The notes beneath the pieces were generated by a model. It searched no databases, had not been told where the DNA came from, and saw only the letters and a program-made list of their open reading frames with translations. Shown here piece after piece: positions 1-64,000 of a stretch of DNA of 64,000 bases. The stretch lies in NCBI RefSeq assembly GCF_964194155.1, contig NC_135888.1, positions 17,484,001 to 17,548,000 of the forward strand, read 5' to 3'. Numbering within the stretch: the stretch's first letter is position 1; each line of letters begins with the position of its first letter. The DNA is from Cetorhinus maximus. Its lineage: Eukaryota. A program made the translations under genes and the position numbers.

Positions 1-99
1 TAGCCCTTTCGTGGAGCTGTCTAATCGGTGTCACTTCCATGTTCTCTCCCCAATTTCCACCCCTCATGCCCTTTCGCAAACCCCTTCCCACACCCCAAA

Positions 100-480
100 C
101 AATTCCAATAAAGACACAAAGCAGCCGTTAAACGATCCGTTTTAAAGACAATGGAACTTACCAGAAGATGGCCTGAGGCCGGACACAGTCCCAAACTCCT
201 CACTGGGTCAGCGTCAGCATCAGCATCCGGCCCCCAGGCAGCGGCCCGGGGACATCCCGCTCCTCAACCCCCACCATCACCTCAGAGACAAAACAACAAC
301 ACATTTATATTAAAGGGCATACAAAGTCTTCATGGGGAAACCAATCGGGAACTTTCCCTCACTAGTTGGGCTAATGTTTTTTCATTATGAGCCAGTCCCA
401 TCGCGGTCACTCTCTCCCGTACCAAGCCGCTGAAAGAAAAACCATTCTCGGCTGACGCGCCCACCTCCAAACCCCGCCCA
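100..480 (-). promoter_or_regulatory. CpG-rich TSS region / probable non-coding first exon(s) of a divergently transcribed minus-strand gene (possibly FBXW2)
   Basis: Locally GC/CpG-rich. Minus-strand donor-like sites CTGAG|GTGATG (exon end 281) and CTTG|GTACGG (exon end 423). GC box at ~472-479. The FBXW2 identity rests only on recalled human head-to-head synteny with B3GALT9; no coding sequence is visible. Confidence 0.45.
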
Positions 481-491
481 CCAACAATCCC

Positions 492-1033
492 CATTGGTTC
501 TAATCAATCCCCACGCCGCGTTTTGATACGACGTTCCAACTGCCAGTCACTTTAACTAGGCCCCGCCTCCTTACCGAATCCTCATTGGCTCTAATCAATC
601 CACATGCCGCGTTCTGATACGACGTACCAGCTGCCAGTCACTCTAGCTAGTTCCCGCCTACTTCCCTTCTTCTCATTGGCTCTATTCAATCCGCATTTCG
701 TGTTTTGATACGATACTCCACTGTCCATTACCCTGCCCAGGTCCCGCCTCCTTACCTCATTTTAATTGACTCTAATCAATCAGCATGCTGTGTTTTGATA
801 CGACGTTCCAACTGCCAATCACTATGGCTAGGACCCGCCTCCTCACCTCATGCTCATTGGTCCAAATCAACCCCCTGGCTCCCCGTACAGCGTTTTGATG
901 CGACACGTGAATCGGTCTAACTAGGTCCCGCCTCTTTACCTCATGCTCATTGGTTCTAATCAACACCTCGGCTCCCAATACTGCATTTTGATACGATGCT
1001 CGAACTGCCAATCATTCTAAACTGATCCGCGCC
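492..1033. repeat. Six diverged tandem ~91-bp units, each with ATTGG (inverted CCAAT) and CCCGCC (GC box)
   Basis: Units start at ~492, 583, 674, 764, 855 and 948. Shared pattern: CATTGGYTCTAATCAA...GTTTTGATACGACG...CTGCCARTCAC...TAGGNCCCGCCTC. Confidence 0.9.
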
Positions 1034-3393
1034 GTCCCAAAGTGAAGCAAAATGGATTCACTCATTTTTCTTTAAAAGTTTTGTAAATTTTGCGAATTTC
1101 ACTATTAAGAAGTGTATCCAATCAGTCCTAATTTTTTATAATCCTGGCTACTAACATTATTCCAATGTTAACAATTTGAGATTAGTTCAACAGCAACATA
1201 TTTATATAGCACATTTGAAATATGAAAAGAAATCCTCACAGTGTTTCACATAGCAATTATGGTGCGCTTAAATCACCTTCTCCCATCCTGGTAATTACAT
1301 GATACAATGCAAAGGCAGGGCAGATATCAAAACCTTCATAAAACTACAGAAAACAGCATTAAAAATAAGTGCAGATATGTTTCAACAAGCACTATCTTTG
1401 TGAAAAAGTGACAAATCTGCTTGTAAATTAGGGACAACAGTTGTATATTATTTTCAGCAGGACAGTGTCACATGCAAGCCAAGTGATGCAATACACTTTC
1501 ATAAGGTTTATTGCTTCCTTTTCCAATGTGCTTGCAAGTGGACAAAAAAAAGGTTCCTCAAAAACGTTCCCCATAAAGACACTTCTGCTTTAATGTCTTC
1601 TTCTCCTTGAATAGTTGTGAAAGAAAGTTCAAGGACTTTTTATTGCTATTTTCCCTCTCTCTCAACACTAACTCTGCCCCAAGGGACTCTTTCCAGTACC
1701 TTGTCCAAATCACTGTTCTTCATGTACGACCACAAGCAGCAATTGTTAGCAGGGTATTTGACAGATATGTTGTCAGAAAGACAACGTTACAGATTTGGGA
1801 TAACAAGGAACTATTCACGTGCTTAAGCAGTTTAATTCCACTATAATCACTTGATTATAATCAATAAACACTGTTCCCAACACGTAAAAAACATTAGAAT
1901 TTCTTATTGTTTTCATGTACTACCTTTTGTCATTCATGGGCAGCAATGGATAGCAGGTCTACCACATTTGAGGTTTCTTCTTGACACTCATCCCCTCATT
2001 CACAACTAAATATAGTTTCCACCGGCAGACTGAGCCTTCTGCGAACTAAAAGCTGCATCTTTGTTTTCTGTCATGGATGAATAAGCATAGCCCAGATTCG
2101 ACAATAGTCACAATGAATCACTTATTAGAGAATATATGAGGTGCCCACAACATTCTTCCATGGGCTCAGAAGGCAATAAATACTGTGTCATAAAACCAAA
2201 CCATATAGGCTAAGCCATTTATTCATATTTATCTATTAATGAATAGTACACAGAAGAGAAATAGCATAGTGAGATAATGAATTTGTGTTTTTCTATAGAA
2301 CTGTTAGGTTTTCTCTTTCATAGACCTTTGGCATGAGATGTTGCACATGATTATGTGAGTTTCAGTTCACTCACACAACTTTTAATGCACTCACATCAGG
2401 ACTAATTTCAACAGGAGGATAACACTGTATTATGTGGGTAAGATGCCTTTGGTGATGGTGCAATCTATCATTGGGAACAAAAGCCACAATACATAGGGAT
2501 GATATCCTAATGAGCAATTAGCCGGGGACCTGATATTATACAATTCAATATGGCTCTAGGAAAAAATCTGAACCTATTTTTAATCAATCAGCTTTGTCTT
2601 AAATCCTGTTAACAGAATATCATTCATTTTATATTGTAATGAAAGAGGAGCCCAATTAAGGTAACCTTTTCTATTTCAAAATAAACCATTTCACATAAAG
2701 ACAGAGGTTTCCTATTTGCCTCAGATACCTGCAATGAAACCAGTTGGCTTTACAAACAGTGAAATTATGATTTCTATTTAATAGTCATTGATAAATATCA
2801 CCTCCATATGTTATATATTGTATAATTCAATAAGCATGATCATTCCATTGAAATCCATTTGTTTTACATAATATTCATTTCACTTAGGGAGCCCTGAGGC
2901 ACTATTGATTTCCATCTAATTAACTTGCCTGTGTTGCTCTGATATTTGATATTCAAGGTTATCCATTGCCTCTTTGGTACTAAATAATTCACCTAATGTG
3001 AGTTTACTTACAAAAACACAACCTTCGTTGAGAAGAGAATTAATGTACATTGTAATTCATTTAATGCTATGCAAATTTAGGCAAGATAGCAAAATGATAA
3101 AAAGAAAAGTTTGCAAAATGACAAAATCTAACATGAGTGAAATGTTGTCTGTGTTTTACCTGCTTCTTGTTCCCTTTCCCAGGTATTTGATCTGTGGGAA
3201 GCTATAGGATTACATTTTGTGAGTGCATCACTCTAACAGGGGAATTAAGTTAACCAAACAGTACCTTCCTCCATTTTGAAATTGCACGGTAGATTTTGGC
3301 ACAAAACATCCATTCAACAGACTGAGAGCAGCAAGACCAGGTAATCTGTACATTGTTGAGGATTTATTCACCTAGAACTTGCTTGAGCTGACC

Positions 3394-3399
3394 ATGCAG
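3394..3399 (+). CDS. B3GALT9: B3GALT9 first coding segment (Met-Gln)
   Basis: ACC-ATG-CAG|GTAAGC gives a good Kozak context plus a consensus donor. Phase 0 joins to the acceptor at 5319/5320, giving MQLIFCRLRTHQW, which matches the recalled human MQVTFCRLRTHQW. Confidence 0.85.
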
Positions 3400-4559
3400 G
3401 TAAGCGTGTTGTGATATTTTACCAACAAGTATTGAAGTATTAAGCAACTTTGAAAAAAAAGTCATACAGTGCCAATGGGACAGGTCAAAATGGGTCAGTA
3501 ACAGAGAGTATTAAGTTATCGTATCAGTTTTGCAATATTTAAAAATAAACTCAAACATAAGTGTTACTCACTTGATAACTGTATATTTTTGCATAATACA
3601 GTTTCAATTTGTCTATTAGAGAAGTGAGAACGAGAGACTTACAGCATCAGAAAGAGGTCCATTGGGTCTGTACTAGCTCTATTGTTGTGGCCCAGCACTT
3701 CATGCTAATATTGTTCATTGCAACACAAAAGTATATTCATGAAATTGGCTGAAAGGGTCATGATGTGGTGATGTAAAATAATAAATGCTTCTTTGTTTTA
3801 ACCTTTGAGCCCAAAATATATGAGGGTTTTGAAAACATTTTTTCATGGAGGTGGTCCCCTTCTTTGAAAAAGAAACTGTAAATTTCGGTGGGAGAAGTCT
3901 TGACCCTGTACGTAGTGCAGCTTTCTACTTCATGATGCGTGTCTTCATTAACAGGTTGAGTATCATGTCGTGAAATGGTGCCACATCTGATAATATTAAC
4001 ACAATGAACAGTTTTATTAAAGGAGTGCGGTCTGCATTGAAAAAAGGTGTTTGATCATTCATTTTCTGGAAAGAGAGAAGTGTGATGTGTCGCAATGATG
4101 TCTCTTACGGGTGATGCTGTAATACATTTTGAGGCAAAGGAGCAAACGTTTGCTAAATAGTTTTCTCCAGGGAGACAGGGCCCCTTCAGTGTTACAGTTT
4201 CTCTTAAATTAATAATTGAATTAATAATTGAGGACACTGAAAGAAAGGAGGGCTGCCCAAGGTGGGTGCCTCAGAGAAAACAGGGGAAGGGGGCTGTGGG
4301 CAATGGGACAGAATCCCTCTTGACAGAAGGGAAGCTACAATAAAAAAAATGTATGCTAAATCTCCACTAGTTGGTGGCATTGAAATAGAATTGAAACTTG
4401 AAAACCATATTTTCTTTGAAGGGATAACTGCATTCCTGAGAAGGTGAACGTCTAAAGAACATAGGTGAACCTGGGTGAGAGAAATTCTAAGTAAATTAGG
4501 AGAGTTTTGGAGGTGAGGCTTCCAAAATGATGTGCGGAATTGACTGAGTTGGCTCAGAC

Positions 4560-5045
4560 AAATTATCGTACGTACACTCATTAAAAAGTTAAAATTTTGC
4601 GACCCATTTTTCTTGGCCAAAATTCATGGGTCAACTTCCACATGAGTAATGTTCTTGAGGGATTGACATGCTTGCTTGATGAGGGTACAAGGGAAATCCA
4701 AAACAGACCGTTGCCAATGGGGTAAAATAAAAACCACCAACACTAAAGAATTCATATCAATTATCATTCATAATCTGATCACTTTAACAATCTGAATAAA
4801 TTTAGACAAAACTTAAACGTATCCATGTTTTAAGCATGCACTTACCAGCAGTCATTTTCATTCGTATTAATATATTTACAATGAAATTGAATCATTAACA
4901 TCTCCAGGATTATACTTTGCTTTGGAAACTTTTGGGTTTTGATCCCTGAAATACTGGGGTTGACTTTTACATGCAGTATATGAAAAATTACAGTCTTTTA
5001 GGCCAAAAGTCCTGCACATGCTGCTGGTTTTTAAACGTGTATAAA
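4560..5045. mobile_element. Decayed non-autonomous DNA transposon (pogo/Tigger-like)
   Basis: Repeated subterminal motif GGGTYRACTT(Y)(Y)ACATG at ~4628 and ~4956; AT-rich interior; ends eroded. Confidence 0.3.
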
Positions 5046-5319
5046 TGGGATTTGGTATAGTTCAGACTTCAAAAGGTAGGAGTAAACAAAAAAGGGAAGT
5101 TAGCTGCAATTATTTTCTTTTTCCATGCATAAAGCTAACAGAGATGGGCACTGAGGTTGGCAGAATAAACGGGCACTAGATGTTTTACTGGAGAGGGATG
5201 AGATTGAGCGACGTAGTGAGAGGTGGGCAGCATTTATGTAAACAATGGGGTGGGTTTGCTCCACCTAAAATTCTGTCTCTTGTCCTAAAAAATCTTTTGT
5301 TTTTTTTTTGTTTGTCCAG

Positions 5320-6426
5320 CTGATATTCTGTAGGCTTCGCACACATCAGTGGTGCTTTCTCCTCTTCAATGTGCTTCTTTTCCACGCCTTGCTCTTTGGG
5401 GCTGACATTGTGGAGGAGTACCTGCTCCAGTCCTCTCCGACCACCTACGCAGATGCCCAAACGCTAGATGTCCGCGAGAGAGCCAGGAAACTAGACATGG
5501 GCCTGGTCAAGGGAAACGCCTCCAAATTCTTTCGCATCAGCAGCGCAGGGGCTTGTGGTGATGCTGACCTCTTTCTCCTGGCTGTCGTTTCCAGCAATGC
5601 AGAAAACCTAACACAGCGGGAAATAATCAGGAAAACTTGGGCCAACATGAGCCAAGTGCAAGGTTATGGTTTGTTGACACTATTTGCAATTGGGATCCCT
5701 CAGACGCAGGCAACCCAAGAGGAGATCAACAAAGAGTATGAAAACCACAGGGATATCATTCAAGGCACCTTCTCAGACTCAACCAACAACGTCGTCCTTA
5801 AAACTATCATGATCATGCGCTGGGCTGTGACATTTTGCTCTAAAGCTTTGTTCATTCTGAAATCTGATGAAGAGGTCTTTGTCAATTATAGAAGCTTGGT
5901 GGAATACCTGCTTAGCTTGAAGAGGCATGCCGAAGATCTTTACATTGGGAGGGTCTATCACCAGGTTATGCCCATTCGAGACCCCCTGAGTAAATATTAT
6001 GTGCCTGTCATTCTGTATTCAAGGAAATATTACCCCGATTTCTGCAGCACTACTGCCTATGTCATCTCGCAGGATGTTGCCCGCAAAGTTTTTGTCGTTT
6101 CCATGGCGATGGAGACCTCAATGCCTGAAGACATTTATGTCGGAATCTGCGCCCAGAAAGCTGGTGTGGTGCCCATCCACAGCTCCAGGTTCTCTGGGGA
6201 GAAGCATATTTGGTTCAATCGCTGCTGCTACAAATTCATCTTTAGCTCTTTTGGGATGACAGGCAAGGAGCTGGTCAAGGCCTGGGAGGAGATTAATGAC
6301 AGCAGGCAATGTACTATGTTAGAAACGTACTATGGACTGATCAAGTGCAAGGCATTAACATATCTGGACAAGCTCACATTGCATAGTAGCACAGAGTCAG
6401 AGGAGTTTGTTACTCCATCAGACTAA
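5320..6426 (+). CDS. B3GALT9: Beta-1,3-galactosyltransferase 9 (GT31), main coding exon
   Basis: Polypyrimidine tract + CAG acceptor. N-terminal TM segment (WCFLLFNVLLFHALLFG). GT31 motifs REIIRKTW, FILKSDEEVFVN, YPDFCS and EDIYVGIC. C-terminal HSSRFSG...NRCCYKFIF is typical of B3GALT9. Confidence 0.95.
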   Translation: MIFCRLRTHQWCFLLFNVLLFHALLFGADIVEEYLLQSSPTTYADAQTLDVRERARKLDMGLVKGNASKFFRISSAGACGDADLFLLAVVSSNAENLTQREIIRKTWANMSQVQGYGLLTLFAIGIPQTQATQEEINKEYENHRDIIQGTFSDSTNNVVLKTIMIMRWAVTFCSKALFILKSDEEVFVNYRSLVEYLLSLKRHAEDLYIGRVYHQVMPIRDPLSKYYVPVILYSRKYYPDFCSTTAYVISQDVARKVFVVSMAMETSMPEDIYVGICAQKAGVVPIHSSRFSGEKHIWFNRCCYKFIFSSFGMTGKELVKAWEEINDSRQCTMLETYYGLIKCKALTYLDKLTLHSSTESEEFVTPSD

Positions 6427-6479
6427 ACGTTGATTGAAATGGTAATCCCCACAAACTGTGATTCAAGATACAGCACTCT

Positions 6480-6915
6480 CATTGCTGAGACAGTTGGTTA
6501 TGGGTTCAAGTCCCACTCCAGGGACTTGGGCACATGATCTAGACTGGCACTCCCATTGCATTCCCAGTACTGAAGGAGTGCGGCACAGTCAGAGGTGCCA
6601 CTTTTCAGATGAGCTGCTTAACCCAGGTTCTGTCTGCCCTCTCGGGTGGACATGAAAGATTCCATGACACTATTTCACTGGGAAGTTCCTCCCAGTGTCC
6701 TGACCAATATTTATCCCTCAACCAACATCACTAAAAACAGATTATCTGCTCATTATTGCATAGCTGTTTGTGGGACCTTGCTTTGCACAAATTGGCTGCC
6801 ACAGTTCCAATTTTACAACATTGACTACACTTCAAAAGCATCCTTTAATGGCTGTAAAGTACTTTGGACTGTCCTTTGGTCATGAAAGGTGCTACATAAA
6901 TGCAAGTCTTTCTAA
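6480..6915 (+). mobile_element. Deu-domain tRNA-derived SINE (SacSINE1/AmnSINE1-like) just downstream of the B3GALT9 stop
   Basis: B-box GGTTCAAGTCCC, central CCAATATTTATCCCTCAACCAACATCAC, tail GAAAGGTGCTACATAAATGCAAGTCTTT. Many homologous copies in the window. Confidence 0.8.
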
Positions 6916-7384
6916 TTCCTCTCTCCTTTCGTAACTTTGACCACATATAGTTGATTCTTTTAAAAATATCCTCTTGCTTTTAATTAAGATTTCTTTATGA
7001 AAGGCTGTGAAACTTTTCTGTCTGTCCTGTCTCTCTGCTTGTACGTATCTTGCATCTGGTGGGTGAGGGATAAGATGTGAGACCCACTCCCAGGCCTCAA
7101 TTGGTGCCGCTCTTCAGCCAAGCACAAAGATGTATACGACATTGGCCCAGGACTGATTCCTGCTCCTGGTGAAGCTGCACCTGGCCTCTGCTCCTTCACC
7201 TCAATTTGTAGAGCAGCTCACCTAAAGAAGCCAGTGGAATGGGAGCAGACAGCAAATCAAACTGCCATCCAACTAATCAATGCTTACCATGTGCTAGTGC
7301 TGCAGCCCACTGCACCACTACAGCCGTTCTAGTGAGGAGATGTAACCTCCCATTTCTCAAGTTTATTTTTTCCCAGCTTTCAGT

Positions 7385-7700
7385 TCAGACATTAAACCGA
7401 GGCTCCGTCTGCCCTGTAAGGTGGGAGTAAAAGATCCTATAGCACTTTTTGGAAGAAGGGCAGGGGATTAATCTTCACTATCCTGGGGCCAATATTTATC
7501 CCTCAATCAACATCACAAAAAGAGATTATCTGGTCGTTATCACATTGCTGTTTGTGGGAGCTGGCTGTGTGCAAATTGGTTGCTACATTTCCTACATCAC
7601 AACAGTGGCTACACTTCAAAAGTACTTCATTAGTTGTGAAACATTTGTGACGTCCAATGGTTGTGAAAGGCATTATATAAATACAAGTCCTTTTTTTCTT
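7385..7700 (+). mobile_element. 5'-truncated Deu-domain SINE
   Basis: Colinear with the 3' two-thirds of 6480-6915. Confidence 0.8.
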
Positions 7701-8714
7701 TTTCTTCCCATTAGGTCATGCATTGCTGTATCCACAAGGGATAACTAGCTTGTGTGCCTCACCACTGTGGGCTAGTGTGCCGATGCCTAGTGTCTACATT
7801 GCATTGTTTGAAACCTTCTTAATATTGAAAACTATCACAATTAAACATGCAATTAAGAGGCTTTTTGATGCTCTATTGCAGAATTCTCAATAGCTACATT
7901 TTTAGGAAATGTGATCATTAATGTTCAAATAAAAATAATATCTGAGGCCCTGTCATTGGCGACTGTCAGCATTATGTATGCAGGTATATTATAAATCGCT
8001 TTTATTTTTAATTTAGAGACCATCCATCACTGATTTTTCTTGTTTCTAAAGAGTCAGACAATAATGTTAAGGATCCATTTGTAATTGTTACGTTTTACGT
8101 AAGCGTGTAACAATACCTAGGAGGGGCCAGGATAATGCTTTCTTTCAGAGCATCTAAATGGTCAGGTCCTTCGCTTAAACAACAGCTCAGGTGTTGCAAT
8201 TCAAGGAAGGTGAAAAAGATTAACCAGGGTTTCCACTTCTGATCACTGCGCTGTAATCCTGCTGGAAAATTAATATGTTTGTTTGCAGTGCACATTTTTT
8301 GAACATGGATAAAATCAGACTCAGTTTGGCATTTCCCCGCCCCCCACCCCAAAGATCAAGAAGCTTGCTGAACCCATGCCCTAGACCCATGTGTGAAAAA
8401 TGATCACTTCAGCAAGATACCAGAGAGCTACCTGCACCAGTGCCTCACCAACATCTGGAATGACAGGAGAGGAGAAAGAAAAAAAAAGGAAAAAATGAAT
8501 AGTTTTAATGTGTGTTTTATTAATGGAGGGGAAACAAAAGAATATACTTGTCAAAACAATGATACATACATGGAATTTTTAGTGTTTTGGGACCTTGAAA
8601 GGATAGTGACTTTCTTGGTCAGAAGATAGGCCTCAAAACAGCCTTTGTTTGTTTCTTTTTGACACATTTATCATGACTATAGTGGTTTATGGTTGCAACA
8701 TTTTAAATTTCTGT

Positions 8715-8850
8715 TTAAAAGCAAAATACTGCGGATGCTGGAAATCTGAAATAAAATCGGAAAATACTGGAAAAACTCAGCCGGTCTGACAGCATCTGTG
8801 GAGAGAGAAACAGAGTTAATGTTTCGAGTCCGTATGACTCTTCTACATCT
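8715..8850 (-). mobile_element. Penelope pseudo-LTR fragment
   Basis: AAAGCAAAATACTGCGGATGCTGGAAATC...GAAAAACTCAGC...TTTCGAGTC, shared with the Penelope copy at 59719-60448. Confidence 0.75.
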
Positions 8851-9048
8851 TCTTATTATATTAAATTTTTGTTTGTTTGGCATATCGTTGTCTTGGCATC
8901 TGTGTTGAGGTTCCTGGGTGTGTCTTAGCATTTATATATGCCACCTGACAAATAACTGAGACAAAATGTAAGAACGTTAGAGCGTAACAACTGAAGCTGA
9001 ATAGATAAAACTGCGAATTCTGAAGATGAATTACTAATAAAACACATT

Positions 9049-9609
9049 GGGCAGAATTATGCCCTTGGCGGGCGGGCTTGGCAGGTGCGGGCGGGGGTGG
9101 TTGGGAAGCTGGCCACTGCCCGCGATCGAGGCCGGAAGACGATTTCACGCTGGCAAGCCAAATAAGGCCCGCCCAGAGTGAAATGCGAGCGGCAGCACTG
9201 CCTGAATGGGCAGGGGGGAGGAAGGCGAGCAGGACGAGCACGAACTTAGTGCATGCACGCGAGTGAGCGCTTGAAAATCTCCCTGAGGCACAGAGCTGCC
9301 TCAGGGAGATAAAGCGTTTTTTTTTAAATTAAAGATTTGAAAAATGTAATAAAACATGTTCCCCTCTTGTGACTCTCGTTAGGTTGGCAGGGCAGCCAAA
9401 AATTTAACTTAATTGATTCTTTAATGGCCTTAACGGGGCCTTTTAATTGTCGGTTGGCGCGTTTGCCAACTCCAGCGCGTGCCCGCTGACCAAGCTATTG
9501 CGCGACTGCCGTTGACGTCGGGACGCTCGGCCAACATCAACGCGCATCATTTCACGCTCAAGCGGGTCGGGTGCGCGCCCGCCCAGCTGCCGAGCGAAAA
9601 ACTTCGCCC
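9049..9609. mobile_element. PIF/Harbinger-type MITE
   Basis: TIRs GGGCAGAATTAT...AAAACTTCGCCC; 3-bp TSD ATT on both sides; GC-rich ends with AT-rich hairpin-containing centre. Confidence 0.8.
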
Positions 9610-10639
9610 ATTGTGTTAATTTACCTCAACCATTTTCATCAGAACGTTCCTCAGATATGGAATAGTTAACAACGGGTGTCCTAATAATGAAGAAGAGCAG
9701 AGCCCATCAAATCTCATCTAGTGGTGTCAGGGCACCTGGTACAGCCAGTCAGTAACGTTTGAAAAAAAGAAAACTGGAACTAAAAAAAAAAGGTTGAGAT
9801 GGGATGGAGGAAAGGATTACAAATCAGGCCAATCAATGTGAATGTGGGATTTATTGCACTGTAATTGGTATTTGAGATTTTTCGGGACAGACCCTGTTTC
9901 TGGGAATACATCGTGTCAATAACGCAGGATCATTGGTCAATGTATTCACGTGCATTCCTAATCAGTAAGTGCACCAAACAGCACATTTATCAACTGAGCC
10001 AAGAAGAATATTTCTTAATGCCTTACATAAAGGTGCATTTTGAGGGTTGCAGATGTTACCTCCATTTTTGAATCAGCAATTTGTTGAATTAGCGGAACAT
10101 ATAAGATTTATTCTTTGCTATTTATTACCTACAAAACACGTTTAGTGATGTCACTATCTATCTTGTACTTTGGTACTAGGTTCTCGGCAATCATCTGTTC
10201 CTGAATCTCGCTGTCCAATATCAAGGTCAAACCCTGTTTGTGTATTTCACATGTTCTGACTTGTCCTGGTGGTACTGCAACTTTTGGGAAAGGCTGTTCT
10301 TGGTACTGCTGCCCCATTGGCAGATGATTCTTAACTCGTAACATCAAGACCTGTTAATAACTTGAGATCTATGCATATTCATGAGAATGTGGAATTTATA
10401 TCTGGCCCCTGAGGCACTCTGTCCTAAATTATAGGGGATGGGAGTTATCATGACTGTCAGCTGCATTACACTTATATCTTATCAGAAATTTCAAACCAGC
10501 ACACATAGTCCAATTGTCGTCCACCTTATAACGTTACTTCACCTGGAAGCGGCAGTGTTTTTTGACTCCTCATGTGCAATGCCACAGGAGAGCTGCAAGT
10601 AATATTTGTTGGTAATACTGTCAGACCCAGGGTAATGCT

Positions 10640-11020
10640 GTCGAATGCTGCACTCTCAGATGTGCTGCCTTTCAAATGAGTCGTTAAACCAAGGCTCCGT
10701 CTACCCTCTCAGGTGGAGGTAAAAAATACCGTGACCTTATTTGAGAAGAGAAGGGGCCTTCTCCTGGTTGATAGTTACTCTTCAATCAACACCACTAAAA
10801 CAGGTTATTAAGTCATTATCACGTTGCTGTTTGTGGGAGTTTCCTGTGCATAAATTGGCTGCCATCTTTCCTGGCTACATCATAACAATGGCTGCACTTG
10901 AAAAAAATAAAACTAAAAATATTTTTAAAAATTCAAAAGCACTTCATTGGCTGTAAAGTACTTTGGGGCCTACTTACTGCAGTTGTGAAAGGCGCTATAT
11001 AAATACAAATTCTTTCTTTG
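10640..11020 (+). mobile_element. Deu-domain SINE
   Basis: Ends in GTGAAAGGCGCTATATAAATACAA; colinear with other copies. Confidence 0.75.
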
Positions 11021-11044
11021 TCAGTTGTGGGTGGCACAACTGTG

Positions 11045-11653
11045 GGTGGCACTCTTGGCGGGCGGGCTCAGTGGGAGAGGGCGGCGATCGGTTCCGTGCC
11101 ACCATTTTACGCAGGCAGGCCAATTAAGGCCCGCCCAGTGTAAGATGTGAGCGGTAGCCCTCTGCACTACCTGTGCGGGCGGGGGTAGGAGGGAGAGTCG
11201 GGGCCAGCGCTCTTTCGCGCACGCGCACAAAAGAGCGCTTCAATCTCCCAGAGACACAGGGAGATTGAATCGCTACTGAAATGATTAACTAAGCGGTTTA
11301 CAAATTTAATTAAGCATGTCCCCTCATGTGACTGTGTCACTTGAGATGGCACATGTTTTTATATTTTGGAAAATGTTTTTATTTAGTTAATAAAAGCTTT
11401 AGGAAACCTCATCCCGCCCGTGGATGAGGTTTCCTAAAAAACGCAAAGGCCGTTTGGCCTTTTCGCCTGCCCGCCAACCTTAAGATTGGATGGGCAGCGT
11501 TAACAATTCCCTTAATCACTTCCTTAATAGGCCGTTTACCAATCGGCGGGCACGCAGCCAACTCCAGCGCATGCCTGACGTCATCGCGCATCACTTTGGG
11601 CATTGGCGTATCGGGCCCAACACCCCCTGCACGCCGACTGAAAAATCCTGCCC
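11045..11653. mobile_element. Harbinger-type MITE (left TIR lost)
   Basis: Right TIR AAAATCCTGCCC; interior homologous to 9049-9609 and 24274-24976. Confidence 0.75.
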
Positions 11654-11654
11654 T

Positions 11655-12185
11655 CTGGGTTCAAGTCCCACTCCAGAGACTTGAGCACATAATCCAGGCT
11701 GACATTTCCAGGGCAATACTGAAGGAGCCTTGTACTGTTGGAGGAACCATCTTTATGATGGGGCATTAAACTGAGGCACAATCTACACCCTCTCACCCCG
11801 GTGGATGCAAATGATTGCATGGCACTATTTTGGAGAAGAGCAGGGCTGTTCTCACCAGTGCTGTGGTCAATATTTATCCCTCAACCAAGGGCCGGGATTT
11901 TCAGTCTCCCCGCCCGCCCCCCTCCCGGCGGATTCCCCAGCCAGTGAGCCATTGAAATCTCCATTCACACAGGCGGGATCGGAAGATCTTGCCAGCACGA
12001 GGGGCTGGAAAGTCCGGCCAAAGTCACTAAAACAAGACAGATTGCAGCTCGTAGCTGGCTGTGCACTTGGTTGACGTTTTTCTTACATCCCAACACTACA
12101 CTTGGATAAAGAAGGGAATATTGTGTTGTGAAGTGCTTCAGGGTGTCCTGAGGTTGTGAAAGGTGCCATATCAACACAATTCTTC
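11655..12185 (+). mobile_element. Deu-domain SINE interrupted by a ~130-bp mini-MITE (~11889-12018)
   Basis: SINE breaks after ATTTATCCCTCAACCAA and resumes at TCACTAAAACAAGA; insert bounded by GGGCCGGGATTTT...AAAGTCCGGCC. Confidence 0.7.
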
Positions 12186-12480
12186 CCCACTTTCAGTGTC
12201 ACACCTGTTATCCTTACTTCTATCAGAGGCAGTGCTGCAACCCCTTTCAACCTGCTGCACTGTGACCGACACAACGGTGGTGGAAAGAAATTTCACTTGC
12301 GCCCAAAACAGTCACCAAGTTGTCAGAACAATCACCCACATTTGCTGGTGGTGATGGTCCTGAGTTTTGTCATGGGCTCAAAAGATGCACTTCCAATTCC
12401 CCTGGGCCCACAAAAATATAGACCGAAAGTTCCTCAGGCCTTGTGAGCAGCCTCCAGCAATCACTTCAGGACTTTCTTAA

Positions 12481-13712
12481 TTTTGGATGCGGGTGTCGCT
12501 GGCTGGGCCGGTGTTTATTGCCCATCCCTAATGGGGGAGGCGGTGGTGTAATGGTATTGTCACTGAGCTGGTAATCCAGAAACACAGGGTAATGCTCTGG
12601 AAATCTGCCATCCTGAACAAGGGCAATTAGGGATGGGCAATAAATGCTGGCCTAGTCAGCGATTCTCACACCCCATGAATGAGTAAAGGAAAAATTGCCC
12701 TTGAGAACTGAGTGGCTGGCTAGGCATTTAAAAGTCAACCACCTCTGGAGCCATGTGTAGGCCAGGCCAGGTAAGGACAGCAGATTTCCTTCCCTAAAGG
12801 ACATTAGTGAACCAGATGGGTTTTTTTCAGAACCATTGACAATGGTTTCATGGCTACCATTAGACTTTTATTCCAGATTTTTATTGATTTCAAATTTCAC
12901 CATCTGCAATGGTAGGATTTAAACCCAGGTATGTGTGCCAGGATTTTCCCATCGGTGAGCAGGGGGCGAGGCCCGCTCGCTGACGCGTCAAATGACGCGC
13001 AGTGACATCGGGCAGAACTCCTGACATCACCGCGCCCCATTTAAATTTTCAGGAAGGCGGGGGCTCAGCAAAATAAGCTGTGCGCCCGCCGACCTGTCAA
13101 TGGCCAATTGAGGCCATTAACACAGTCATTTAAGTAATTAATGGACATGCCCGTCCAACCTTAAGGTTGGCGGGCAGGCCGGGAGCCCTGGCGGGCATTA
13201 GAAAAAGCATAAAACCTCATCCACGGGCGGGATGAGGTTTCATGTAGGTTTTAAAATATTTAATTAAAATGTTTTTAAAAGTTATGGACATGTCCCAACT
13301 CATGTGACAGTGTCACATGAAGGGACATGTCAGGGATTTTTTTTTTCTATTTTTAATATTTTTTGATGTACAGCTGATCTCCCTGAGCCAGCACTTAGCC
13401 TCAGGGAGATGAGTGCGCTCTTTCGTGCGCATGCGCCAAAGAGCGCACTCTCGGCTGAGGGATTCCCCCCCGCCCGCAGAGGGAGTGCATAGCGCTTCCG
13501 TGTGGAGGTCACGCTGGGCGGGCCTTAATTGTCCTGACCACGTAAAATGGCAGCGCGCCCCTAATTGGGGATGCCGATCAGAGGCGCACCTCCACACGCC
13601 CACTCTTCAACTTCCCCCCCCACCGACGGGGGGAGAATTCTGCCCCTGGTGTACTAGTACTAGTTCACTGTACTAGTTCAGTGACAATACCACTATGCCA
13701 CTGCCTCCCCTG
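12481..13712 (-). mobile_element. tRNA-derived SINE with CR1-like tail, carrying a nested deleted SINE copy (12532-12692, +) and a MITE (~12936-13645)
   Basis: Pieces colinear with the intact copy at 23325-23657; MITE right TIR GAATTCTGCCC at 13635-13645. Confidence 0.75.
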
Positions 13713-14424
13713 GTATACTTGAGATCAGCTACAACTAGGTGAAGCATGCCTGGGGTAATCCCTGCCCACTTGTATCTGAATTTCACACTCAAGATCAGTG
13801 AACAGATGTATAACCTCTACATTTGGCAAGCGCCAGCATGGTCAAAAATGACTTTTGCGGCACCTTCCGCCTTTTTCAAATGATCCTATATTCAAGTCCC
13901 AATCTTGGATTTAAACAGTAACCTCGGCTGACCCTTCAGTGCAGCATTGTTGTACGTGTCACTTATGAATGAGGTATTAAAACAAGGTCTGGTCTTTCTT
14001 TTCTGGTGTTCTGGGTGATGTATAAGATCCTTTGATTTTATTTGAAGAAGAGTAGAGAATTGTTCATTCTCACCTAAAACTCCTAGAATCAATTTAAAAC
14101 CGGTCATTTGTCACCTTTGCTGTTTATGTAACCTTGTGTATAAATTGTCTGCTGCATTAACATGATTGTCTTCAAATGTAATCCACAAGCTGTGTAGTAT
14201 TCTGGGATGTCCCGAGGGTGTAATAAGATCTGACAAGTTTCTTAAGGTTCAGGACCTCACATCTTAACCTCACATCCTACATTATAAATCTTTGGCATCA
14301 CATTTATTGGTATAAGCATCTCAGGAACCATGTCCTAAACAGCATTCAATCATCTCTTTTTGGACATCCCCTAAAGGTGCTCAATATCATTTCTAATCAA
14401 ATATTTATCCACCTTTTTCAAAAA

Positions 14425-14775
14425 GAACTTAAGAAATAAGAGCAGGGGTAGGACATACAGCCCCCCAACACCCATTCAAAATAGGTAGGCTGATCTTGGA
14501 CCTCAACTCCACTTTCCCGCCCCATCCTCATATCCCTGATTCCTTTAGTGCCCAAAGTTCTATCGATCTCAGACTTGAACATACTCATTGACTGAACATT
14601 TATGGACCCCAGGAGTAGAGAATTCCAAAGATTCACAACCCTTTGAGTGAAGAAATTTCTCCTCACCTCAGTTCTAAACGGCCGACCCCTCATCCTGAGA
14701 CTGTGAGTTCTAGACTCTCTCCAGCAAGGGAAACAACCTCTCAGCATCTGCACTGTCAAGCCATCTGAGAACCTT
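14425..14775 (-). mobile_element. CR1 (HER1-like) LINE 3' end
   Basis: Minus ORF reads RGRPFRTEVRRNFFTQRVVNLWNSL, the typical CR1 ORF2 C-terminus. Confidence 0.9.
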
Positions 14776-15902
14776 ACACATAATGCGTTAATTTACAAAG
14801 TGTAACTGGGATTCTGTCCTATTATCCCCACAGCCTCTAAGGGTAAAAACCTGTCTAATCTCATGTTTTAAATGAGCCTTGCTAGCTCTGGAGCATTTTT
14901 ATCTGGGTATTTTGAGGGAGGGAGGGGTGAGTGGCACAACCAATGGCAATTTTGTGATTCTGCTTCAGCCAGCTACACCTAGTGACCCGACCTGAGAGGA
15001 GACTGATGGCATTGTAAGCCCACAAATAATATATACAAGACTGGTTTAGCAATCATCTGCCAGCTCGACTGATCTTATTGTGTGATCTAAATGTTGGGGT
15101 GCTGAGGATCCCGCACATTAGCAACAGTTGGTCTCTGTATTACAGAATGAAGCCGGCCTGTGGATCCAATGGAAGCTCAATGCCAGGTGACTGGCACACA
15201 CAGAAGGAATTCCTAGTCTTGAACATAAAAAATGCAAGTTGCCGTAAAACAATAAGCAGAGCCAAACGGTTTCCTGGACTGGTTTTGATCACCTAGAGGG
15301 GTCAGAAAGGAACTTTATTGCTTTTCCTTTTAAATGACCTGGGTTTTAGCTGGATTTTTGTCTCTCCGAAGAGATCGTGTGGCTTTCAAGATGGGTTGGG
15401 AGGGAGGGGTCTAGGTGTTGTGATATACAAGGGATGGCAGTTTGTGGCTCAGGCTGGACCGGCTGGTGGGTATTTCCCTTCCCGTCATTGTCACTTGTTC
15501 ATCTATAAGTGTCTTCTTGCAATCTGAGGTCCGGTTATAGGTTTGAAATGACTCCCTTGGTCTACTTTATAAATTGTACAGTTTTGATTTATTGTAGGAT
15601 GTTACTCGTTTTGGTGCCTGCTCCAGCGAGCACAGACAATGATCGCTGCTGCCCCACCAGCTCCTATCACTCGACATTACTCCTTAAAGAGTAACCGCAA
15701 CTCCATTATTGCCCATGGTTCCCTGGTTAGTTTTTTGCTAAGATCTCAGTAACGACCTCAGATCTAATACTCCATATCACTTAACAAGCTTCGTATTTAG
15801 GGGGAAGTGCCAAGAAGGGAGGAGACTTGCTGCTGTGTCCTCAGCACCAGCAACAGACTCTGCTGGACTCCTGCATTGTCTGCTAGCACTGAGCTGACCG
15901 AA

Positions 15903-15934
15903 ATGGCACAAAGAATGAGCATGAAATATCGCAG
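15903..15934 (+). CDS. ERICH3-like gene, putative start exon (MAQRMSMKYR+AG)
   Basis: ATG in frame to an AG|GTATGA donor, phase 2, matching the phase of the next exon. ERICH3 also has a short phase-2 first exon (recalled). Confidence 0.55.
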
Positions 15935-16355
15935 GTATGACATTGGTAAAAACATGTTACTAAATGAACCTATACAGTTAGGCCACCATATTACTTAATT
16001 GCATAAATATATATTATTTGAATTCAAATGCCTAAGGTTTATATAAGGAGGTGATTCTTTTTGTTGGTTCTAATTACACAATGGATGCACTAAATGTTAA
16101 ATTCCATCTTACAGCTTCCCAATGTATTAATGCTTCTGTGTGTCAGGAATATTTCTGTGCATGAACTAAATATGAGTTTGCGTTAAGTATGTACCTAGCC
16201 TCTCGAAATGCTGGGAATTTAACTGAATGAATGGATTTGTTCAACATAAGTTAAATATAAGTCTTATGTAGATTTGGTAGATATTTTATTTCCAATTAGT
16301 TTGTTGCCATGTAAATTTTCTATCTATTTCTGTCGTACAAGGAGCTCTATTTAAA

Positions 16356-16664
16356 TAAAAACAAAAAGCTAAAAGCTACTGCGGATGCTGGAAATCCAAA
16401 ACAAAAACAGAATTACCTGGAAAAACTCAGCAGGTCTGGCAGCATCGGTGGGGAAGAAATCAGTTAACGTTTCGAGTCTTCATGACCCTTCGGCAGAACT
16501 GAAGCATAGTTAGGAGAAAGGTGAAATATTTTTCACCTTTTACCTTTCTCCTAACTATGCTTCAGTTCTGCCGAAGGGTCATGAAGACTCGAAACGTTAA
16601 CTGATTTCTTCTCCACCGATGCTGCCAGACCTGCTGAGTTTTTCCAGGTAATTCTGTTTTTGTT
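16356..16664. mobile_element. Fold-back Penelope pLTR insertion with 14-bp TSD
   Basis: Near-perfect inverted arms of ~125 bp (~16400-16525 vs ~16540-16664); TSD GAGCTCTATTTAAA at 16342-16355 and 16665-16678. Confidence 0.85.
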
Positions 16665-17669
16665 GAGCTCTATTTAAAGTTGCCTGACACTGCTCTGCAA
16701 TGACATCCTGTCACCTTTCATTTCTGTTTCCTAGAATTTGTCCCTACCCTTCCAGTAGTTTTCACATCCTGAGCCCTTGTGCCCTCACATCCCCCCAACA
16801 CCCCCACTCCGCCCCACCCCCCCCACTCCCACAGACCCCCACACCACCCAGCAAATTATCCCTGGTCATAAAATGTAAGCAGGCAGCTTTCCCTATGGTC
16901 CTGCTGTGTCCAGGCCTCTTATAATTCAGCTGGTGAACTTACCCTCCAGTATACCCTCCAACTTTTGGGGAAGACCTGATGACTGCTAGCAGCATCACTG
17001 AGATTGGAAACTCACCGCTGCAGGTACTGAGGGTACAAATCCACACCCTATTAGGCTGTGTCACCTTTTGATGGTGCACCCACATTTCACACTAACACTT
17101 CACTCGAGTATTTCACTGCTTACAGCCCTTTTGGGGTAAACCTTTTCTTGACGATTTAGTTGGTTGTATTATCCTGACTCTGCTGTTGATCTCCTCTATA
17201 ACCATGCAAACACTTTGCTCTCTTTTAATTTACAATCATGCCTTCTCATTAGAAATACTCAATGGGTAACCAGCAAATGGCTTAGGTCATCCAAATGCAC
17301 CTATGGCAGGTTTCAATTGATGTTTCCTCCTTTCAATCTCCTCCATTCCTTGCCTGAAGGTGCTGACCAGCTAAGGTAGAGTTTCACAGGTGTCAACAGC
17401 CTGACAGCAGCTCACTCAGTGACCGTCGTCAATATATGAGTTGAGAAATTAAGTATTAATGGGTCATTTATCTGCAGAGAACATTAGAGCCAAACTCAAC
17501 ATGGAAGGATGGCAACACTTTCACATCCACTTTCTGTCCAAATCACACATCCCGACTTGGACATACATCACCATTCCTTCATTGTCACTGGGTCAGAATC
17601 CTGGAAGTCCCTAACAAAGCACTTGACCACACGGACTGCAGTGCTTCAATAAGATGGCTCACCAACTGT

Positions 17670-18085
17670 TGTCATTGTCGCTGTATCCCTCGAGTTTAGG
17701 ATGACGTCTACTCAGGGTCATGAGTTTCTGCCATGGGCCTTTATGTGACTGGACAGGCTGATTTTCAGCTTGCAGATCTTTGGGACCATGGGCAGGAAGT
17801 CCCATGAGGTAGAGGGATCCAGAGTGCAGGATTTACCCCCTTTTCTTTCCTTCTCTGCTGCCGCTCTGCCTCATCATTAAGACATTGGGACTCGAAGTGC
17901 GATGCAGTTTGATGGATAAGCTGTCAGCATTTTGAACGATTGGTAGCAAGCTCCTCCCAGTCATTAAGGTCAATGTCGCTGCACTTCAAGGAGAGCTTCA
18001 GCATGTCTTTGAAATGTATCCTTTGTCCTTGGCTGGAATGTTGGCCATTTGAGAGTTAAGAAAACAGGACTTGGTGGGGGATGAC
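17670..18085 (-). mobile_element. RTE-clade LINE 3' fragment inserted in a CR1-like tail
   Basis: Minus strand translates to roughly GQRIHFKDMLKLSLKCSDIDLNDWEELATNRSK, similar to the RTE ORF C-terminus (GGQRKRFKDxLKxxLK...WE..A.DR). The flanks continue one CR1-like tail. Confidence 0.7.
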
Positions 18086-19506
18086 CCATTAGGTCACCAC
18101 CACCTTCTCAAGGGCCATTCAGGATGGGCCATAAATGTTAACCCAGTGATATCCATTTCCCAAGAATGAGTATTAGTTATATTTATAGTGACGCCAGTTG
18201 CAATAATCCCTTGGCTCCCATGACAGGGGTTAGCTAACAGGACACAGATTGGGGGTCCATCTTTCTGTGCTCATTTTAATTGGGCTTTAGCTGGGGTTGG
18301 GAAAAGTAAACAAAAAATTCACTGGTTACAATGAGAGGTCTAGTCATTCATTATAACAGGGCTGGACTGCAGTTATTAACACAAATTTATTGTTGGGATG
18401 ATATCAGCATGCCTTTGGGAGAACTCGCTTTGTTTGACAGAACATGTTTGCATTTATTATTCAAAGGGATAAATTAGTCTGCCTAAAAATACAATGGCAG
18501 GTTCCTGGATTCCTGCCATTCAACAGAGTTTGATGTTTCAGATTTCCCCGAGTTGTGAAGCTGCCAGGAGACTAACACCTTCAGCTGTCAGTTAGAGTAT
18601 CAGGCTGCACTATTTCAAATTCCCATGAAACATGCATAGATGCACACTATTGTAACAGCATTTCAATAGGTTGCTCAATTATTTATTGTTAGTGCTTCTT
18701 GTATTTTATTTTTGATCCGATGAGTGCCTGATGCTCCCCAGCATCATGCTTAGCAGCTTCCAAACCAAATAACTGAGAAACCCACTTTAAATGGGAGTTT
18801 TCCTTTGCCTGTGCACTCTGCGACAGGCAATGTGAAATCTCGATTATATGGTAATGAGTTTCCATTCAGGCCAAATACCCTGACCACCAAGCAAAACACA
18901 CTTTGCATCTAGCTTCCTTCGTTTCAATTCTTTTATGAGCTTTCAGTTTTCCTGTGTCCTGTCTCTCCAATTGACTGTCTATCCATTCATTTACCTGCCC
19001 AACTAATTAAATACACAGGGTTAAGAGGAAAAGGATTGGCACTAAGTTAAAATGCTCAGAAAGCCAGTGCAGATATGATGGGCTGAATGGCCTCCTTCCA
19101 AACCATAACAATTCTGTGATTCTGTGATGATCAATGTGCGTATCTGTGTTTGTGTCTATCTGTCTATGTATGTTTGCAAGTATCCATCTATCTGTCTATG
19201 TATGTTTGCAAGTATCCATCTACCTGTCTATGTGTCCATGTGTATATTTATGGCTTCATATTATTTATCGATGCATGAGCATGTGAATGAGGTTATGTAA
19301 CAATGGAATGCACTACCTGATAGGATGGTGGATGCCAATTCAATGATAGGAGCCTTCAAAAAGAAATTGGATAAGTATTTGAAGAAGAATAAATTTCAGA
19401 AGTATGGGAAAAAGCAGTGGGGCTAATTGGATTGTTGAAGACACTGGTTTGAGACCGGAGTTGCTTGCCCGCAAACTGAATTTGAAATTCTACCATGTTG
19501 TGATTG

Positions 19507-21500
19507 CTACCCCCCGAGAGGATCCTTAACTACGATATCTCTTAATAATCCCACCTCATTACACATTACTAGATCTAAAATAGCTTGTTTCTGGGTAGGT
19601 TCTGCAATGTATTGCTCTAAGAAACAATCCCTGATACACCCTACAAATTCATCTTCCATGTTACCTCTGCCAATCTGATTTGGCCAGTCAATATGTAGAT
19701 TAAAATCACTCATGACAATTATGGCATCCTTCTTACATGCCTCAATTATTTCCCAATTTATACTTTGTCCTACAGTGAGGGGCTCTTCGGGGGCCTATAG
19801 ACTCCCACCCGGGACCTCTTCCCCTTACTATTCCTTATTTCCACCCAACTAATTCCACATCACAATCTATTGCACTTATATCACTAGTCACCACCACACT
19901 GATACCTTCCTTTATTAACAAAGCTACCCCACCTCCTTCTTCTTTTTGCCTATTTTTCTGTCGAATGTGAAATACCCTTGAATATTGAGTTCCCTGTCTT
20001 GGTTACCCTGCAACCACATCTCTGTAATAGCTATCAAGTCACATTCATTTATTTCTATTTGTGCTGTCAACTCATCTATCTTGTTACAAATGCTGCGTGC
20101 ATTCAGATAAAGAGCCTTAAGCGTTGACTTTTTACCATCATTACTCGTTCTAGTTCAACTTCCTGCTGCACTCTTCTGTTTATATTTTCTGCCCCATCCT
20201 GTCACACTTTGATTATCATTCGCCTCTTCACTTCCCTGCACCTCTGCTCTCTCGTTTCTTTTTGATTTTTTGAACCTTCCTTCAGTTGAACCCTCTCTCC
20301 CACTAATTAGTTTAAAGTCCGAACTACAACCCTAGTCATACGATTTGCCAGGACACTGGTCCCAGTATGGTTCAAATGAAGCCCATCCCAAAGAAACAGT
20401 TCTCTTCTTCTCAAGTAATGGTGCCAGTGCCCCATGAATTGGAACCCATTTCTCCCACACCAATCTTTGAGACACACATTTACCTCTCTAATCTTATTTA
20501 CCCAATGCCAATTTGCACGTGTCTCAGGTAGTTATCTGGAGATTATTACCTTTGTGGTTCTGCTTTTTAATTTAGCCCCGAGCTGCTCGTAGTCCCTCAG
20601 CAGAACCTCTTTCCTAGTTCTACCTATGTCATTGGTACCTACGTGGACCACGACAACTGGATCCTTCCCCTCCCACTCCAAGTTCCTCTCCAGCCCAGAA
20701 GAGATGTCCTTAACCTTGGCACCAGGTAGGCAACACAGCCTTCAGGACTCTCTGTCTTTGCTGCAGAGAACAGTATCTATTCCCCTAACTATGCTATCCC
20801 CCATTACTACTAAATTTCCTTTTTCTCCCCCCACTTGAATGGCACTCAGTACCACAGTGCTTTGGTCAGTTCGCTCATCCTCCCTGCAGTCTGTGTCCTT
20901 GTCCACACTGGGAGGAAGAACCTCATACCTATTGGACAAAGGCACTGACTGAAGGTCCTCCAAAGCTAAATTCTGGATCCCCATACCTGCCTCACTCACA
21001 GTCACACCCTCCAGTCCCTGACCACGGTCAAAATTTGATGTAATTAATCTAAGGGGTGTGACTGTCTCCTGAAACACAGTGTCCAGGTAACTCTCCCCCT
21101 CCCTAACGTCTTGCGGTGTCTGCAGCTCGGACTCCAATTCATCAACTCTGAGCCGAAGTTCCTCGAGCAGCCAACACTTGCCACAAATGTGGTCACCGTG
21201 GATCGCACCGGCATCCAACAGCTCCCACATACTGCAGTTGCAACAAATCACTTGCCCAGCCATTTCTATTCTATCTAATTAATTAATCTGGATGTTGAAT
21301 ATTTTAAAAGTGAATTTCTTAACTGTAATCTTCAGCTGTAAGAATGTCTCCTAGAGACACGGAAGAGATACATCCAATCACCTACCTGTTTTCCTTTGAT
21401 GTCACACTCTGGATCTGACAGGTAGAAACAGGTTGAAGGGGCTCTCTGCCACCGGTTTTTATCTCCTGCCGCCGCAGTCCTTCTCACGCAGGTCCGCTCT
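19507..21500 (-). mobile_element. CR1 LINE 5' half: 5'UTR, ORF1 (Zn-finger/coiled-coil/SGNH esterase) and start of ORF2 APE endonuclease; decayed and 3'-truncated
   Basis: ORF 21263-20742 MAGQVICCNCSMWE...ICGKC...LRVDELESEL...VVMGDSIVRGID; ORF 19713-19507 DFNLHIDW...FLEQYIAEPT...AILDLVMCNE. Confidence 0.92.
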
Positions 21501-22797
21501 CTGTTTCTGAACTCTCGGTTCTCCTCTAGCTGTTTTAAACTGAACTCCCGGCTCTCTCCTCTGGCTGTTTAAAACTGAATTTCTGGCTCTCTTCTCACTG
21601 TTTACAACTGATTTCCCGGCTCTCCTCTGGCTGTTTTAAACTGAACTCCCAGCTCTCTTCTCGCTGTTTTAAACTGAATTCCTGCCTCTCTCCTCGCTGT
21701 TTTAAACTGAATTCCTGCCTCTCTCCTCGCTGTTTTAAACTGAACTCCCGGCTCTCCTCACTATTTTAAACTGATCTCCCGACTCTCTCCTTGCTGTTTT
21801 AAACTGATCTCCTGACTCTCTCCTCGCTGTTTTAAACTGATCTCCTGACTCTCTCCTCGCTGTTTTAAACTGATCTCCCGACTCTCCTCGTTGTTTTAAA
21901 CTGATCTCCAGGCTCTCTCCTCGCTGTTTTAAACTGATCTCCCGGCTCTCCCCTCACTGTTTAAACTGATCTCCCGACTCTCCTTGTTGTTTTAAACTGA
22001 TCTCCCGGCTCTCCTCGTTGTTTTAAACTGATCTCCTGGCTCTCCTCGTTGTTTTAAACTGATCTCCCGGCTCTCCTCGTTGTTTTAAACTGATCTCCCG
22101 GCTCTCCTCGTTGTTTTAAACTGATCTCCTGACTCTCCCCTCACTGTTTTAAACTGATCTCCCGGCTCTCCTCACTGTTTTAAACTGATCTCCAGGCTCT
22201 CCTCGTTGTTTTAAACTGATCTCCCGGCTCTCCTCGTTGTTTTAAACTGATCTCCTGACTCTCCCCTCACTGTTTTAAACTGAACTCCCGGCTCTCCTCG
22301 TTGTTTTAAACTGATCTCCCGGCTCTCCTCGTTGTTTTAAACTGATCTCCCGGCTCTCCTCGTTGTTTTAAACTGATCTCCCGGCTCTCCTCGTTGTTTT
22401 AAACTGATCTCCCGGCTCTCCTCGTTGTTTTAAACTGATCTCCTGACTCTCCCCTCACTGTTTTAAACTGAACTCCCGGCTCTCCCCTGGCTGTTTTAAA
22501 CTGAACTCCCGGCTCTCCCCTCACTGTTTTAAACTGAACTCCCGGCTCTCTCCTCGTTGTTTTAAACTGATCTCCCGGCTCTCCTCGCTGTTTTAAACTG
22601 ATTTCCTGACTCTCCCCTCGCTGTTTTAAACTGATCTCCCGACTCTCCTCTCGCTGTTTTAAACTGATCTTCCGGCTCTCCCCTCGCTGTTTTAAACTGA
22701 TCTCCCGACTCTCCCCTCGCTGTTTTAAACTGATCTCCTGCTCTCTTCTCGCTGTTTTAAATTGAACTCCCAGCTCCCCTGCTGTTTTAAACTGTTT
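21500..22797 (-). repeat. Minisatellite, 29-31-bp unit (CTCTCCTCGYTGTTTTAAACTGATCTCCCGG), roughly 43 copies
   Basis: Direct reading; the invariant core GTTTTAAACTGA recurs every ~30 bp. Confidence 0.97.
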
Positions 22798-23324
22798 TGG
22801 CTGGTAGATGGAAACTACCCTGCCCTTGACCCCTCTGTGGGGCATGGAGTCTCCGGCTCTGGTGGCCTCCTGGCCTGCTGCAGGGAGGCCACTTCCACTG
22901 AGCAGACATCGTCTGCACACAGCAAGGGACCCACACCGCTGACAGCAAAATGCCAATGAGCCCCCAAAAATCCCCCTAACTCGGGCCTGATACATCTTAC
23001 TTGGCTGCCATCTCCAATCCTAGTCCCAGCCCACTCCTGGGAATGTTCCCCGGTGGTGGGAATGCATGAGAGGCCCATCCTGACATAGCGCTCACCCTTT
23101 TCCCTGCCCCCCCCACACCACCTCACCTCCAAGCCCGTCATCACTGGGCTAATTCAGCCCAATGTATCAAAATACATATATGTATCAGTTTTTCTATGCA
23201 TGTGTTTATCTTTACATGTATCTCTGTATGAACATATGTATCTATTTGTCTATGTATATTTTATTTCTATCTATTCTAGTTATGTATTTGCAGATTATTG
23301 TATCTGATTTGTCTATTTTTTTTA

Positions 23325-23657
23325 TTCATTCATGGGATGTGGGTGTCACCAGCTAGGCCAGCATTTATTGCCCATCTCTAACTGCCCTTGTTCAGACAGC
23401 ATTTTTAAGAGTCAACCACATTGCTGTGGGTCTGGAGTCACATATAGGCAAGACCAGCAGATTTCCTTCCCTAAAGGGCATTAGTGAATCAGACAGGTTT
23501 TCATGAATATCGTTTCATGGCTTTTAATTCCAGATTTTTATTGGCTTCAAGTTTCACCATCTGATGTGGTGGGATTCAAACCCGGGTCCCCAGAGAATTA
23601 CCCTGGGTCTCTGGAACACTAGTCCAGTGACAATACCACTATGCCACTACCTCCCCT
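23325..23657 (-). mobile_element. Full-length tRNA-derived SINE with CR1-like 3' tail
   Basis: On the minus strand: A-box-like GTGGCATAGTGG, B-box GGTTTGAATCCC, tail GGGCAGTTAGAGATGGGCAATAAATGCTGGCCTAGC. Confidence 0.8.
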
Positions 23658-24273
23658 TGTTTATATCTGTTTGTATCTATCTGTCTCTCTGTGAATGAAT
23701 TCATATATCTCTCTGGCTACAGAACAACCTTTCTGTACGCAGTTCAATATATCAAATATATAAACATGTTTTCTCATGGTCTCATTCCTCTGCATAAAGT
23801 GTCAATTGGTGCTACATTGGGGATATTTTATGCAGACTCTCTATGGACTGGTGTTCCACTGACCTTGTTATGCATCTTGTCATTACACTTTGCTTTTTAA
23901 AACGCTACTGTTGACACCAACAGGTCTATTGTCATTCCCACTTTACAACATTCAGTGTAAACAGTGAAAACTTACAGAATCAGTCACATAAGGGAGATGA
24001 GAATTTCCCTGAACCTGCTGACAGTCTAGGGATTAACATTTATTTTAAGAACAGATTAAAATTCAATCTTACCTACAAATTAGAGAAGCGGGCCTGTCAA
24101 ATGAACGAAGAATTTTTGTCCTGATCTCTAGAATTCTTTACTCTTTCATGGGGGCATGGGCATCCCTGGCAAGTCCAGCGTTTGTTGCCCATCCCTAATT
24201 GCCCTTCAACCAAGTGGCTTAGTATTTAGAGGGCAGTTAAGAGTCAACCACATTGATGTGGGTCTGAAGACAC

Positions 24274-24976
24274 GGGCAGAAATTTGCGCTGAGTGGACGG
24301 GCGCACTGCCGACCCGCTCGAGTGTAAAATGACGCGCGATGACATCAGGCGAGCGTTCCATCATCAATGGCCTTCCTTCCATCATAAGGTCAGAAGTGGG
24401 GGCGTTCGCTGATGATTGCACTCGCGCGATATTTCGGTTGGCGGGTGCGTGCAGGAGTTGGCAGCGCGCCTACTAACAATTAACAGGCCTATTAAGGCCA
24501 TTAAAGCTACAATTGAATGAAATTTTCCGCTGCCCATCCAACCTTACGGCTGGCGGGCAGGCGAAAAGGCCAAGCGGCCTTTGGATTTTTTAGGAAACCT
24601 CATCCGTGGGCGGATAAGGTTTCCCACAGCAATTAAAAATCGAATCAAATTTTTAAATTTCATTCATAACATGTCCCTGCTCATGCGACAGGGTCACATG
24701 AGGGGACATGCTTTTAACATTGGTAAGTTTATTATTTATGAGTTCACAAATCTTCAGCCCCTCTGAGGCAGCTCTGTGCCTCAGAGGGGCTGAAGATTTG
24801 TGAACTCATAAATAATAAACTTACCAATGTTAAAAGCACTGCGGCACGAGTTTCACGCTGGCTGGCCGTTAATTGGCCGGTCAGCGTGAAATCGATGTCG
24901 GGGCCCGATCGCGGGCGGCGGCCGGTTTCACGGCCGGTCCCGGGCCTGCCCGCCCGACAAGGGGAAAATCCTGCCG
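24274..24976. mobile_element. Harbinger-type MITE nested in a SINE (~24145-25110)
   Basis: TIRs GGGCAGAAATTT...AAAATCCTGCCG; 3-bp TSD CAC; the SINE resumes seamlessly at CACATGTAGGCCAGACC. Confidence 0.85.
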
Positions 24977-25214
24977 CACATGTAGGCCAGACCAGGTAAG
25001 GATGGCAGATTTCCTTCCCAATAGGACATTAGTGAACTAGGTGGGTTTTTACGACAATCAATGATAATTTCATGGCCTCCATGAAACTGAGACTAGCTTT
25101 CGATTCTAGATTTTATTACATAAAATTATTTAATTATAATATTCATAAGCAGTGGAATCACGGTTGCACTGCTTTGCAGTCAGCATTTGTTTAATATTTA
25201 TATTTACTTTGCAG

Positions 25215-25305
25215 TCCACTGGACTCATATTACAGCCTTCGAGACAAACATCCTGATTATTTTGCTAAACCGATTCGGGAAAAACATCTCCACAGAGGAG
25301 ATAAG
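25215..25305 (+). CDS. ERICH3-like exon 2 (PLDSYYSLRDKHPDYFAKPIREKHLHRGDK)
   Basis: TTTGCAG acceptor, AAG|GTGAG donor, 91 nt, phase 2->0. Resembles the ERICH3 N-terminal YNSLxDKHLxGYF...RRHL motif. Confidence 0.85.
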
Positions 25306-25989
25306 GTGAGCATTATCCAGAGTGGAACGGACAGTAGGGTTCATGTGAAAAAAACATTGAGGACTGGAAATCTGAAATATAAACAGAACACTTTCAAAAT
25401 ACACAGCAAGTCAGTCGGCCACTGAAGGAGTAAGATAAATTAGCATTTCAGGTGCTACCCTTCATCATTCAAACAAGGTCCCAGCTGAAATCCTTTCTCT
25501 AACCTGCCTCCTGTAGTTGTTGGCCAACTTATTACAGGTATTGAGCACCTTCTGCTCATGGGGTCAATCTGGTGAAGAGATAATCAGAGTTAACCGTTAG
25601 CACATTCACTGTGCATCCTTTATAGAGATTAGCATGGCCCTATCTTGTTGTACATTGTGAGGTGGAAGATTTTAGTAGCAAGGCCACATTGTGATGGCAA
25701 GATCAAGGGCTGGTCATGAATATGGTTTGGAGAGTTTATAGATGGGGACATATATAGAAAGGAAGGAAGGACAATGGACTCAGTGGAGACTTGAGCCCAC
25801 AAGCTTATGATCCAGTGGCGTGAGGGTTACCACAGAGCTGTAGCTTCTGAGAACTGACTAAGCACTCCCACGGTGGATGAAAACCAAAGATCAAGAAGGT
25901 CACTGGCAAGTTCTTCAGTTCCAGCAGGGATGATAACTGTACAAAGCACCTAAGTTATAAATATATTGTCTAATATAATGTTTTTTTAA

Positions 25990-26937
25990 CGGGATGTGAG
26001 CGTCGCTGGCTAGGCCAGCATTTATTGCCCATCCCTAATTGCCCTTGAGAAGGTGGTGGTGAGCTGCCTTCTTGAACCATTGCAGTCCATGTGGTGTAGG
26101 TACACCCACAGTGCTGTCAGGGAGGGAGGCCCAGGATTTTGATCCAGTGACAGTGAAGGAACGACGATATATTTCCAAGTCAGGATGGTGAGTGGCTTGG
26201 GGGGGACCTTCCAGGTGGTGGTGTTCCCATCTGTCTGCTGCCCTTGACCTACTAGATGGTGGTGATCATGGGTTTGGAAGGTGCTGCCTAAGGAGCCTTG
26301 GTGAGTTGCTGCAGTGCATCTTGTAGATGGTACACACAGCTGCCACTGTGCGTCGGTGGTGAAGGGAGTGAATGTTTGTGGAAGGGGTGCCAATCAAGCA
26401 GACTGCTTTGTCCAGGATGGTGTCAAGCTTCTTGAGTTGGAGCTGCACTCATCCAGGCAAGTGGAGAGTATTCCATCACACTCCTGACTTGTGCCTTGTA
26501 GATGGTGGTCAGGCTTTGGGGAGTCAAGAGATGAGTTACTCGACACAGGATTCCTAGCCTCTGACCTGCTCTTGTAACCACAGTATTTATATGGCTAGTC
26601 CAGTTCAGTTTCTGGTCAATGGTAACACTCAGGATGTTGATAGTGAGGGATTCAGTGATGGTAATGCCATTGAATGTCAAGTGGCAATGGTTAGATTCTC
26701 TCTTGTTGGAGATGGTCATTGCCTAGCACTGGTGTGGCACAGATGTTACTTGCCCCTTGTCAGCCCAAGCCTGGTATTGTCCAGGTCTTGCTGCATTTGG
26801 ACATGGTCTACCTCAGTATCTGAGGAGTCCCGAATATTGCTGAACATTGTGCAATCATCAGCGAACATCCCCACTTCTGACCTTATGATGGAAGGAAGGC
26901 AATTGATGAAGCAGCTGAAGATGGCTTGGCCTAGGAC
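25990..26937 (-). mobile_element. CR1-group LINE 3' part (RT C-terminus and tail)
   Basis: FSCFINCLPSIIRSEVGMFADD (RT catalytic motif); IYKAQVRSVMEYSPLAW; frameshifted. Confidence 0.92.
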
Positions 26938-27082
26938 TTGCACTTATTCATGGGCTCTAAAAATTATATCAAGCTGCAATAAGGTCTTTGACCATTTAAG
27001 CTTTGTGGTCTGGACTGTGGGAATGAAAGCTTGGAATTAATTTGGAGTGCAATTTTAGTTTGTGATTTGCTTGGATATTCAG

Positions 27083-27172
27083 AGAGAAAGAGTGAAAAAG
27101 AAGGACAGCTTTACCATCTCGCCATTCCCCTCGGCTTCAACATTATCGGAGATCTTCGCACCAACCAGGCTT
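27083..27172 (+). CDS. ERICH3-like exon 3 (RERVKKKDSFTISPFPSASTLSEIFAPTRL)
   Basis: TTCAG acceptor (an in-frame alternative exists at 27059), CTT|GTGAGT donor, 90 nt, phase 0-0, unique sequence. No homology support. Confidence 0.6.
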
Positions 27173-28156
27173 GTGAGTAATGCAACCTTTGGCTTCTTTT
27201 TAGTGAGGGTGATGGAGTGATAATGGGAGTGTGGTTCTCAATCTTCTGACACCAGCAGTCACCCTTTCATTGTGGCTTAAGAAATTAGACCAAATAAAGG
27301 CGCTAGCTCATCGCTGCCAGAATAAAGTAGGTGGGGGTGGTCTGAGGGGGCACTGGAGGCAGGAGGAATTCTGAGAGAAGATCACTCCAGATGTTTCTCT
27401 TGCAATTCACCCCTAACGTGGCGTTTACAAAGTTATCCACTGTCGTGGTCTAGGGTTACCAACTCAGAATGGAAACATTCCAGGAGGTTTCATCACATGA
27501 CCTCTAACTGCCCCACCCCATATTCTTGCTATTGGTCACTTGATGCGTCTATCCTCATGCCACATTGCATTCTCACACCAACTGGAAAGCGCACAGGCTT
27601 TGTGTTGCTTGACTGGAAGATACTTGACATCAGTCAAATGACTCTTTTCCCTATCTCTAAAAGACTTGCAAACAAAAACAAAAGTGTTCAAAAGAATTTT
27701 TTTAAAAACTTGTTATCCCTTTGCTCACACGCATGTCCAAGAAATTAAAATAGAGGGAATGTTGGTGATGGTTAGCAGCTGTATTTATTACCTAGATGGC
27801 TTTGGTCTGTTGGTACTTGCATACAGCCATTTAGACTCAGTACTTTCACCAAGTCTCAGTCCCCCGTACCAGAGCTGTAAGATGGTAAATGTCAATAGAT
27901 TTATTTACATTTTAAGTTGGAAAGTCTAGCATTACATCATATAATTCCAGGAACCATAACTCATGATCCCTATTCTTAGCCATCCTGTCAACGGCCTGCT
28001 CTTGGTGGGAATATAAGACCGGTTCGTCTCCGAGCTCTCACCTCAAATACAGACGGAGGAGGTGGATTTTTCTTATTAGAGGACTTAGATGTTTCTGACC
28101 TCTATCAGGTAACTTATCCAACATATTCTTTATATCATTAAAATATTCATTACCCA

Positions 28157-28472
28157 GGAGGAGGTCTTGTGGCACAGTGCTAGCTTCCCTACTTCTGGTA
28201 TAGAAACTTTGGTTCAAGTCCCACTTCAGGACTTGATGGCCATGGTAGGTGTGTTCATAACATGACCAAACAGGTTGATGATCTGCCTGTAAATCCTTCC
28301 AATGTGCCTGATGGCAGGCAGTAATAGCAGGAGAGTTACCTGGTCAGCCATACTGCAGAAGGCAATAGCAAACCACTGCAGTGCTTTGCCAAGCATAATC
28401 ATGGACAAATCCAATGGAAGTCCATGGTCGCCAGTGTCCTTTTCGGGTATGGTACCTGAAGGAGGAGGAAGG
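28157..28472 (+). mobile_element. Intact tRNA-headed SINE with RTE-like tail and 11-bp TSD
   Basis: A-box GTGGCACAGTG, B-box GGTTCAAGTCCC, AAACCACTGCAGTGCTTTGCC motif, (GGA)n end; TSD TTCATTACCCA at 28146-28156 and 28473-28483. Confidence 0.8.
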
Positions 28473-29272
28473 TTCATTACCCATAGGTGCCATTTAGCAG
28501 TAACTGAAACTTCCTTACCCAGAAACCTGCCAGGTTATGCCCATTACAGAGTGGGTGGAGGTTGCAGTGTGACAAAGACATTAACTAACAGAATTTTCCA
28601 ATTCTGATTTGTCTCAGGACTTGTTCTTTCAGGTTCAAAGAGAAAATGGAATATTAACAATTTGCGTTTATATAATTTATCAGATATCTCAAAGTAGAGA
28701 GATAAGGGAATGGGTCCTACATTGAACTAGTATAGTGTGGCAACAGGCTATTAGCCCCATTGGTCTATGCCAGTGTTTATGCTCCACACAAGCCTCCTCC
28801 CACCTCTCCTCATCTAAACCTACCAGTGTATCCTTCTAGTCCTTTTCCCTCATGTGTTTATCTACTTTCTGCTGAGGTGGAAGCAATGACTGAAAGTCAA
28901 ATTAAAAAGCTGGGCTTGGAGGATGTTTTTGATGGGGTTTGAAGAGTTGAGGGTGTAGAGATTTAATGGGTGGGGGAGGTCCTGAAAGCAGGGTTGAGGC
29001 ACTTGAAAGCTATGGCTCCACTAAGGATAAGGGGAGGGGGGAGTCAGAAGACAATGGTTGTTTATTCTGAGATACTTCTCCTACAATTTCCATCTTTTTC
29101 TCATGTCTGCTTGTGCTCTCCTCATGCTCAGCACCCCCCATCCATCTGCTCGTCCTTCACCACCCGCCCCCTCCATTTATATTTATACCCTCATATTGCA
29201 CATAATTAATGGATCTCATGTCTATATAACTGTGCCAATCTCGCTCACGGTGCTGTGCTGTTGTTATTGCAG

Positions 29273-29548
29273 CTGGAGAACGAGACCCTTCACAAGTCGA
29301 GCACAGGCAATGGGCAGGAAAGTGAAAGGCACCTCCCTGCCATTCCCAACACGGGGATGCCTGTCCGACCAGCGTTGAACCTCAGCCTCCCACAATCTTC
29401 TGTACATCTTGCCAGAACGATCCACAACTGCACTTCATCTCGTCGGTTACACAGGCCACTAGGATTTTCAAGCAAGGCACCTGATTTAGCGATGGAGAGG
29501 ACGGGGAAGTTGTCTTCGATGGAACGAAACCGCTTCCGAAACAGAAAG
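29273..29548 (+). CDS. ERICH3-like exon 4 (LENETLHK...RNRFRNRK)
   Basis: TTGCAG acceptor, AAG|GTAGCA donor, 276 nt open, phase 0-0. Confidence 0.75.
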
Positions 29549-30900
29549 GTAGCAGCAGAAGAATTGTGTTTAATTCTTTGTGAAAGTAACCACACTTGGA
29601 ACAGAAACTGTGGTGTGTGGGTGGTGGGAGGATTCACTGTACAATAATACAAGTTGTATTATTAAAGCACCTTTAAAGTATAAAACGACCCGAGGAGCTT
29701 CACAGGGGTGATTATCAGACAAAATTTGACACCGGGCCACTTAATGAGATATTAGGACAGGTGGTTGAAGAGGCAGGTTTAAAGGAGGAGAATGGGGTGG
29801 AGGGGCAGAGAGGTTCAGGAGGGAATTCCAGTGCTTAGGGCTTAAGCAGTTGACCAGCAATGATGGAGTGGCTAAATTTGGGGATAAAGGACGACTTATT
29901 TCTGTGTCAAATTCATGTTCACTGCGTTTGTCTCTCCATAAAACTTCCATCAATGTGATTGATGAGCAGATAATTTTATCAAATACCAACATCTACAGAA
30001 AAATCTGCCAGGAAATTCTTCATGAAAGTATCTGTGATGTTGTTAATCGACAAATAGGTGACTCTTCCCCATTCTCTGTGCACAGTTAAGCCATAATTTA
30101 TATTCAATGTTCTTATGTGACTTTTGGAAAATATAGTGCTTAGGCTTTACTGTTTCTTTACTATTTATTTAACCAATTGAACACTTAAAAATGTTGCACT
30201 GAAGTACTAATCCTATGTTTATAACACTCAGCACAGTGAGAGATAGATGGCAATTATTAGGGCTTAAGACTGGCGACTACAGTTAATGAAATCCTTTAGC
30301 CAGTGCTGTCCCTTCCTTTGCCAATCTTTCCCTTTCCTTCCCTGAAGGTGTTGTGGTACAGTTCCATGGTTACTATCAACCCTCCTGTGCTTCTCCTGAG
30401 TGAAGCTGTTGCTCATGTATGAGCCCGGAGTAGGCAATTTGACCATGAGGGATAAAGTGCAACATTGTCCTTGCCCAAGTTTACATTCCAGCAGGGGACT
30501 GGGTGGAATATACTTAGACTTTAGCAAAGCCTGGATAAAACACCACACAGGAAATTACTTTACTAGTTGGGTTGAGTGGCCTATTTCTGTGCTTTAACTT
30601 CTAAATATTTCTATGACCATTCACTTGATATGATCAAGAGGATGGACATTGTCTGAATTGTCCCTTCCCTAGTCCAGGGCAATGAGGACTGGACTAGGGG
30701 ACTGGAATGGACTGAGGACTGGTGGTGAGATCTTTCCCACCACCTCTGCTCCAGCTAAGTCAGACCAGGGATTAGTCCTATGGTTTGAATGGCCTAGCTT
30801 CGCATCAGACAGTGCAGAGACTCACCGAGGCACTGGAGCAAGAGTACTGTCATTCTGTTTAAATGTCAAAACTGAATAACTCTAAATATGATTTCTTTAG

Positions 30901-31096
30901 ATTCAGGTATCCAACCCTCCACAGAGGATTCTACGTGCAGCCAACCATTCCAATGTCTATATCACAATGCTGTACCTTGGGAGGGGGTTAAAGATTCCCG
31001 CTCAGAATACCGAACCTCGGGATGAACTAAAGGTTTTTCAGCAAATCTGTGGAGCGGAGAATATATGTGTATACAAAGGACATCTTACTCAGAGAG
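30901..31096 (+). CDS. ERICH3-like exon 5, DUF4590 N-half (SNVYITMLYLGRG...RDELKVFQQICGAENICVYKGHL)
   Basis: TTCTTTAG acceptor, GAG|GTAGG donor, 196 nt, phase 0->1. Matches recalled ERICH3 ITMIYLGK...RDEIKVYQQHCGGENLCVYKGKL. Confidence 0.92.
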
Positions 31097-31419
31097 GTAG
31101 GGCTACGTCTGGCATGCTGTGTCTTCAAGATCACCGGCTGTAGACAGAGCCTTGCCTAGTCTTGGTGCTGAAGTCCATTCACTAGCAATTCTGCCTAAGT
31201 GGTTTTGCACGAACCTTGATAGGAAGGGTGGCATACACGTAGAAGAGCTATTGGGAAGGGTATGGGAGGGAAGGTAGTCACCAGGACGGTCAATACAGCT
31301 AAGTTCAATTGTGCCCTCACCAACCATCTACAGATGTGCACTTTACAGCACATGCCATTGAATTCCTCTTGCTCAGTCGTGCTTTGGGCAGGCCTCTCCT
31401 CTCTTCACAATAAGAGATC

Positions 31420-31770
31420 TGGCTGAGTTGGGCGGTCTCAGCCCAGTTCCTAATGGAGGCAGTGGCCCAGGATATGAAACTGTCCCTGATTCAGCATTGA
31501 TTCATAAATTTAGCAAGGTGAGAAGGAGAGAATGGTGTGAGAAATGGGGAAGGCACAGGGATACAAGAGGAGATATTGAACCTACTCCCCATGCACAATA
31601 CTGGTGTTGTGGATCACTCATTGTTAGGGATACCGCTGTATTTTTACAAGTTTTATATCCGGTGATAAGTCAATGCTCCACCCTAATAGAGGCTGTTTTA
31701 CTGAGGTTGGGGTGTGCATTGGTGGGGCAAAGTAGAGAGAGCTTTATTCTGCAGCCGGCTCTGCAATACA
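31420..31770 (+). mobile_element. LF-SINE-like relic
   Basis: GAGTTGGGCGGTCTCAGCCCAGTTCCTAATGGA and GCATTGGTGGGGCAAAGTAGAGAGAGCTT resemble two recalled LF-SINE blocks in the correct order. Confidence 0.4.
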
Positions 31771-32544
31771 TGGAAATGCTTGATACCGACACTAAGTGGC
31801 TTGAGTACAGAAGGATTACAGCACTAACAGCTCTCACCTTGATGACTTCTAAAATACCTTCAATTTTCTTTCCTTAACAGAAGGACTCACTAGTCAAAGT
31901 GAGACTGCCCAACTGATGTTGAATTGCCAGCAGTTTTATGTAGTAAAGTCTTGCATATTTAGGACTGGATTGGTATTATATAAACTGATCTAACTCGGGA
32001 ACCTTAGACTAGAGATCCTCCTTGGTATACTGTGCATGCACACTGATAGCTGGTGCTGGTTTTGAGGTAAACCCTTGGAAGTTTAGTAATGGCCCTTGAA
32101 CAAGGTGACTATTACCAATAAAGCCTTAACAAAATAAAAAGGGAATGGCATTTCACTGGGAGTGACAAGAGGGGACAGGGTGAAGTAATCAGCTAACACA
32201 CGACCCATTCACCCCTGAGACTGAGTTCTAACCCAGCCTGACATGAGTGAAAGTTCCCTCTGTGTGCTGATGACAAGGGACCCACAAAGAGCAATTTGGG
32301 CAGTTTGGCCCCACTTCCCAATGAGCACAGACCCTGAGTATATACCTTCCGGCAATGTTGCACGACTCGGTAACATCATATGCAATATGAAAGAGGCCAT
32401 AGGATGGCTGGTGTGAACGTAGAGAAACAGCCCATTGGTGCGATAAGAGGTTGGAAATGAGGCTTGACCATTGAGGCTTTACTCTAACCATGCTATATCT
32501 GACCGAGAAACACTTGACATACATATTGGTTGATCAAAGTTGTA

Positions 32545-33010
32545 AAGGGATGAGGGGGTTATTTTATGAAGAAAGGTTGGACTGGTTGGGCCTGTATCCA
32601 TTGGACTTTAGAAGAATGAGAGGTGATCTTATTGAAACATATAAGATCCTGAGGGGACTTGGCAGGGTGGATGCTGAGAGGATGTTTCACCTTGTGGGAG
32701 AGACTAGAACTAGGGAACACAGTTGAAAAATAAGGCGTCTCCCATTTAAGGTGGAGATGAGGAGAAATGGTTTCTCTCAGAGGGTCGGGAGTCTGTGGAA
32801 CTCTCTTCCTCAGAGAGTGGTAGAGGCAGAGTCATTGAATATTTTTAAGGCTGAGGTGGATAGATTCTTGACTAACAAGGGAGTCAAAGGGTATTGGGGA
32901 TAGGCAGAATGTGGAGTTGAGGCCATAATCAGATTAGCCATGATCTTATTGAATGGCAGAGTAGGCTCAAGGGGCTGAATGGCCAACTCCTGCTCCTAAT
33001 TCATATGTTT
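32545..33010 (+). mobile_element. CR1 (HER1-like) LINE 3' end
   Basis: YEERLDWLGLYPLDFRRMRGDLIETYKILRGL; followed by the FFSQRV..LWNSLP-type segment and tail. Confidence 0.92.
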
Positions 33011-33133
33011 ATGTCTTCATATGTGTTTCATTCCATTAACACCCCTGGCCTGGTCAAACTCAAATTTGAATAAACAAAGTCAAATGGAATTAGCAGCCGG
33101 GGATTGACTCAACTCTGTTCTACTGTGTCCCAG

Positions 33134-33317
33134 AACAATTCCAGTTTGTCTCAAGGCGGCATTTTGGGTTTCCATTCAGTGCTACAATCTACGTCAATGG
33201 GATGGTAGCTGCACGCATCAGCTGGTGCTGTGAACACAGGTACCACGCCGGGTTCCAACAGGGCAAGCGAAGCTGCTTCCGTGTAATCCGAGTTAAAGGA
33301 GGAATACCCTGTTACAG
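33134..33317 (+). CDS. ERICH3-like exon 6, DUF4590 C-half (EQFQFVSRRHFGFPFSATIYVNGMVAARISWCCEHRYHAGFQQGKRSCFRVIRVKGGIPCYR)
   Basis: CCCAG acceptor, CAG|GTAGG donor, 184 nt, phase 1->2. Matches recalled ERICH3 ETFQFISRRHHGFPFSLTFFLNG...SSCCEYKH...PCYKC. Confidence 0.93.
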
Positions 33318-34155
33318 GTAGGATCATCGAAACATCCAGCAGAGAATGAGGCCCTTCAGCCCATTCCTTTGAAAGATTTTAGTCCAATTAGTCCTAGCCT
33401 CCTTTTTCCCCATAGCCGTGCAAATTTTTCCTTGTCGAATATTTATTGCATTACATTACATAAGATATACAGCACAAGAGCAGGCCCTTTAGCCCGACCA
33501 GATCATGTTGGCATTTATGGCCCACTCAAGCCTCCTCCTGTTTTTCCTCATCTAACTCTCGTGGCATAATCTTTTCTTCCCTCCTCACTCAATTGTTTAT
33601 CTTGCCTCCCCTTAAATGGATCTAAACTATTGACTTCAGCTACACCCTGTGGTATTATATTTAATCTAACTTCCTTTTGAAAACTATGATTGAATCTGCT
33701 TCCAATGCCCTTTCAGGCAGCGCATTCCAAATAGGCAAGACTCTATTGGGATATGTTATGGTGAGGACTGTAGTACTGCTGGAATCCTGATGATTATTAT
33801 TGTGGCTTCAAACACAAACTGAATCCTCTCTCGCTCTTTTTGTCAAGGAATATTCTCCCTTCCCCTTAGCTTCTCCCCCACTCCATGCTTTTTGTGCAGT
33901 GTTTTGTTTCTATACCTTCTCCCACCCATATCTCTAGTTTCTACAATTGATCACTCGAAGGAAGCGTCACCTCTGACATTTTTGTATTTTCTCTCGGGAT
34001 CCTCTGTTGCACTGAGAACGTGGTGCATCTGATCGAAGTCATAGCTACTGGTCACTTCAGAAGGCATTAGAGATAGCCAAGGAGGGTTGGTAAAGACTGA
34101 GTTGTTTAAATCCCAGAAGGAAACTTGAACAACTGTCATAACCTATATTTTCAAT

Positions 34156-34869
34156 TGGTATGCTTGAGATGCAGCTCTGAATTCAGTAATAAGACCACCA
34201 AGCCTCAAGAGGTTTTTATATATAAAACTAAATTAAACATTTATTAATCTAACAACAAATTTAAACACATACACATGTCTACAAATTACTACCATAATCA
34301 CTTTTAAACAAAGCCCCAAATTAATTGCACCCAGGTAAATTTCAGCAAGGCAACAATAGCCCATAGACTTTAAACAGACACCAGGCAAAGCACATTTGAC
34401 CTTACGAATTCAAAATGAGGTTCCTTTGCAGACACAGTCCTAGGCTTACAGGCTGGTTAGATCTTACATGCCTTTGACTCACACACACAAACTCCTTTCT
34501 GTTTATACCTAGCTTTCCTTTTGAATGTAAATTTTCCATTGTATTACTAGGTTTTAAAAAAATTCTCCTAACAATAATCCTTATGTTCCACCTATTTTAT
34601 TAGTGAAACACATTGCTCGGTGTCTTCCAGCTAGGTGCAAGATTTTACCCATTCTTTTGAATGGTTTATTCAACAAATTGAATTTACCTTTTAGCTTACG
34701 TTTATCTAATTAACATCTCAAACTACTATACATCAAAGCACCCAAGCTAGCTGGCTTTAATCCAATTAAGACACACACACAGATACACACATAGACACAG
34801 ACCCTACTACAAGTCCAATTTAAAAATAATTTCCAATAACATTATGGACATTAATCTCTCTTCATCACA
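34156..34869 (-). mobile_element. Possible solo LTR
   Basis: TGGTATG...CATCACA ends and minus-strand AATAAA motifs, but no TSD seen. Confidence 0.3.
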
Positions 34870-35744
34870 CCCTTCCCTTCCTTGCAGGAAAATAATGAAC
34901 CAGTTGAGCATTTATGATAATGGTAGTCATTTTTTTTGGTCTCAGCCTGTCACTGACCAGATTTCTTGAATTCAATTAAATAACTTCTCACAGTGGGATT
35001 TGAACCCTCAACCTCAGGGTTGCTAGCCCAGTACCATAATCATTAGTCTTCAACATGTGTCCTCTGGTAGTAGAAAAGAATAATGTAGTCATGTTGCTAT
35101 AACCAATAAGCTAACTATATCACAGGTAAGTGTAAATTAATTGAGCTGACTAGGGAACAATGTTCAAAGGGGCTTGTTCATCCTTCGAGGCAAAGTTGAC
35201 CATGTTCATTATCTTGGGTGTCTGTAGGGTTCCGGTGGGTATGTAGGTGACTGTTGAAGCCAATCTGTGCACAGAAGGTTCAGCTGCAAATAGTACAGGT
35301 TACCGCAGACAAGTGAGTTTTGGACGAGCCGGCTCGGGATTTCCTCTCCTTGCATTTTTTCTCTGCCTCTGATATGCACTTGGGAGATTGTGCCCTTTTT
35401 TCTAAGGGGAGTGTGGCTTAGCTGTAAGGCTACAACATTAATGTTGATTCTCTGACCTACATTTCCTGCAAGAGAGGCTCCCTGCTGGCAGTGAGGGATT
35501 GATATATAAAAGCACAAACCTGTCTTCATTTGGTTAATGAAAAATTTTCAAATGCACCCTTTTCACTCTAAATACACCTGGAGTCAGAATTCTTCTGAAC
35601 AATACGTGTAGTGACATTGTTACTGTTTTTTAGACCCTGTTTACAGTTTTACTAGACAATGAGCCAAGACCTTCACAAATGTATTTCCAATACCTTCACA
35701 TCACATAGTGACCAAAGAAAATGTTAGCTCTGTGTGTTGAACAG

Positions 35745-35854
35745 GTGTTTGATGGCTCAACAGTACCAAGACTATACAAGTAACCAAACGACAGAAGAAA
35801 TGGGCCCTGGAAGAAAAAGAGATTTAGACTTTGATGATGATAGTTCAGAAAATG
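35745..35854 (+). CDS. ERICH3-like exon 7 (CLMAQQYQ...DFDDDSSEN)
   Basis: AACAG acceptor, ATG|GTAAGG donor, 110 nt, phase 2->1; completes the PCYRC motif. Confidence 0.85.
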
Positions 35855-36284
35855 GTAAGGAGCTCATTATTTCTCAACCATATACTAAATGTGACAAATA
35901 CAGGGAGGAGGAGTAAATTTTACAGAAGGGTGGAGAATAATAAAACACAAGTGGTTTCTTCTTTTCTGTTTTTGGATTGAGAGGCCAAGGTGAACAGCCA
36001 AATCTCATCGAGCAGGACATCACCGCAGAGTGAAGATAGTAGGAAAGTGGGTGAGGTGTATCAGGACGTAATGGAGAGCTGACAAACTTGGGTTTATAAA
36101 AGCCCACAAGAGGAAGGGAAGGTTGAGGGAGTTAAGGAATGCCCCAGTTTGAAGACTTTGGGCAGGAACGAATTATAGAGCATTGAAGTGGTTTTGATTT
36201 TGATGCAGTGGGAGACTTTAAGCTGCTGCAGGCACAGCTATGCATTACTTTTTGAATTGGCTCTTTATCCACGGGTTTATGTGT

Positions 36285-36700
36285 CAGCTGTGGCTTAGTA
36301 GGTTTCTCTGTCCCCCGACTCAAGCGGTTGTGGGTTCAAATCCCACTGCAGAGACTTGAGCACATCATCCAAGCTGCCACTTCAGTGCCGGATTGAAGGT
36401 GTGCCCCACTGTCAGGGTTGCTGCCTTTTCGATAAACCAAGGCCTTGTCTACCCTCTCAGCTGCGTGTAAAAGACCCCATCACACAATTTTGAAGAAGAG
36501 TCAGTGGAGATCTCCCCAGTGTCCATCCAATATTTATCCCTCCACCAACATCAGAAAAGGACACATTATCCATGAGCAAGTTGCCTGCCCAACTTCCCTC
36601 CTTTACTACAGGTCACCACGCTTCGAAAGAACTTCATCGGTTTTAAAGAGCTTTGGGATTCCTAGGGTTGTGAAAGGTGCTTTACAAACGCAAGTCTTTC
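36285..36700 (+). mobile_element. Deu-domain SINE
   Basis: tRNA head (GTGGCTTAGTAGG / GGTTCAAATCCC) through the GTGAAAGGTGCTTTACAAACGCAAGTC tail. Confidence 0.75.
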
Positions 36701-37859
36701 TTCTTGTGAGGAGCTGCGACACAGGGAGGTGATACACCTTCTTGCGGCTAGTAGTCCGCATCGTACTGTGTTCCTTGTTGAACAATGTGCCTGAGGAGAG
36801 GAGAGTCAGCCCTGTCGCCAAAAGGAAAACCAGTAAAACTTGGAAATGAGTGATACTGGTCCAAACTGGAGATCCATTTTAAGGTATACAAGACCAGTTT
36901 GGACCAGTGCCAGTCATTTCTCATGTTTTACTGGTTTTTCCTTCAATTTCAGCTGGGCAACACTTCCAACTGCATGCCCCCGCCCCCACGTCCACGTCAA
37001 CCTGGCCCTGTTTCCTGGGTGGGGGCTTAGTACAGATGAGTGAAGAAGAAAGGTTAGTTTAACATTTAAAATGTGGCAAGTTCCAACAAGAGGAGTAAGG
37101 AGTAAAATTGAGTGAACTTACAACAACAGCTAATGTTTATATAGTGACTTTCGTGTAATAAGCCAACACAAGGTGCTTCACAGGAGCATTATAAAACAAA
37201 GTATGACACCGACCTACATAAGGAGATATTAGGTCAGATGATCAAAAGCTTGGAGGGGTGTAGGGAGTGAATTCTAAAGCTTGGGGGTTAAGTAGCTGAG
37301 ATCACAACCACCACAGTGGATCAATTAAAATGGGGGATGCACAAGAGGCCAGAGTAAAAGGAGTGCAGATATCGTGGAGGGAATTGAGGAGATCAGAGAT
37401 AGGTAAGAGCAAGACCATGGCGGGATTTGTAAACAAGGATTCGAATTTTAAAATCAATATGTTGCTTGACCGGAAACCATCGCACATCAGTGAGCACAGG
37501 GGCCAAAGAGGAACAAGGACTTGCTGCGAGTTATGGCATGGGCAGCAGAGCTTTAGAATACCTTAAATTTATGGAGGCGAGAATGTTTGAGACTAGCTAG
37601 GAGTGCGTTGGAATAGGTGAGTCTGGAGGTAGCACAAAAATAAAAATAGAAATAAAAAAAAAATAAGATGAATTAGAAAGGACAAACAAGAGGAAACGGA
37701 AGAATAAGAAAACTAGAGGTAAAGAATCATTTACATTTTTACTTTCTTACAAATGTTTATTTTAGTCATTGAGAGCTAACATTTAATTAAAAAACTTGTC
37801 TGGAACTTTTCCATAAGGTAGGTAGTCCCACCGCTGAGACTGATAGCAGGACCCTAGCC

Positions 37860-38495
37860 CACACGGGCATTGGGACCCCGGGCAGCATTTTACCAGCCCT
37901 GTCCAATTAAAGGTGGCAGCCACCAACCAGAGCTGCCAGCCCAATCAGAAGGCTGGCAACTTGGCAGCCTCGGCAGCGTCACCAATAGAAATGGCCACTG
38001 CTGAGGCTGCTGGGAGCAGAAGAGGGCACCTCCATGTTGGGGCCCCCTGGAAGGCCAGGTAAGTTTTTTTTTTCTTATTTACCATGCTGGGACCAGGCAA
38101 TATATCCTGCTGATAGGAGAAGGGTGTAATCTCCTGCAGCAGCGCTACAGCTGCCTGGGTTAGCCATTGCCAGTCCGTGGGTCATGGATCGGCCATAAAG
38201 GAGGGCCTCCCCCACCAGGAGTCCGCTGGGAAACTGCTGAGGTCTAGCCGGTGGTCTCCCCACATGGCAGCAGTTCCTCCTAACGCCAATAAAATGCTGC
38301 CGGGGCGGCGGAGGAGGGGGAGCAACTTAATTGGTTTAATTCTGGTTGGTGGGAAGAGGTTCCTGCCTCTGAAAATATCGCGGTGTGGTGGGGAGAATAA
38401 GGAGCTCCTGTCAACCCCTCAACACCTACAGCTGCCATTTCACGAGGCCTCCCCACTCCCAGCCCATCTCCAGAGGGTTGGTAAAATCCAGCCCC
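37860..38495. mobile_element. Harbinger-type MITE, second family
   Basis: Right end GGTAAAATCCAGCCC; homologous to 50308-51160. Confidence 0.6.
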
Positions 38496-38782
38496 TTGTT
38501 TCTAATTTGTTTGAGGAATTTTATTTTTGGAATCTGAGAAGCTTTACTTACGGAATCTGCCTTTTGACTCTCTCGTGTCACAGTGCAAGAACTCAGAGCA
38601 GTAAATAAAAACAGTTTGCCCAGCCTTGCTAGCTGTATAATGGTTGGCACAGTCGACCCTTCCAACATGCATGCTGTATTAAAATGGAGAACAGGAAAGC
38701 ATACAGGATACTTGATAGAATAATAATTAGCCTAATCAATACATACTTTGTTTAAAATAAATTGTGCACTTTTCTTCCACAG

Positions 38783-39502
38783 GACTGACGCCAAGGTCGG
38801 TGCTGGCAATGTCGGAGTACAGTTCACTCAGGAGCAATGGCGAATGTGAGACAGATGGCAAGATAACCATGAGTGATGGAACTTCTGGTAGCTCTGATCA
38901 TGAAATACTTAAATCAAAGGGAACTCCAGCCTGTTCGGGAGAGGACAGAAGCAACACCAACCTGTTGTATGGTGGAGTGCAGCAGAACATAAAACGGAAA
39001 GGTGGATGGACATTGAAGGTGAATAATGTTACGTCGAGTCTGGATTCTGATAGTGGAGATAGGAGGGGGAAAGAGGGGATTTCAATGAGAAAGACATTTA
39101 AGAAGAAGTCGTGTCCAAGAGCGGAGAGGGTCGATGACACTGAGTGCTGTAACCGGGCATCTGCCGGTAACGATGAAAATACTTCAAGGGAACTACTGGA
39201 AAAACAGGGAGGGCATTGGAAGAAGGTTTCTATAGGAGCAGATAAGGGTAACATTGATCAGGGAAGTGGGGACAGCCATGACTCTGACAGAGGCAGGAGT
39301 ATGAGGAAGAAGTCAAGAAAGAGGAAAGTAAGGAGAAGGGAAGCAAGCGAGGATGCTGAGGTAAAGGGTGAAAAATTTGTTGATCATGTGACTGAAGATG
39401 TTCGGCAGAAGGCACAGGAGAAAGAGAGAAGGCAGAAGAAAACAACTGACCTGGAAGATGGAGATGTGGTCTCTGTAACACAGAATGAAGCAGTGGAAGA
39501 TG
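38783..39502 (+). CDS. ERICH3-like exon 8 (720 nt, S/D/E/K/R-rich, disordered)
   Basis: TTTTCTTCCACAG acceptor, ATG|GTGAGT donor, phase 1-1, purine-rich open frame (ORF 38764-39510). Confidence 0.88.
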
Positions 39503-39614
39503 GTGAGTAATGAGAGTGTTATTTAATTTACTAATTATGTGTGGACCTACTGAAATCAGAGTGAAGAAGGCTGTCAGTGACCCTGCGATAGTGCAAAGAA
39601 GGGGAATCGGCAAC

Positions 39615-39756
39615 CGTTTTACATCTCTCCCTACTTTACATCTCTCCCCGTTTTACATCCCTCCCCAGTTTACATCTCTCCCCAGTTTACATCTCTCCCC
39701 GTTTTACATCTCTCACCGTTTTACGTCTCTCCCCAGTTTACATCTCTCCCCGTTTT
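39615..39756. repeat. ~19-bp tandem repeat (TTTACATCTCTCCC...), about 7 copies
   Basis: Direct reading. Confidence 0.85.
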
Positions 39757-40049
39757 TTTCTCATTGAAGTCAAAGTTTACAACAATCAGGTTACACTTGT
39801 GTCCACATTATTACCATAAATTATTTAATAGATGACACCGTGAAAATGTGTTTTCCTGGTGACAAAACAGGGAGCATGTGCAGTGCACATTTCAATCCAT
39901 TTTCCATCCAAAGTGAAAATGTGCACCTGACTGTTAACATTTTGTTTTAAGGTCCAGTTTTTCTCCTAATTTTTCCTTAAGACTGTTGCTGTGGTCCATT
40001 CCCACTGCAATATCTCTGTAGCATTCTTCACATGTCAGCTTAGACAGGG

Positions 40050-40392
40050 AGTATAGGCCTTGACAGCCACTATGGTCATTATGGGCCTAGATGGATAGTA
40101 TGGACCTAAATGGCCAGTATGAGCCTAAATGACGAGTATGGGGCCTAGGGACCTATATGGAAGGTATGGGCCGAGATGGTCAGTATAGAAACATAGAAAC
40201 ATAGAAACTAGGAGCAGGAGGAGGCCATTTGGCCCTTCGAGCCTGCTCCGCCATTCATTATGATCATGGCTGATCATCCAACTCAATAGCCTGCTCCCGC
40301 TTTCTCCCCATACCCTTTGATCCCTTTCGCCCCAAGAGCTATATGTAACTCCTTGATGAGCCTAGATGGACAGTATGGGCCGAGATGGTACT
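40050..40392. repeat. Degenerate ~20-bp repeat (AGTATGGGCCTAGATGG) interrupted by a minus-strand CR1 tail (~40185-40355)
   Basis: Repeat units on both sides of (ATAGAAAC)n-AGGAGCAGGAGGAGGCCATT. Confidence 0.7.
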
Positions 40393-41232
40393 GGCAAGCT
40401 ATTCCAACACAGCTCAGCTTAATCCAATTCTCAACCAATACTGTATCCACAGTCAGGAACCACTGGGCAGTGATCAGGTAAGTGAACCATGGCTTCCCCT
40501 AGCTCGAGATTCCAAGGTGTAGCGGCAGGGTTAGAAAGACCAAGAAGATTTAGTTGCACAATGTGAGCATGGGTGTTAATCACTTGTACTTAAGGTTGAC
40601 AATTGTAAGTACACACCCAAGAATGTCTCCTTGCCAATGGCTCCTTGTTCTGATAAGCAGTGTTCGTGTCACTCAGATGTGAAACCTTGGTTCCTGCACA
40701 GGATAAAAGCAGGTGTCTCAGTCCAGGGCCTCTTCCCTGTGCAGTGTGTAACCTTCAGACCAAAGAGATGGTCGAGCTTCACACTCACTGGACACATTAG
40801 TGATGCCTGCACCTCGATGGTGCTGGTCATTGCTGCCAGAATATCCTGGGCAGGTGTCACAGAGTTCCCTCATTCTCTCTGTGTGCTCTCAGCATCTGGC
40901 CCCCCATCTCTTCAGCATCTGTGACTGGTCTGGTAACCCAGTGCACATGAAGGGGTCAGGTGCTGAAAGCTGACAAAGAATCAGGTGCATTTAAAGTCTC
41001 ACAGCGGCATCTCAATGATATGACCCTGATCACAGAGCGCAAGTGAGCTGCCCTCAGCCAGACAGGAATCAGACATTCACACTGCATGTCATCATCATCC
41101 TCCTGGTATCTAGCGATTATTAGGGCCTCCGCTGCGTCTCCATGACATGAGCCTGAGCACTGAGGGTATGTCCGCTGCCATCAGCCACACAGGAGTCAAA
41201 TGTTCACAGATGCAAGGTGAGGACTGTCCTCA

Positions 41233-42461
41233 CTGCATCTCGTCATCATCCTCCATGAATCTTGCGGCTATGAGGGCCTCCTGAGTGCGTCTGCCGCATC
41301 TGGCTGGTGTGATGGTCTCATCACCGGCATCCTCGCCTTCAAGGACCTCATCACCGTCATCCCCTTCGATGTCCTCCTCATTGAATGAGACATGTAGCTC
41401 CTCCATCTCCTCCTCAGCCAGGCCCTTCCCCCATTGCAGCGCCAGGTTGTGTAGCGCGCAGCAAGCAGCAATGTTGTGTGACACCCCCTGGTGACTGTAT
41501 GCAGTGCTCGAGGCACCAGAACCTCAGTTTCAAAATGCCTACCATTTGCTTCACAAAAGCCCAGGTCACAGCATGAGCCTCGTTGTACCTTCGCTCTGCT
41601 GGAGTCTGAGGCCACCGCACAGGCGTCATCTGCCACATCCTCTCTGTGAGTAGCCCTTGTACCTGAGGAGCCAACCCTGCAGCTTCTGTGGACCCTGGAA
41701 GATGTCAGGGATCTGAGACCCGCTAAGGATGTAGGAGCCGTGGACTCTCCCTGGGAATGGTGTGCAGACCTGTAGGATGTATTTGTTGTGGTCACAGACC
41801 GGCTGAACGTTCAGCGAGTGGAAGCCCTTGCGGTTCACATACTGGAATGTTTGTTGCCATGGAGATCTAAGTGCCACCTGAGTGCAGCCAATGGCACCCT
41901 GCACCTGTGGGAAACCTGAGATCTACGTAAGTTCCAGTGCTCTTGCTTCCTGGCTTTCCTGATCCTGATTGGACCGCACAAAGTTGTGTGCCTTCGTGAA
42001 GATGGCGTCCATGACCTCCTGGATACACTTGTACGTGGAGGCTTGCAAAATTCTGCGCAGGTCACCTGTGGAGCCCTGGAAGGAGCCACTGGCATAAAAA
42101 TGGAACGCCGTAGTCACTTTCATGACCGCTGGCAGTGGATGCCCACCATGCCCCTGTGGCATCAATTCCTGCAGCAGGTGGCATATGTGACCAACCAGCA
42201 CCCTAGACATGTGCAGTCTTCAGTGACATTGATTCTGAGTCATCTGCAGGAATGACAGTTGCCGTCTATAGACGCTGGGTCTAGCGAGGCATCTACAAGC
42301 GACGGCTCCCTGTGGATCGTCAGCTGTGTGTGCAGCAGGTCCTGCCACCCCTTCATCTTGAGGGAGCTGCTTCTCCCTTTGCCAAGCCAGGTGCCTTGGC
42401 TGCACTCTTCTTCTCTGCTCCCTGTAAGCTGTGTGGCATACAGCTAAACACCAGGATCCAT
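41233..42461 (-). pseudogene. Decayed PIF/Harbinger (HARBI1-like) DDE transposase, within an element spanning ~40600-43745
   Basis: Frameshifted pieces KVTTAFHFYASGSFQGSTGDL, QGAIGCTQVAL...YVNRKGFHSLNVQPVCD...FPGRVHGSYIL...GWLL, AERRYNEAH, IAACCALHNLA plus an acidic tail. Confidence 0.93.
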
Positions 42462-43988
42462 GATCCCGATGTTCTCCTCCTGCAGGATCAAAGAGAGAGA
42501 CACGTAGGTTAGCACATGTGTCCTAAGGACCTCTCTTGGTTAAGTCTGAAGGCCCCTTCAGGCATGCAGGAGAGTGCTGGCCACCACTTGGATGGCCAGT
42601 GTGTAGTACACTCATTGGCTGTCTGAAACCCCACCCACCTCCGCCCTGCGCCACTTGACTGATTGGCACCCGCTTTGCCCATTGGACTGCATGCTGTGCT
42701 CTCAGCTCAGGAGCAGACATTCTCCTAACCCCCACTGCAAGGCTGTGCTGTTAGCTTGAACCATAATGGATACTGGTCCAAACCTGAATAAAGACATTGC
42801 AAGGGGCTGTGAGCACCTCCACCAGTGACTGTGCCATGACCACCATTCACAAGGGGATTGTGCAACTTGCCCAGTCGGCCAATTGCTCTGCTGCCCCCTA
42901 AAACACATTATTTTGCAGTGTGAACTTGAGGGGTGAAAAGATCTGGAGCATTTGGTGGCACTTTCATGCTTCTGCGTTGCTTGAGTGGGCAGAAAAGCTT
43001 CTGATGCCCAACTTCAAACATGTCAATGGAGCTGCTGCTGAACGGTCTCAGCTGTGGAAGTAAGCTCACTTCTGACAAGATTTTCCAAGTGCGTGGCCGC
43101 TTCCCTCACCCGCTCCCACCTCCCACCCTCCCTCCCGGCCCCCCGGCGTGTGCTGGTGTTCCCCCTTCAGCCTGTGCTGCCTTGCCGCCCAACACCAACC
43201 CCCAACCACCCTCCTGACCATGGGCTGACCCAGACTAGAGCCTTTGCCCCGGCAATGCACTGAAAGCCTGCCAGGATAAAGCGACTTTCCTGTGCGTTCC
43301 CCCCCCACCACCACCACCACCACCACCACCGCCAAATGCCTGGTGCCTCTTCCTTGATGTGCTGTGGGTGATCCTCGCGAGCGCTGAGCAGGGTTGTGTG
43401 CACTCACCTCCAAGTTCACCTCGAAGTTCAGGTCCCCAGGTACACGCCTTTTAAAGGCAGTTGTGAAGCACGGCGTTCCGAAGTCATGGGCGGTAAATTT
43501 GCCGTGGGGGTGATGATTCCAGCAAGCAAGATTTATATTGAGATGCTAAAGTATTGAAATTAGGGTCCCAAAGTACAGGGGTGGGAAATGGGCCTGACAC
43601 TGATGGATGGAGCAGGTGACCGCAAACTGGATTCACAAGGGTGTGAAACCGATTTTTGGCCTTCTCGCTATATTGTCGTCTCCCCACCCTCCTGCCCCCA
43701 CCTGCCATGATGCCCACCGCCAAAGGGACTGAATGATTCCACTCTATGGCTCAGTGTTACACCAGGTAGTGCCTTTGACCACTATTGTATGTCATTTATC
43801 ATTTTAATTTCAGTTGCGCAACCAATAGGGATACAAGGTAAAAGTGCTGGTTATAAGCCATACCGCACTTGTGCCACTTGCTTTAACTCACTCTTGCCTT
43901 TCCTGTCAAAACCCCAATGTAATCAATGCAAAGTTGGTGATGTTGTTTTTATATTTATGGGAAAACAAACTGTGAACATTATTGCCAG

Positions 43989-44345
43989 GTTTCCTGAGAA
44001 ATGAAGCTGAAATCCTTGACAACCATCCCAACAGCATTGAAGGAGAAATGCCAATTGTGCAAGATACAGAGAAGGTGCTTGGCAATGACAGCAAAGCACT
44101 GAATCCAATAATAAATAACGAAGAGACGTCAACGAAAGATAGACCCGATGTTGTGCAGCAATTATCGATCGACAAGGAGTCTGCAGACCTGAGATGGGAA
44201 GACGTGCTCAGTAGTGAACTAAAGGAAGAACACACAGAGGAGAACCTTCAAGGCAGCAACAGTGAAAATGAAAAGAGACTTGGTGAAAAGATGAACCAGC
44301 AACCTGAAACCCACCTTGACAAAGACAAGCGGCTCAATAAAGATA
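43989..44345 (+). CDS. ERICH3-like exon 9 (Glu/Asp-rich)
   Basis: TTGCCAG acceptor, ATA|GTAAGT donor, 357 nt, phase 1-1. Confidence 0.85.
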
Positions 44346-44489
44346 GTAAGTAGGAACAGGTTAGAAGTCTGACTGCTATTCCGATTGAAAAAATATTCCA
44401 GCCACTGTAAGAGCTGGATTGAAATCAATAGTGTGAATCAGGCATAAAAGCTGTAAATTGGAAATATCCTGCAGGGTGATCAGCATTTT

Positions 44490-44960
44490 AAAGAGGAAAT
44501 ACATAGAATTTACAGTTGCAGAAGCAAGCCATTCAGCCCAACTGGTCTATGCCTAAATATTCCCTATATTCCCTCTTCCTATAACCATATCACCATATCC
44601 TTCTATTCCTTTCATCCCTCATATGTTTCCCTTGCTTTCCTTAAATGCATCAATGCTAATCATCTCGACTACTCCCTGTGGCAGTGAGTTCCACATCCTA
44701 ACCTCTCTCTGAATAAAGAAGAATTCACTGTTGGATTTATTAGTGACTATCTTATATTTACAACTGATAACTAGGGTCTCCCTCTTGAGTGACAACATAT
44801 TCTCTATGTCTAAGTATCAAACACTTCCATAGTCTTCAAGATCTCTATCAATGCTTCACTCCACCTCCTCTTTTCCAGAGAAAAGAGCCTCAGCCTGTTC
44901 CATCATTCCTATTAGCTATAAGCTCTCAGTTCTGATATGTTTATTGTACCTTCTCCAGCA
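44490..44960 (-). mobile_element. Old CR1 LINE 3' fragment
   Basis: Inverted homology to the CR1 end at 51960-52200 (TTTTCCAGAGAAAAGAGCCTCAGCCTGTTC). Confidence 0.6.
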
Positions 44961-45324
44961 TCTCAGTTTTCTGGAAGTGTTCGTTTTTGGAGCAGTGCTG
45001 GAAATGTAGAAGTTTATGTTGCAGACACTCAGTCAAGGCATAAAGCATTCCCTGGGTTGCAATAGAATAGCTAAATGTACAGTACATTTTGATTTACCCT
45101 GTCCCCTGAATGAGCCTCTGCCCTAAGGGGAGGGGGGTGGGTGGGGATGTGGGGGGGAGAGGAATCATGGTAGAAGATAAAATATCATAAAACTTTTGAA
45201 AATCGAAATGCGATTGCTTTTATCCTAATGGAGAAGTTTGACATTCCCAAAACATAAATTAGTTTTTCAGAGCCAGTGAAGTTGTTCAACAATAACGATG
45301 AACCTAGTGCACCCTTAAAAACCC

Positions 45325-46013
45325 AGGCCTGAATTTTACCTTTGGCGGGTGGGCGCGATCGGCGGGCCCAGGAGCAGTCAGGAAACGGGCCGCTGACTGT
45401 GATTGGCCCCCGACTGCGATTTCGTGCTGGCTGGCCAATTAAAGGCCAGCATGAAACGCGTGCTGAAAACCTCAGTGCTGCCGGGGTGAGGGCGGGCGAT
45501 GATGTTTCTGTGGGCGCGGGTGAGCGCAACAAGGAAGCTCCCTGAAGGCAGGGAGCAGCCTCCTTCATGGAGCTGCAGACCTGAAAATGCTCAAATAAAG
45601 GCTTAAAAAGCTACAGTAAAAATGTCCATGCATCACAATCAATCACCTGAAAATACAGCTAATAAAAATGATGTCCACAGATATTTATTTTTATTTTATT
45701 TCATAATGGAAATTTCATCCCGCCCTTGGATGAGGTTTGATGAAAAATGCAAAGGCCACCTGGTTGATTCGCCCGTCCGCCAACCATAAGGTTGGACGGG
45801 CCACGACAAATTGGAGGCAATTGTGCCGTTAATGGGCTTAATTGCCCTCTTAATTGTCGGCGGGCCCGCATCCGACTTCTGTGTGCGCCCGCCGAGCGAA
45901 ATATCAGCGTGAGTGCGCAATGATGTCGGGATGCTCACCCGATGTTTCCTCATGCGATTTTGTGTCTGATCGGGTCGGGCGTGTGCCTGCCCACGGGACA
46001 TAACATTCAGCCC
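45325..46013. mobile_element. Harbinger-type MITE
   Basis: TIR-like AGGCCTGAATTTT...AACATTCAGCCC; same internal hairpins as the other copies. Confidence 0.78.
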
Positions 46014-47587
46014 CCTGTTACACATCAAGAGTTTTACATTTTTCAAGGATTTTTGCAGTGAGACTAATCACATAAAAGGGCAAGTTATCATCAGTTCTGT
46101 GATTTCTAATTGCTTAGAGTCTTGGGGCACATCCAGGGCCAGGGAGAGAAATCATGCGCCCCAGTGCTTCTCCTGTTTTCAGGCCCCATAATCCACTCCT
46201 CCCACCACCCCCCACTTTAACCTTCCCCTCAATCGCACATGATATTTTTTCCCACTTCAAGATTCACCAATCAATTCACCAAACAATAACATAAAAGTCC
46301 TAGTAAAATGATAATGCCCATTGTTGGCATCTGGTTACAAATATCATCGTTAAAAATATGCAGCGTGGGTCATTAATATTAAAAAACAGCAACACTGTAG
46401 TGCTGTGTAAGTTTGTGCGAGCCCTATAGGTGATCCCACCATGACTATTAAACAAACCAGAAAGTACAAATTTTACTTTAACAGCATTGTAAATACTGTT
46501 AATTTAAGAGGAAAATATCCCATTAGTTATTTATATCACTGTGCAGACGATACCACTGATTTTGGTGACTGCCTCACCTCATTAACATGTTCTGCACATT
46601 GCACCATACGGATGTGGTGAGAGTAAATTCACATTTGGGGGAAAGATTCAATACTTGCAACCCACGTAAACTGCACAAGCTCCTTTCCATTCTGTAGAAG
46701 TAGAAGAAAACTTTCTTCTGCCTGGGTACATGTTATTATTCAATATAATTATTTCAAATGGGGGCTGTAATTGGATTCTATTTTATCAGTAATGTCACAA
46801 GATAGAAAGATTAAATGGCTCCTGAGCGTCAAAGTGGAATGACTGAACAACATAGGTCTTCACTGTCAGCGAGAAGCATTGGAGCCTTCAGGTGTCTCTG
46901 TGCAACACAACTTCATCACAATATTTCAATATCTCAAAAAACTCATAAAAAAGCACCAAGATAGTGTGGGATAATAGGTAAGTAGACAAAAGGACAAGAT
47001 TGAAGTCAATGGAAATACTCTTGAGAATCCTGTACAATATAAAACAGGTTACACATTCACCATGAGCCCATTATGCACTCCTGTCCTGGCAATCTCACTC
47101 CATAAAGCCAACTCAGAGTAAACTTTCATTAGCAACAAAATAAACAGAACTCCAGCCCTGATCTCACCCTCTATTCACAAGATAATTATGGATGACAAAG
47201 GTCATCTAGCCCAGTTCATCACATCCATCCCAGAATGACATACGTATTATGAGCAGGAGTAGGCCATTTGGCCCCTCGAACCTGCTCTGCCATTTGACAA
47301 CATTGTCTCCATTATAGCAGTGCGTACATTATATCAGTGACTACAACTCAAAAATACTTAATTAGCTGTAAAGCAGTTTGGAACATTGTGAAAGGTGCTG
47401 TATAAATATAGGTTTTGTTTTTCTTTCATTACACCTGTATGTAGCAGGCAAAGAGACTGTAGCAATGGTGAAATTAGAAGCCCAATACTGATTCTCTAAG
47501 GATAATTAATCACAGAGCAATCAACTGATGTTAGGAAAATGGCTACAAAAAAACTAGTACACTTACAAAACAATTCGACTCTGTAGC

Positions 47588-47911
47588 NNNNNNNNNNNNN
47601 NNNNNNNNNNNNNNNNNNNNNNNNNNNNNNNNNNNNNNNNNNNNNNNNNNNNNNNNNNNNNNNNNNNNNNNNNNNNNNNNNNNNNNNNNNNNNNNNNNNN
47701 NNNNNNNNNNNNNNNNNNNNNNNNNNNNNNNNNNNNNNNNNNNNNNNNNNNNNNNNNNNNNNNNNNNNNNNNNNNNNNNNNNNNNNNNNNNNNNNNNNNN
47801 NNNNNNNNNNNNNNNNNNNNNNNNNNNNNNNNNNNNNNNNNNNNNNNNNNNNNNNNNNNNNNNNNNNNNNNNNNNNNNNNNNNNNNNNNNNNNNNNNNNN
47901 NNNNNNNNNNN
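47588..47911. other. Assembly gap (324 N)
   Basis: Run of N. Confidence 1.
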
Positions 47912-48129
47912 TGGTTCTAAAATTGTAGGGAATTCGGTTACCATTTTTCAAGCAAGAACACTCTCCTGACAGTTGCTGTGCTCCTGGTTACCTTTGGGCA
48001 GCTTCGCTTTTCTGGCAGACTTTTCAAAAAGAAAAACAGATCCACGAAGCTGCCCGAAGGTCAGAAGCAGCAGTGCAGAAACTCAGTGAAATTGACACTG
48101 AAACTGACAGAACGGCTTTGAAAAGATTG

Positions 48130-48540
48130 GAACTCTCCATTTCCAATTTTAAAAATAAGGGAAACGTCTCCACGTGTGACTCAGTTGCATTAACAGGGAC
48201 ATATTAGAAATGATGTTTAAAACTGTTTATTCATTTTTTGATTACTATTGGAAACCTCATCCCGCCCGTAAAAAATCCAAAGGCTGCCTGGCCGATTTAC
48301 CCGCCCACCACTGTAATGTTGGGCGGGCAGCAAAAAAATACTGCTGAGCTAATTGATGAATGGACTTAACAGCCCTCTTAATCGTTGGTGGGCGCACTAC
48401 CAACTCTCGGGCGGGCCCGCCGACCGAAATATCGCGCGAGTGCGTGATGAGGCCGGGACGCTCGCCTGACATCATCGCGGACTATTTTACGCCCGATCGG
48501 GTCGGGTGCACGCTCGCTCCCAGGATGTAAAATTCTGCCC
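48130..48540. mobile_element. Harbinger-type MITE, right half
   Basis: Right TIR AAAATTCTGCCC; GGAAACCTCATCCCGCCCG motif. Confidence 0.75.
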
Positions 48541-48805
48541 ACCGTCATTACTACTGCAATATCTGTGTTAAAATGAATGCAATACAGGGTAGCTGAGGCG
48601 AGGATATGGAGGAAGCTCAACTCTGCACCTAACTGTGCTCTACCTGAGCCAAGAGTGGGAAGGGAGAATGACAGAGGAAACCACCCGGAATGATGCTGTC
48701 TTAACATGTATAATCACTTTGCATCTTCTCTCTACCTGCAGCCCCTGATAGAATTTTTTTTTTGTACATATATAATGAGTTTTATTTGTAACTTTGTTTC
48801 TGAAG

Positions 48806-48973
48806 TGGAGCTGGCTGCAAGGGTTCGCGAGAAACTGGCTTTGGCCCTTCAACGTGCAGAGTGTGCCTCGTCTGAAGCAGAGCTCAGTGACACCAGTGAG
48901 GCCAGCAGAAGCGAAGGCTGGCAGGAGAGTGAGGAAGGAGCAAAGGACCCAACACATGGACGACTAAGGATCG
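48806..48973 (+). CDS. ERICH3-like exon 10 (ELAARVREKLALALQRAECASSEAELSDTSE...)
   Basis: T-rich tract + AAG acceptor, TCG|GTAAGG donor, 168 nt, phase 1-1; helical protein-like translation. Confidence 0.8.
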
Positions 48974-49299
48974 GTAAGGAAAATAACAAACTAACTCTGC
49001 AAGGGTGGGCCAAAAATAGAAAGTGCTGGAAAAACTCAGCAGGTCTAGCAGCATCTGTAGAGAGAGAAATAGAGTTAACGCTTTGTTTCAGGTTTCCAGC
49101 ATCAGCAGTGTTTTGCTTTTATCTACAAGCCGGGGGTTGTTATTCAAACGTACAAAATTGGTGGGCAGGAAAAGGCCATTTGATCCATCAAGCATGCTCC
49201 ACAGGCCATGATGACTCAACCATCATGACTAAATGCTCCTTCCCTTGCCCCACCCTCTAAGCAATGTAGAGACACAATGCTTAGTCAGAATAAAAGGCT

Positions 49300-49755
49300 C
49301 GTATTTGTATTGTGCTCATTGACCTACATTGATTCCTGGCCTTGCAGCACCTGGATTTTAAAATTCTCATCCTTATTTTCAAATCCCTTCATTGCCTCTT
49401 CCCCTCCCCATCTCTATACCTGCCATAGCCCAACGACATTCTGAGATTTCTGCGCTTTCCCAATCCTGGTCTCTTGCACAGCACAATTTTAATTGCTCCA
49501 CCATTGGTAGCCTTCAGCGGCCGAGGCCCCAAGCTCTGGAATTTCCTCCCTAAACCTCTCCACCTCTCTCCGCCCCTCTCTCTCATTTAAGACTCTCCTT
49601 TACACCACCTACCTCTTTGGCCAAGCTTTTGGTCACCTGCCCTTCCACCTCCTGAAGTGGCTCACATCTCATTTTGTGAACATTCCTATGAAGTGCCTTG
49701 AGATGTTATATAAATTAAAGATTAAAGATGCTATATAAATATAAGTTGTTGTTGC
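49300..49755 (+). mobile_element. L2-type LINE 3' end
   Basis: GCCCCAAGCTCTGGAATTTCCTCCCT (AP.LWN.LP-type motif) and a tail ending GATGCTATATAAAT; inverted relatives at ~29650-29880 and ~37120-37630. Confidence 0.65.
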
Positions 49756-49794
49756 TTATCACCCTTTGCATAAAGGGGTTAAATATGTGCAGTA

Positions 49795-50240
49795 GGGGGG
49801 AGGTGGTGCCATATGTCTCTGGATCAGTATTCCAGAAGACCCAGGGTACCTGGTGTTTCTCAGGTGTCGGTGCAGACTCGATGGGCCGAAGGGCCTCTTC
49901 TACACTGTGTGATTCTGTGACTCTGTAATGCTTTGGGGACTTGGGTTCGAATCCCACCACGGCAGATGGTTAAATTTGAATTCAGTAAAAATCTGGAATT
50001 AAAAGCCTGATGATGAACACAAAACCATTGCAGATTGTCATAAAAACCCACCCGGTTCACTAATGCCCTTTAGGGAAGGAAATCTGCTGTCCTTAATTGG
50101 TCTGGCTTACATGTGACTCCAGACCCAGAGCAATGTGGTTGATTCTTAAATGCCCTCTGAACAAGGGCAATTAGGGATGGGCAATAAATGCTGGCCTAGC
50201 CAGCAACGCCCACATCCCATGAACGAATAAGACAAAAAAA
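49795..50240 (+). mobile_element. tRNA-derived SINE with CR1-like tail, with a short CR1-tail insert (~49850-49925)
   Basis: Colinear with 23325-23657; B-box GGTTCGAATCCC. Confidence 0.75.
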
Positions 50241-50307
50241 CTCCCCTCTGCTCAGCTTGAGCCCATTTCTCCTGGGCCTAGAGTTTCTGTCAGCGATGAA
50301 CATTATT

Positions 50308-51160
50308 GTGCTGAATTTTACCAGCGCTCTGGAGAGGCTGGGAGGCGGGAAGCCTAGTAAAATGGTGGTGGAAGGCGTTGGGGAGGGCTGCCCAATACGT
50401 TCCCACTGCCACAGGATATTACCGATGGCAGGAACGGAGGTGGGCAGCCAATTATCTCAATTAATTGATCAATTAATGGCTACTTCCTGCCCTGCTGGCA
50501 TTTTACCAGCATCAGGATGGGCCCTTGCCAGTGGGGAGACCACTTGGCATATCGAGGCAGCTTCCCAGACAGTTCCAGGGATGGGGGCGCCTACCTTTAC
50601 GGCTGCTGCATGGTCCACAGAAGTGCCCCCGCCCTCTCTCTTCCCCCCCCCACCCCCTTCCAGGTGGCTATGACCATCCCCACAGCTCCAACACCAGTTC
50701 ATCTCTCCAATCACCTGGTCCAGCCTCCCTGGCATTAAGTAAACTATCCTCAGCTGGTCTTCCAGGATGTCAAGTTAAGCTTGGGCCAAGATTCTAGATC
50801 TTTGTTTAAACTCGCTGGGAGGGATTTGTCTTTGGGCGTTAGTGTAAAACTTGTCTTTCTAGGCAAGGTGGCGGGGGTGGGGTGGTTCACAGAGCCAGGT
50901 GATGCTGTGGGGTATGAGCTTGTCGGGGTAAAATGCTGCGTATTCCTGTAGATGGTACATATCGCAGGCTCCATGGAGGCGCCCTCTTCTTCTCCCTGGG
51001 ACCTCAGCAGCGGCCACCTCCATCGCTGGCGGCCAAGGCTGTCGAGCTGCCGGCCCTCTGATTGGGCTGGCAGTTCTGAGAGGCAGGCCACCATCCTTAA
51101 TCGGACGCCGGTCCCAGCAGCAGTCTCTTAACTGGCTGCCGCTGGTAAAATCCCGCCCAG
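50308..51160. mobile_element. Harbinger-type MITE (second family) with nested ~270-bp repeat
   Basis: GTGCTGAATTTTACCAGC...GCTGGTAAAATCCCGCCC ends; 50730-50960 matches 53370-53545 inverted. Confidence 0.6.
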
Positions 51161-51309
51161 GGTCCTGCCAACCCGTCTGTGTGAGCTGAGGAGCACTTAT
51201 GGCCCCGACGGAGGGATTCCCCATCTTTTGGGCAAATTCGGCTCATAATTGGGGTTCAGGTTATCTATTCCCTCAAGAATTTTAATTAAATGCACACACG
51301 CACAGGTTA

Positions 51310-51650
51310 TTTCAGGGGTCGAGGCCTCAAATCCCATCACGGCAACTCTGGGGGGATTTAAATTCAATTGATTAAAAAAAGACTCTGGAATTGAAAACTA
51401 ATCGTAGTAGAAACTATCATCAATTGTCATAAAAATCCATCTTGTTCACTAATACTCTTTAGGGAAGGAAATCTGCTGTTATTACCTGGTCTGGCCTACA
51501 TGTGACTCTAGACCTACAGCAATGTGGTTAACTCTTAAATGCCCTCTGAAATGGCCTAGCAAACCACTCAGTTCAAGGTCAATTAGGGACAGGCAACAAA
51601 TACTGGCTTTGCCAGTGATGCTCACATCCCATGAAAGAATAAAAGAAAAT
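51310..51650 (+). mobile_element. tRNA-derived SINE with CR1-like tail
   Basis: AGGGAAGGAAATCTGC...GTGACTCTAGACCTACAGCAATGTGG core. Confidence 0.75.
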
Positions 51651-51959
51651 GCATGTCCGTCAATATGAGCAAACAGACACTTTTAAAACTCAAGTTTTGA
51701 TTTAATAGGCGGGCACTTTTTCTGTGTTTCCGTTGGTCTCTCAGCAATAATGTAATGACCAGGGGCAGATCATTGGTAGGAACCCATTAGACTCACACCA
51801 CCCATTCCCTCCCATCGCCCCTTTTCAAATCTGTTTTGGGTTTACCAGTAACAATTCTGGCAAAAGCCAGACAGGAAAAAAGAAAACTGGAAATTCAAAA
51901 CAGGATTTCCTCTCTGACTCAGAGCTGAACAGTTACTATTTATAAGGGTGGTACAGAAC

Positions 51960-52595
51960 CGAGAGTTTATAACCATCAGGAAAAACTGAACGGGCTAGGG
52001 CTCTTTTTCTCTAGAAAAGAGAAGACAAAGGGTGACTTAATCGAGGTCTTTAAAGTTATGTAAGGGTTTGATAGGGTAAAAGTAGAGATGAGTGAGACCA
52101 GAACTAGGGGTTATAAATCTAAGTTAGTAGCTGATAAACCCAATAGGCAATTGAGGAGATACTTCTTTACCCAGAGTTATGAGAAAATGGAACTGACTAC
52201 CTTAAGAACATAAGAACATAAGAAATAGGAGCAGGAGTAGGCCATTCGGCCCCTTGAGCCTGTTCTGCCATTCAGTAGGATCATGGCTGATCTTCTTGTG
52301 TTTCGATTTCCACATCCCCACCCACTCCTCGATAACCTTTGATTCACTTGCCTAGCAAGAATCTATCTACCTCTGCCTTAAAAATATTCAATGACCCCAC
52401 CCCCACCACCTTCTAAGGCAGAGAGTTCCAAAGTCGCACAACCCTCTGAGAGAAAAATTTCTCCTCATCTCTGTCCTTAAAGGTTGACCCCTAGTTTTAA
52501 AACAGTGCCCCCTATTTCTGGACTCACCCACAAGAGGGAAACATCCTTTCGACATCTGCCTTGTCAAGGCCGTTCAGGATCTTGTATACTTCAAA
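51960..52595. mobile_element. Two CR1 3' fragments tail-to-tail (+ 51960-52200; - 52205-52595)
   Basis: (AAGAACAT)n tail at ~52204-52222; CR1 ORF2 C-terminal motifs on both strands. Confidence 0.8.
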
Positions 52596-53804
52596 TAAGG
52601 AGCAGTAGTAGTGATCTGCCCAAGGGCAAGTCCTTTGTTCATTTCTCCATGGCTTACAGTCTTGTATTTCTTCTTCAGTTGCTTGCCTCCCAATCAGCCT
52701 CCCATTTTCAACTTCAATGAAAAACGAGCAATATGATTATGGATAAGAATACATGAGGTGATTTTCTATTGCTTTCCTCATGAGTGCTTGAAGGGAACAC
52801 AAGTCCTCTCCCCAAAGGGTCCTCTGCCGTTGTACCTCAAGGTCCTGGCTCTTCCCCCATCACCACCGAAAATTCATTGGTTCCACCATTGGTCATGACT
52901 CACAACCCTGAGCGTGGGACCCTTACCTGGGCCTTGGGGCACTTCACAAAAGGTTGGAGACACCCACCCCCTGAGGTCTCAAATGACCCTGCTACCCAAC
53001 CGCAAAGAGTAATGGAGGTGAAAAGATGCTGAGGTGAGGTGGAGGTGAATAGATGTAACTAAGGGGAAGCAGGGTAAGAGCATGAGGGTGAAAGAAATAG
53101 AAGGATATTTTGATAAGGTCAAATGAAGAGTGACAGGGTGAGGTTCATGTGGAGCATAAAACACTGGCATGGGCTAGTTGAGCCCAATGTCCTATTTCTG
53201 TGCTGGACATTTATTCTATGCAGTTCTATTTGCAGACCTCCCTTTTTAGATGACACATGGAGTCTCATAAAAAGAAATTAAATATATATACTAATGATTC
53301 AATCCTTAAATAATTTATGCAGATCGTGAAACAAACACCACTGAACTCAATTTCCATCCCCTCCATCACCAGCACTGTACCATCTACAGGGTCCATTGCA
53401 TTTTACACCAACAAGCTCATGCCCACCGCATCGCCTGGGTCTGTGTCACCAAGAAAGACAAGTTTTACAGTAAGCCCAGAGTCAAAATACTCCCAGCAAG
53501 TTTTTAAAAATCAGCTAGCCGGAATCTTAGACTAAGCTTAATTTAACACAAATGCTCCAAATTACTTTGGTTACAGGTTTCAGTGTGGAAGTTAAACAAA
53601 GCTGTCTGAATGGATTAAGTTGTGTAACTGACAGCTCTTTTTGTTCACTTTGAGTGGTCAGTTTTTCCCTAATTCTGCAAGTTTTATTTTATTGATTCAT
53701 TCCTGCGATAATGTTCGTGTGGAGCATAAACACAGACATGGACTAGTTGAGCCCAATGACCTGTTTCTGTGCTGCACATTCATTCTGTGCAGTTCTATTT
53801 GCAG

Positions 53805-55025
53805 AGCTGACTAGGTCAGTTTTTATTGCCCATCCCTAATTGCCCTTGAGAAGGTGGCTGTGAGCTGCCTTCTTGAACTGCTGCAGTCCATGTGGTGTAG
53901 GTACACCCACAGTGCTGTTAGGAAAGGAGTATCAGGATTTTGACCAAGCAACAGTGAAGGAACAGCGATATATTCCCAAGTTAGGATGGTGAGTGGCTTG
54001 GGGGGGGATCTTGCAGGTGGTGGTGTTCCCATGTGTCTGCTGCCCTTGTCCTTCTAGGAGGTAGAGCCTGTGGGTTTGGAAGGTGTTGTCAAAGAAGGCT
54101 TGCTAGTTGTTGCAGTGCATCTTGCAGATGGTGCACACTGCTGCCACTGTGCATTGGTGGTGAGGGAATGACTGTTGAAGGTGGTGGATGAGGTGACAAT
54201 CAAGTGGGCTGCTTTGTCCTGGATGGTGTTGAGCTTCATGTGTTGTTGGAGTTGTACACATCCTGGCAAGTGGAGAGTATTCCATTACAGTCCTGACTTG
54301 TGCCTTGTAGATGGTGGTCAGGCTTTGGGGAGTCAAGAGGTGAGTTCTCTCCACAGAATTCCTTGTCTCTGACCTGCTCCTATAACCACTATTTTTATAT
54401 GGCTGGTCCAGTTCCGTTTCTGATCAATGTTAACTCCCAGGACTGAATATTGAATTCAACAACTTTAGATCTTGAATTCCCTCCTCCATCCCCACCCCGT
54501 TTCCATTTCTTCCCCCTCCCTTTTGTTTTTTCCAATAATTTATATAGATTTTTCCTTTCCCACCTATTTCCATTATTTTTTAAATCTATACTTTTAATGC
54601 CCTGTTAGTCTTTCCACCCCACCTCCACTAGAGCTGTACCTTCAGTGTCCTGCCATCCATTCTTAATTAGCACATTCGTTTAGATAATATCACCACCTTC
54701 AACACCTCTTTGTTCCTTTGTCTGTGACATCTTTTGATTATCTGCTCCTATCACTGCTTGCTTGTCCCTACAACCACCCCCCCCACCCCCCTAACTTCTC
54801 TCCCCCCACCCTCCCACCTTAAACCAGCTTATATTTCACCCCTCTCCTAATATTACTCAATTCTGTTGAAGGGTCATGAGGACTCAAAACATCAACTCTT
54901 TTCTTCTCCGCCAATGCTGCCAGACCTGCTGAGTTTTTCCAGGTAATTCTGTTTTTGTTTTGTAACTCCCAGGATGTTGATCATGGGGGATTCAGCCTTG
55001 GTAACACCATTGAATGTCAAGTGCC
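53805..55025 (-). mobile_element. CR1-group LINE 3' part interrupted by a Penelope insertion (54443-54962)
   Basis: Colinear with 25990-26937; 12-bp TSD TAACTCCCAGGA at 54431-54442 and 54963-54974. Confidence 0.9.
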
Positions 55026-55310
55026 AGTGAAACTTTTCTGGGATATTTCTGGAGCTGTGCTGTTTGAACACAACATGGACAACAAGTATCAAACATTCGA
55101 TTGATGAGAGAATTCTATTGCAGGGGTCAGCAGTTAAACCAATGACACTGAAATCTGCATATAGTGGAGAAAGAAAGACATGCGTTCCTCTAGAGTGTTT
55201 CACAACCTAGGGACGTTTTAAAGTGCTCTACAGCCAAAGAAGTAATTTTGAAATGTAGTCACAGCTGTAATGCAGCAGCCAGTATGCACACAGCAATAAA
55301 CTGTAAGTGA

Positions 55311-55451
55311 AATAAAAGCAAAATACTGCAGATGCTGGAAATCTGAAATAAAAACAGGAAATGCTGGAAAAACTCAGCAGGTCTGACAGCATCTGCAGAG
55401 AGAGAGAGACAGAATTAACGTTTCGAGTCTGTATGACCCATCTTCAGAGCA
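55311..55451 (-). mobile_element. Penelope pLTR fragment with canonical hammerhead core
   Basis: Minus strand CTGAAGA-T-GGGTC-ATACA-GACTC-GAAACGTT; flanked by AAACTGTAAGTGA / AAACTATAAGTGA. Confidence 0.75.
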
Positions 55452-55494
55452 AAACTATAAGTGATGTTGATTGAGCAATAAATATCGGCCGGGC

Positions 55495-55795
55495 AGGCAA
55501 TGGTGTAGTGGTATTGTCGCTGGACTAGTGACCCGGGTTTGAACACGGCAGATGGTGGAATTTGAATTCAAAATAAAAATCTGGAATTAAAAGTCTAATG
55601 ATGACCTTGAAGCGATTGTTGCAAAAACCTATCTGGTTCACTCATGAGGAAATCTGCCATCCTTACCTGGTCTATGACTCCAGACCCACAGCAATGTGGT
55701 TGACTCTTAAATGCCCTCGGGGGGGCAGCAAGGGCAATAAATACTGGCCTAGCTAGTCATGCCCCCATCCCATGAATGAATACTAAAAAAAAAAG
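55495..55795 (+). mobile_element. tRNA-derived SINE with CR1-like tail
   Basis: TGGTGTAGTGG A-box; ends CCCATGAATGAATA(A)n. Confidence 0.75.
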
Positions 55796-55889
55796 AATAA
55801 CTCACCTACCATAATGGAATGCCAGTGTATATTTTGTGCTGGAGTGGGACTTGAACCCACAAACTCTCAGAGGTGAGAGTACTACTGTT

Positions 55890-56345
55890 TGTACTCAGCT
55901 GGCAGCACACTTGCCCCTGAATTACAGGGGTCCAGGTTCAAGTCTTACTCCAGGGCTTGAGCACAAGATCAAGGTTGACACTCCAGTGCAGTACTGAGGG
56001 AGTGCTATACCACCAGAGGTGCTGTCTTTTGGATGAGATGTCAAACCAAGGTCCCATCTGCCTGTTTGGGTGGATGCAAAAGGTCCCATGGCGCCATTCT
56101 GAAGAACAGCAGAGGAATTATCTTCCATGTCTTGGCCAATATTTATCCCTCAATCAACATCACACAAAAACAGAATATCTGGTTATTGCTGTTAATGGGA
56201 GCTTGCTGTGTGCAAATTGGCTGCTGCATTTCTTACATTATAACAGTGACTACACTTCTAAAAAGGTATTTCGTTGGCTGTAAATCACTTTGAGATGTCT
56301 GAGATCATGAAAAGCGCCATATAAATGCAAGTTTTTCTTTTTTTT
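55890..56345 (+). mobile_element. Full-length Deu-domain SINE
   Basis: Head through GAAAAGCGCCATATAAATGCAAG tail. Confidence 0.8.
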
Positions 56346-56701
56346 GCCAGCCTAAAACTTGTACCAGTCAGAATCAACTGGCACAAATCCCACAATATCC
56401 CCATTGTAAACATGATTTGGGAACCCTGGGCATCTTCAGCTAGCTCCCTGTGTAACTTGCAATCGAGACAGTTTCAAAAATCTAAGAGAAACACCAAGTC
56501 ACTTTAAAATTCCTGAGAGAGAAAGTCAGTTTGAAGACTCAAACGGATATTTTAGAGTGAAACAGGCTCCTGTTGCGTTTAGAAACATAAGCAAATAAGG
56601 GCTGTGCATATGGAAGTATTCTACAATGGAGTAGATTGCAACCTTTTATTGTCTTTACTTCGAGAAATTGTGTCGAATAATTTCAATTGTAACTATATAT
56701 A

Positions 56702-57090
56702 CAGGGTGTTTATAAAGTCTCTTTGCAACTTCAACCTTCAATAACTTTGGATTTACACATGATAGAACTAACCCTTATAAGACATGCTTCAAAGGCATGA
56801 AAGCGTGGTTCATACAAATTAATTAATGTTATTTTGCTTGCTAATGCTGTGTTGGTGTTCACGAAATTATTCAGCAGCAACCACAGAATGTTTTCATTGA
56901 GTTGGAAAATTGGAATGAATGATGTATCACAAAAGAAGCTGGTTATACTGAAGCCTAGAAAGTTGACTTGTATTTTGTTAAAACTTTATGAATTATGCTT
57001 TCATATGCTGTATACAGTTTGTTTCTAACGTATGCACATCCAAAGTTATTAAAGTTTAAAGTTGCGCAAGGACTTTATAAGATATTTAGG
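56702..57090. mobile_element. Tc1/mariner-type MITE
   Basis: TA|CAGGGTGT start; ~45-bp imperfect TIR (TTATAAAGTC...AATAACTTTGGAT vs ATCCAAAGTTATT...GACTTTATAA). Confidence 0.7.
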
Positions 57091-57992
57091 CTATATAAGA
57101 TGTTTATGTAGCCTCTGTATTGTAACTGTATTAGAATCACTATTAGTAATTCAAATGTAAAATACGTTTGGTCAATAATGTAAACTTAAAAACCATAGTC
57201 TAATGTGACACCCTATTCTTCACTGAAGATTAGAGAGAAGTTCCGTGGAGGCATAACATAATTTCATAATTACTGAGAGCAATTAACAGAAATGTTATTC
57301 TGCCCAACGCTCACTTAGATTCTAAGGTTAATAAAAATATTTGCAATGTAATAGGGAGTTGAGAGAGTGTGATCCAAATTATGAGGTACGAATGTTTGGA
57401 GTAAGAAGGACAGAAAAGAACATAATATGTATCATCCAAGCATACGGACTAGAAAGATGCCACCTGCCATCCCTCTGCTAGATTGGTTGGAGTGGAGATG
57501 AGATTCTATTATTTGCCTCAGTGCAGCTGGAGAAGGCAGGAGATGAAAAAAGCAGCCAGCGTCCCCACCTGTGATTGGCGTAGTGAGTTCTGTTGGATAA
57601 TGTGCACATGTGGAGACTGGGTAAGGTCAGGATCATGGATGTATTGTAAGCCAACACTTTCCAGCTCACAGGATAAGAGTGGCTTATTAGTTGTGGTGCT
57701 TAACAGCTGCTGGCATCAGTGGAACAGTCTCACAGCCCGAATCATTGTCTTTAATCAGGTGGGTGTTGGGGAGGGGTAGAGCAATATTGTAGGCAGAGGG
57801 GGTGGGAGGAGAAATTTGAAAAAGAAATGGCCATTAGTACCTTAGGAAATCTGCTCTGTAAGTTCAGGTGACCACATTCTTCCATGAGTTGGGATTGATG
57901 TTAACTTCCCTCTTGTATAATTGGTCATACCATCACAGTAAGTCTGTATCAATAATGCTAGGAACACTAATTCCGTATCATAACTTTTGCAG

Positions 57993-58717
57993 ATGAAAAA
58001 GTAGATGAGATTGAACAACTCTCACCCAATGAACTGATGAAAAGCAAGGATCCTGTTTACACTGATGCTGCTTCGTTGGCTGGACAGAAGGACGATGGGG
58101 TGAAACTAAGCTGTGTCTCGGTACTGCCAATGAAAACAAAGGTCTGCAATCCTACAAATCCGCACCCTGTACAAACTGCAGGGAGTCTATCAGAAACTAA
58201 CTCACACCAATGGGATGTTGTAGCCTTGTCTTCCACCAACTGTTTGAAAGAAGGCTGTGAGCCTTGTCACTTTTCAGGCAACAGGTCCGAAGTAATGAGG
58301 AATGATGACACCCGAGGGGAAACATTTCCAAAACAGAAACTTAAAGGCCTTGCAAAAATCGATGAGCAGCACCCTCTACAGATGCCACTGGAAATGTTTG
58401 CAAATCCATCCGGTGTAATCAAACACAAAGAAAGTGAAGACAAACAGACGTCACCTAGCAAGAAGCCCAATTTCCAGCTACTTGACAAATTAACTCCCAC
58501 CAATGGCCCAGACAGGGAGCGTCTGCCTACGCAATGCAACGTGGAATCCTGGGATGGCCACACAAGTTCTAAAGCAGGAACATGTAAGGCTGAAGGTGAA
58601 AGCACAGGCACTGAGCAGCTCCTGGCAAAACCAACACCAGAAAATAAGGAGGAAGATGAGACCACGCTAATTGTCAGCCCATGGGGTCAATACGCAGCAG
58701 GCACATTGAGAAAACAA
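57993..58717 (+). CDS. ERICH3-like exon 11 (725 nt; gene continues, 3' end unresolved)
   Basis: CTTTTGCAG acceptor, phase 1, in frame with ORF 58037; likely donor CAA|GTAATG. Beyond it the ORF-track frame runs into AT-rich and Penelope sequence. Confidence 0.8.
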
Positions 58718-58824
58718 GTAATGTATTTTTCCCCATTAACACATTTATCTTTTATTGTAGAGTACAGAAAGGTGCACTTGTACATGTTGCTGTGCATAAG
58801 GGTAAAGGACATCAAAAGATATAA

Positions 58825-59039
58825 AAGCAAAATACTGCAGATGCCGGAAATCGGAAATAAAAACAGAAAATGCTGGAAAAACTCAGCAGGTCTGGCAGCA
58901 TCTGTGGAGAGAGAAACAGAATTAACGTTTCAAGTCTGTATGATGAAGAGTCACACAGGCTTGCAACGTTAACTCTGCTTCTCTCTCCACAGATGCTGCC
59001 AGACTGGCAAAGTTTTTCCAGCATTTTCTGTTATTACGC
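58825..59039. mobile_element. Fold-back Penelope pLTR with 12-bp TSD
   Basis: Inverted arms; TSD CAAAAGATATAA at 58813-58824 and 59040-59051. Confidence 0.85.
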
Positions 59040-59354
59040 CAAAAGATATAATGGGGCCAGAATTCAACATCGTTGTGTCTGCTTTACAGACATCAAAAAA
59101 ACCCTGCAACAATAACACATTCAGTAGTACGAAAGTCTAGGCAAGATTGGTGCCTGTGGCCCTGCACCATTGCTAAATGTGGCAAGGACTTTCTTTTTAG
59201 GTGGCTACCGCAGCCGCTGCATTGACCACAAACCAGGACCCCTCATGAGGCCCGTTTGAAAAATTGCTTAAACGTAGATGGTGTTTGTGTTGCCGCAAAC
59301 TCTGACTAATTCATCAGCTTCTAGTGCGAGCACACCGGCAGCCCTTAAACTGCC

Positions 59355-59580
59355 ATAAAAGCAAAATGCTGCTGGAAATCTGAAAAAATAAACAGAAAAT
59401 GCTGGAAAAACTCAGCAGGTCTGGCAGCCTCTGTGGAGAGAGGAACGGAGTTAATGTTTCAAGTCCAATATGTTCCGAAGAAGAGCCATATTTGACTCGC
59501 AACGTTAACTGTTCCTCTCTCTACAGGTGCTGCCAGATGTGCTGAGTATTTCCCAGCATTTTCTGATTTTATTTTAATCT
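59355..59580. mobile_element. Fold-back Penelope pLTR
   Basis: Inverted arms; TTAAACTG on both flanks. Confidence 0.8.
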
Positions 59581-59718
59581 TTAAACTGTGTACTGGAGGC
59601 TCCAGAATAAGCAAGAAGCCGTGTTTAAAAAAAAAAACAATTGCTTTAACTATGGAGCCAGGAGGGGCAGGACATGTCCTAGCTGCAGCCTCCACAGTCA
59701 GACTGTGATTGCTTGGCA

Positions 59719-60448
59719 AAAACAGAAACAGAAATACCTGGAAAAACTCAGCAGGTCTGCCAGCATTGGCGGAGAAGAGCACAGTTGATGTTTCGAGTCC
59801 TCATGACCCTTCAACAGAACTCAACGTTGAAGCTCAACGCAAACTGGAGGAACAGCACCTCATCTTCTGACTAGGTACTTTACAGCCTTCCGGACTGAAT
59901 ATTGAGTTCAACAATTTTAGATCTTGAACTCTCTCCTCCATCCCCACCCCCTTTCCATTTCTTCCCCCTCCTTTTTGTTTTCTCCAATAATTTATATAGA
60001 TTTTTCTTTTCCCACCTATTTCCATTGTTTTTAAATGTATTTCCACCCATCGTTTATCTCTACCTTTTAGCCCTTTTAGTATTCCTTCACCCCACCCCCA
60101 CTAGAGCTATCTGTACCTTGTCTGTCCAGCTTTCTACTCTTAATTAGCACATTCCTTTAAATAATATCACCACCTTCAACACCTCTTTGTTCCTTTGTCT
60201 GTGACAGCTTTTGGTTATCTCTACCTATTACTGGCTGCTGGTCCCAACAACCACCCCCCTCCCCTTAAACCAGCTTATATCTCACCCCTTTCCTATTTTT
60301 ACTTAGTTCTGTTGAAGGGTCATGAGGACTCGAAATGTCAACTGTGCTCTTCTCCACCGATGCTGCCAGACCTGCTGAGTTTTTCCAGGTATTTCTGGTT
60401 CTGTTTTTGTTTTGGATTTCCAGCAGCCGCAGTTCTTTGCTTTTATCT
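59719..60448 (+). mobile_element. Penelope element 3' part with inverted 5' pLTR and 16-bp TSD
   Basis: ~59832-59927 translates AQRKLEEQHLIF*LGTLQPSGLNIEFNNFRS* (GIY-YIG C-terminus); TSD CTGTGATTGCTTGGCA at 59703-59718 and 60449-60464. Confidence 0.9.
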
Positions 60449-60928
60449 CTGTGATTGCTTGGCATTACCCCCCCCAACTCTTCTTAACCCCTCCCCACCT
60501 CTGGACTCAGCTGTTGATCACAAGCTGACCCATATTGGTTAAGCTTTGACCGACGAGCAATTAAAATGGTGAGGCTCAAGGACTTATTTAGGATGCGTGC
60601 TGCACACCTCATGACCGGTACTAATAAATTTAGGCCACCTTAATTTGGTAATGGTTGATTCGTTTTGTCCAAAACAAGCCTGATCTGCAGTATAAATAAG
60701 TAAACAACAAAGGGCATTCTGGGGCAGTAGCACATTGCAGCATCAATACTAGATTGCTTCAGGTGAAGAAGATCCTTCACTTTATTTCACCTTAAACTTC
60801 CAGAATAGCAACTCCATCATTAGAAAATCTAATCATTCAGTCGATTTTGAATAGAGCCAATGTCCTGGCCTAAATCACACTTTCCGGAACCCTTTTCTGT
60901 TGTGACTCGTGAGTCCCAATTGCACACT

Positions 60929-61189
60929 TGTTGCAGGATGACCGAGTTGGTACTTTAGATAGAGTAGTTCTGCAGACGCTTCTTAGGTGGAACACATTCT
61001 GTTTATTTATAAGGTACTCGACAGCTACACATGTGTGTTTCTACACCATAACTCTACCTACATACTTCTGCTGCTCACCTGCAGCCAACTGACTTCCCTA
61101 ACTACAGAGTTAGTGTGCACTACTCTACTGTTGGTTATGCAAGATCATGTGATCTTCCTTTAGTAAATTCTTCGTAAAGGTATACAACA
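60929..61189 (-). mobile_element. Solo LTR (~260 bp)
   Basis: TGTTG...CAACA termini; flanks CACT/CATT (4-bp TSD, one mismatch); minus-strand AATAAA. Confidence 0.6.
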
Positions 61190-61304
61190 CATTAGATAAA
61201 ACCATAGTTGTCACATTTTCCTCCTACTGTTGATCACCCGCTGTATAAAGAAATGGTTCCTGGTGGCTTTCTGACACATGTCCTTCACAATCCTCCTTGT
61301 ATTT

Positions 61305-62150
61305 TTTTATTTGTTCATGGGAATAAGGGCATCACTGGCTAGGCCAGCATTTATTGCCCATCCCTAATTGCCCTTGAGAAGGTGGTGGTGAGCTGCCTTT
61401 TCAACCCACAGCAGTCCATGTGGTGTAGGTACACCCACAGTGCTGTTAGGGAGGGAGCTCCAGGATTTTGACCCAGTGACAGTGAAGGAACTGCGATATA
61501 TTTCCAAGTCAGGGTGGTGAGTGGCTTGGAGGAGAACTTCCAGATGGTGGTGTTCCCATGTGTCTGCTGCCCTTATCCTTCTAGATGCTAGCAGTCGTGG
61601 TTTTGGAAGGTGTTGCAAAGGAGGCTTAGTGAGATCCTTCAGTGCATCTTGTAGTTGGTACACACTGCTGCCACTGTGCGTTGGTGGTGGAGGGAATGAA
61701 TGTTTGTGGATGTGCTGTCAATCAAGCGGGCTGCTTTGTCCTGGGTGGTGTCAAGCTTCTTGAGTGTTGTTGAAGCTGCACTCACCCAGGCAAGTGGAGA
61801 GTATTCCATCACACTCCTGACTTGTGCCTTGCAGAAGGTGGTCAGGCTTTGGGAAGCAAGGTGGTGAGTTATTCGCTGCAGGATTCCGAGCCTCTGACCT
61901 GCTCTTGTAGCCTCTATTTATATGGCTAGTCCAGTTCAGTTTCCGGTCAATGGCAAACTCCAGGATGTTGATAGTGAGGGATTCAGCGATGGTAATGCCG
62001 TTGAATATCAAGGGGTGATGGTTAGATTCTCTCTCTTGTTGGATATGGTCATTGCCTGGCATTTGTGTGGTGTGAATGTTATTTTCCACTTGTCAGCCCA
62101 AGCCTGGATATTGTCCAGGTCTTGCTGCATTTGGACATGGACTGCTGCAC
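61305..62150 (-). mobile_element. CR1-group LINE 3' part
   Basis: QMQQDLDNIQAWADKWKITFTPHKCQAMTISNKRE; colinear with 25990-26937. Confidence 0.9.
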
Positions 62151-63004
62151 TCTTCTTCTGTGCTGTCCAATTGTTCTCCAGCTCCCTGGTAGCATGGTTG
62201 GATCTGGGGCTCTTGGCTTCTTTTATGCACAATGCTGAGTTCCCTGTTGCATCTACATCGTTGTGGGGAAGGACTGAATGAAAGCCAGGCACTTTCCCAG
62301 GAGTCAGGGGACAGTCATTTTCATGCAATGTAATAACTCACCACAGAGCAGGGATCAAACCGTTGACCTTCCTGGCCTGTTTTTCTCAGTTTGTTGGCAA
62401 TTTTATGCAGATCACATCTGCTTCGGATCATAGAGTCATAACAACACAATGTGGCCATTCAGCACATTGAGTCCAAGCCAGCTCTCTGTGGAACAATCCA
62501 GTCAGTCCTATTTCCCGACTCTATCCCCTTAGCCCTGGAAGATTATTTCCCTCGAGTGCGAGTGCCCATCTAATTTCCTTTTGAAATCGTTCAGCACCTC
62601 CACTTGCACCACCTTCATAGGTTGTGAGTTCCAGCTAATATTTGCTTTGTATCTCTTGTCCAATACCCTAAATCTAAATTTTAACTCTGAGTTCAAAGGA
62701 TATTTGCTTGCAACAGGGTGTTCCGAGAGTTTGTATAGTGGTCAAATGTTGTGTAATTTGGATATCACGTGGTCAAATGTCATGCGATCAGAGCTCCAGG
62801 GTTACATCCTACCAGAGTTGGCACGTATCTTCTAATGGTTTCAGAGCAGCATTTGAAAAAGCCTGGGAGAGAGAAGACTGTACGTGATCTCAGTTGCATG
62901 TGATCCATTTGCTGAGAGGAATAAGGAATTTGGATAAAAGCAACGGGATCTTACCTTTGTGTATAAAAATGGTCACTTGGTGGTACAGAACTTGAATATT
63001 GCTG

Positions 63005-63350
63005 AAAAGAGAGACATGTTGCTGAAGCTTTTCATCTTGCTCTCATTAGGACAAACACATGAGTGTCAAATTTCAAACTCACAACAATTTATGCTACAAG
63101 AGAACATAGGAACCTAGGAGCAGCAGTAGACCATTTGGCCTGTTGAGCCTGCTCTGCCATGGCTGATCATCTAATTGTGCTAATTGGAGAAAGTGCCCTG
63201 TGGCTTTCTCCATGTCAACACCTCGGCCAATTAAAATCGACTTGCCAACCAATCAGCACCCTTTACTCCTCTAGTATAAATTGTTGTGATCGTTTGAAAT
63301 TTGGCATTCTTGTGTTTGTCCTGATGAGTGCAAGATGAAAAGCCTTGTTA
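63005..63350. mobile_element. Second Penelope-like family: inverted pLTRs with hammerhead core
   Basis: ~63027-63078 is the inverted counterpart of ~63292-63343; CTGATGAGTGCAAGATGAAAAGC at 63321-63343. Confidence 0.7.
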
Positions 63351-63574
63351 TAATTTCTTGAAAAGTATTTTTTTCACACAGGTTTGACTTAGCTTCTGGG
63401 TTGAGTAGTACTCGGCTTGGCTACATGGTAATTTTCTCATTTTTATGTCAGAAGGTTATAGATTGGAGCAACTTGCCACCTATTTCGCAAGTAGGTGATA
63501 CAGCTGGGACTTCTGAATGAAAATGTAGCCTACTTTCCCTTCACTCATTAAAACTTGGTTGACACTAATATAAA

Positions 63575-63890
63575 TGTTTGGGTTGAATAGGACTCAGCTA
63601 GGCCGAATGGTAATTTTCTCATCTCTCGATCAGAAGGTTGTGGGTTCAGCACATAACCTAGGCAGAGATTTCAGTGGATTATACTGAGGGAGTGCCACAT
63701 TGTTAGAATTTTTGGGTGAGATATTAACCTGGAACCCCTTCTGGCTGTTCAGGTGGTGTAAAAAAACAACCCAATGGCATAATGTGAAGAAAATCAGGGC
63801 CCATTCTTCTGTTTAACATTTATTCTTCAAGCAACACCATCACAAACAGATTAACTGGTCACTTGGAATCTTGCTACGTGCAATTTTGAC
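63575..63890 (+). mobile_element. Diverged Deu-domain SINE; head region partly duplicated at ~63395-63470
   Basis: TACTGAGGGAGTGCC...ACATTTATTCTTCAAGCAACACC...CTTGCTACGTGCAA. Confidence 0.6.
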
Positions 63891-64000
63891 TGAGATTCAG
63901 CTACAGTCAGATCAGCCATGATATTGAATGGCGGAGTTGGCTCGATGTCAACACAGTTTTATTGAGTGAAGGGAAAGTAGACTACATTTTCAGTCAGAAG

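Follow-up and report, generated by a model that had tools for sequence, protein, structure and literature searches.

Human ERICH3 is a ciliary protein that affects retrograde IFT (PMC6848114). Vertebrate ERICH3 (C1orf173) shares with the gene described here a DUF4590 core, the exon phases, short motifs upstream of the core and a long charged disordered region. ERICH3-like proteins of invertebrates (Oscarella, Lineus, Tubulanus, Patella, Haliotis, Mizuhopecten and Littorina) carry the same DUF4590 domain and spacer followed by a collinear C-terminal LRR of the RI type, whose variable insertion matches in position that of the LRR of our gene. Unlike our gene, they retain the N-terminal motif and the segment that follows it. 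We found no study of these invertebrate proteins. LRRs of the same repeat class, by sequence and by fold, are also present in the ciliary proteins LRRC34, DRC5/TCTE1, RSP15 and LRRC73 and in trypanosome doublet LRR proteins, but the likeness is generic, with 15–26% identity in the fold matches.

The window, a 64,000-nucleotide stretch of the Cetorhinus maximus genome (NC_135888.1, positions 17,484,001 to 17,548,000, forward strand; contig C10 below), holds a DUF4590 gene located between B3GALT9 and PSMD5, in agreement with the initial annotation, which had placed it beside B3GALT9. In the best explanation, to which we assign a probability of about 0.72, this is an intact sister gene of ERICH3 that arose by an early-vertebrate duplication, divided the ends of the ancestral protein with ERICH3, and encodes a predicted two-headed ciliary adaptor.

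The initial annotation had described a hidden gene of 11 GT–AG exons in one frame. We relocated all 11 at the sizes given, with every intron GT–AG, and their join of 2949 nt reads through 983 codons with 0 stops; none of 20,000 trials with same-sized random pieces of the window gave an open join. These 11 exons are real, but the list was incomplete: a 129-nt internal exon had been overlooked, and two further exons lie past the window, out of sight of the initial annotation. The full model has 14 exons and encodes 1302 aa in one open frame with canonical splice ends throughout (Table 1). Twelve exons lie inside the window; exons 13 and 14, past its end, encode an RI-type LRR domain, the part of the gene that tells most about it, and an AATAAA is located ~475 nt past the stop codon.

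Table 1. Features of the window gene and its upstream neighbour (window positions unless a contig is given).
Feature	Position	Strand	Description
B3GALT9, main coding exon (upstream neighbour, not part of gene)	5320..6426	+	Pfam Galactosyl_T E 2e-40
Exon 1	15903..15934	+	32 nt, start codon, phase 0 to 2; 7/11 residues match start of Stegostoma record
Exon 2	25215..25305	+	91 nt, eroded YxSLxDKH motif; 21/30 residues match Heptranchias record
Exon 3	27083..27172	+	90 nt, phase 0-0; 23/30 residues match Heptranchias record
Exon 4	27980..28108	+	129 nt, phase 0-0, in frame; overlooked initially
Exon 5	29273..29548	+	276 nt, phase 0-0
Exon 6	30901..31096	+	196 nt, phase 0-1; first half of DUF4590
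Exon 7	33134..33317	+	184 nt, phase 1-2; second half of DUF4590 with CC and PC cysteines
Exon 8	35745..35854	+	110 nt, phase 2-1; DUF4590 end, spacer start
Exon 9	38783..39502	+	720 nt, charged low-complexity spacer; contains Met379
Exon 10	43989..44345	+	357 nt, spacer
Exon 11	48806..48973	+	168 nt, short helix and conserved SExELS-type motif
Exon 12	57993..58717	+	725 nt, spacer up to LRR
Intron 12	58718..64000	+	runs off window end
Exon 13	G000:C10:17550114-17550340	+	227 nt, outside window; LRR domain
Exon 14	G000:C10:17554328-17554931	+	604 nt including stop, outside window; LRR domain

All 14 exons have counterparts in one or more protein records of other cartilaginous fishes, exon 1 being the weakest match. 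Exon 4 is identical at 31/32 and 33/38 aligned residues to two shark records and at 27/36 to a skate record, and has an RPVRL motif in common with the matching ERICH3 exon. Exon 2 is the counterpart of a 94-nt phase 2-0 ERICH3 exon and scores only 10.8 bits against the ERICH3 motif profile. By regular expression, the SExELS-type motif of exon 11 is present in 100/133 paralog proteins, 12/120 ERICH3 proteins and 0/10 invertebrate proteins. The sole N stretch (47588-47911) is intronic and falls between exon 10 and exon 11 of the 14-exon model (43989-44345 and 48806-48973). A possible RNA run (11 Mb) contained none of the exon joints, and it covered mainly repeats; this is uninformative either way. 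Matches derived from Logan were considered as spliced products and rejected, as they are single-exon genomic ORFs. At the level of sequence, the window DNA is confirmed to hold a real, intact gene that is larger than first reported.

Among 15 genome candidates scored, we found two DUF4590 loci, the window gene on C10 and a gene on contig C18. Exon 7 of the window gene alone scores 73.2 bits against the Pfam profile PF15257 (DUF4590), above the cut-off, and full-core orthologs score 111–122 bits. A record with the name glutamate-rich protein 3 matches the C18 exon at 100% identity, and a spliced TYW3, the neighbour of ERICH3 on human 1p31, lies on C18 at 0.35 Mb from the DUF4590 gene and not beside the window gene. 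Judged by these matches, the C18 gene is the true ERICH3. The DUF4590 cores of the two genes are ~50% identical, and in a comparison that excludes the last two ERICH3 exons, the exon phases correspond one-to-one except for two phase 0-0 ERICH3 exons (126 and 72 nt), of which no remnant was found in the window gene. Compared with vertebrate ERICH3, the window gene has a less Glu-rich tail (10.8% vs 18.5–24.9%), and it sits on another contig among other neighbours.

The two genes differ most at their ends. The two-exon N-terminal segment that follows the YxSLxDKH motif is present in 93/120 vertebrate ERICH3 records and in 0/114 ortholog records of the paralog; the window gene, as the initial annotation had noted, lacks it too. 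Conversely, the window gene ends in an LRR, which is present in 0/120 ERICH3 records. Both ends occur together in invertebrates: sponge, nemertean and mollusc ERICH3 have the N-terminal segment, DUF4590 and LRR in one protein. DUF4590 and LRR were found in 10/10 invertebrate-type proteins looked up, although the LRR was itself part of the search profile, which biased this sample in favour of LRR bearers; 7/10 have the N-terminal motif and segment as well. Rotifer clusters with DUF4590 and PLAT also exist.

The same division is seen within the shark genome. The N-terminal half of a snail protein matches C18 through motif, segment and core, and C10 through the core only. A mussel LRR matches best to exon 14 on C10 (E 3e-21), with weak matches to exon 13 and to two other contigs and no C18 match among 65 candidates; no LRR remnant was found within 120 kb around the C18 ERICH3. 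Against a profile built from invertebrate LRRs only, the window protein scores 199.5 bits in an alignment that covers almost the entire profile, compared with 112 bits for the highest-scoring unrelated LRR and no more than 6 for any of the 120 ERICH3 records. On these comparisons the paralog LRR is inherited from an ancestral ERICH3, not gained, and each vertebrate copy appears to retain the end of a single ancestral animal protein that the other copy lacks; reciprocal loss would be the order of events. The presumed full ancestral architecture in invertebrates and its complementary halves in two vertebrate genes form the new point of this sequence analysis. We consider the origin of the paralog by early vertebrate genome duplication and this domain partition, taken jointly, very probable. 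The pair thus offers a clear example in which subfunctionalisation at the level of domains following genome duplication can be tested, and followed exon by exon in one genome.

AlphaFold2 models of orthologs have an ordered beta-rich core, a disordered spacer and an RI-like LRR. The LRR is modelled with pLDDT mostly >90 and matches ribonuclease inhibitor and NOD2 at ~E 1e-12; Pfam PF13516 (LRR_6) is above its cut-off in paralog orthologs and the LRR is of the ribonuclease-inhibitor type. The top Atlas cluster for the LRR is automatically named LRRC73 (0.96, with unrelated LRR clusters at 0.95) and may consist of LRR-only paralog records; the possible link to LRRC73 is one of cluster name. The predicted beta-sandwich of DUF4590 weakly resembles C2 domains (CEP120, AIDA, CC2D1B, DOCK and PI3K types), aligning over ~95–105 residues at Z 6–7.4; about 44 of its 50 top fold matches are C2 or C2-containing, as assigned from titles and known domain positions. 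The best C2 match (Z 7.4, rmsd 3.0 Å, 104 residues aligned) is weak, in the range that the tool terms a common arrangement, and the Foldseek rows are likewise weak (best E 0.003, none at E 0.001). DUF4590 differs from these C2 domains in its low identity (3–14%) and its four conserved cysteines. When ERICH3 and the skate paralog were searched by sequence against the PDB, both gave 0 matches.

By analogy with ERICH3, the paralog is reasonably likely to be a ciliary adaptor. In this role, the C2-like beta-sandwich of DUF4590, which is basic (17 K+R vs 6 D+E, only suggestive for lipid or calcium binding), would dock on the membrane of the cilium or on a partner associated with it, with its four cysteines possibly forming a zinc site; the disordered spacer would provide reach; and the LRR solenoid would bind an axonemal or transport protein, a contact that vertebrate ERICH3 would have given up. 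The alternative that the same gene, with the same origin, was re-used for a non-ciliary job after loss of the N-terminal segment, e.g. as a cytoplasmic LRR protein of germ cells or of an immune type, is in our view unlikely. It would fit the longer DUF4590 stem branch of the paralog (0.52 vs 0.27 for ERICH3), the erosion of its N-terminal motif, and the presence of NOD2, ribonuclease inhibitor and NLRP proteins beside axonemal LRR chains among the top LRR fold matches. However, Pfam scans of 9 orthologs detected neither the NACHT domain of NLR immune receptors nor another immune domain, the LRR was already part of the ancestral ERICH3, and its three best PDB sequence matches are all flagellar doublet structures. 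Extending the ciliary adaptor reading, we offer more tentatively, at somewhat short of even odds, a reading in which the ERICH3 of ancestral animals served as a linker in cilia and had four parts: the motif, the helical segment, a C2-type domain of a new kind that bears cysteines, and the LRR. Genome duplication in vertebrates would have divided these parts between two proteins that complement each other, the LRR-bearing one would then have been lost entirely in amniotes, and DUF4590 would be a C2-like family of cilia that has gone unrecognised. If so, fish and amphibian cilia would have an LRR-based component missing from human cilia. The poorly understood human ERICH3 gains an evolutionary and structural frame from the putative ancestral LRR partner domain and the C2-like prediction for DUF4590.

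The initial annotation had proposed a probable ERICH3 paralog, an ohnolog from a paralogon. This interpretation is supported because C18 carries a second DUF4590 gene, with which the gene in the window does not group. In a tree of the DUF4590 core, the window gene belongs to a paralog clade (17 rows, 100/99) and the C18 gene to an ERICH3 clade (17 rows, 93/94). The tree has 44 rows and 128 columns, with 9 of 53 rows left out (one truncated sturgeon core and 8 further records) and amphioxus, tunicate and cyclostome rows absent. Each clade contains sharks, ray-finned fish and amphibians, which places the duplication before the split of sharks and bony vertebrates, and a duplication confined to cartilaginous fish is rejected (AU p 0.001, 30 rows). 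The window gene is an ERICH3 sister gene that likely dates from an early vertebrate genome duplication, and we infer a whole-genome duplication as the cause of the pair. We consider it quite unlikely that the duplication was instead older or segmental, with the paralogous chromosomes a coincidence. The core tree alone leaves room for an older event, as a clade of ERICH3 with the protostome proteins is not rejected (AU p 0.257, 30 rows), and its few columns, the missing chordate outgroup and the small set of marker families (three, at distances of 2–13 Mb) point the same way. In the best tree, on the other hand, the two vertebrate clades join each other (98/94), apart from the protostome and sponge proteins. 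Furthermore, Miga, Noelin-1 and Pannexin_like (LRRC8), three of three marker families tested, are each represented on C10 as well as on C18 (two of them also on C29), the B3GALT9 region has been placed in a 2R paralogon (PMC8022947), and the presence of both ends in one gene in most invertebrate-type proteins also speaks for the vertebrate genome duplication.

The description of the gene as hidden holds for its DUF4590 half only. The public record of the locus is a 924-aa protein equal to model residues 379-1302, and the first 378 residues, absent from it, are supplied by our model. It is very unlikely that a short DUF4590 gene and an adjacent LRR gene have been joined only by prediction, even though this record and the 22/114 ortholog records that are LRR-only have no DUF4590, and Ascaphus, the tailed frog, has the two halves as separate records, with contigs of equal length. 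Both domains are present in 92/114 ortholog records, the frame is continuous over the 14 exons, and Met379, the start of the public record, lies ~10 codons inside exon 9, which has a good acceptor. Invertebrate records also join the domains, and one of them, a sponge ORF labelled complete, has the N-terminal motif and segment, DUF4590 and LRR together.

A decaying pseudogene copy of ERICH3, which the eroded motif and the incomplete locus annotation might suggest, is highly improbable given the stop-free 1302 codons, the retention of the gene from chimaera to frogs, the identity between sharks of 73–94% in domain exons against 44–65% in long spacer exons, and the coding differences seen in DNA contigs, three in all, of which two are missense and one is silent (one sample, possibly not independent of the assembly).

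Upstream, the B3GALT9 exon is 86% identical to a Heptranchias record; its name is taken from the initial annotation and PMC8022947. A motif scan of the flanking DNA gave nothing usable for FBXW2 and PHF19. An RFX X-box-type pattern has 69 matches against 90 expected and thus gives no promoter support. A 10-nt word precedes the start codons of both B3GALT9 and the window gene, with no wider similarity (score 64 vs 59 ± 9).

The initial annotation had the gene kept in sharks and lost or unannotated in mammals. It is present in sharks but not restricted to them, as we also found it in chimaera, skate, ray-finned fishes, coelacanth, salamanders and frogs. No mammalian record was found, and the apparent loss spans all amniotes sampled: protein records, searched among 356–1136-aa proteins with exact shared words and among the top 150 of a profile search, gave no amniote ortholog. 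We infer loss in the amniote ancestor. In the literature we found no paper on the paralog, its LRR or its fold, in a search of openly accessible papers; supplementary gene lists may carry the orthologs under LOC names. The same gene is nevertheless in the databases, e.g. as zebrafish XP_021332033.2, Xenopus laevis XP_041430887.1 and gar XP_015222343.1, under automatic names only: glutamate-rich protein 3, 'glutamate-rich protein 3-like', 'glutamate rich 3-like', 'uncharacterized LOC...', NOD1, NLRC3-like, NLRC5, LRRC73-like and LRRC74B. In Xenopus, gar and teleosts, some of the records that bear the name 'glutamate-rich protein 3' represent the paralog, which is relevant to loss-of-function work in these animals.

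We conclude that the locus between B3GALT9 and PSMD5 is a real gene, encoding DUF4590 (PF15257), a charged spacer and a C-terminal RI-type LRR. The eleven exons of the initial annotation were all located at the sizes claimed, with GT-AG at the ends of each, and their join reads through 983 codons with 0 stops; open frames arose in 0 of 20,000 random joins of pieces sized like these exons. That set was incomplete: comparison with shark and skate records added one internal in-frame exon and two beyond the window end, bringing the complete model to 14 exons and 1302 aa. PSMD5 lies ~7 kb past the gene end, on the opposite strand. The public 924-aa record of the locus, which has no DUF4590, is identical to residues 379–1302 of the model, and the last five junctions therefore agree with it. 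Exons 2–9 are covered by DNA contigs from one sample, with three coding differences and no stops. A partial copy of exon 14 (L016; ~35 codons, 76–88% identity to shark orthologs) lies 1.8 kb past the stop, flanked by repeat-like sequences. One intronic match to 23 residues of a Stegostoma record (70%) is a possible alternative or lineage-specific exon with no clear splice ends.

Features of the locus and related matches (positions within the window unless prefixed; G000, C. maximus genome; C10, contig carrying the window gene; C14, another contig)
Feature	Position	Strand
Tandem array, 91-93-bp units	486-996	
ATG CAG upstream of B3GALT9, followed by GTAAG	3394-3399	+
B3GALT9 splice acceptor	5318-5319	
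B3GALT9 large ORF	5320-6426	+
Tandem array, 33-bp unit x40	21507-22794	
Additional in-frame exon	27980-28108	
Tandem array, 17-bp unit x8	39614-39756	
Intronic candidate exon	39816-39884	+
End of window-gene model	G000:C10:17554931	
Partial exon 14 copy (L016)	G000:C10 ~17556674-17556787	
Intronless TYW3 match	G000:C14:88061378-88061839	

The gene had been proposed as an ERICH3 paralog, and this holds. Among 15 candidates, the Pfam model recognizes two DUF4590 loci in the genome, one on contig C18 (114.7 bits) and that of the window (73.2 bits). The exon on C18 matches a record named glutamate-rich protein 3 at 100% identity; used as a query, it retrieved 219 proteins, most of the 120 listed being named ERICH3 and many of them amniote. 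That the window gene is ERICH3 itself is rejected, as ERICH3 lies on C18, 0.35 Mb from TYW3, and forms its own clade in a phylogeny of the DUF4590 core. On C18, nine exons in a row show the phases 2-0, 0-0, 0-0, 0-0, 0-0, 0-0, 0-1, 1-2 and 2-1, and window exons 2–8 show 2-0, 0-0, 0-0, 0-0, 0-1, 1-2 and 2-1. The window gene lacks two of these exons, of 126 and 72 nt, which make up the N-terminal segment after the YxSLxDKH motif and correspond to the "coiled coil" that the annotation had found missing after exon 2; no remnant of either was found in the C10 stretch. The TYW3 match on C14, with four stops, is probably a processed pseudogene. An ERICH3-type record from Scleropages (P0219) appears to hold two N-terminal plus DUF4590 units in tandem, either a duplication or fused models.

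In the core tree (44 rows, 128 columns), support is 100/99 for the paralog clade, 93/94 for ERICH3 and 98/94 for the two together versus invertebrates. The AU test rejects a duplication restricted to cartilaginous fish (p 0.001) and does not reject a grouping of ERICH3 with protostomes (p 0.257). An origin in the chr1/chr9 paralogon, as first suggested, agrees with three marker families (Miga, Noelin-1 and Pannexin_like), picked from human 1p/9q pairs: each is represented on C10 as well as on C18, and two also on C29. The order b3gnt10/B3GALT9-psmd5-phf19-traf1-c5 is reported as conserved, and B3GALT9 and B3GALT4 are termed ohnologs (PMC8022947); the four supplements of that paper contain 0 occurrences of 'erich3'.

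When 1.84 billion representatives were searched with a profile, long proteins turned up that match the paralog at both of its ends. The 10 looked up (one sponge, two nemerteans, six molluscs and one unnamed record), a sample skewed to LRR bearers by search design, all carry DUF4590 and LRR, and seven also the N-terminal motif and segment. Among the matches listed, vertebrate ERICH3 has the segment in 93 of 120 and the LRR in none (75 of the 120 being >=1200 aa), and none of the 114 paralog records carries the segment. Invertebrate and paralog LRRs are collinear, and an invertebrate-only LRR profile scores the window protein at 199.5 bits versus 112 for the best unrelated LRR. Within the shark genome, the N-terminal half of a snail protein matches motif, segment and core on C18 and the core only on C10; a mussel LRR matches best on C10 and nowhere on C18. 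The simplest reading of these sequence comparisons is that one four-part ancestral gene was duplicated and the copies underwent complementary losses. A third family architecture, DUF4590 plus PLAT, occurs in rotifer-dominated ESM Atlas clusters (95% of 57 members). P0255, an unnamed 837-aa ENA record, is a divergent non-vertebrate DUF4590 plus LRR protein that lacks the motif and segment, perhaps through independent loss or because the gene call is truncated.

The annotation had the gene kept in sharks, which stands, and the range is wider: named orthologs occur in chimaera, sharks, skate, bichir, sturgeon, gar, bowfin, many teleosts, coelacanth, salamanders and frogs. Of the 121 matches to the axolotl LRR, 120 were listed: six are unrelated LRR proteins and 114 are orthologs, of which 92 carry both domains and 22 the LRR alone, with no amniote ortholog among them. 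A ferret-labelled row has the sequence of a tilapia record, falls within a cichlid cluster and was treated as a mislabel. Of the 38 vertebrate-type rows in the LRR tree, 28 either are named or come from the window, and none of these is amniote; the 10 unnamed ones are all nested among ray-finned fish. Across protein records, searched within limits of length and rank, the paralog appears to have been lost in amniotes. A Heptranchias record (P0001) fuses B3GALT9 to the paralog with exon 6 missing, probably a prediction artefact, and places the two genes side by side in another shark.

AlphaFold2 modelling of a frog ortholog (114 sequences, pTM 0.56) gave two ordered regions with a low-confidence spacer between them, the C-terminal region being an RI-type LRR solenoid. 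The top three PDB matches to the LRR sequence come from flagellar doublet structures, a generic similarity. The DUF4590 core, modelled from a bichir ortholog, is beta-rich, with seven strands and a trailing helix. Foldseek returned weak rows only; with a wide structure aligner, ~44 of the best 50 chains were C2-type (best Z 7.4, rmsd 3.0, 104 residues), so that a C2-like fold is a lead, short of proof. Three core cysteines are found in every one of the 79 aligned sequences and a fourth is present in 74 of the 75 reaching its position, suggesting a putative zinc site.

Human ERICH3 is reported along primary cilia, abundant in airway motile cilia and required for normal retrograde IFT-related sorting (PMC6848114). 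It is listed as a target of ciliary transcription factors (PMC11317154). In zebrafish, erich3 is one of the most downregulated genes in inner-ear supporting cells (PMC6813431). LRRC73, possibly a similar LRR protein, has been described in motile cilia (bioRxiv 10.1101/2025.03.18.643967). PMC10299642, PMC8207762 and the supplements of PMC13069148 yielded nothing relevant. From these reports we infer that the paralog may be a ciliary adaptor, in which the DUF4590 core would bind ciliary membrane or a partner, the spacer would serve as a flexible connector and the LRR would be the protein-binding end.

The paralog belongs to a known family, is not a new kind of system and already has database entries, whose names are automatic or wrong; our literature search found no paper on it. 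New here are the full model, its paralog status and the complementary domain partition with ERICH3, together with the apparent amniote loss and the fold lead for DUF4590.

The neighbouring B3GALT9 is a large ORF without an in-frame ATG at its start. Joining the upstream ATG CAG to the acceptor yields MQLIFCRLR, which matches the protein starts in other species. Human B3GALT9 has been called a likely pseudogene, no start codon having been found (PMC8022947); judging from the shark sequence only, a two-codon first coding exon might be the reason.
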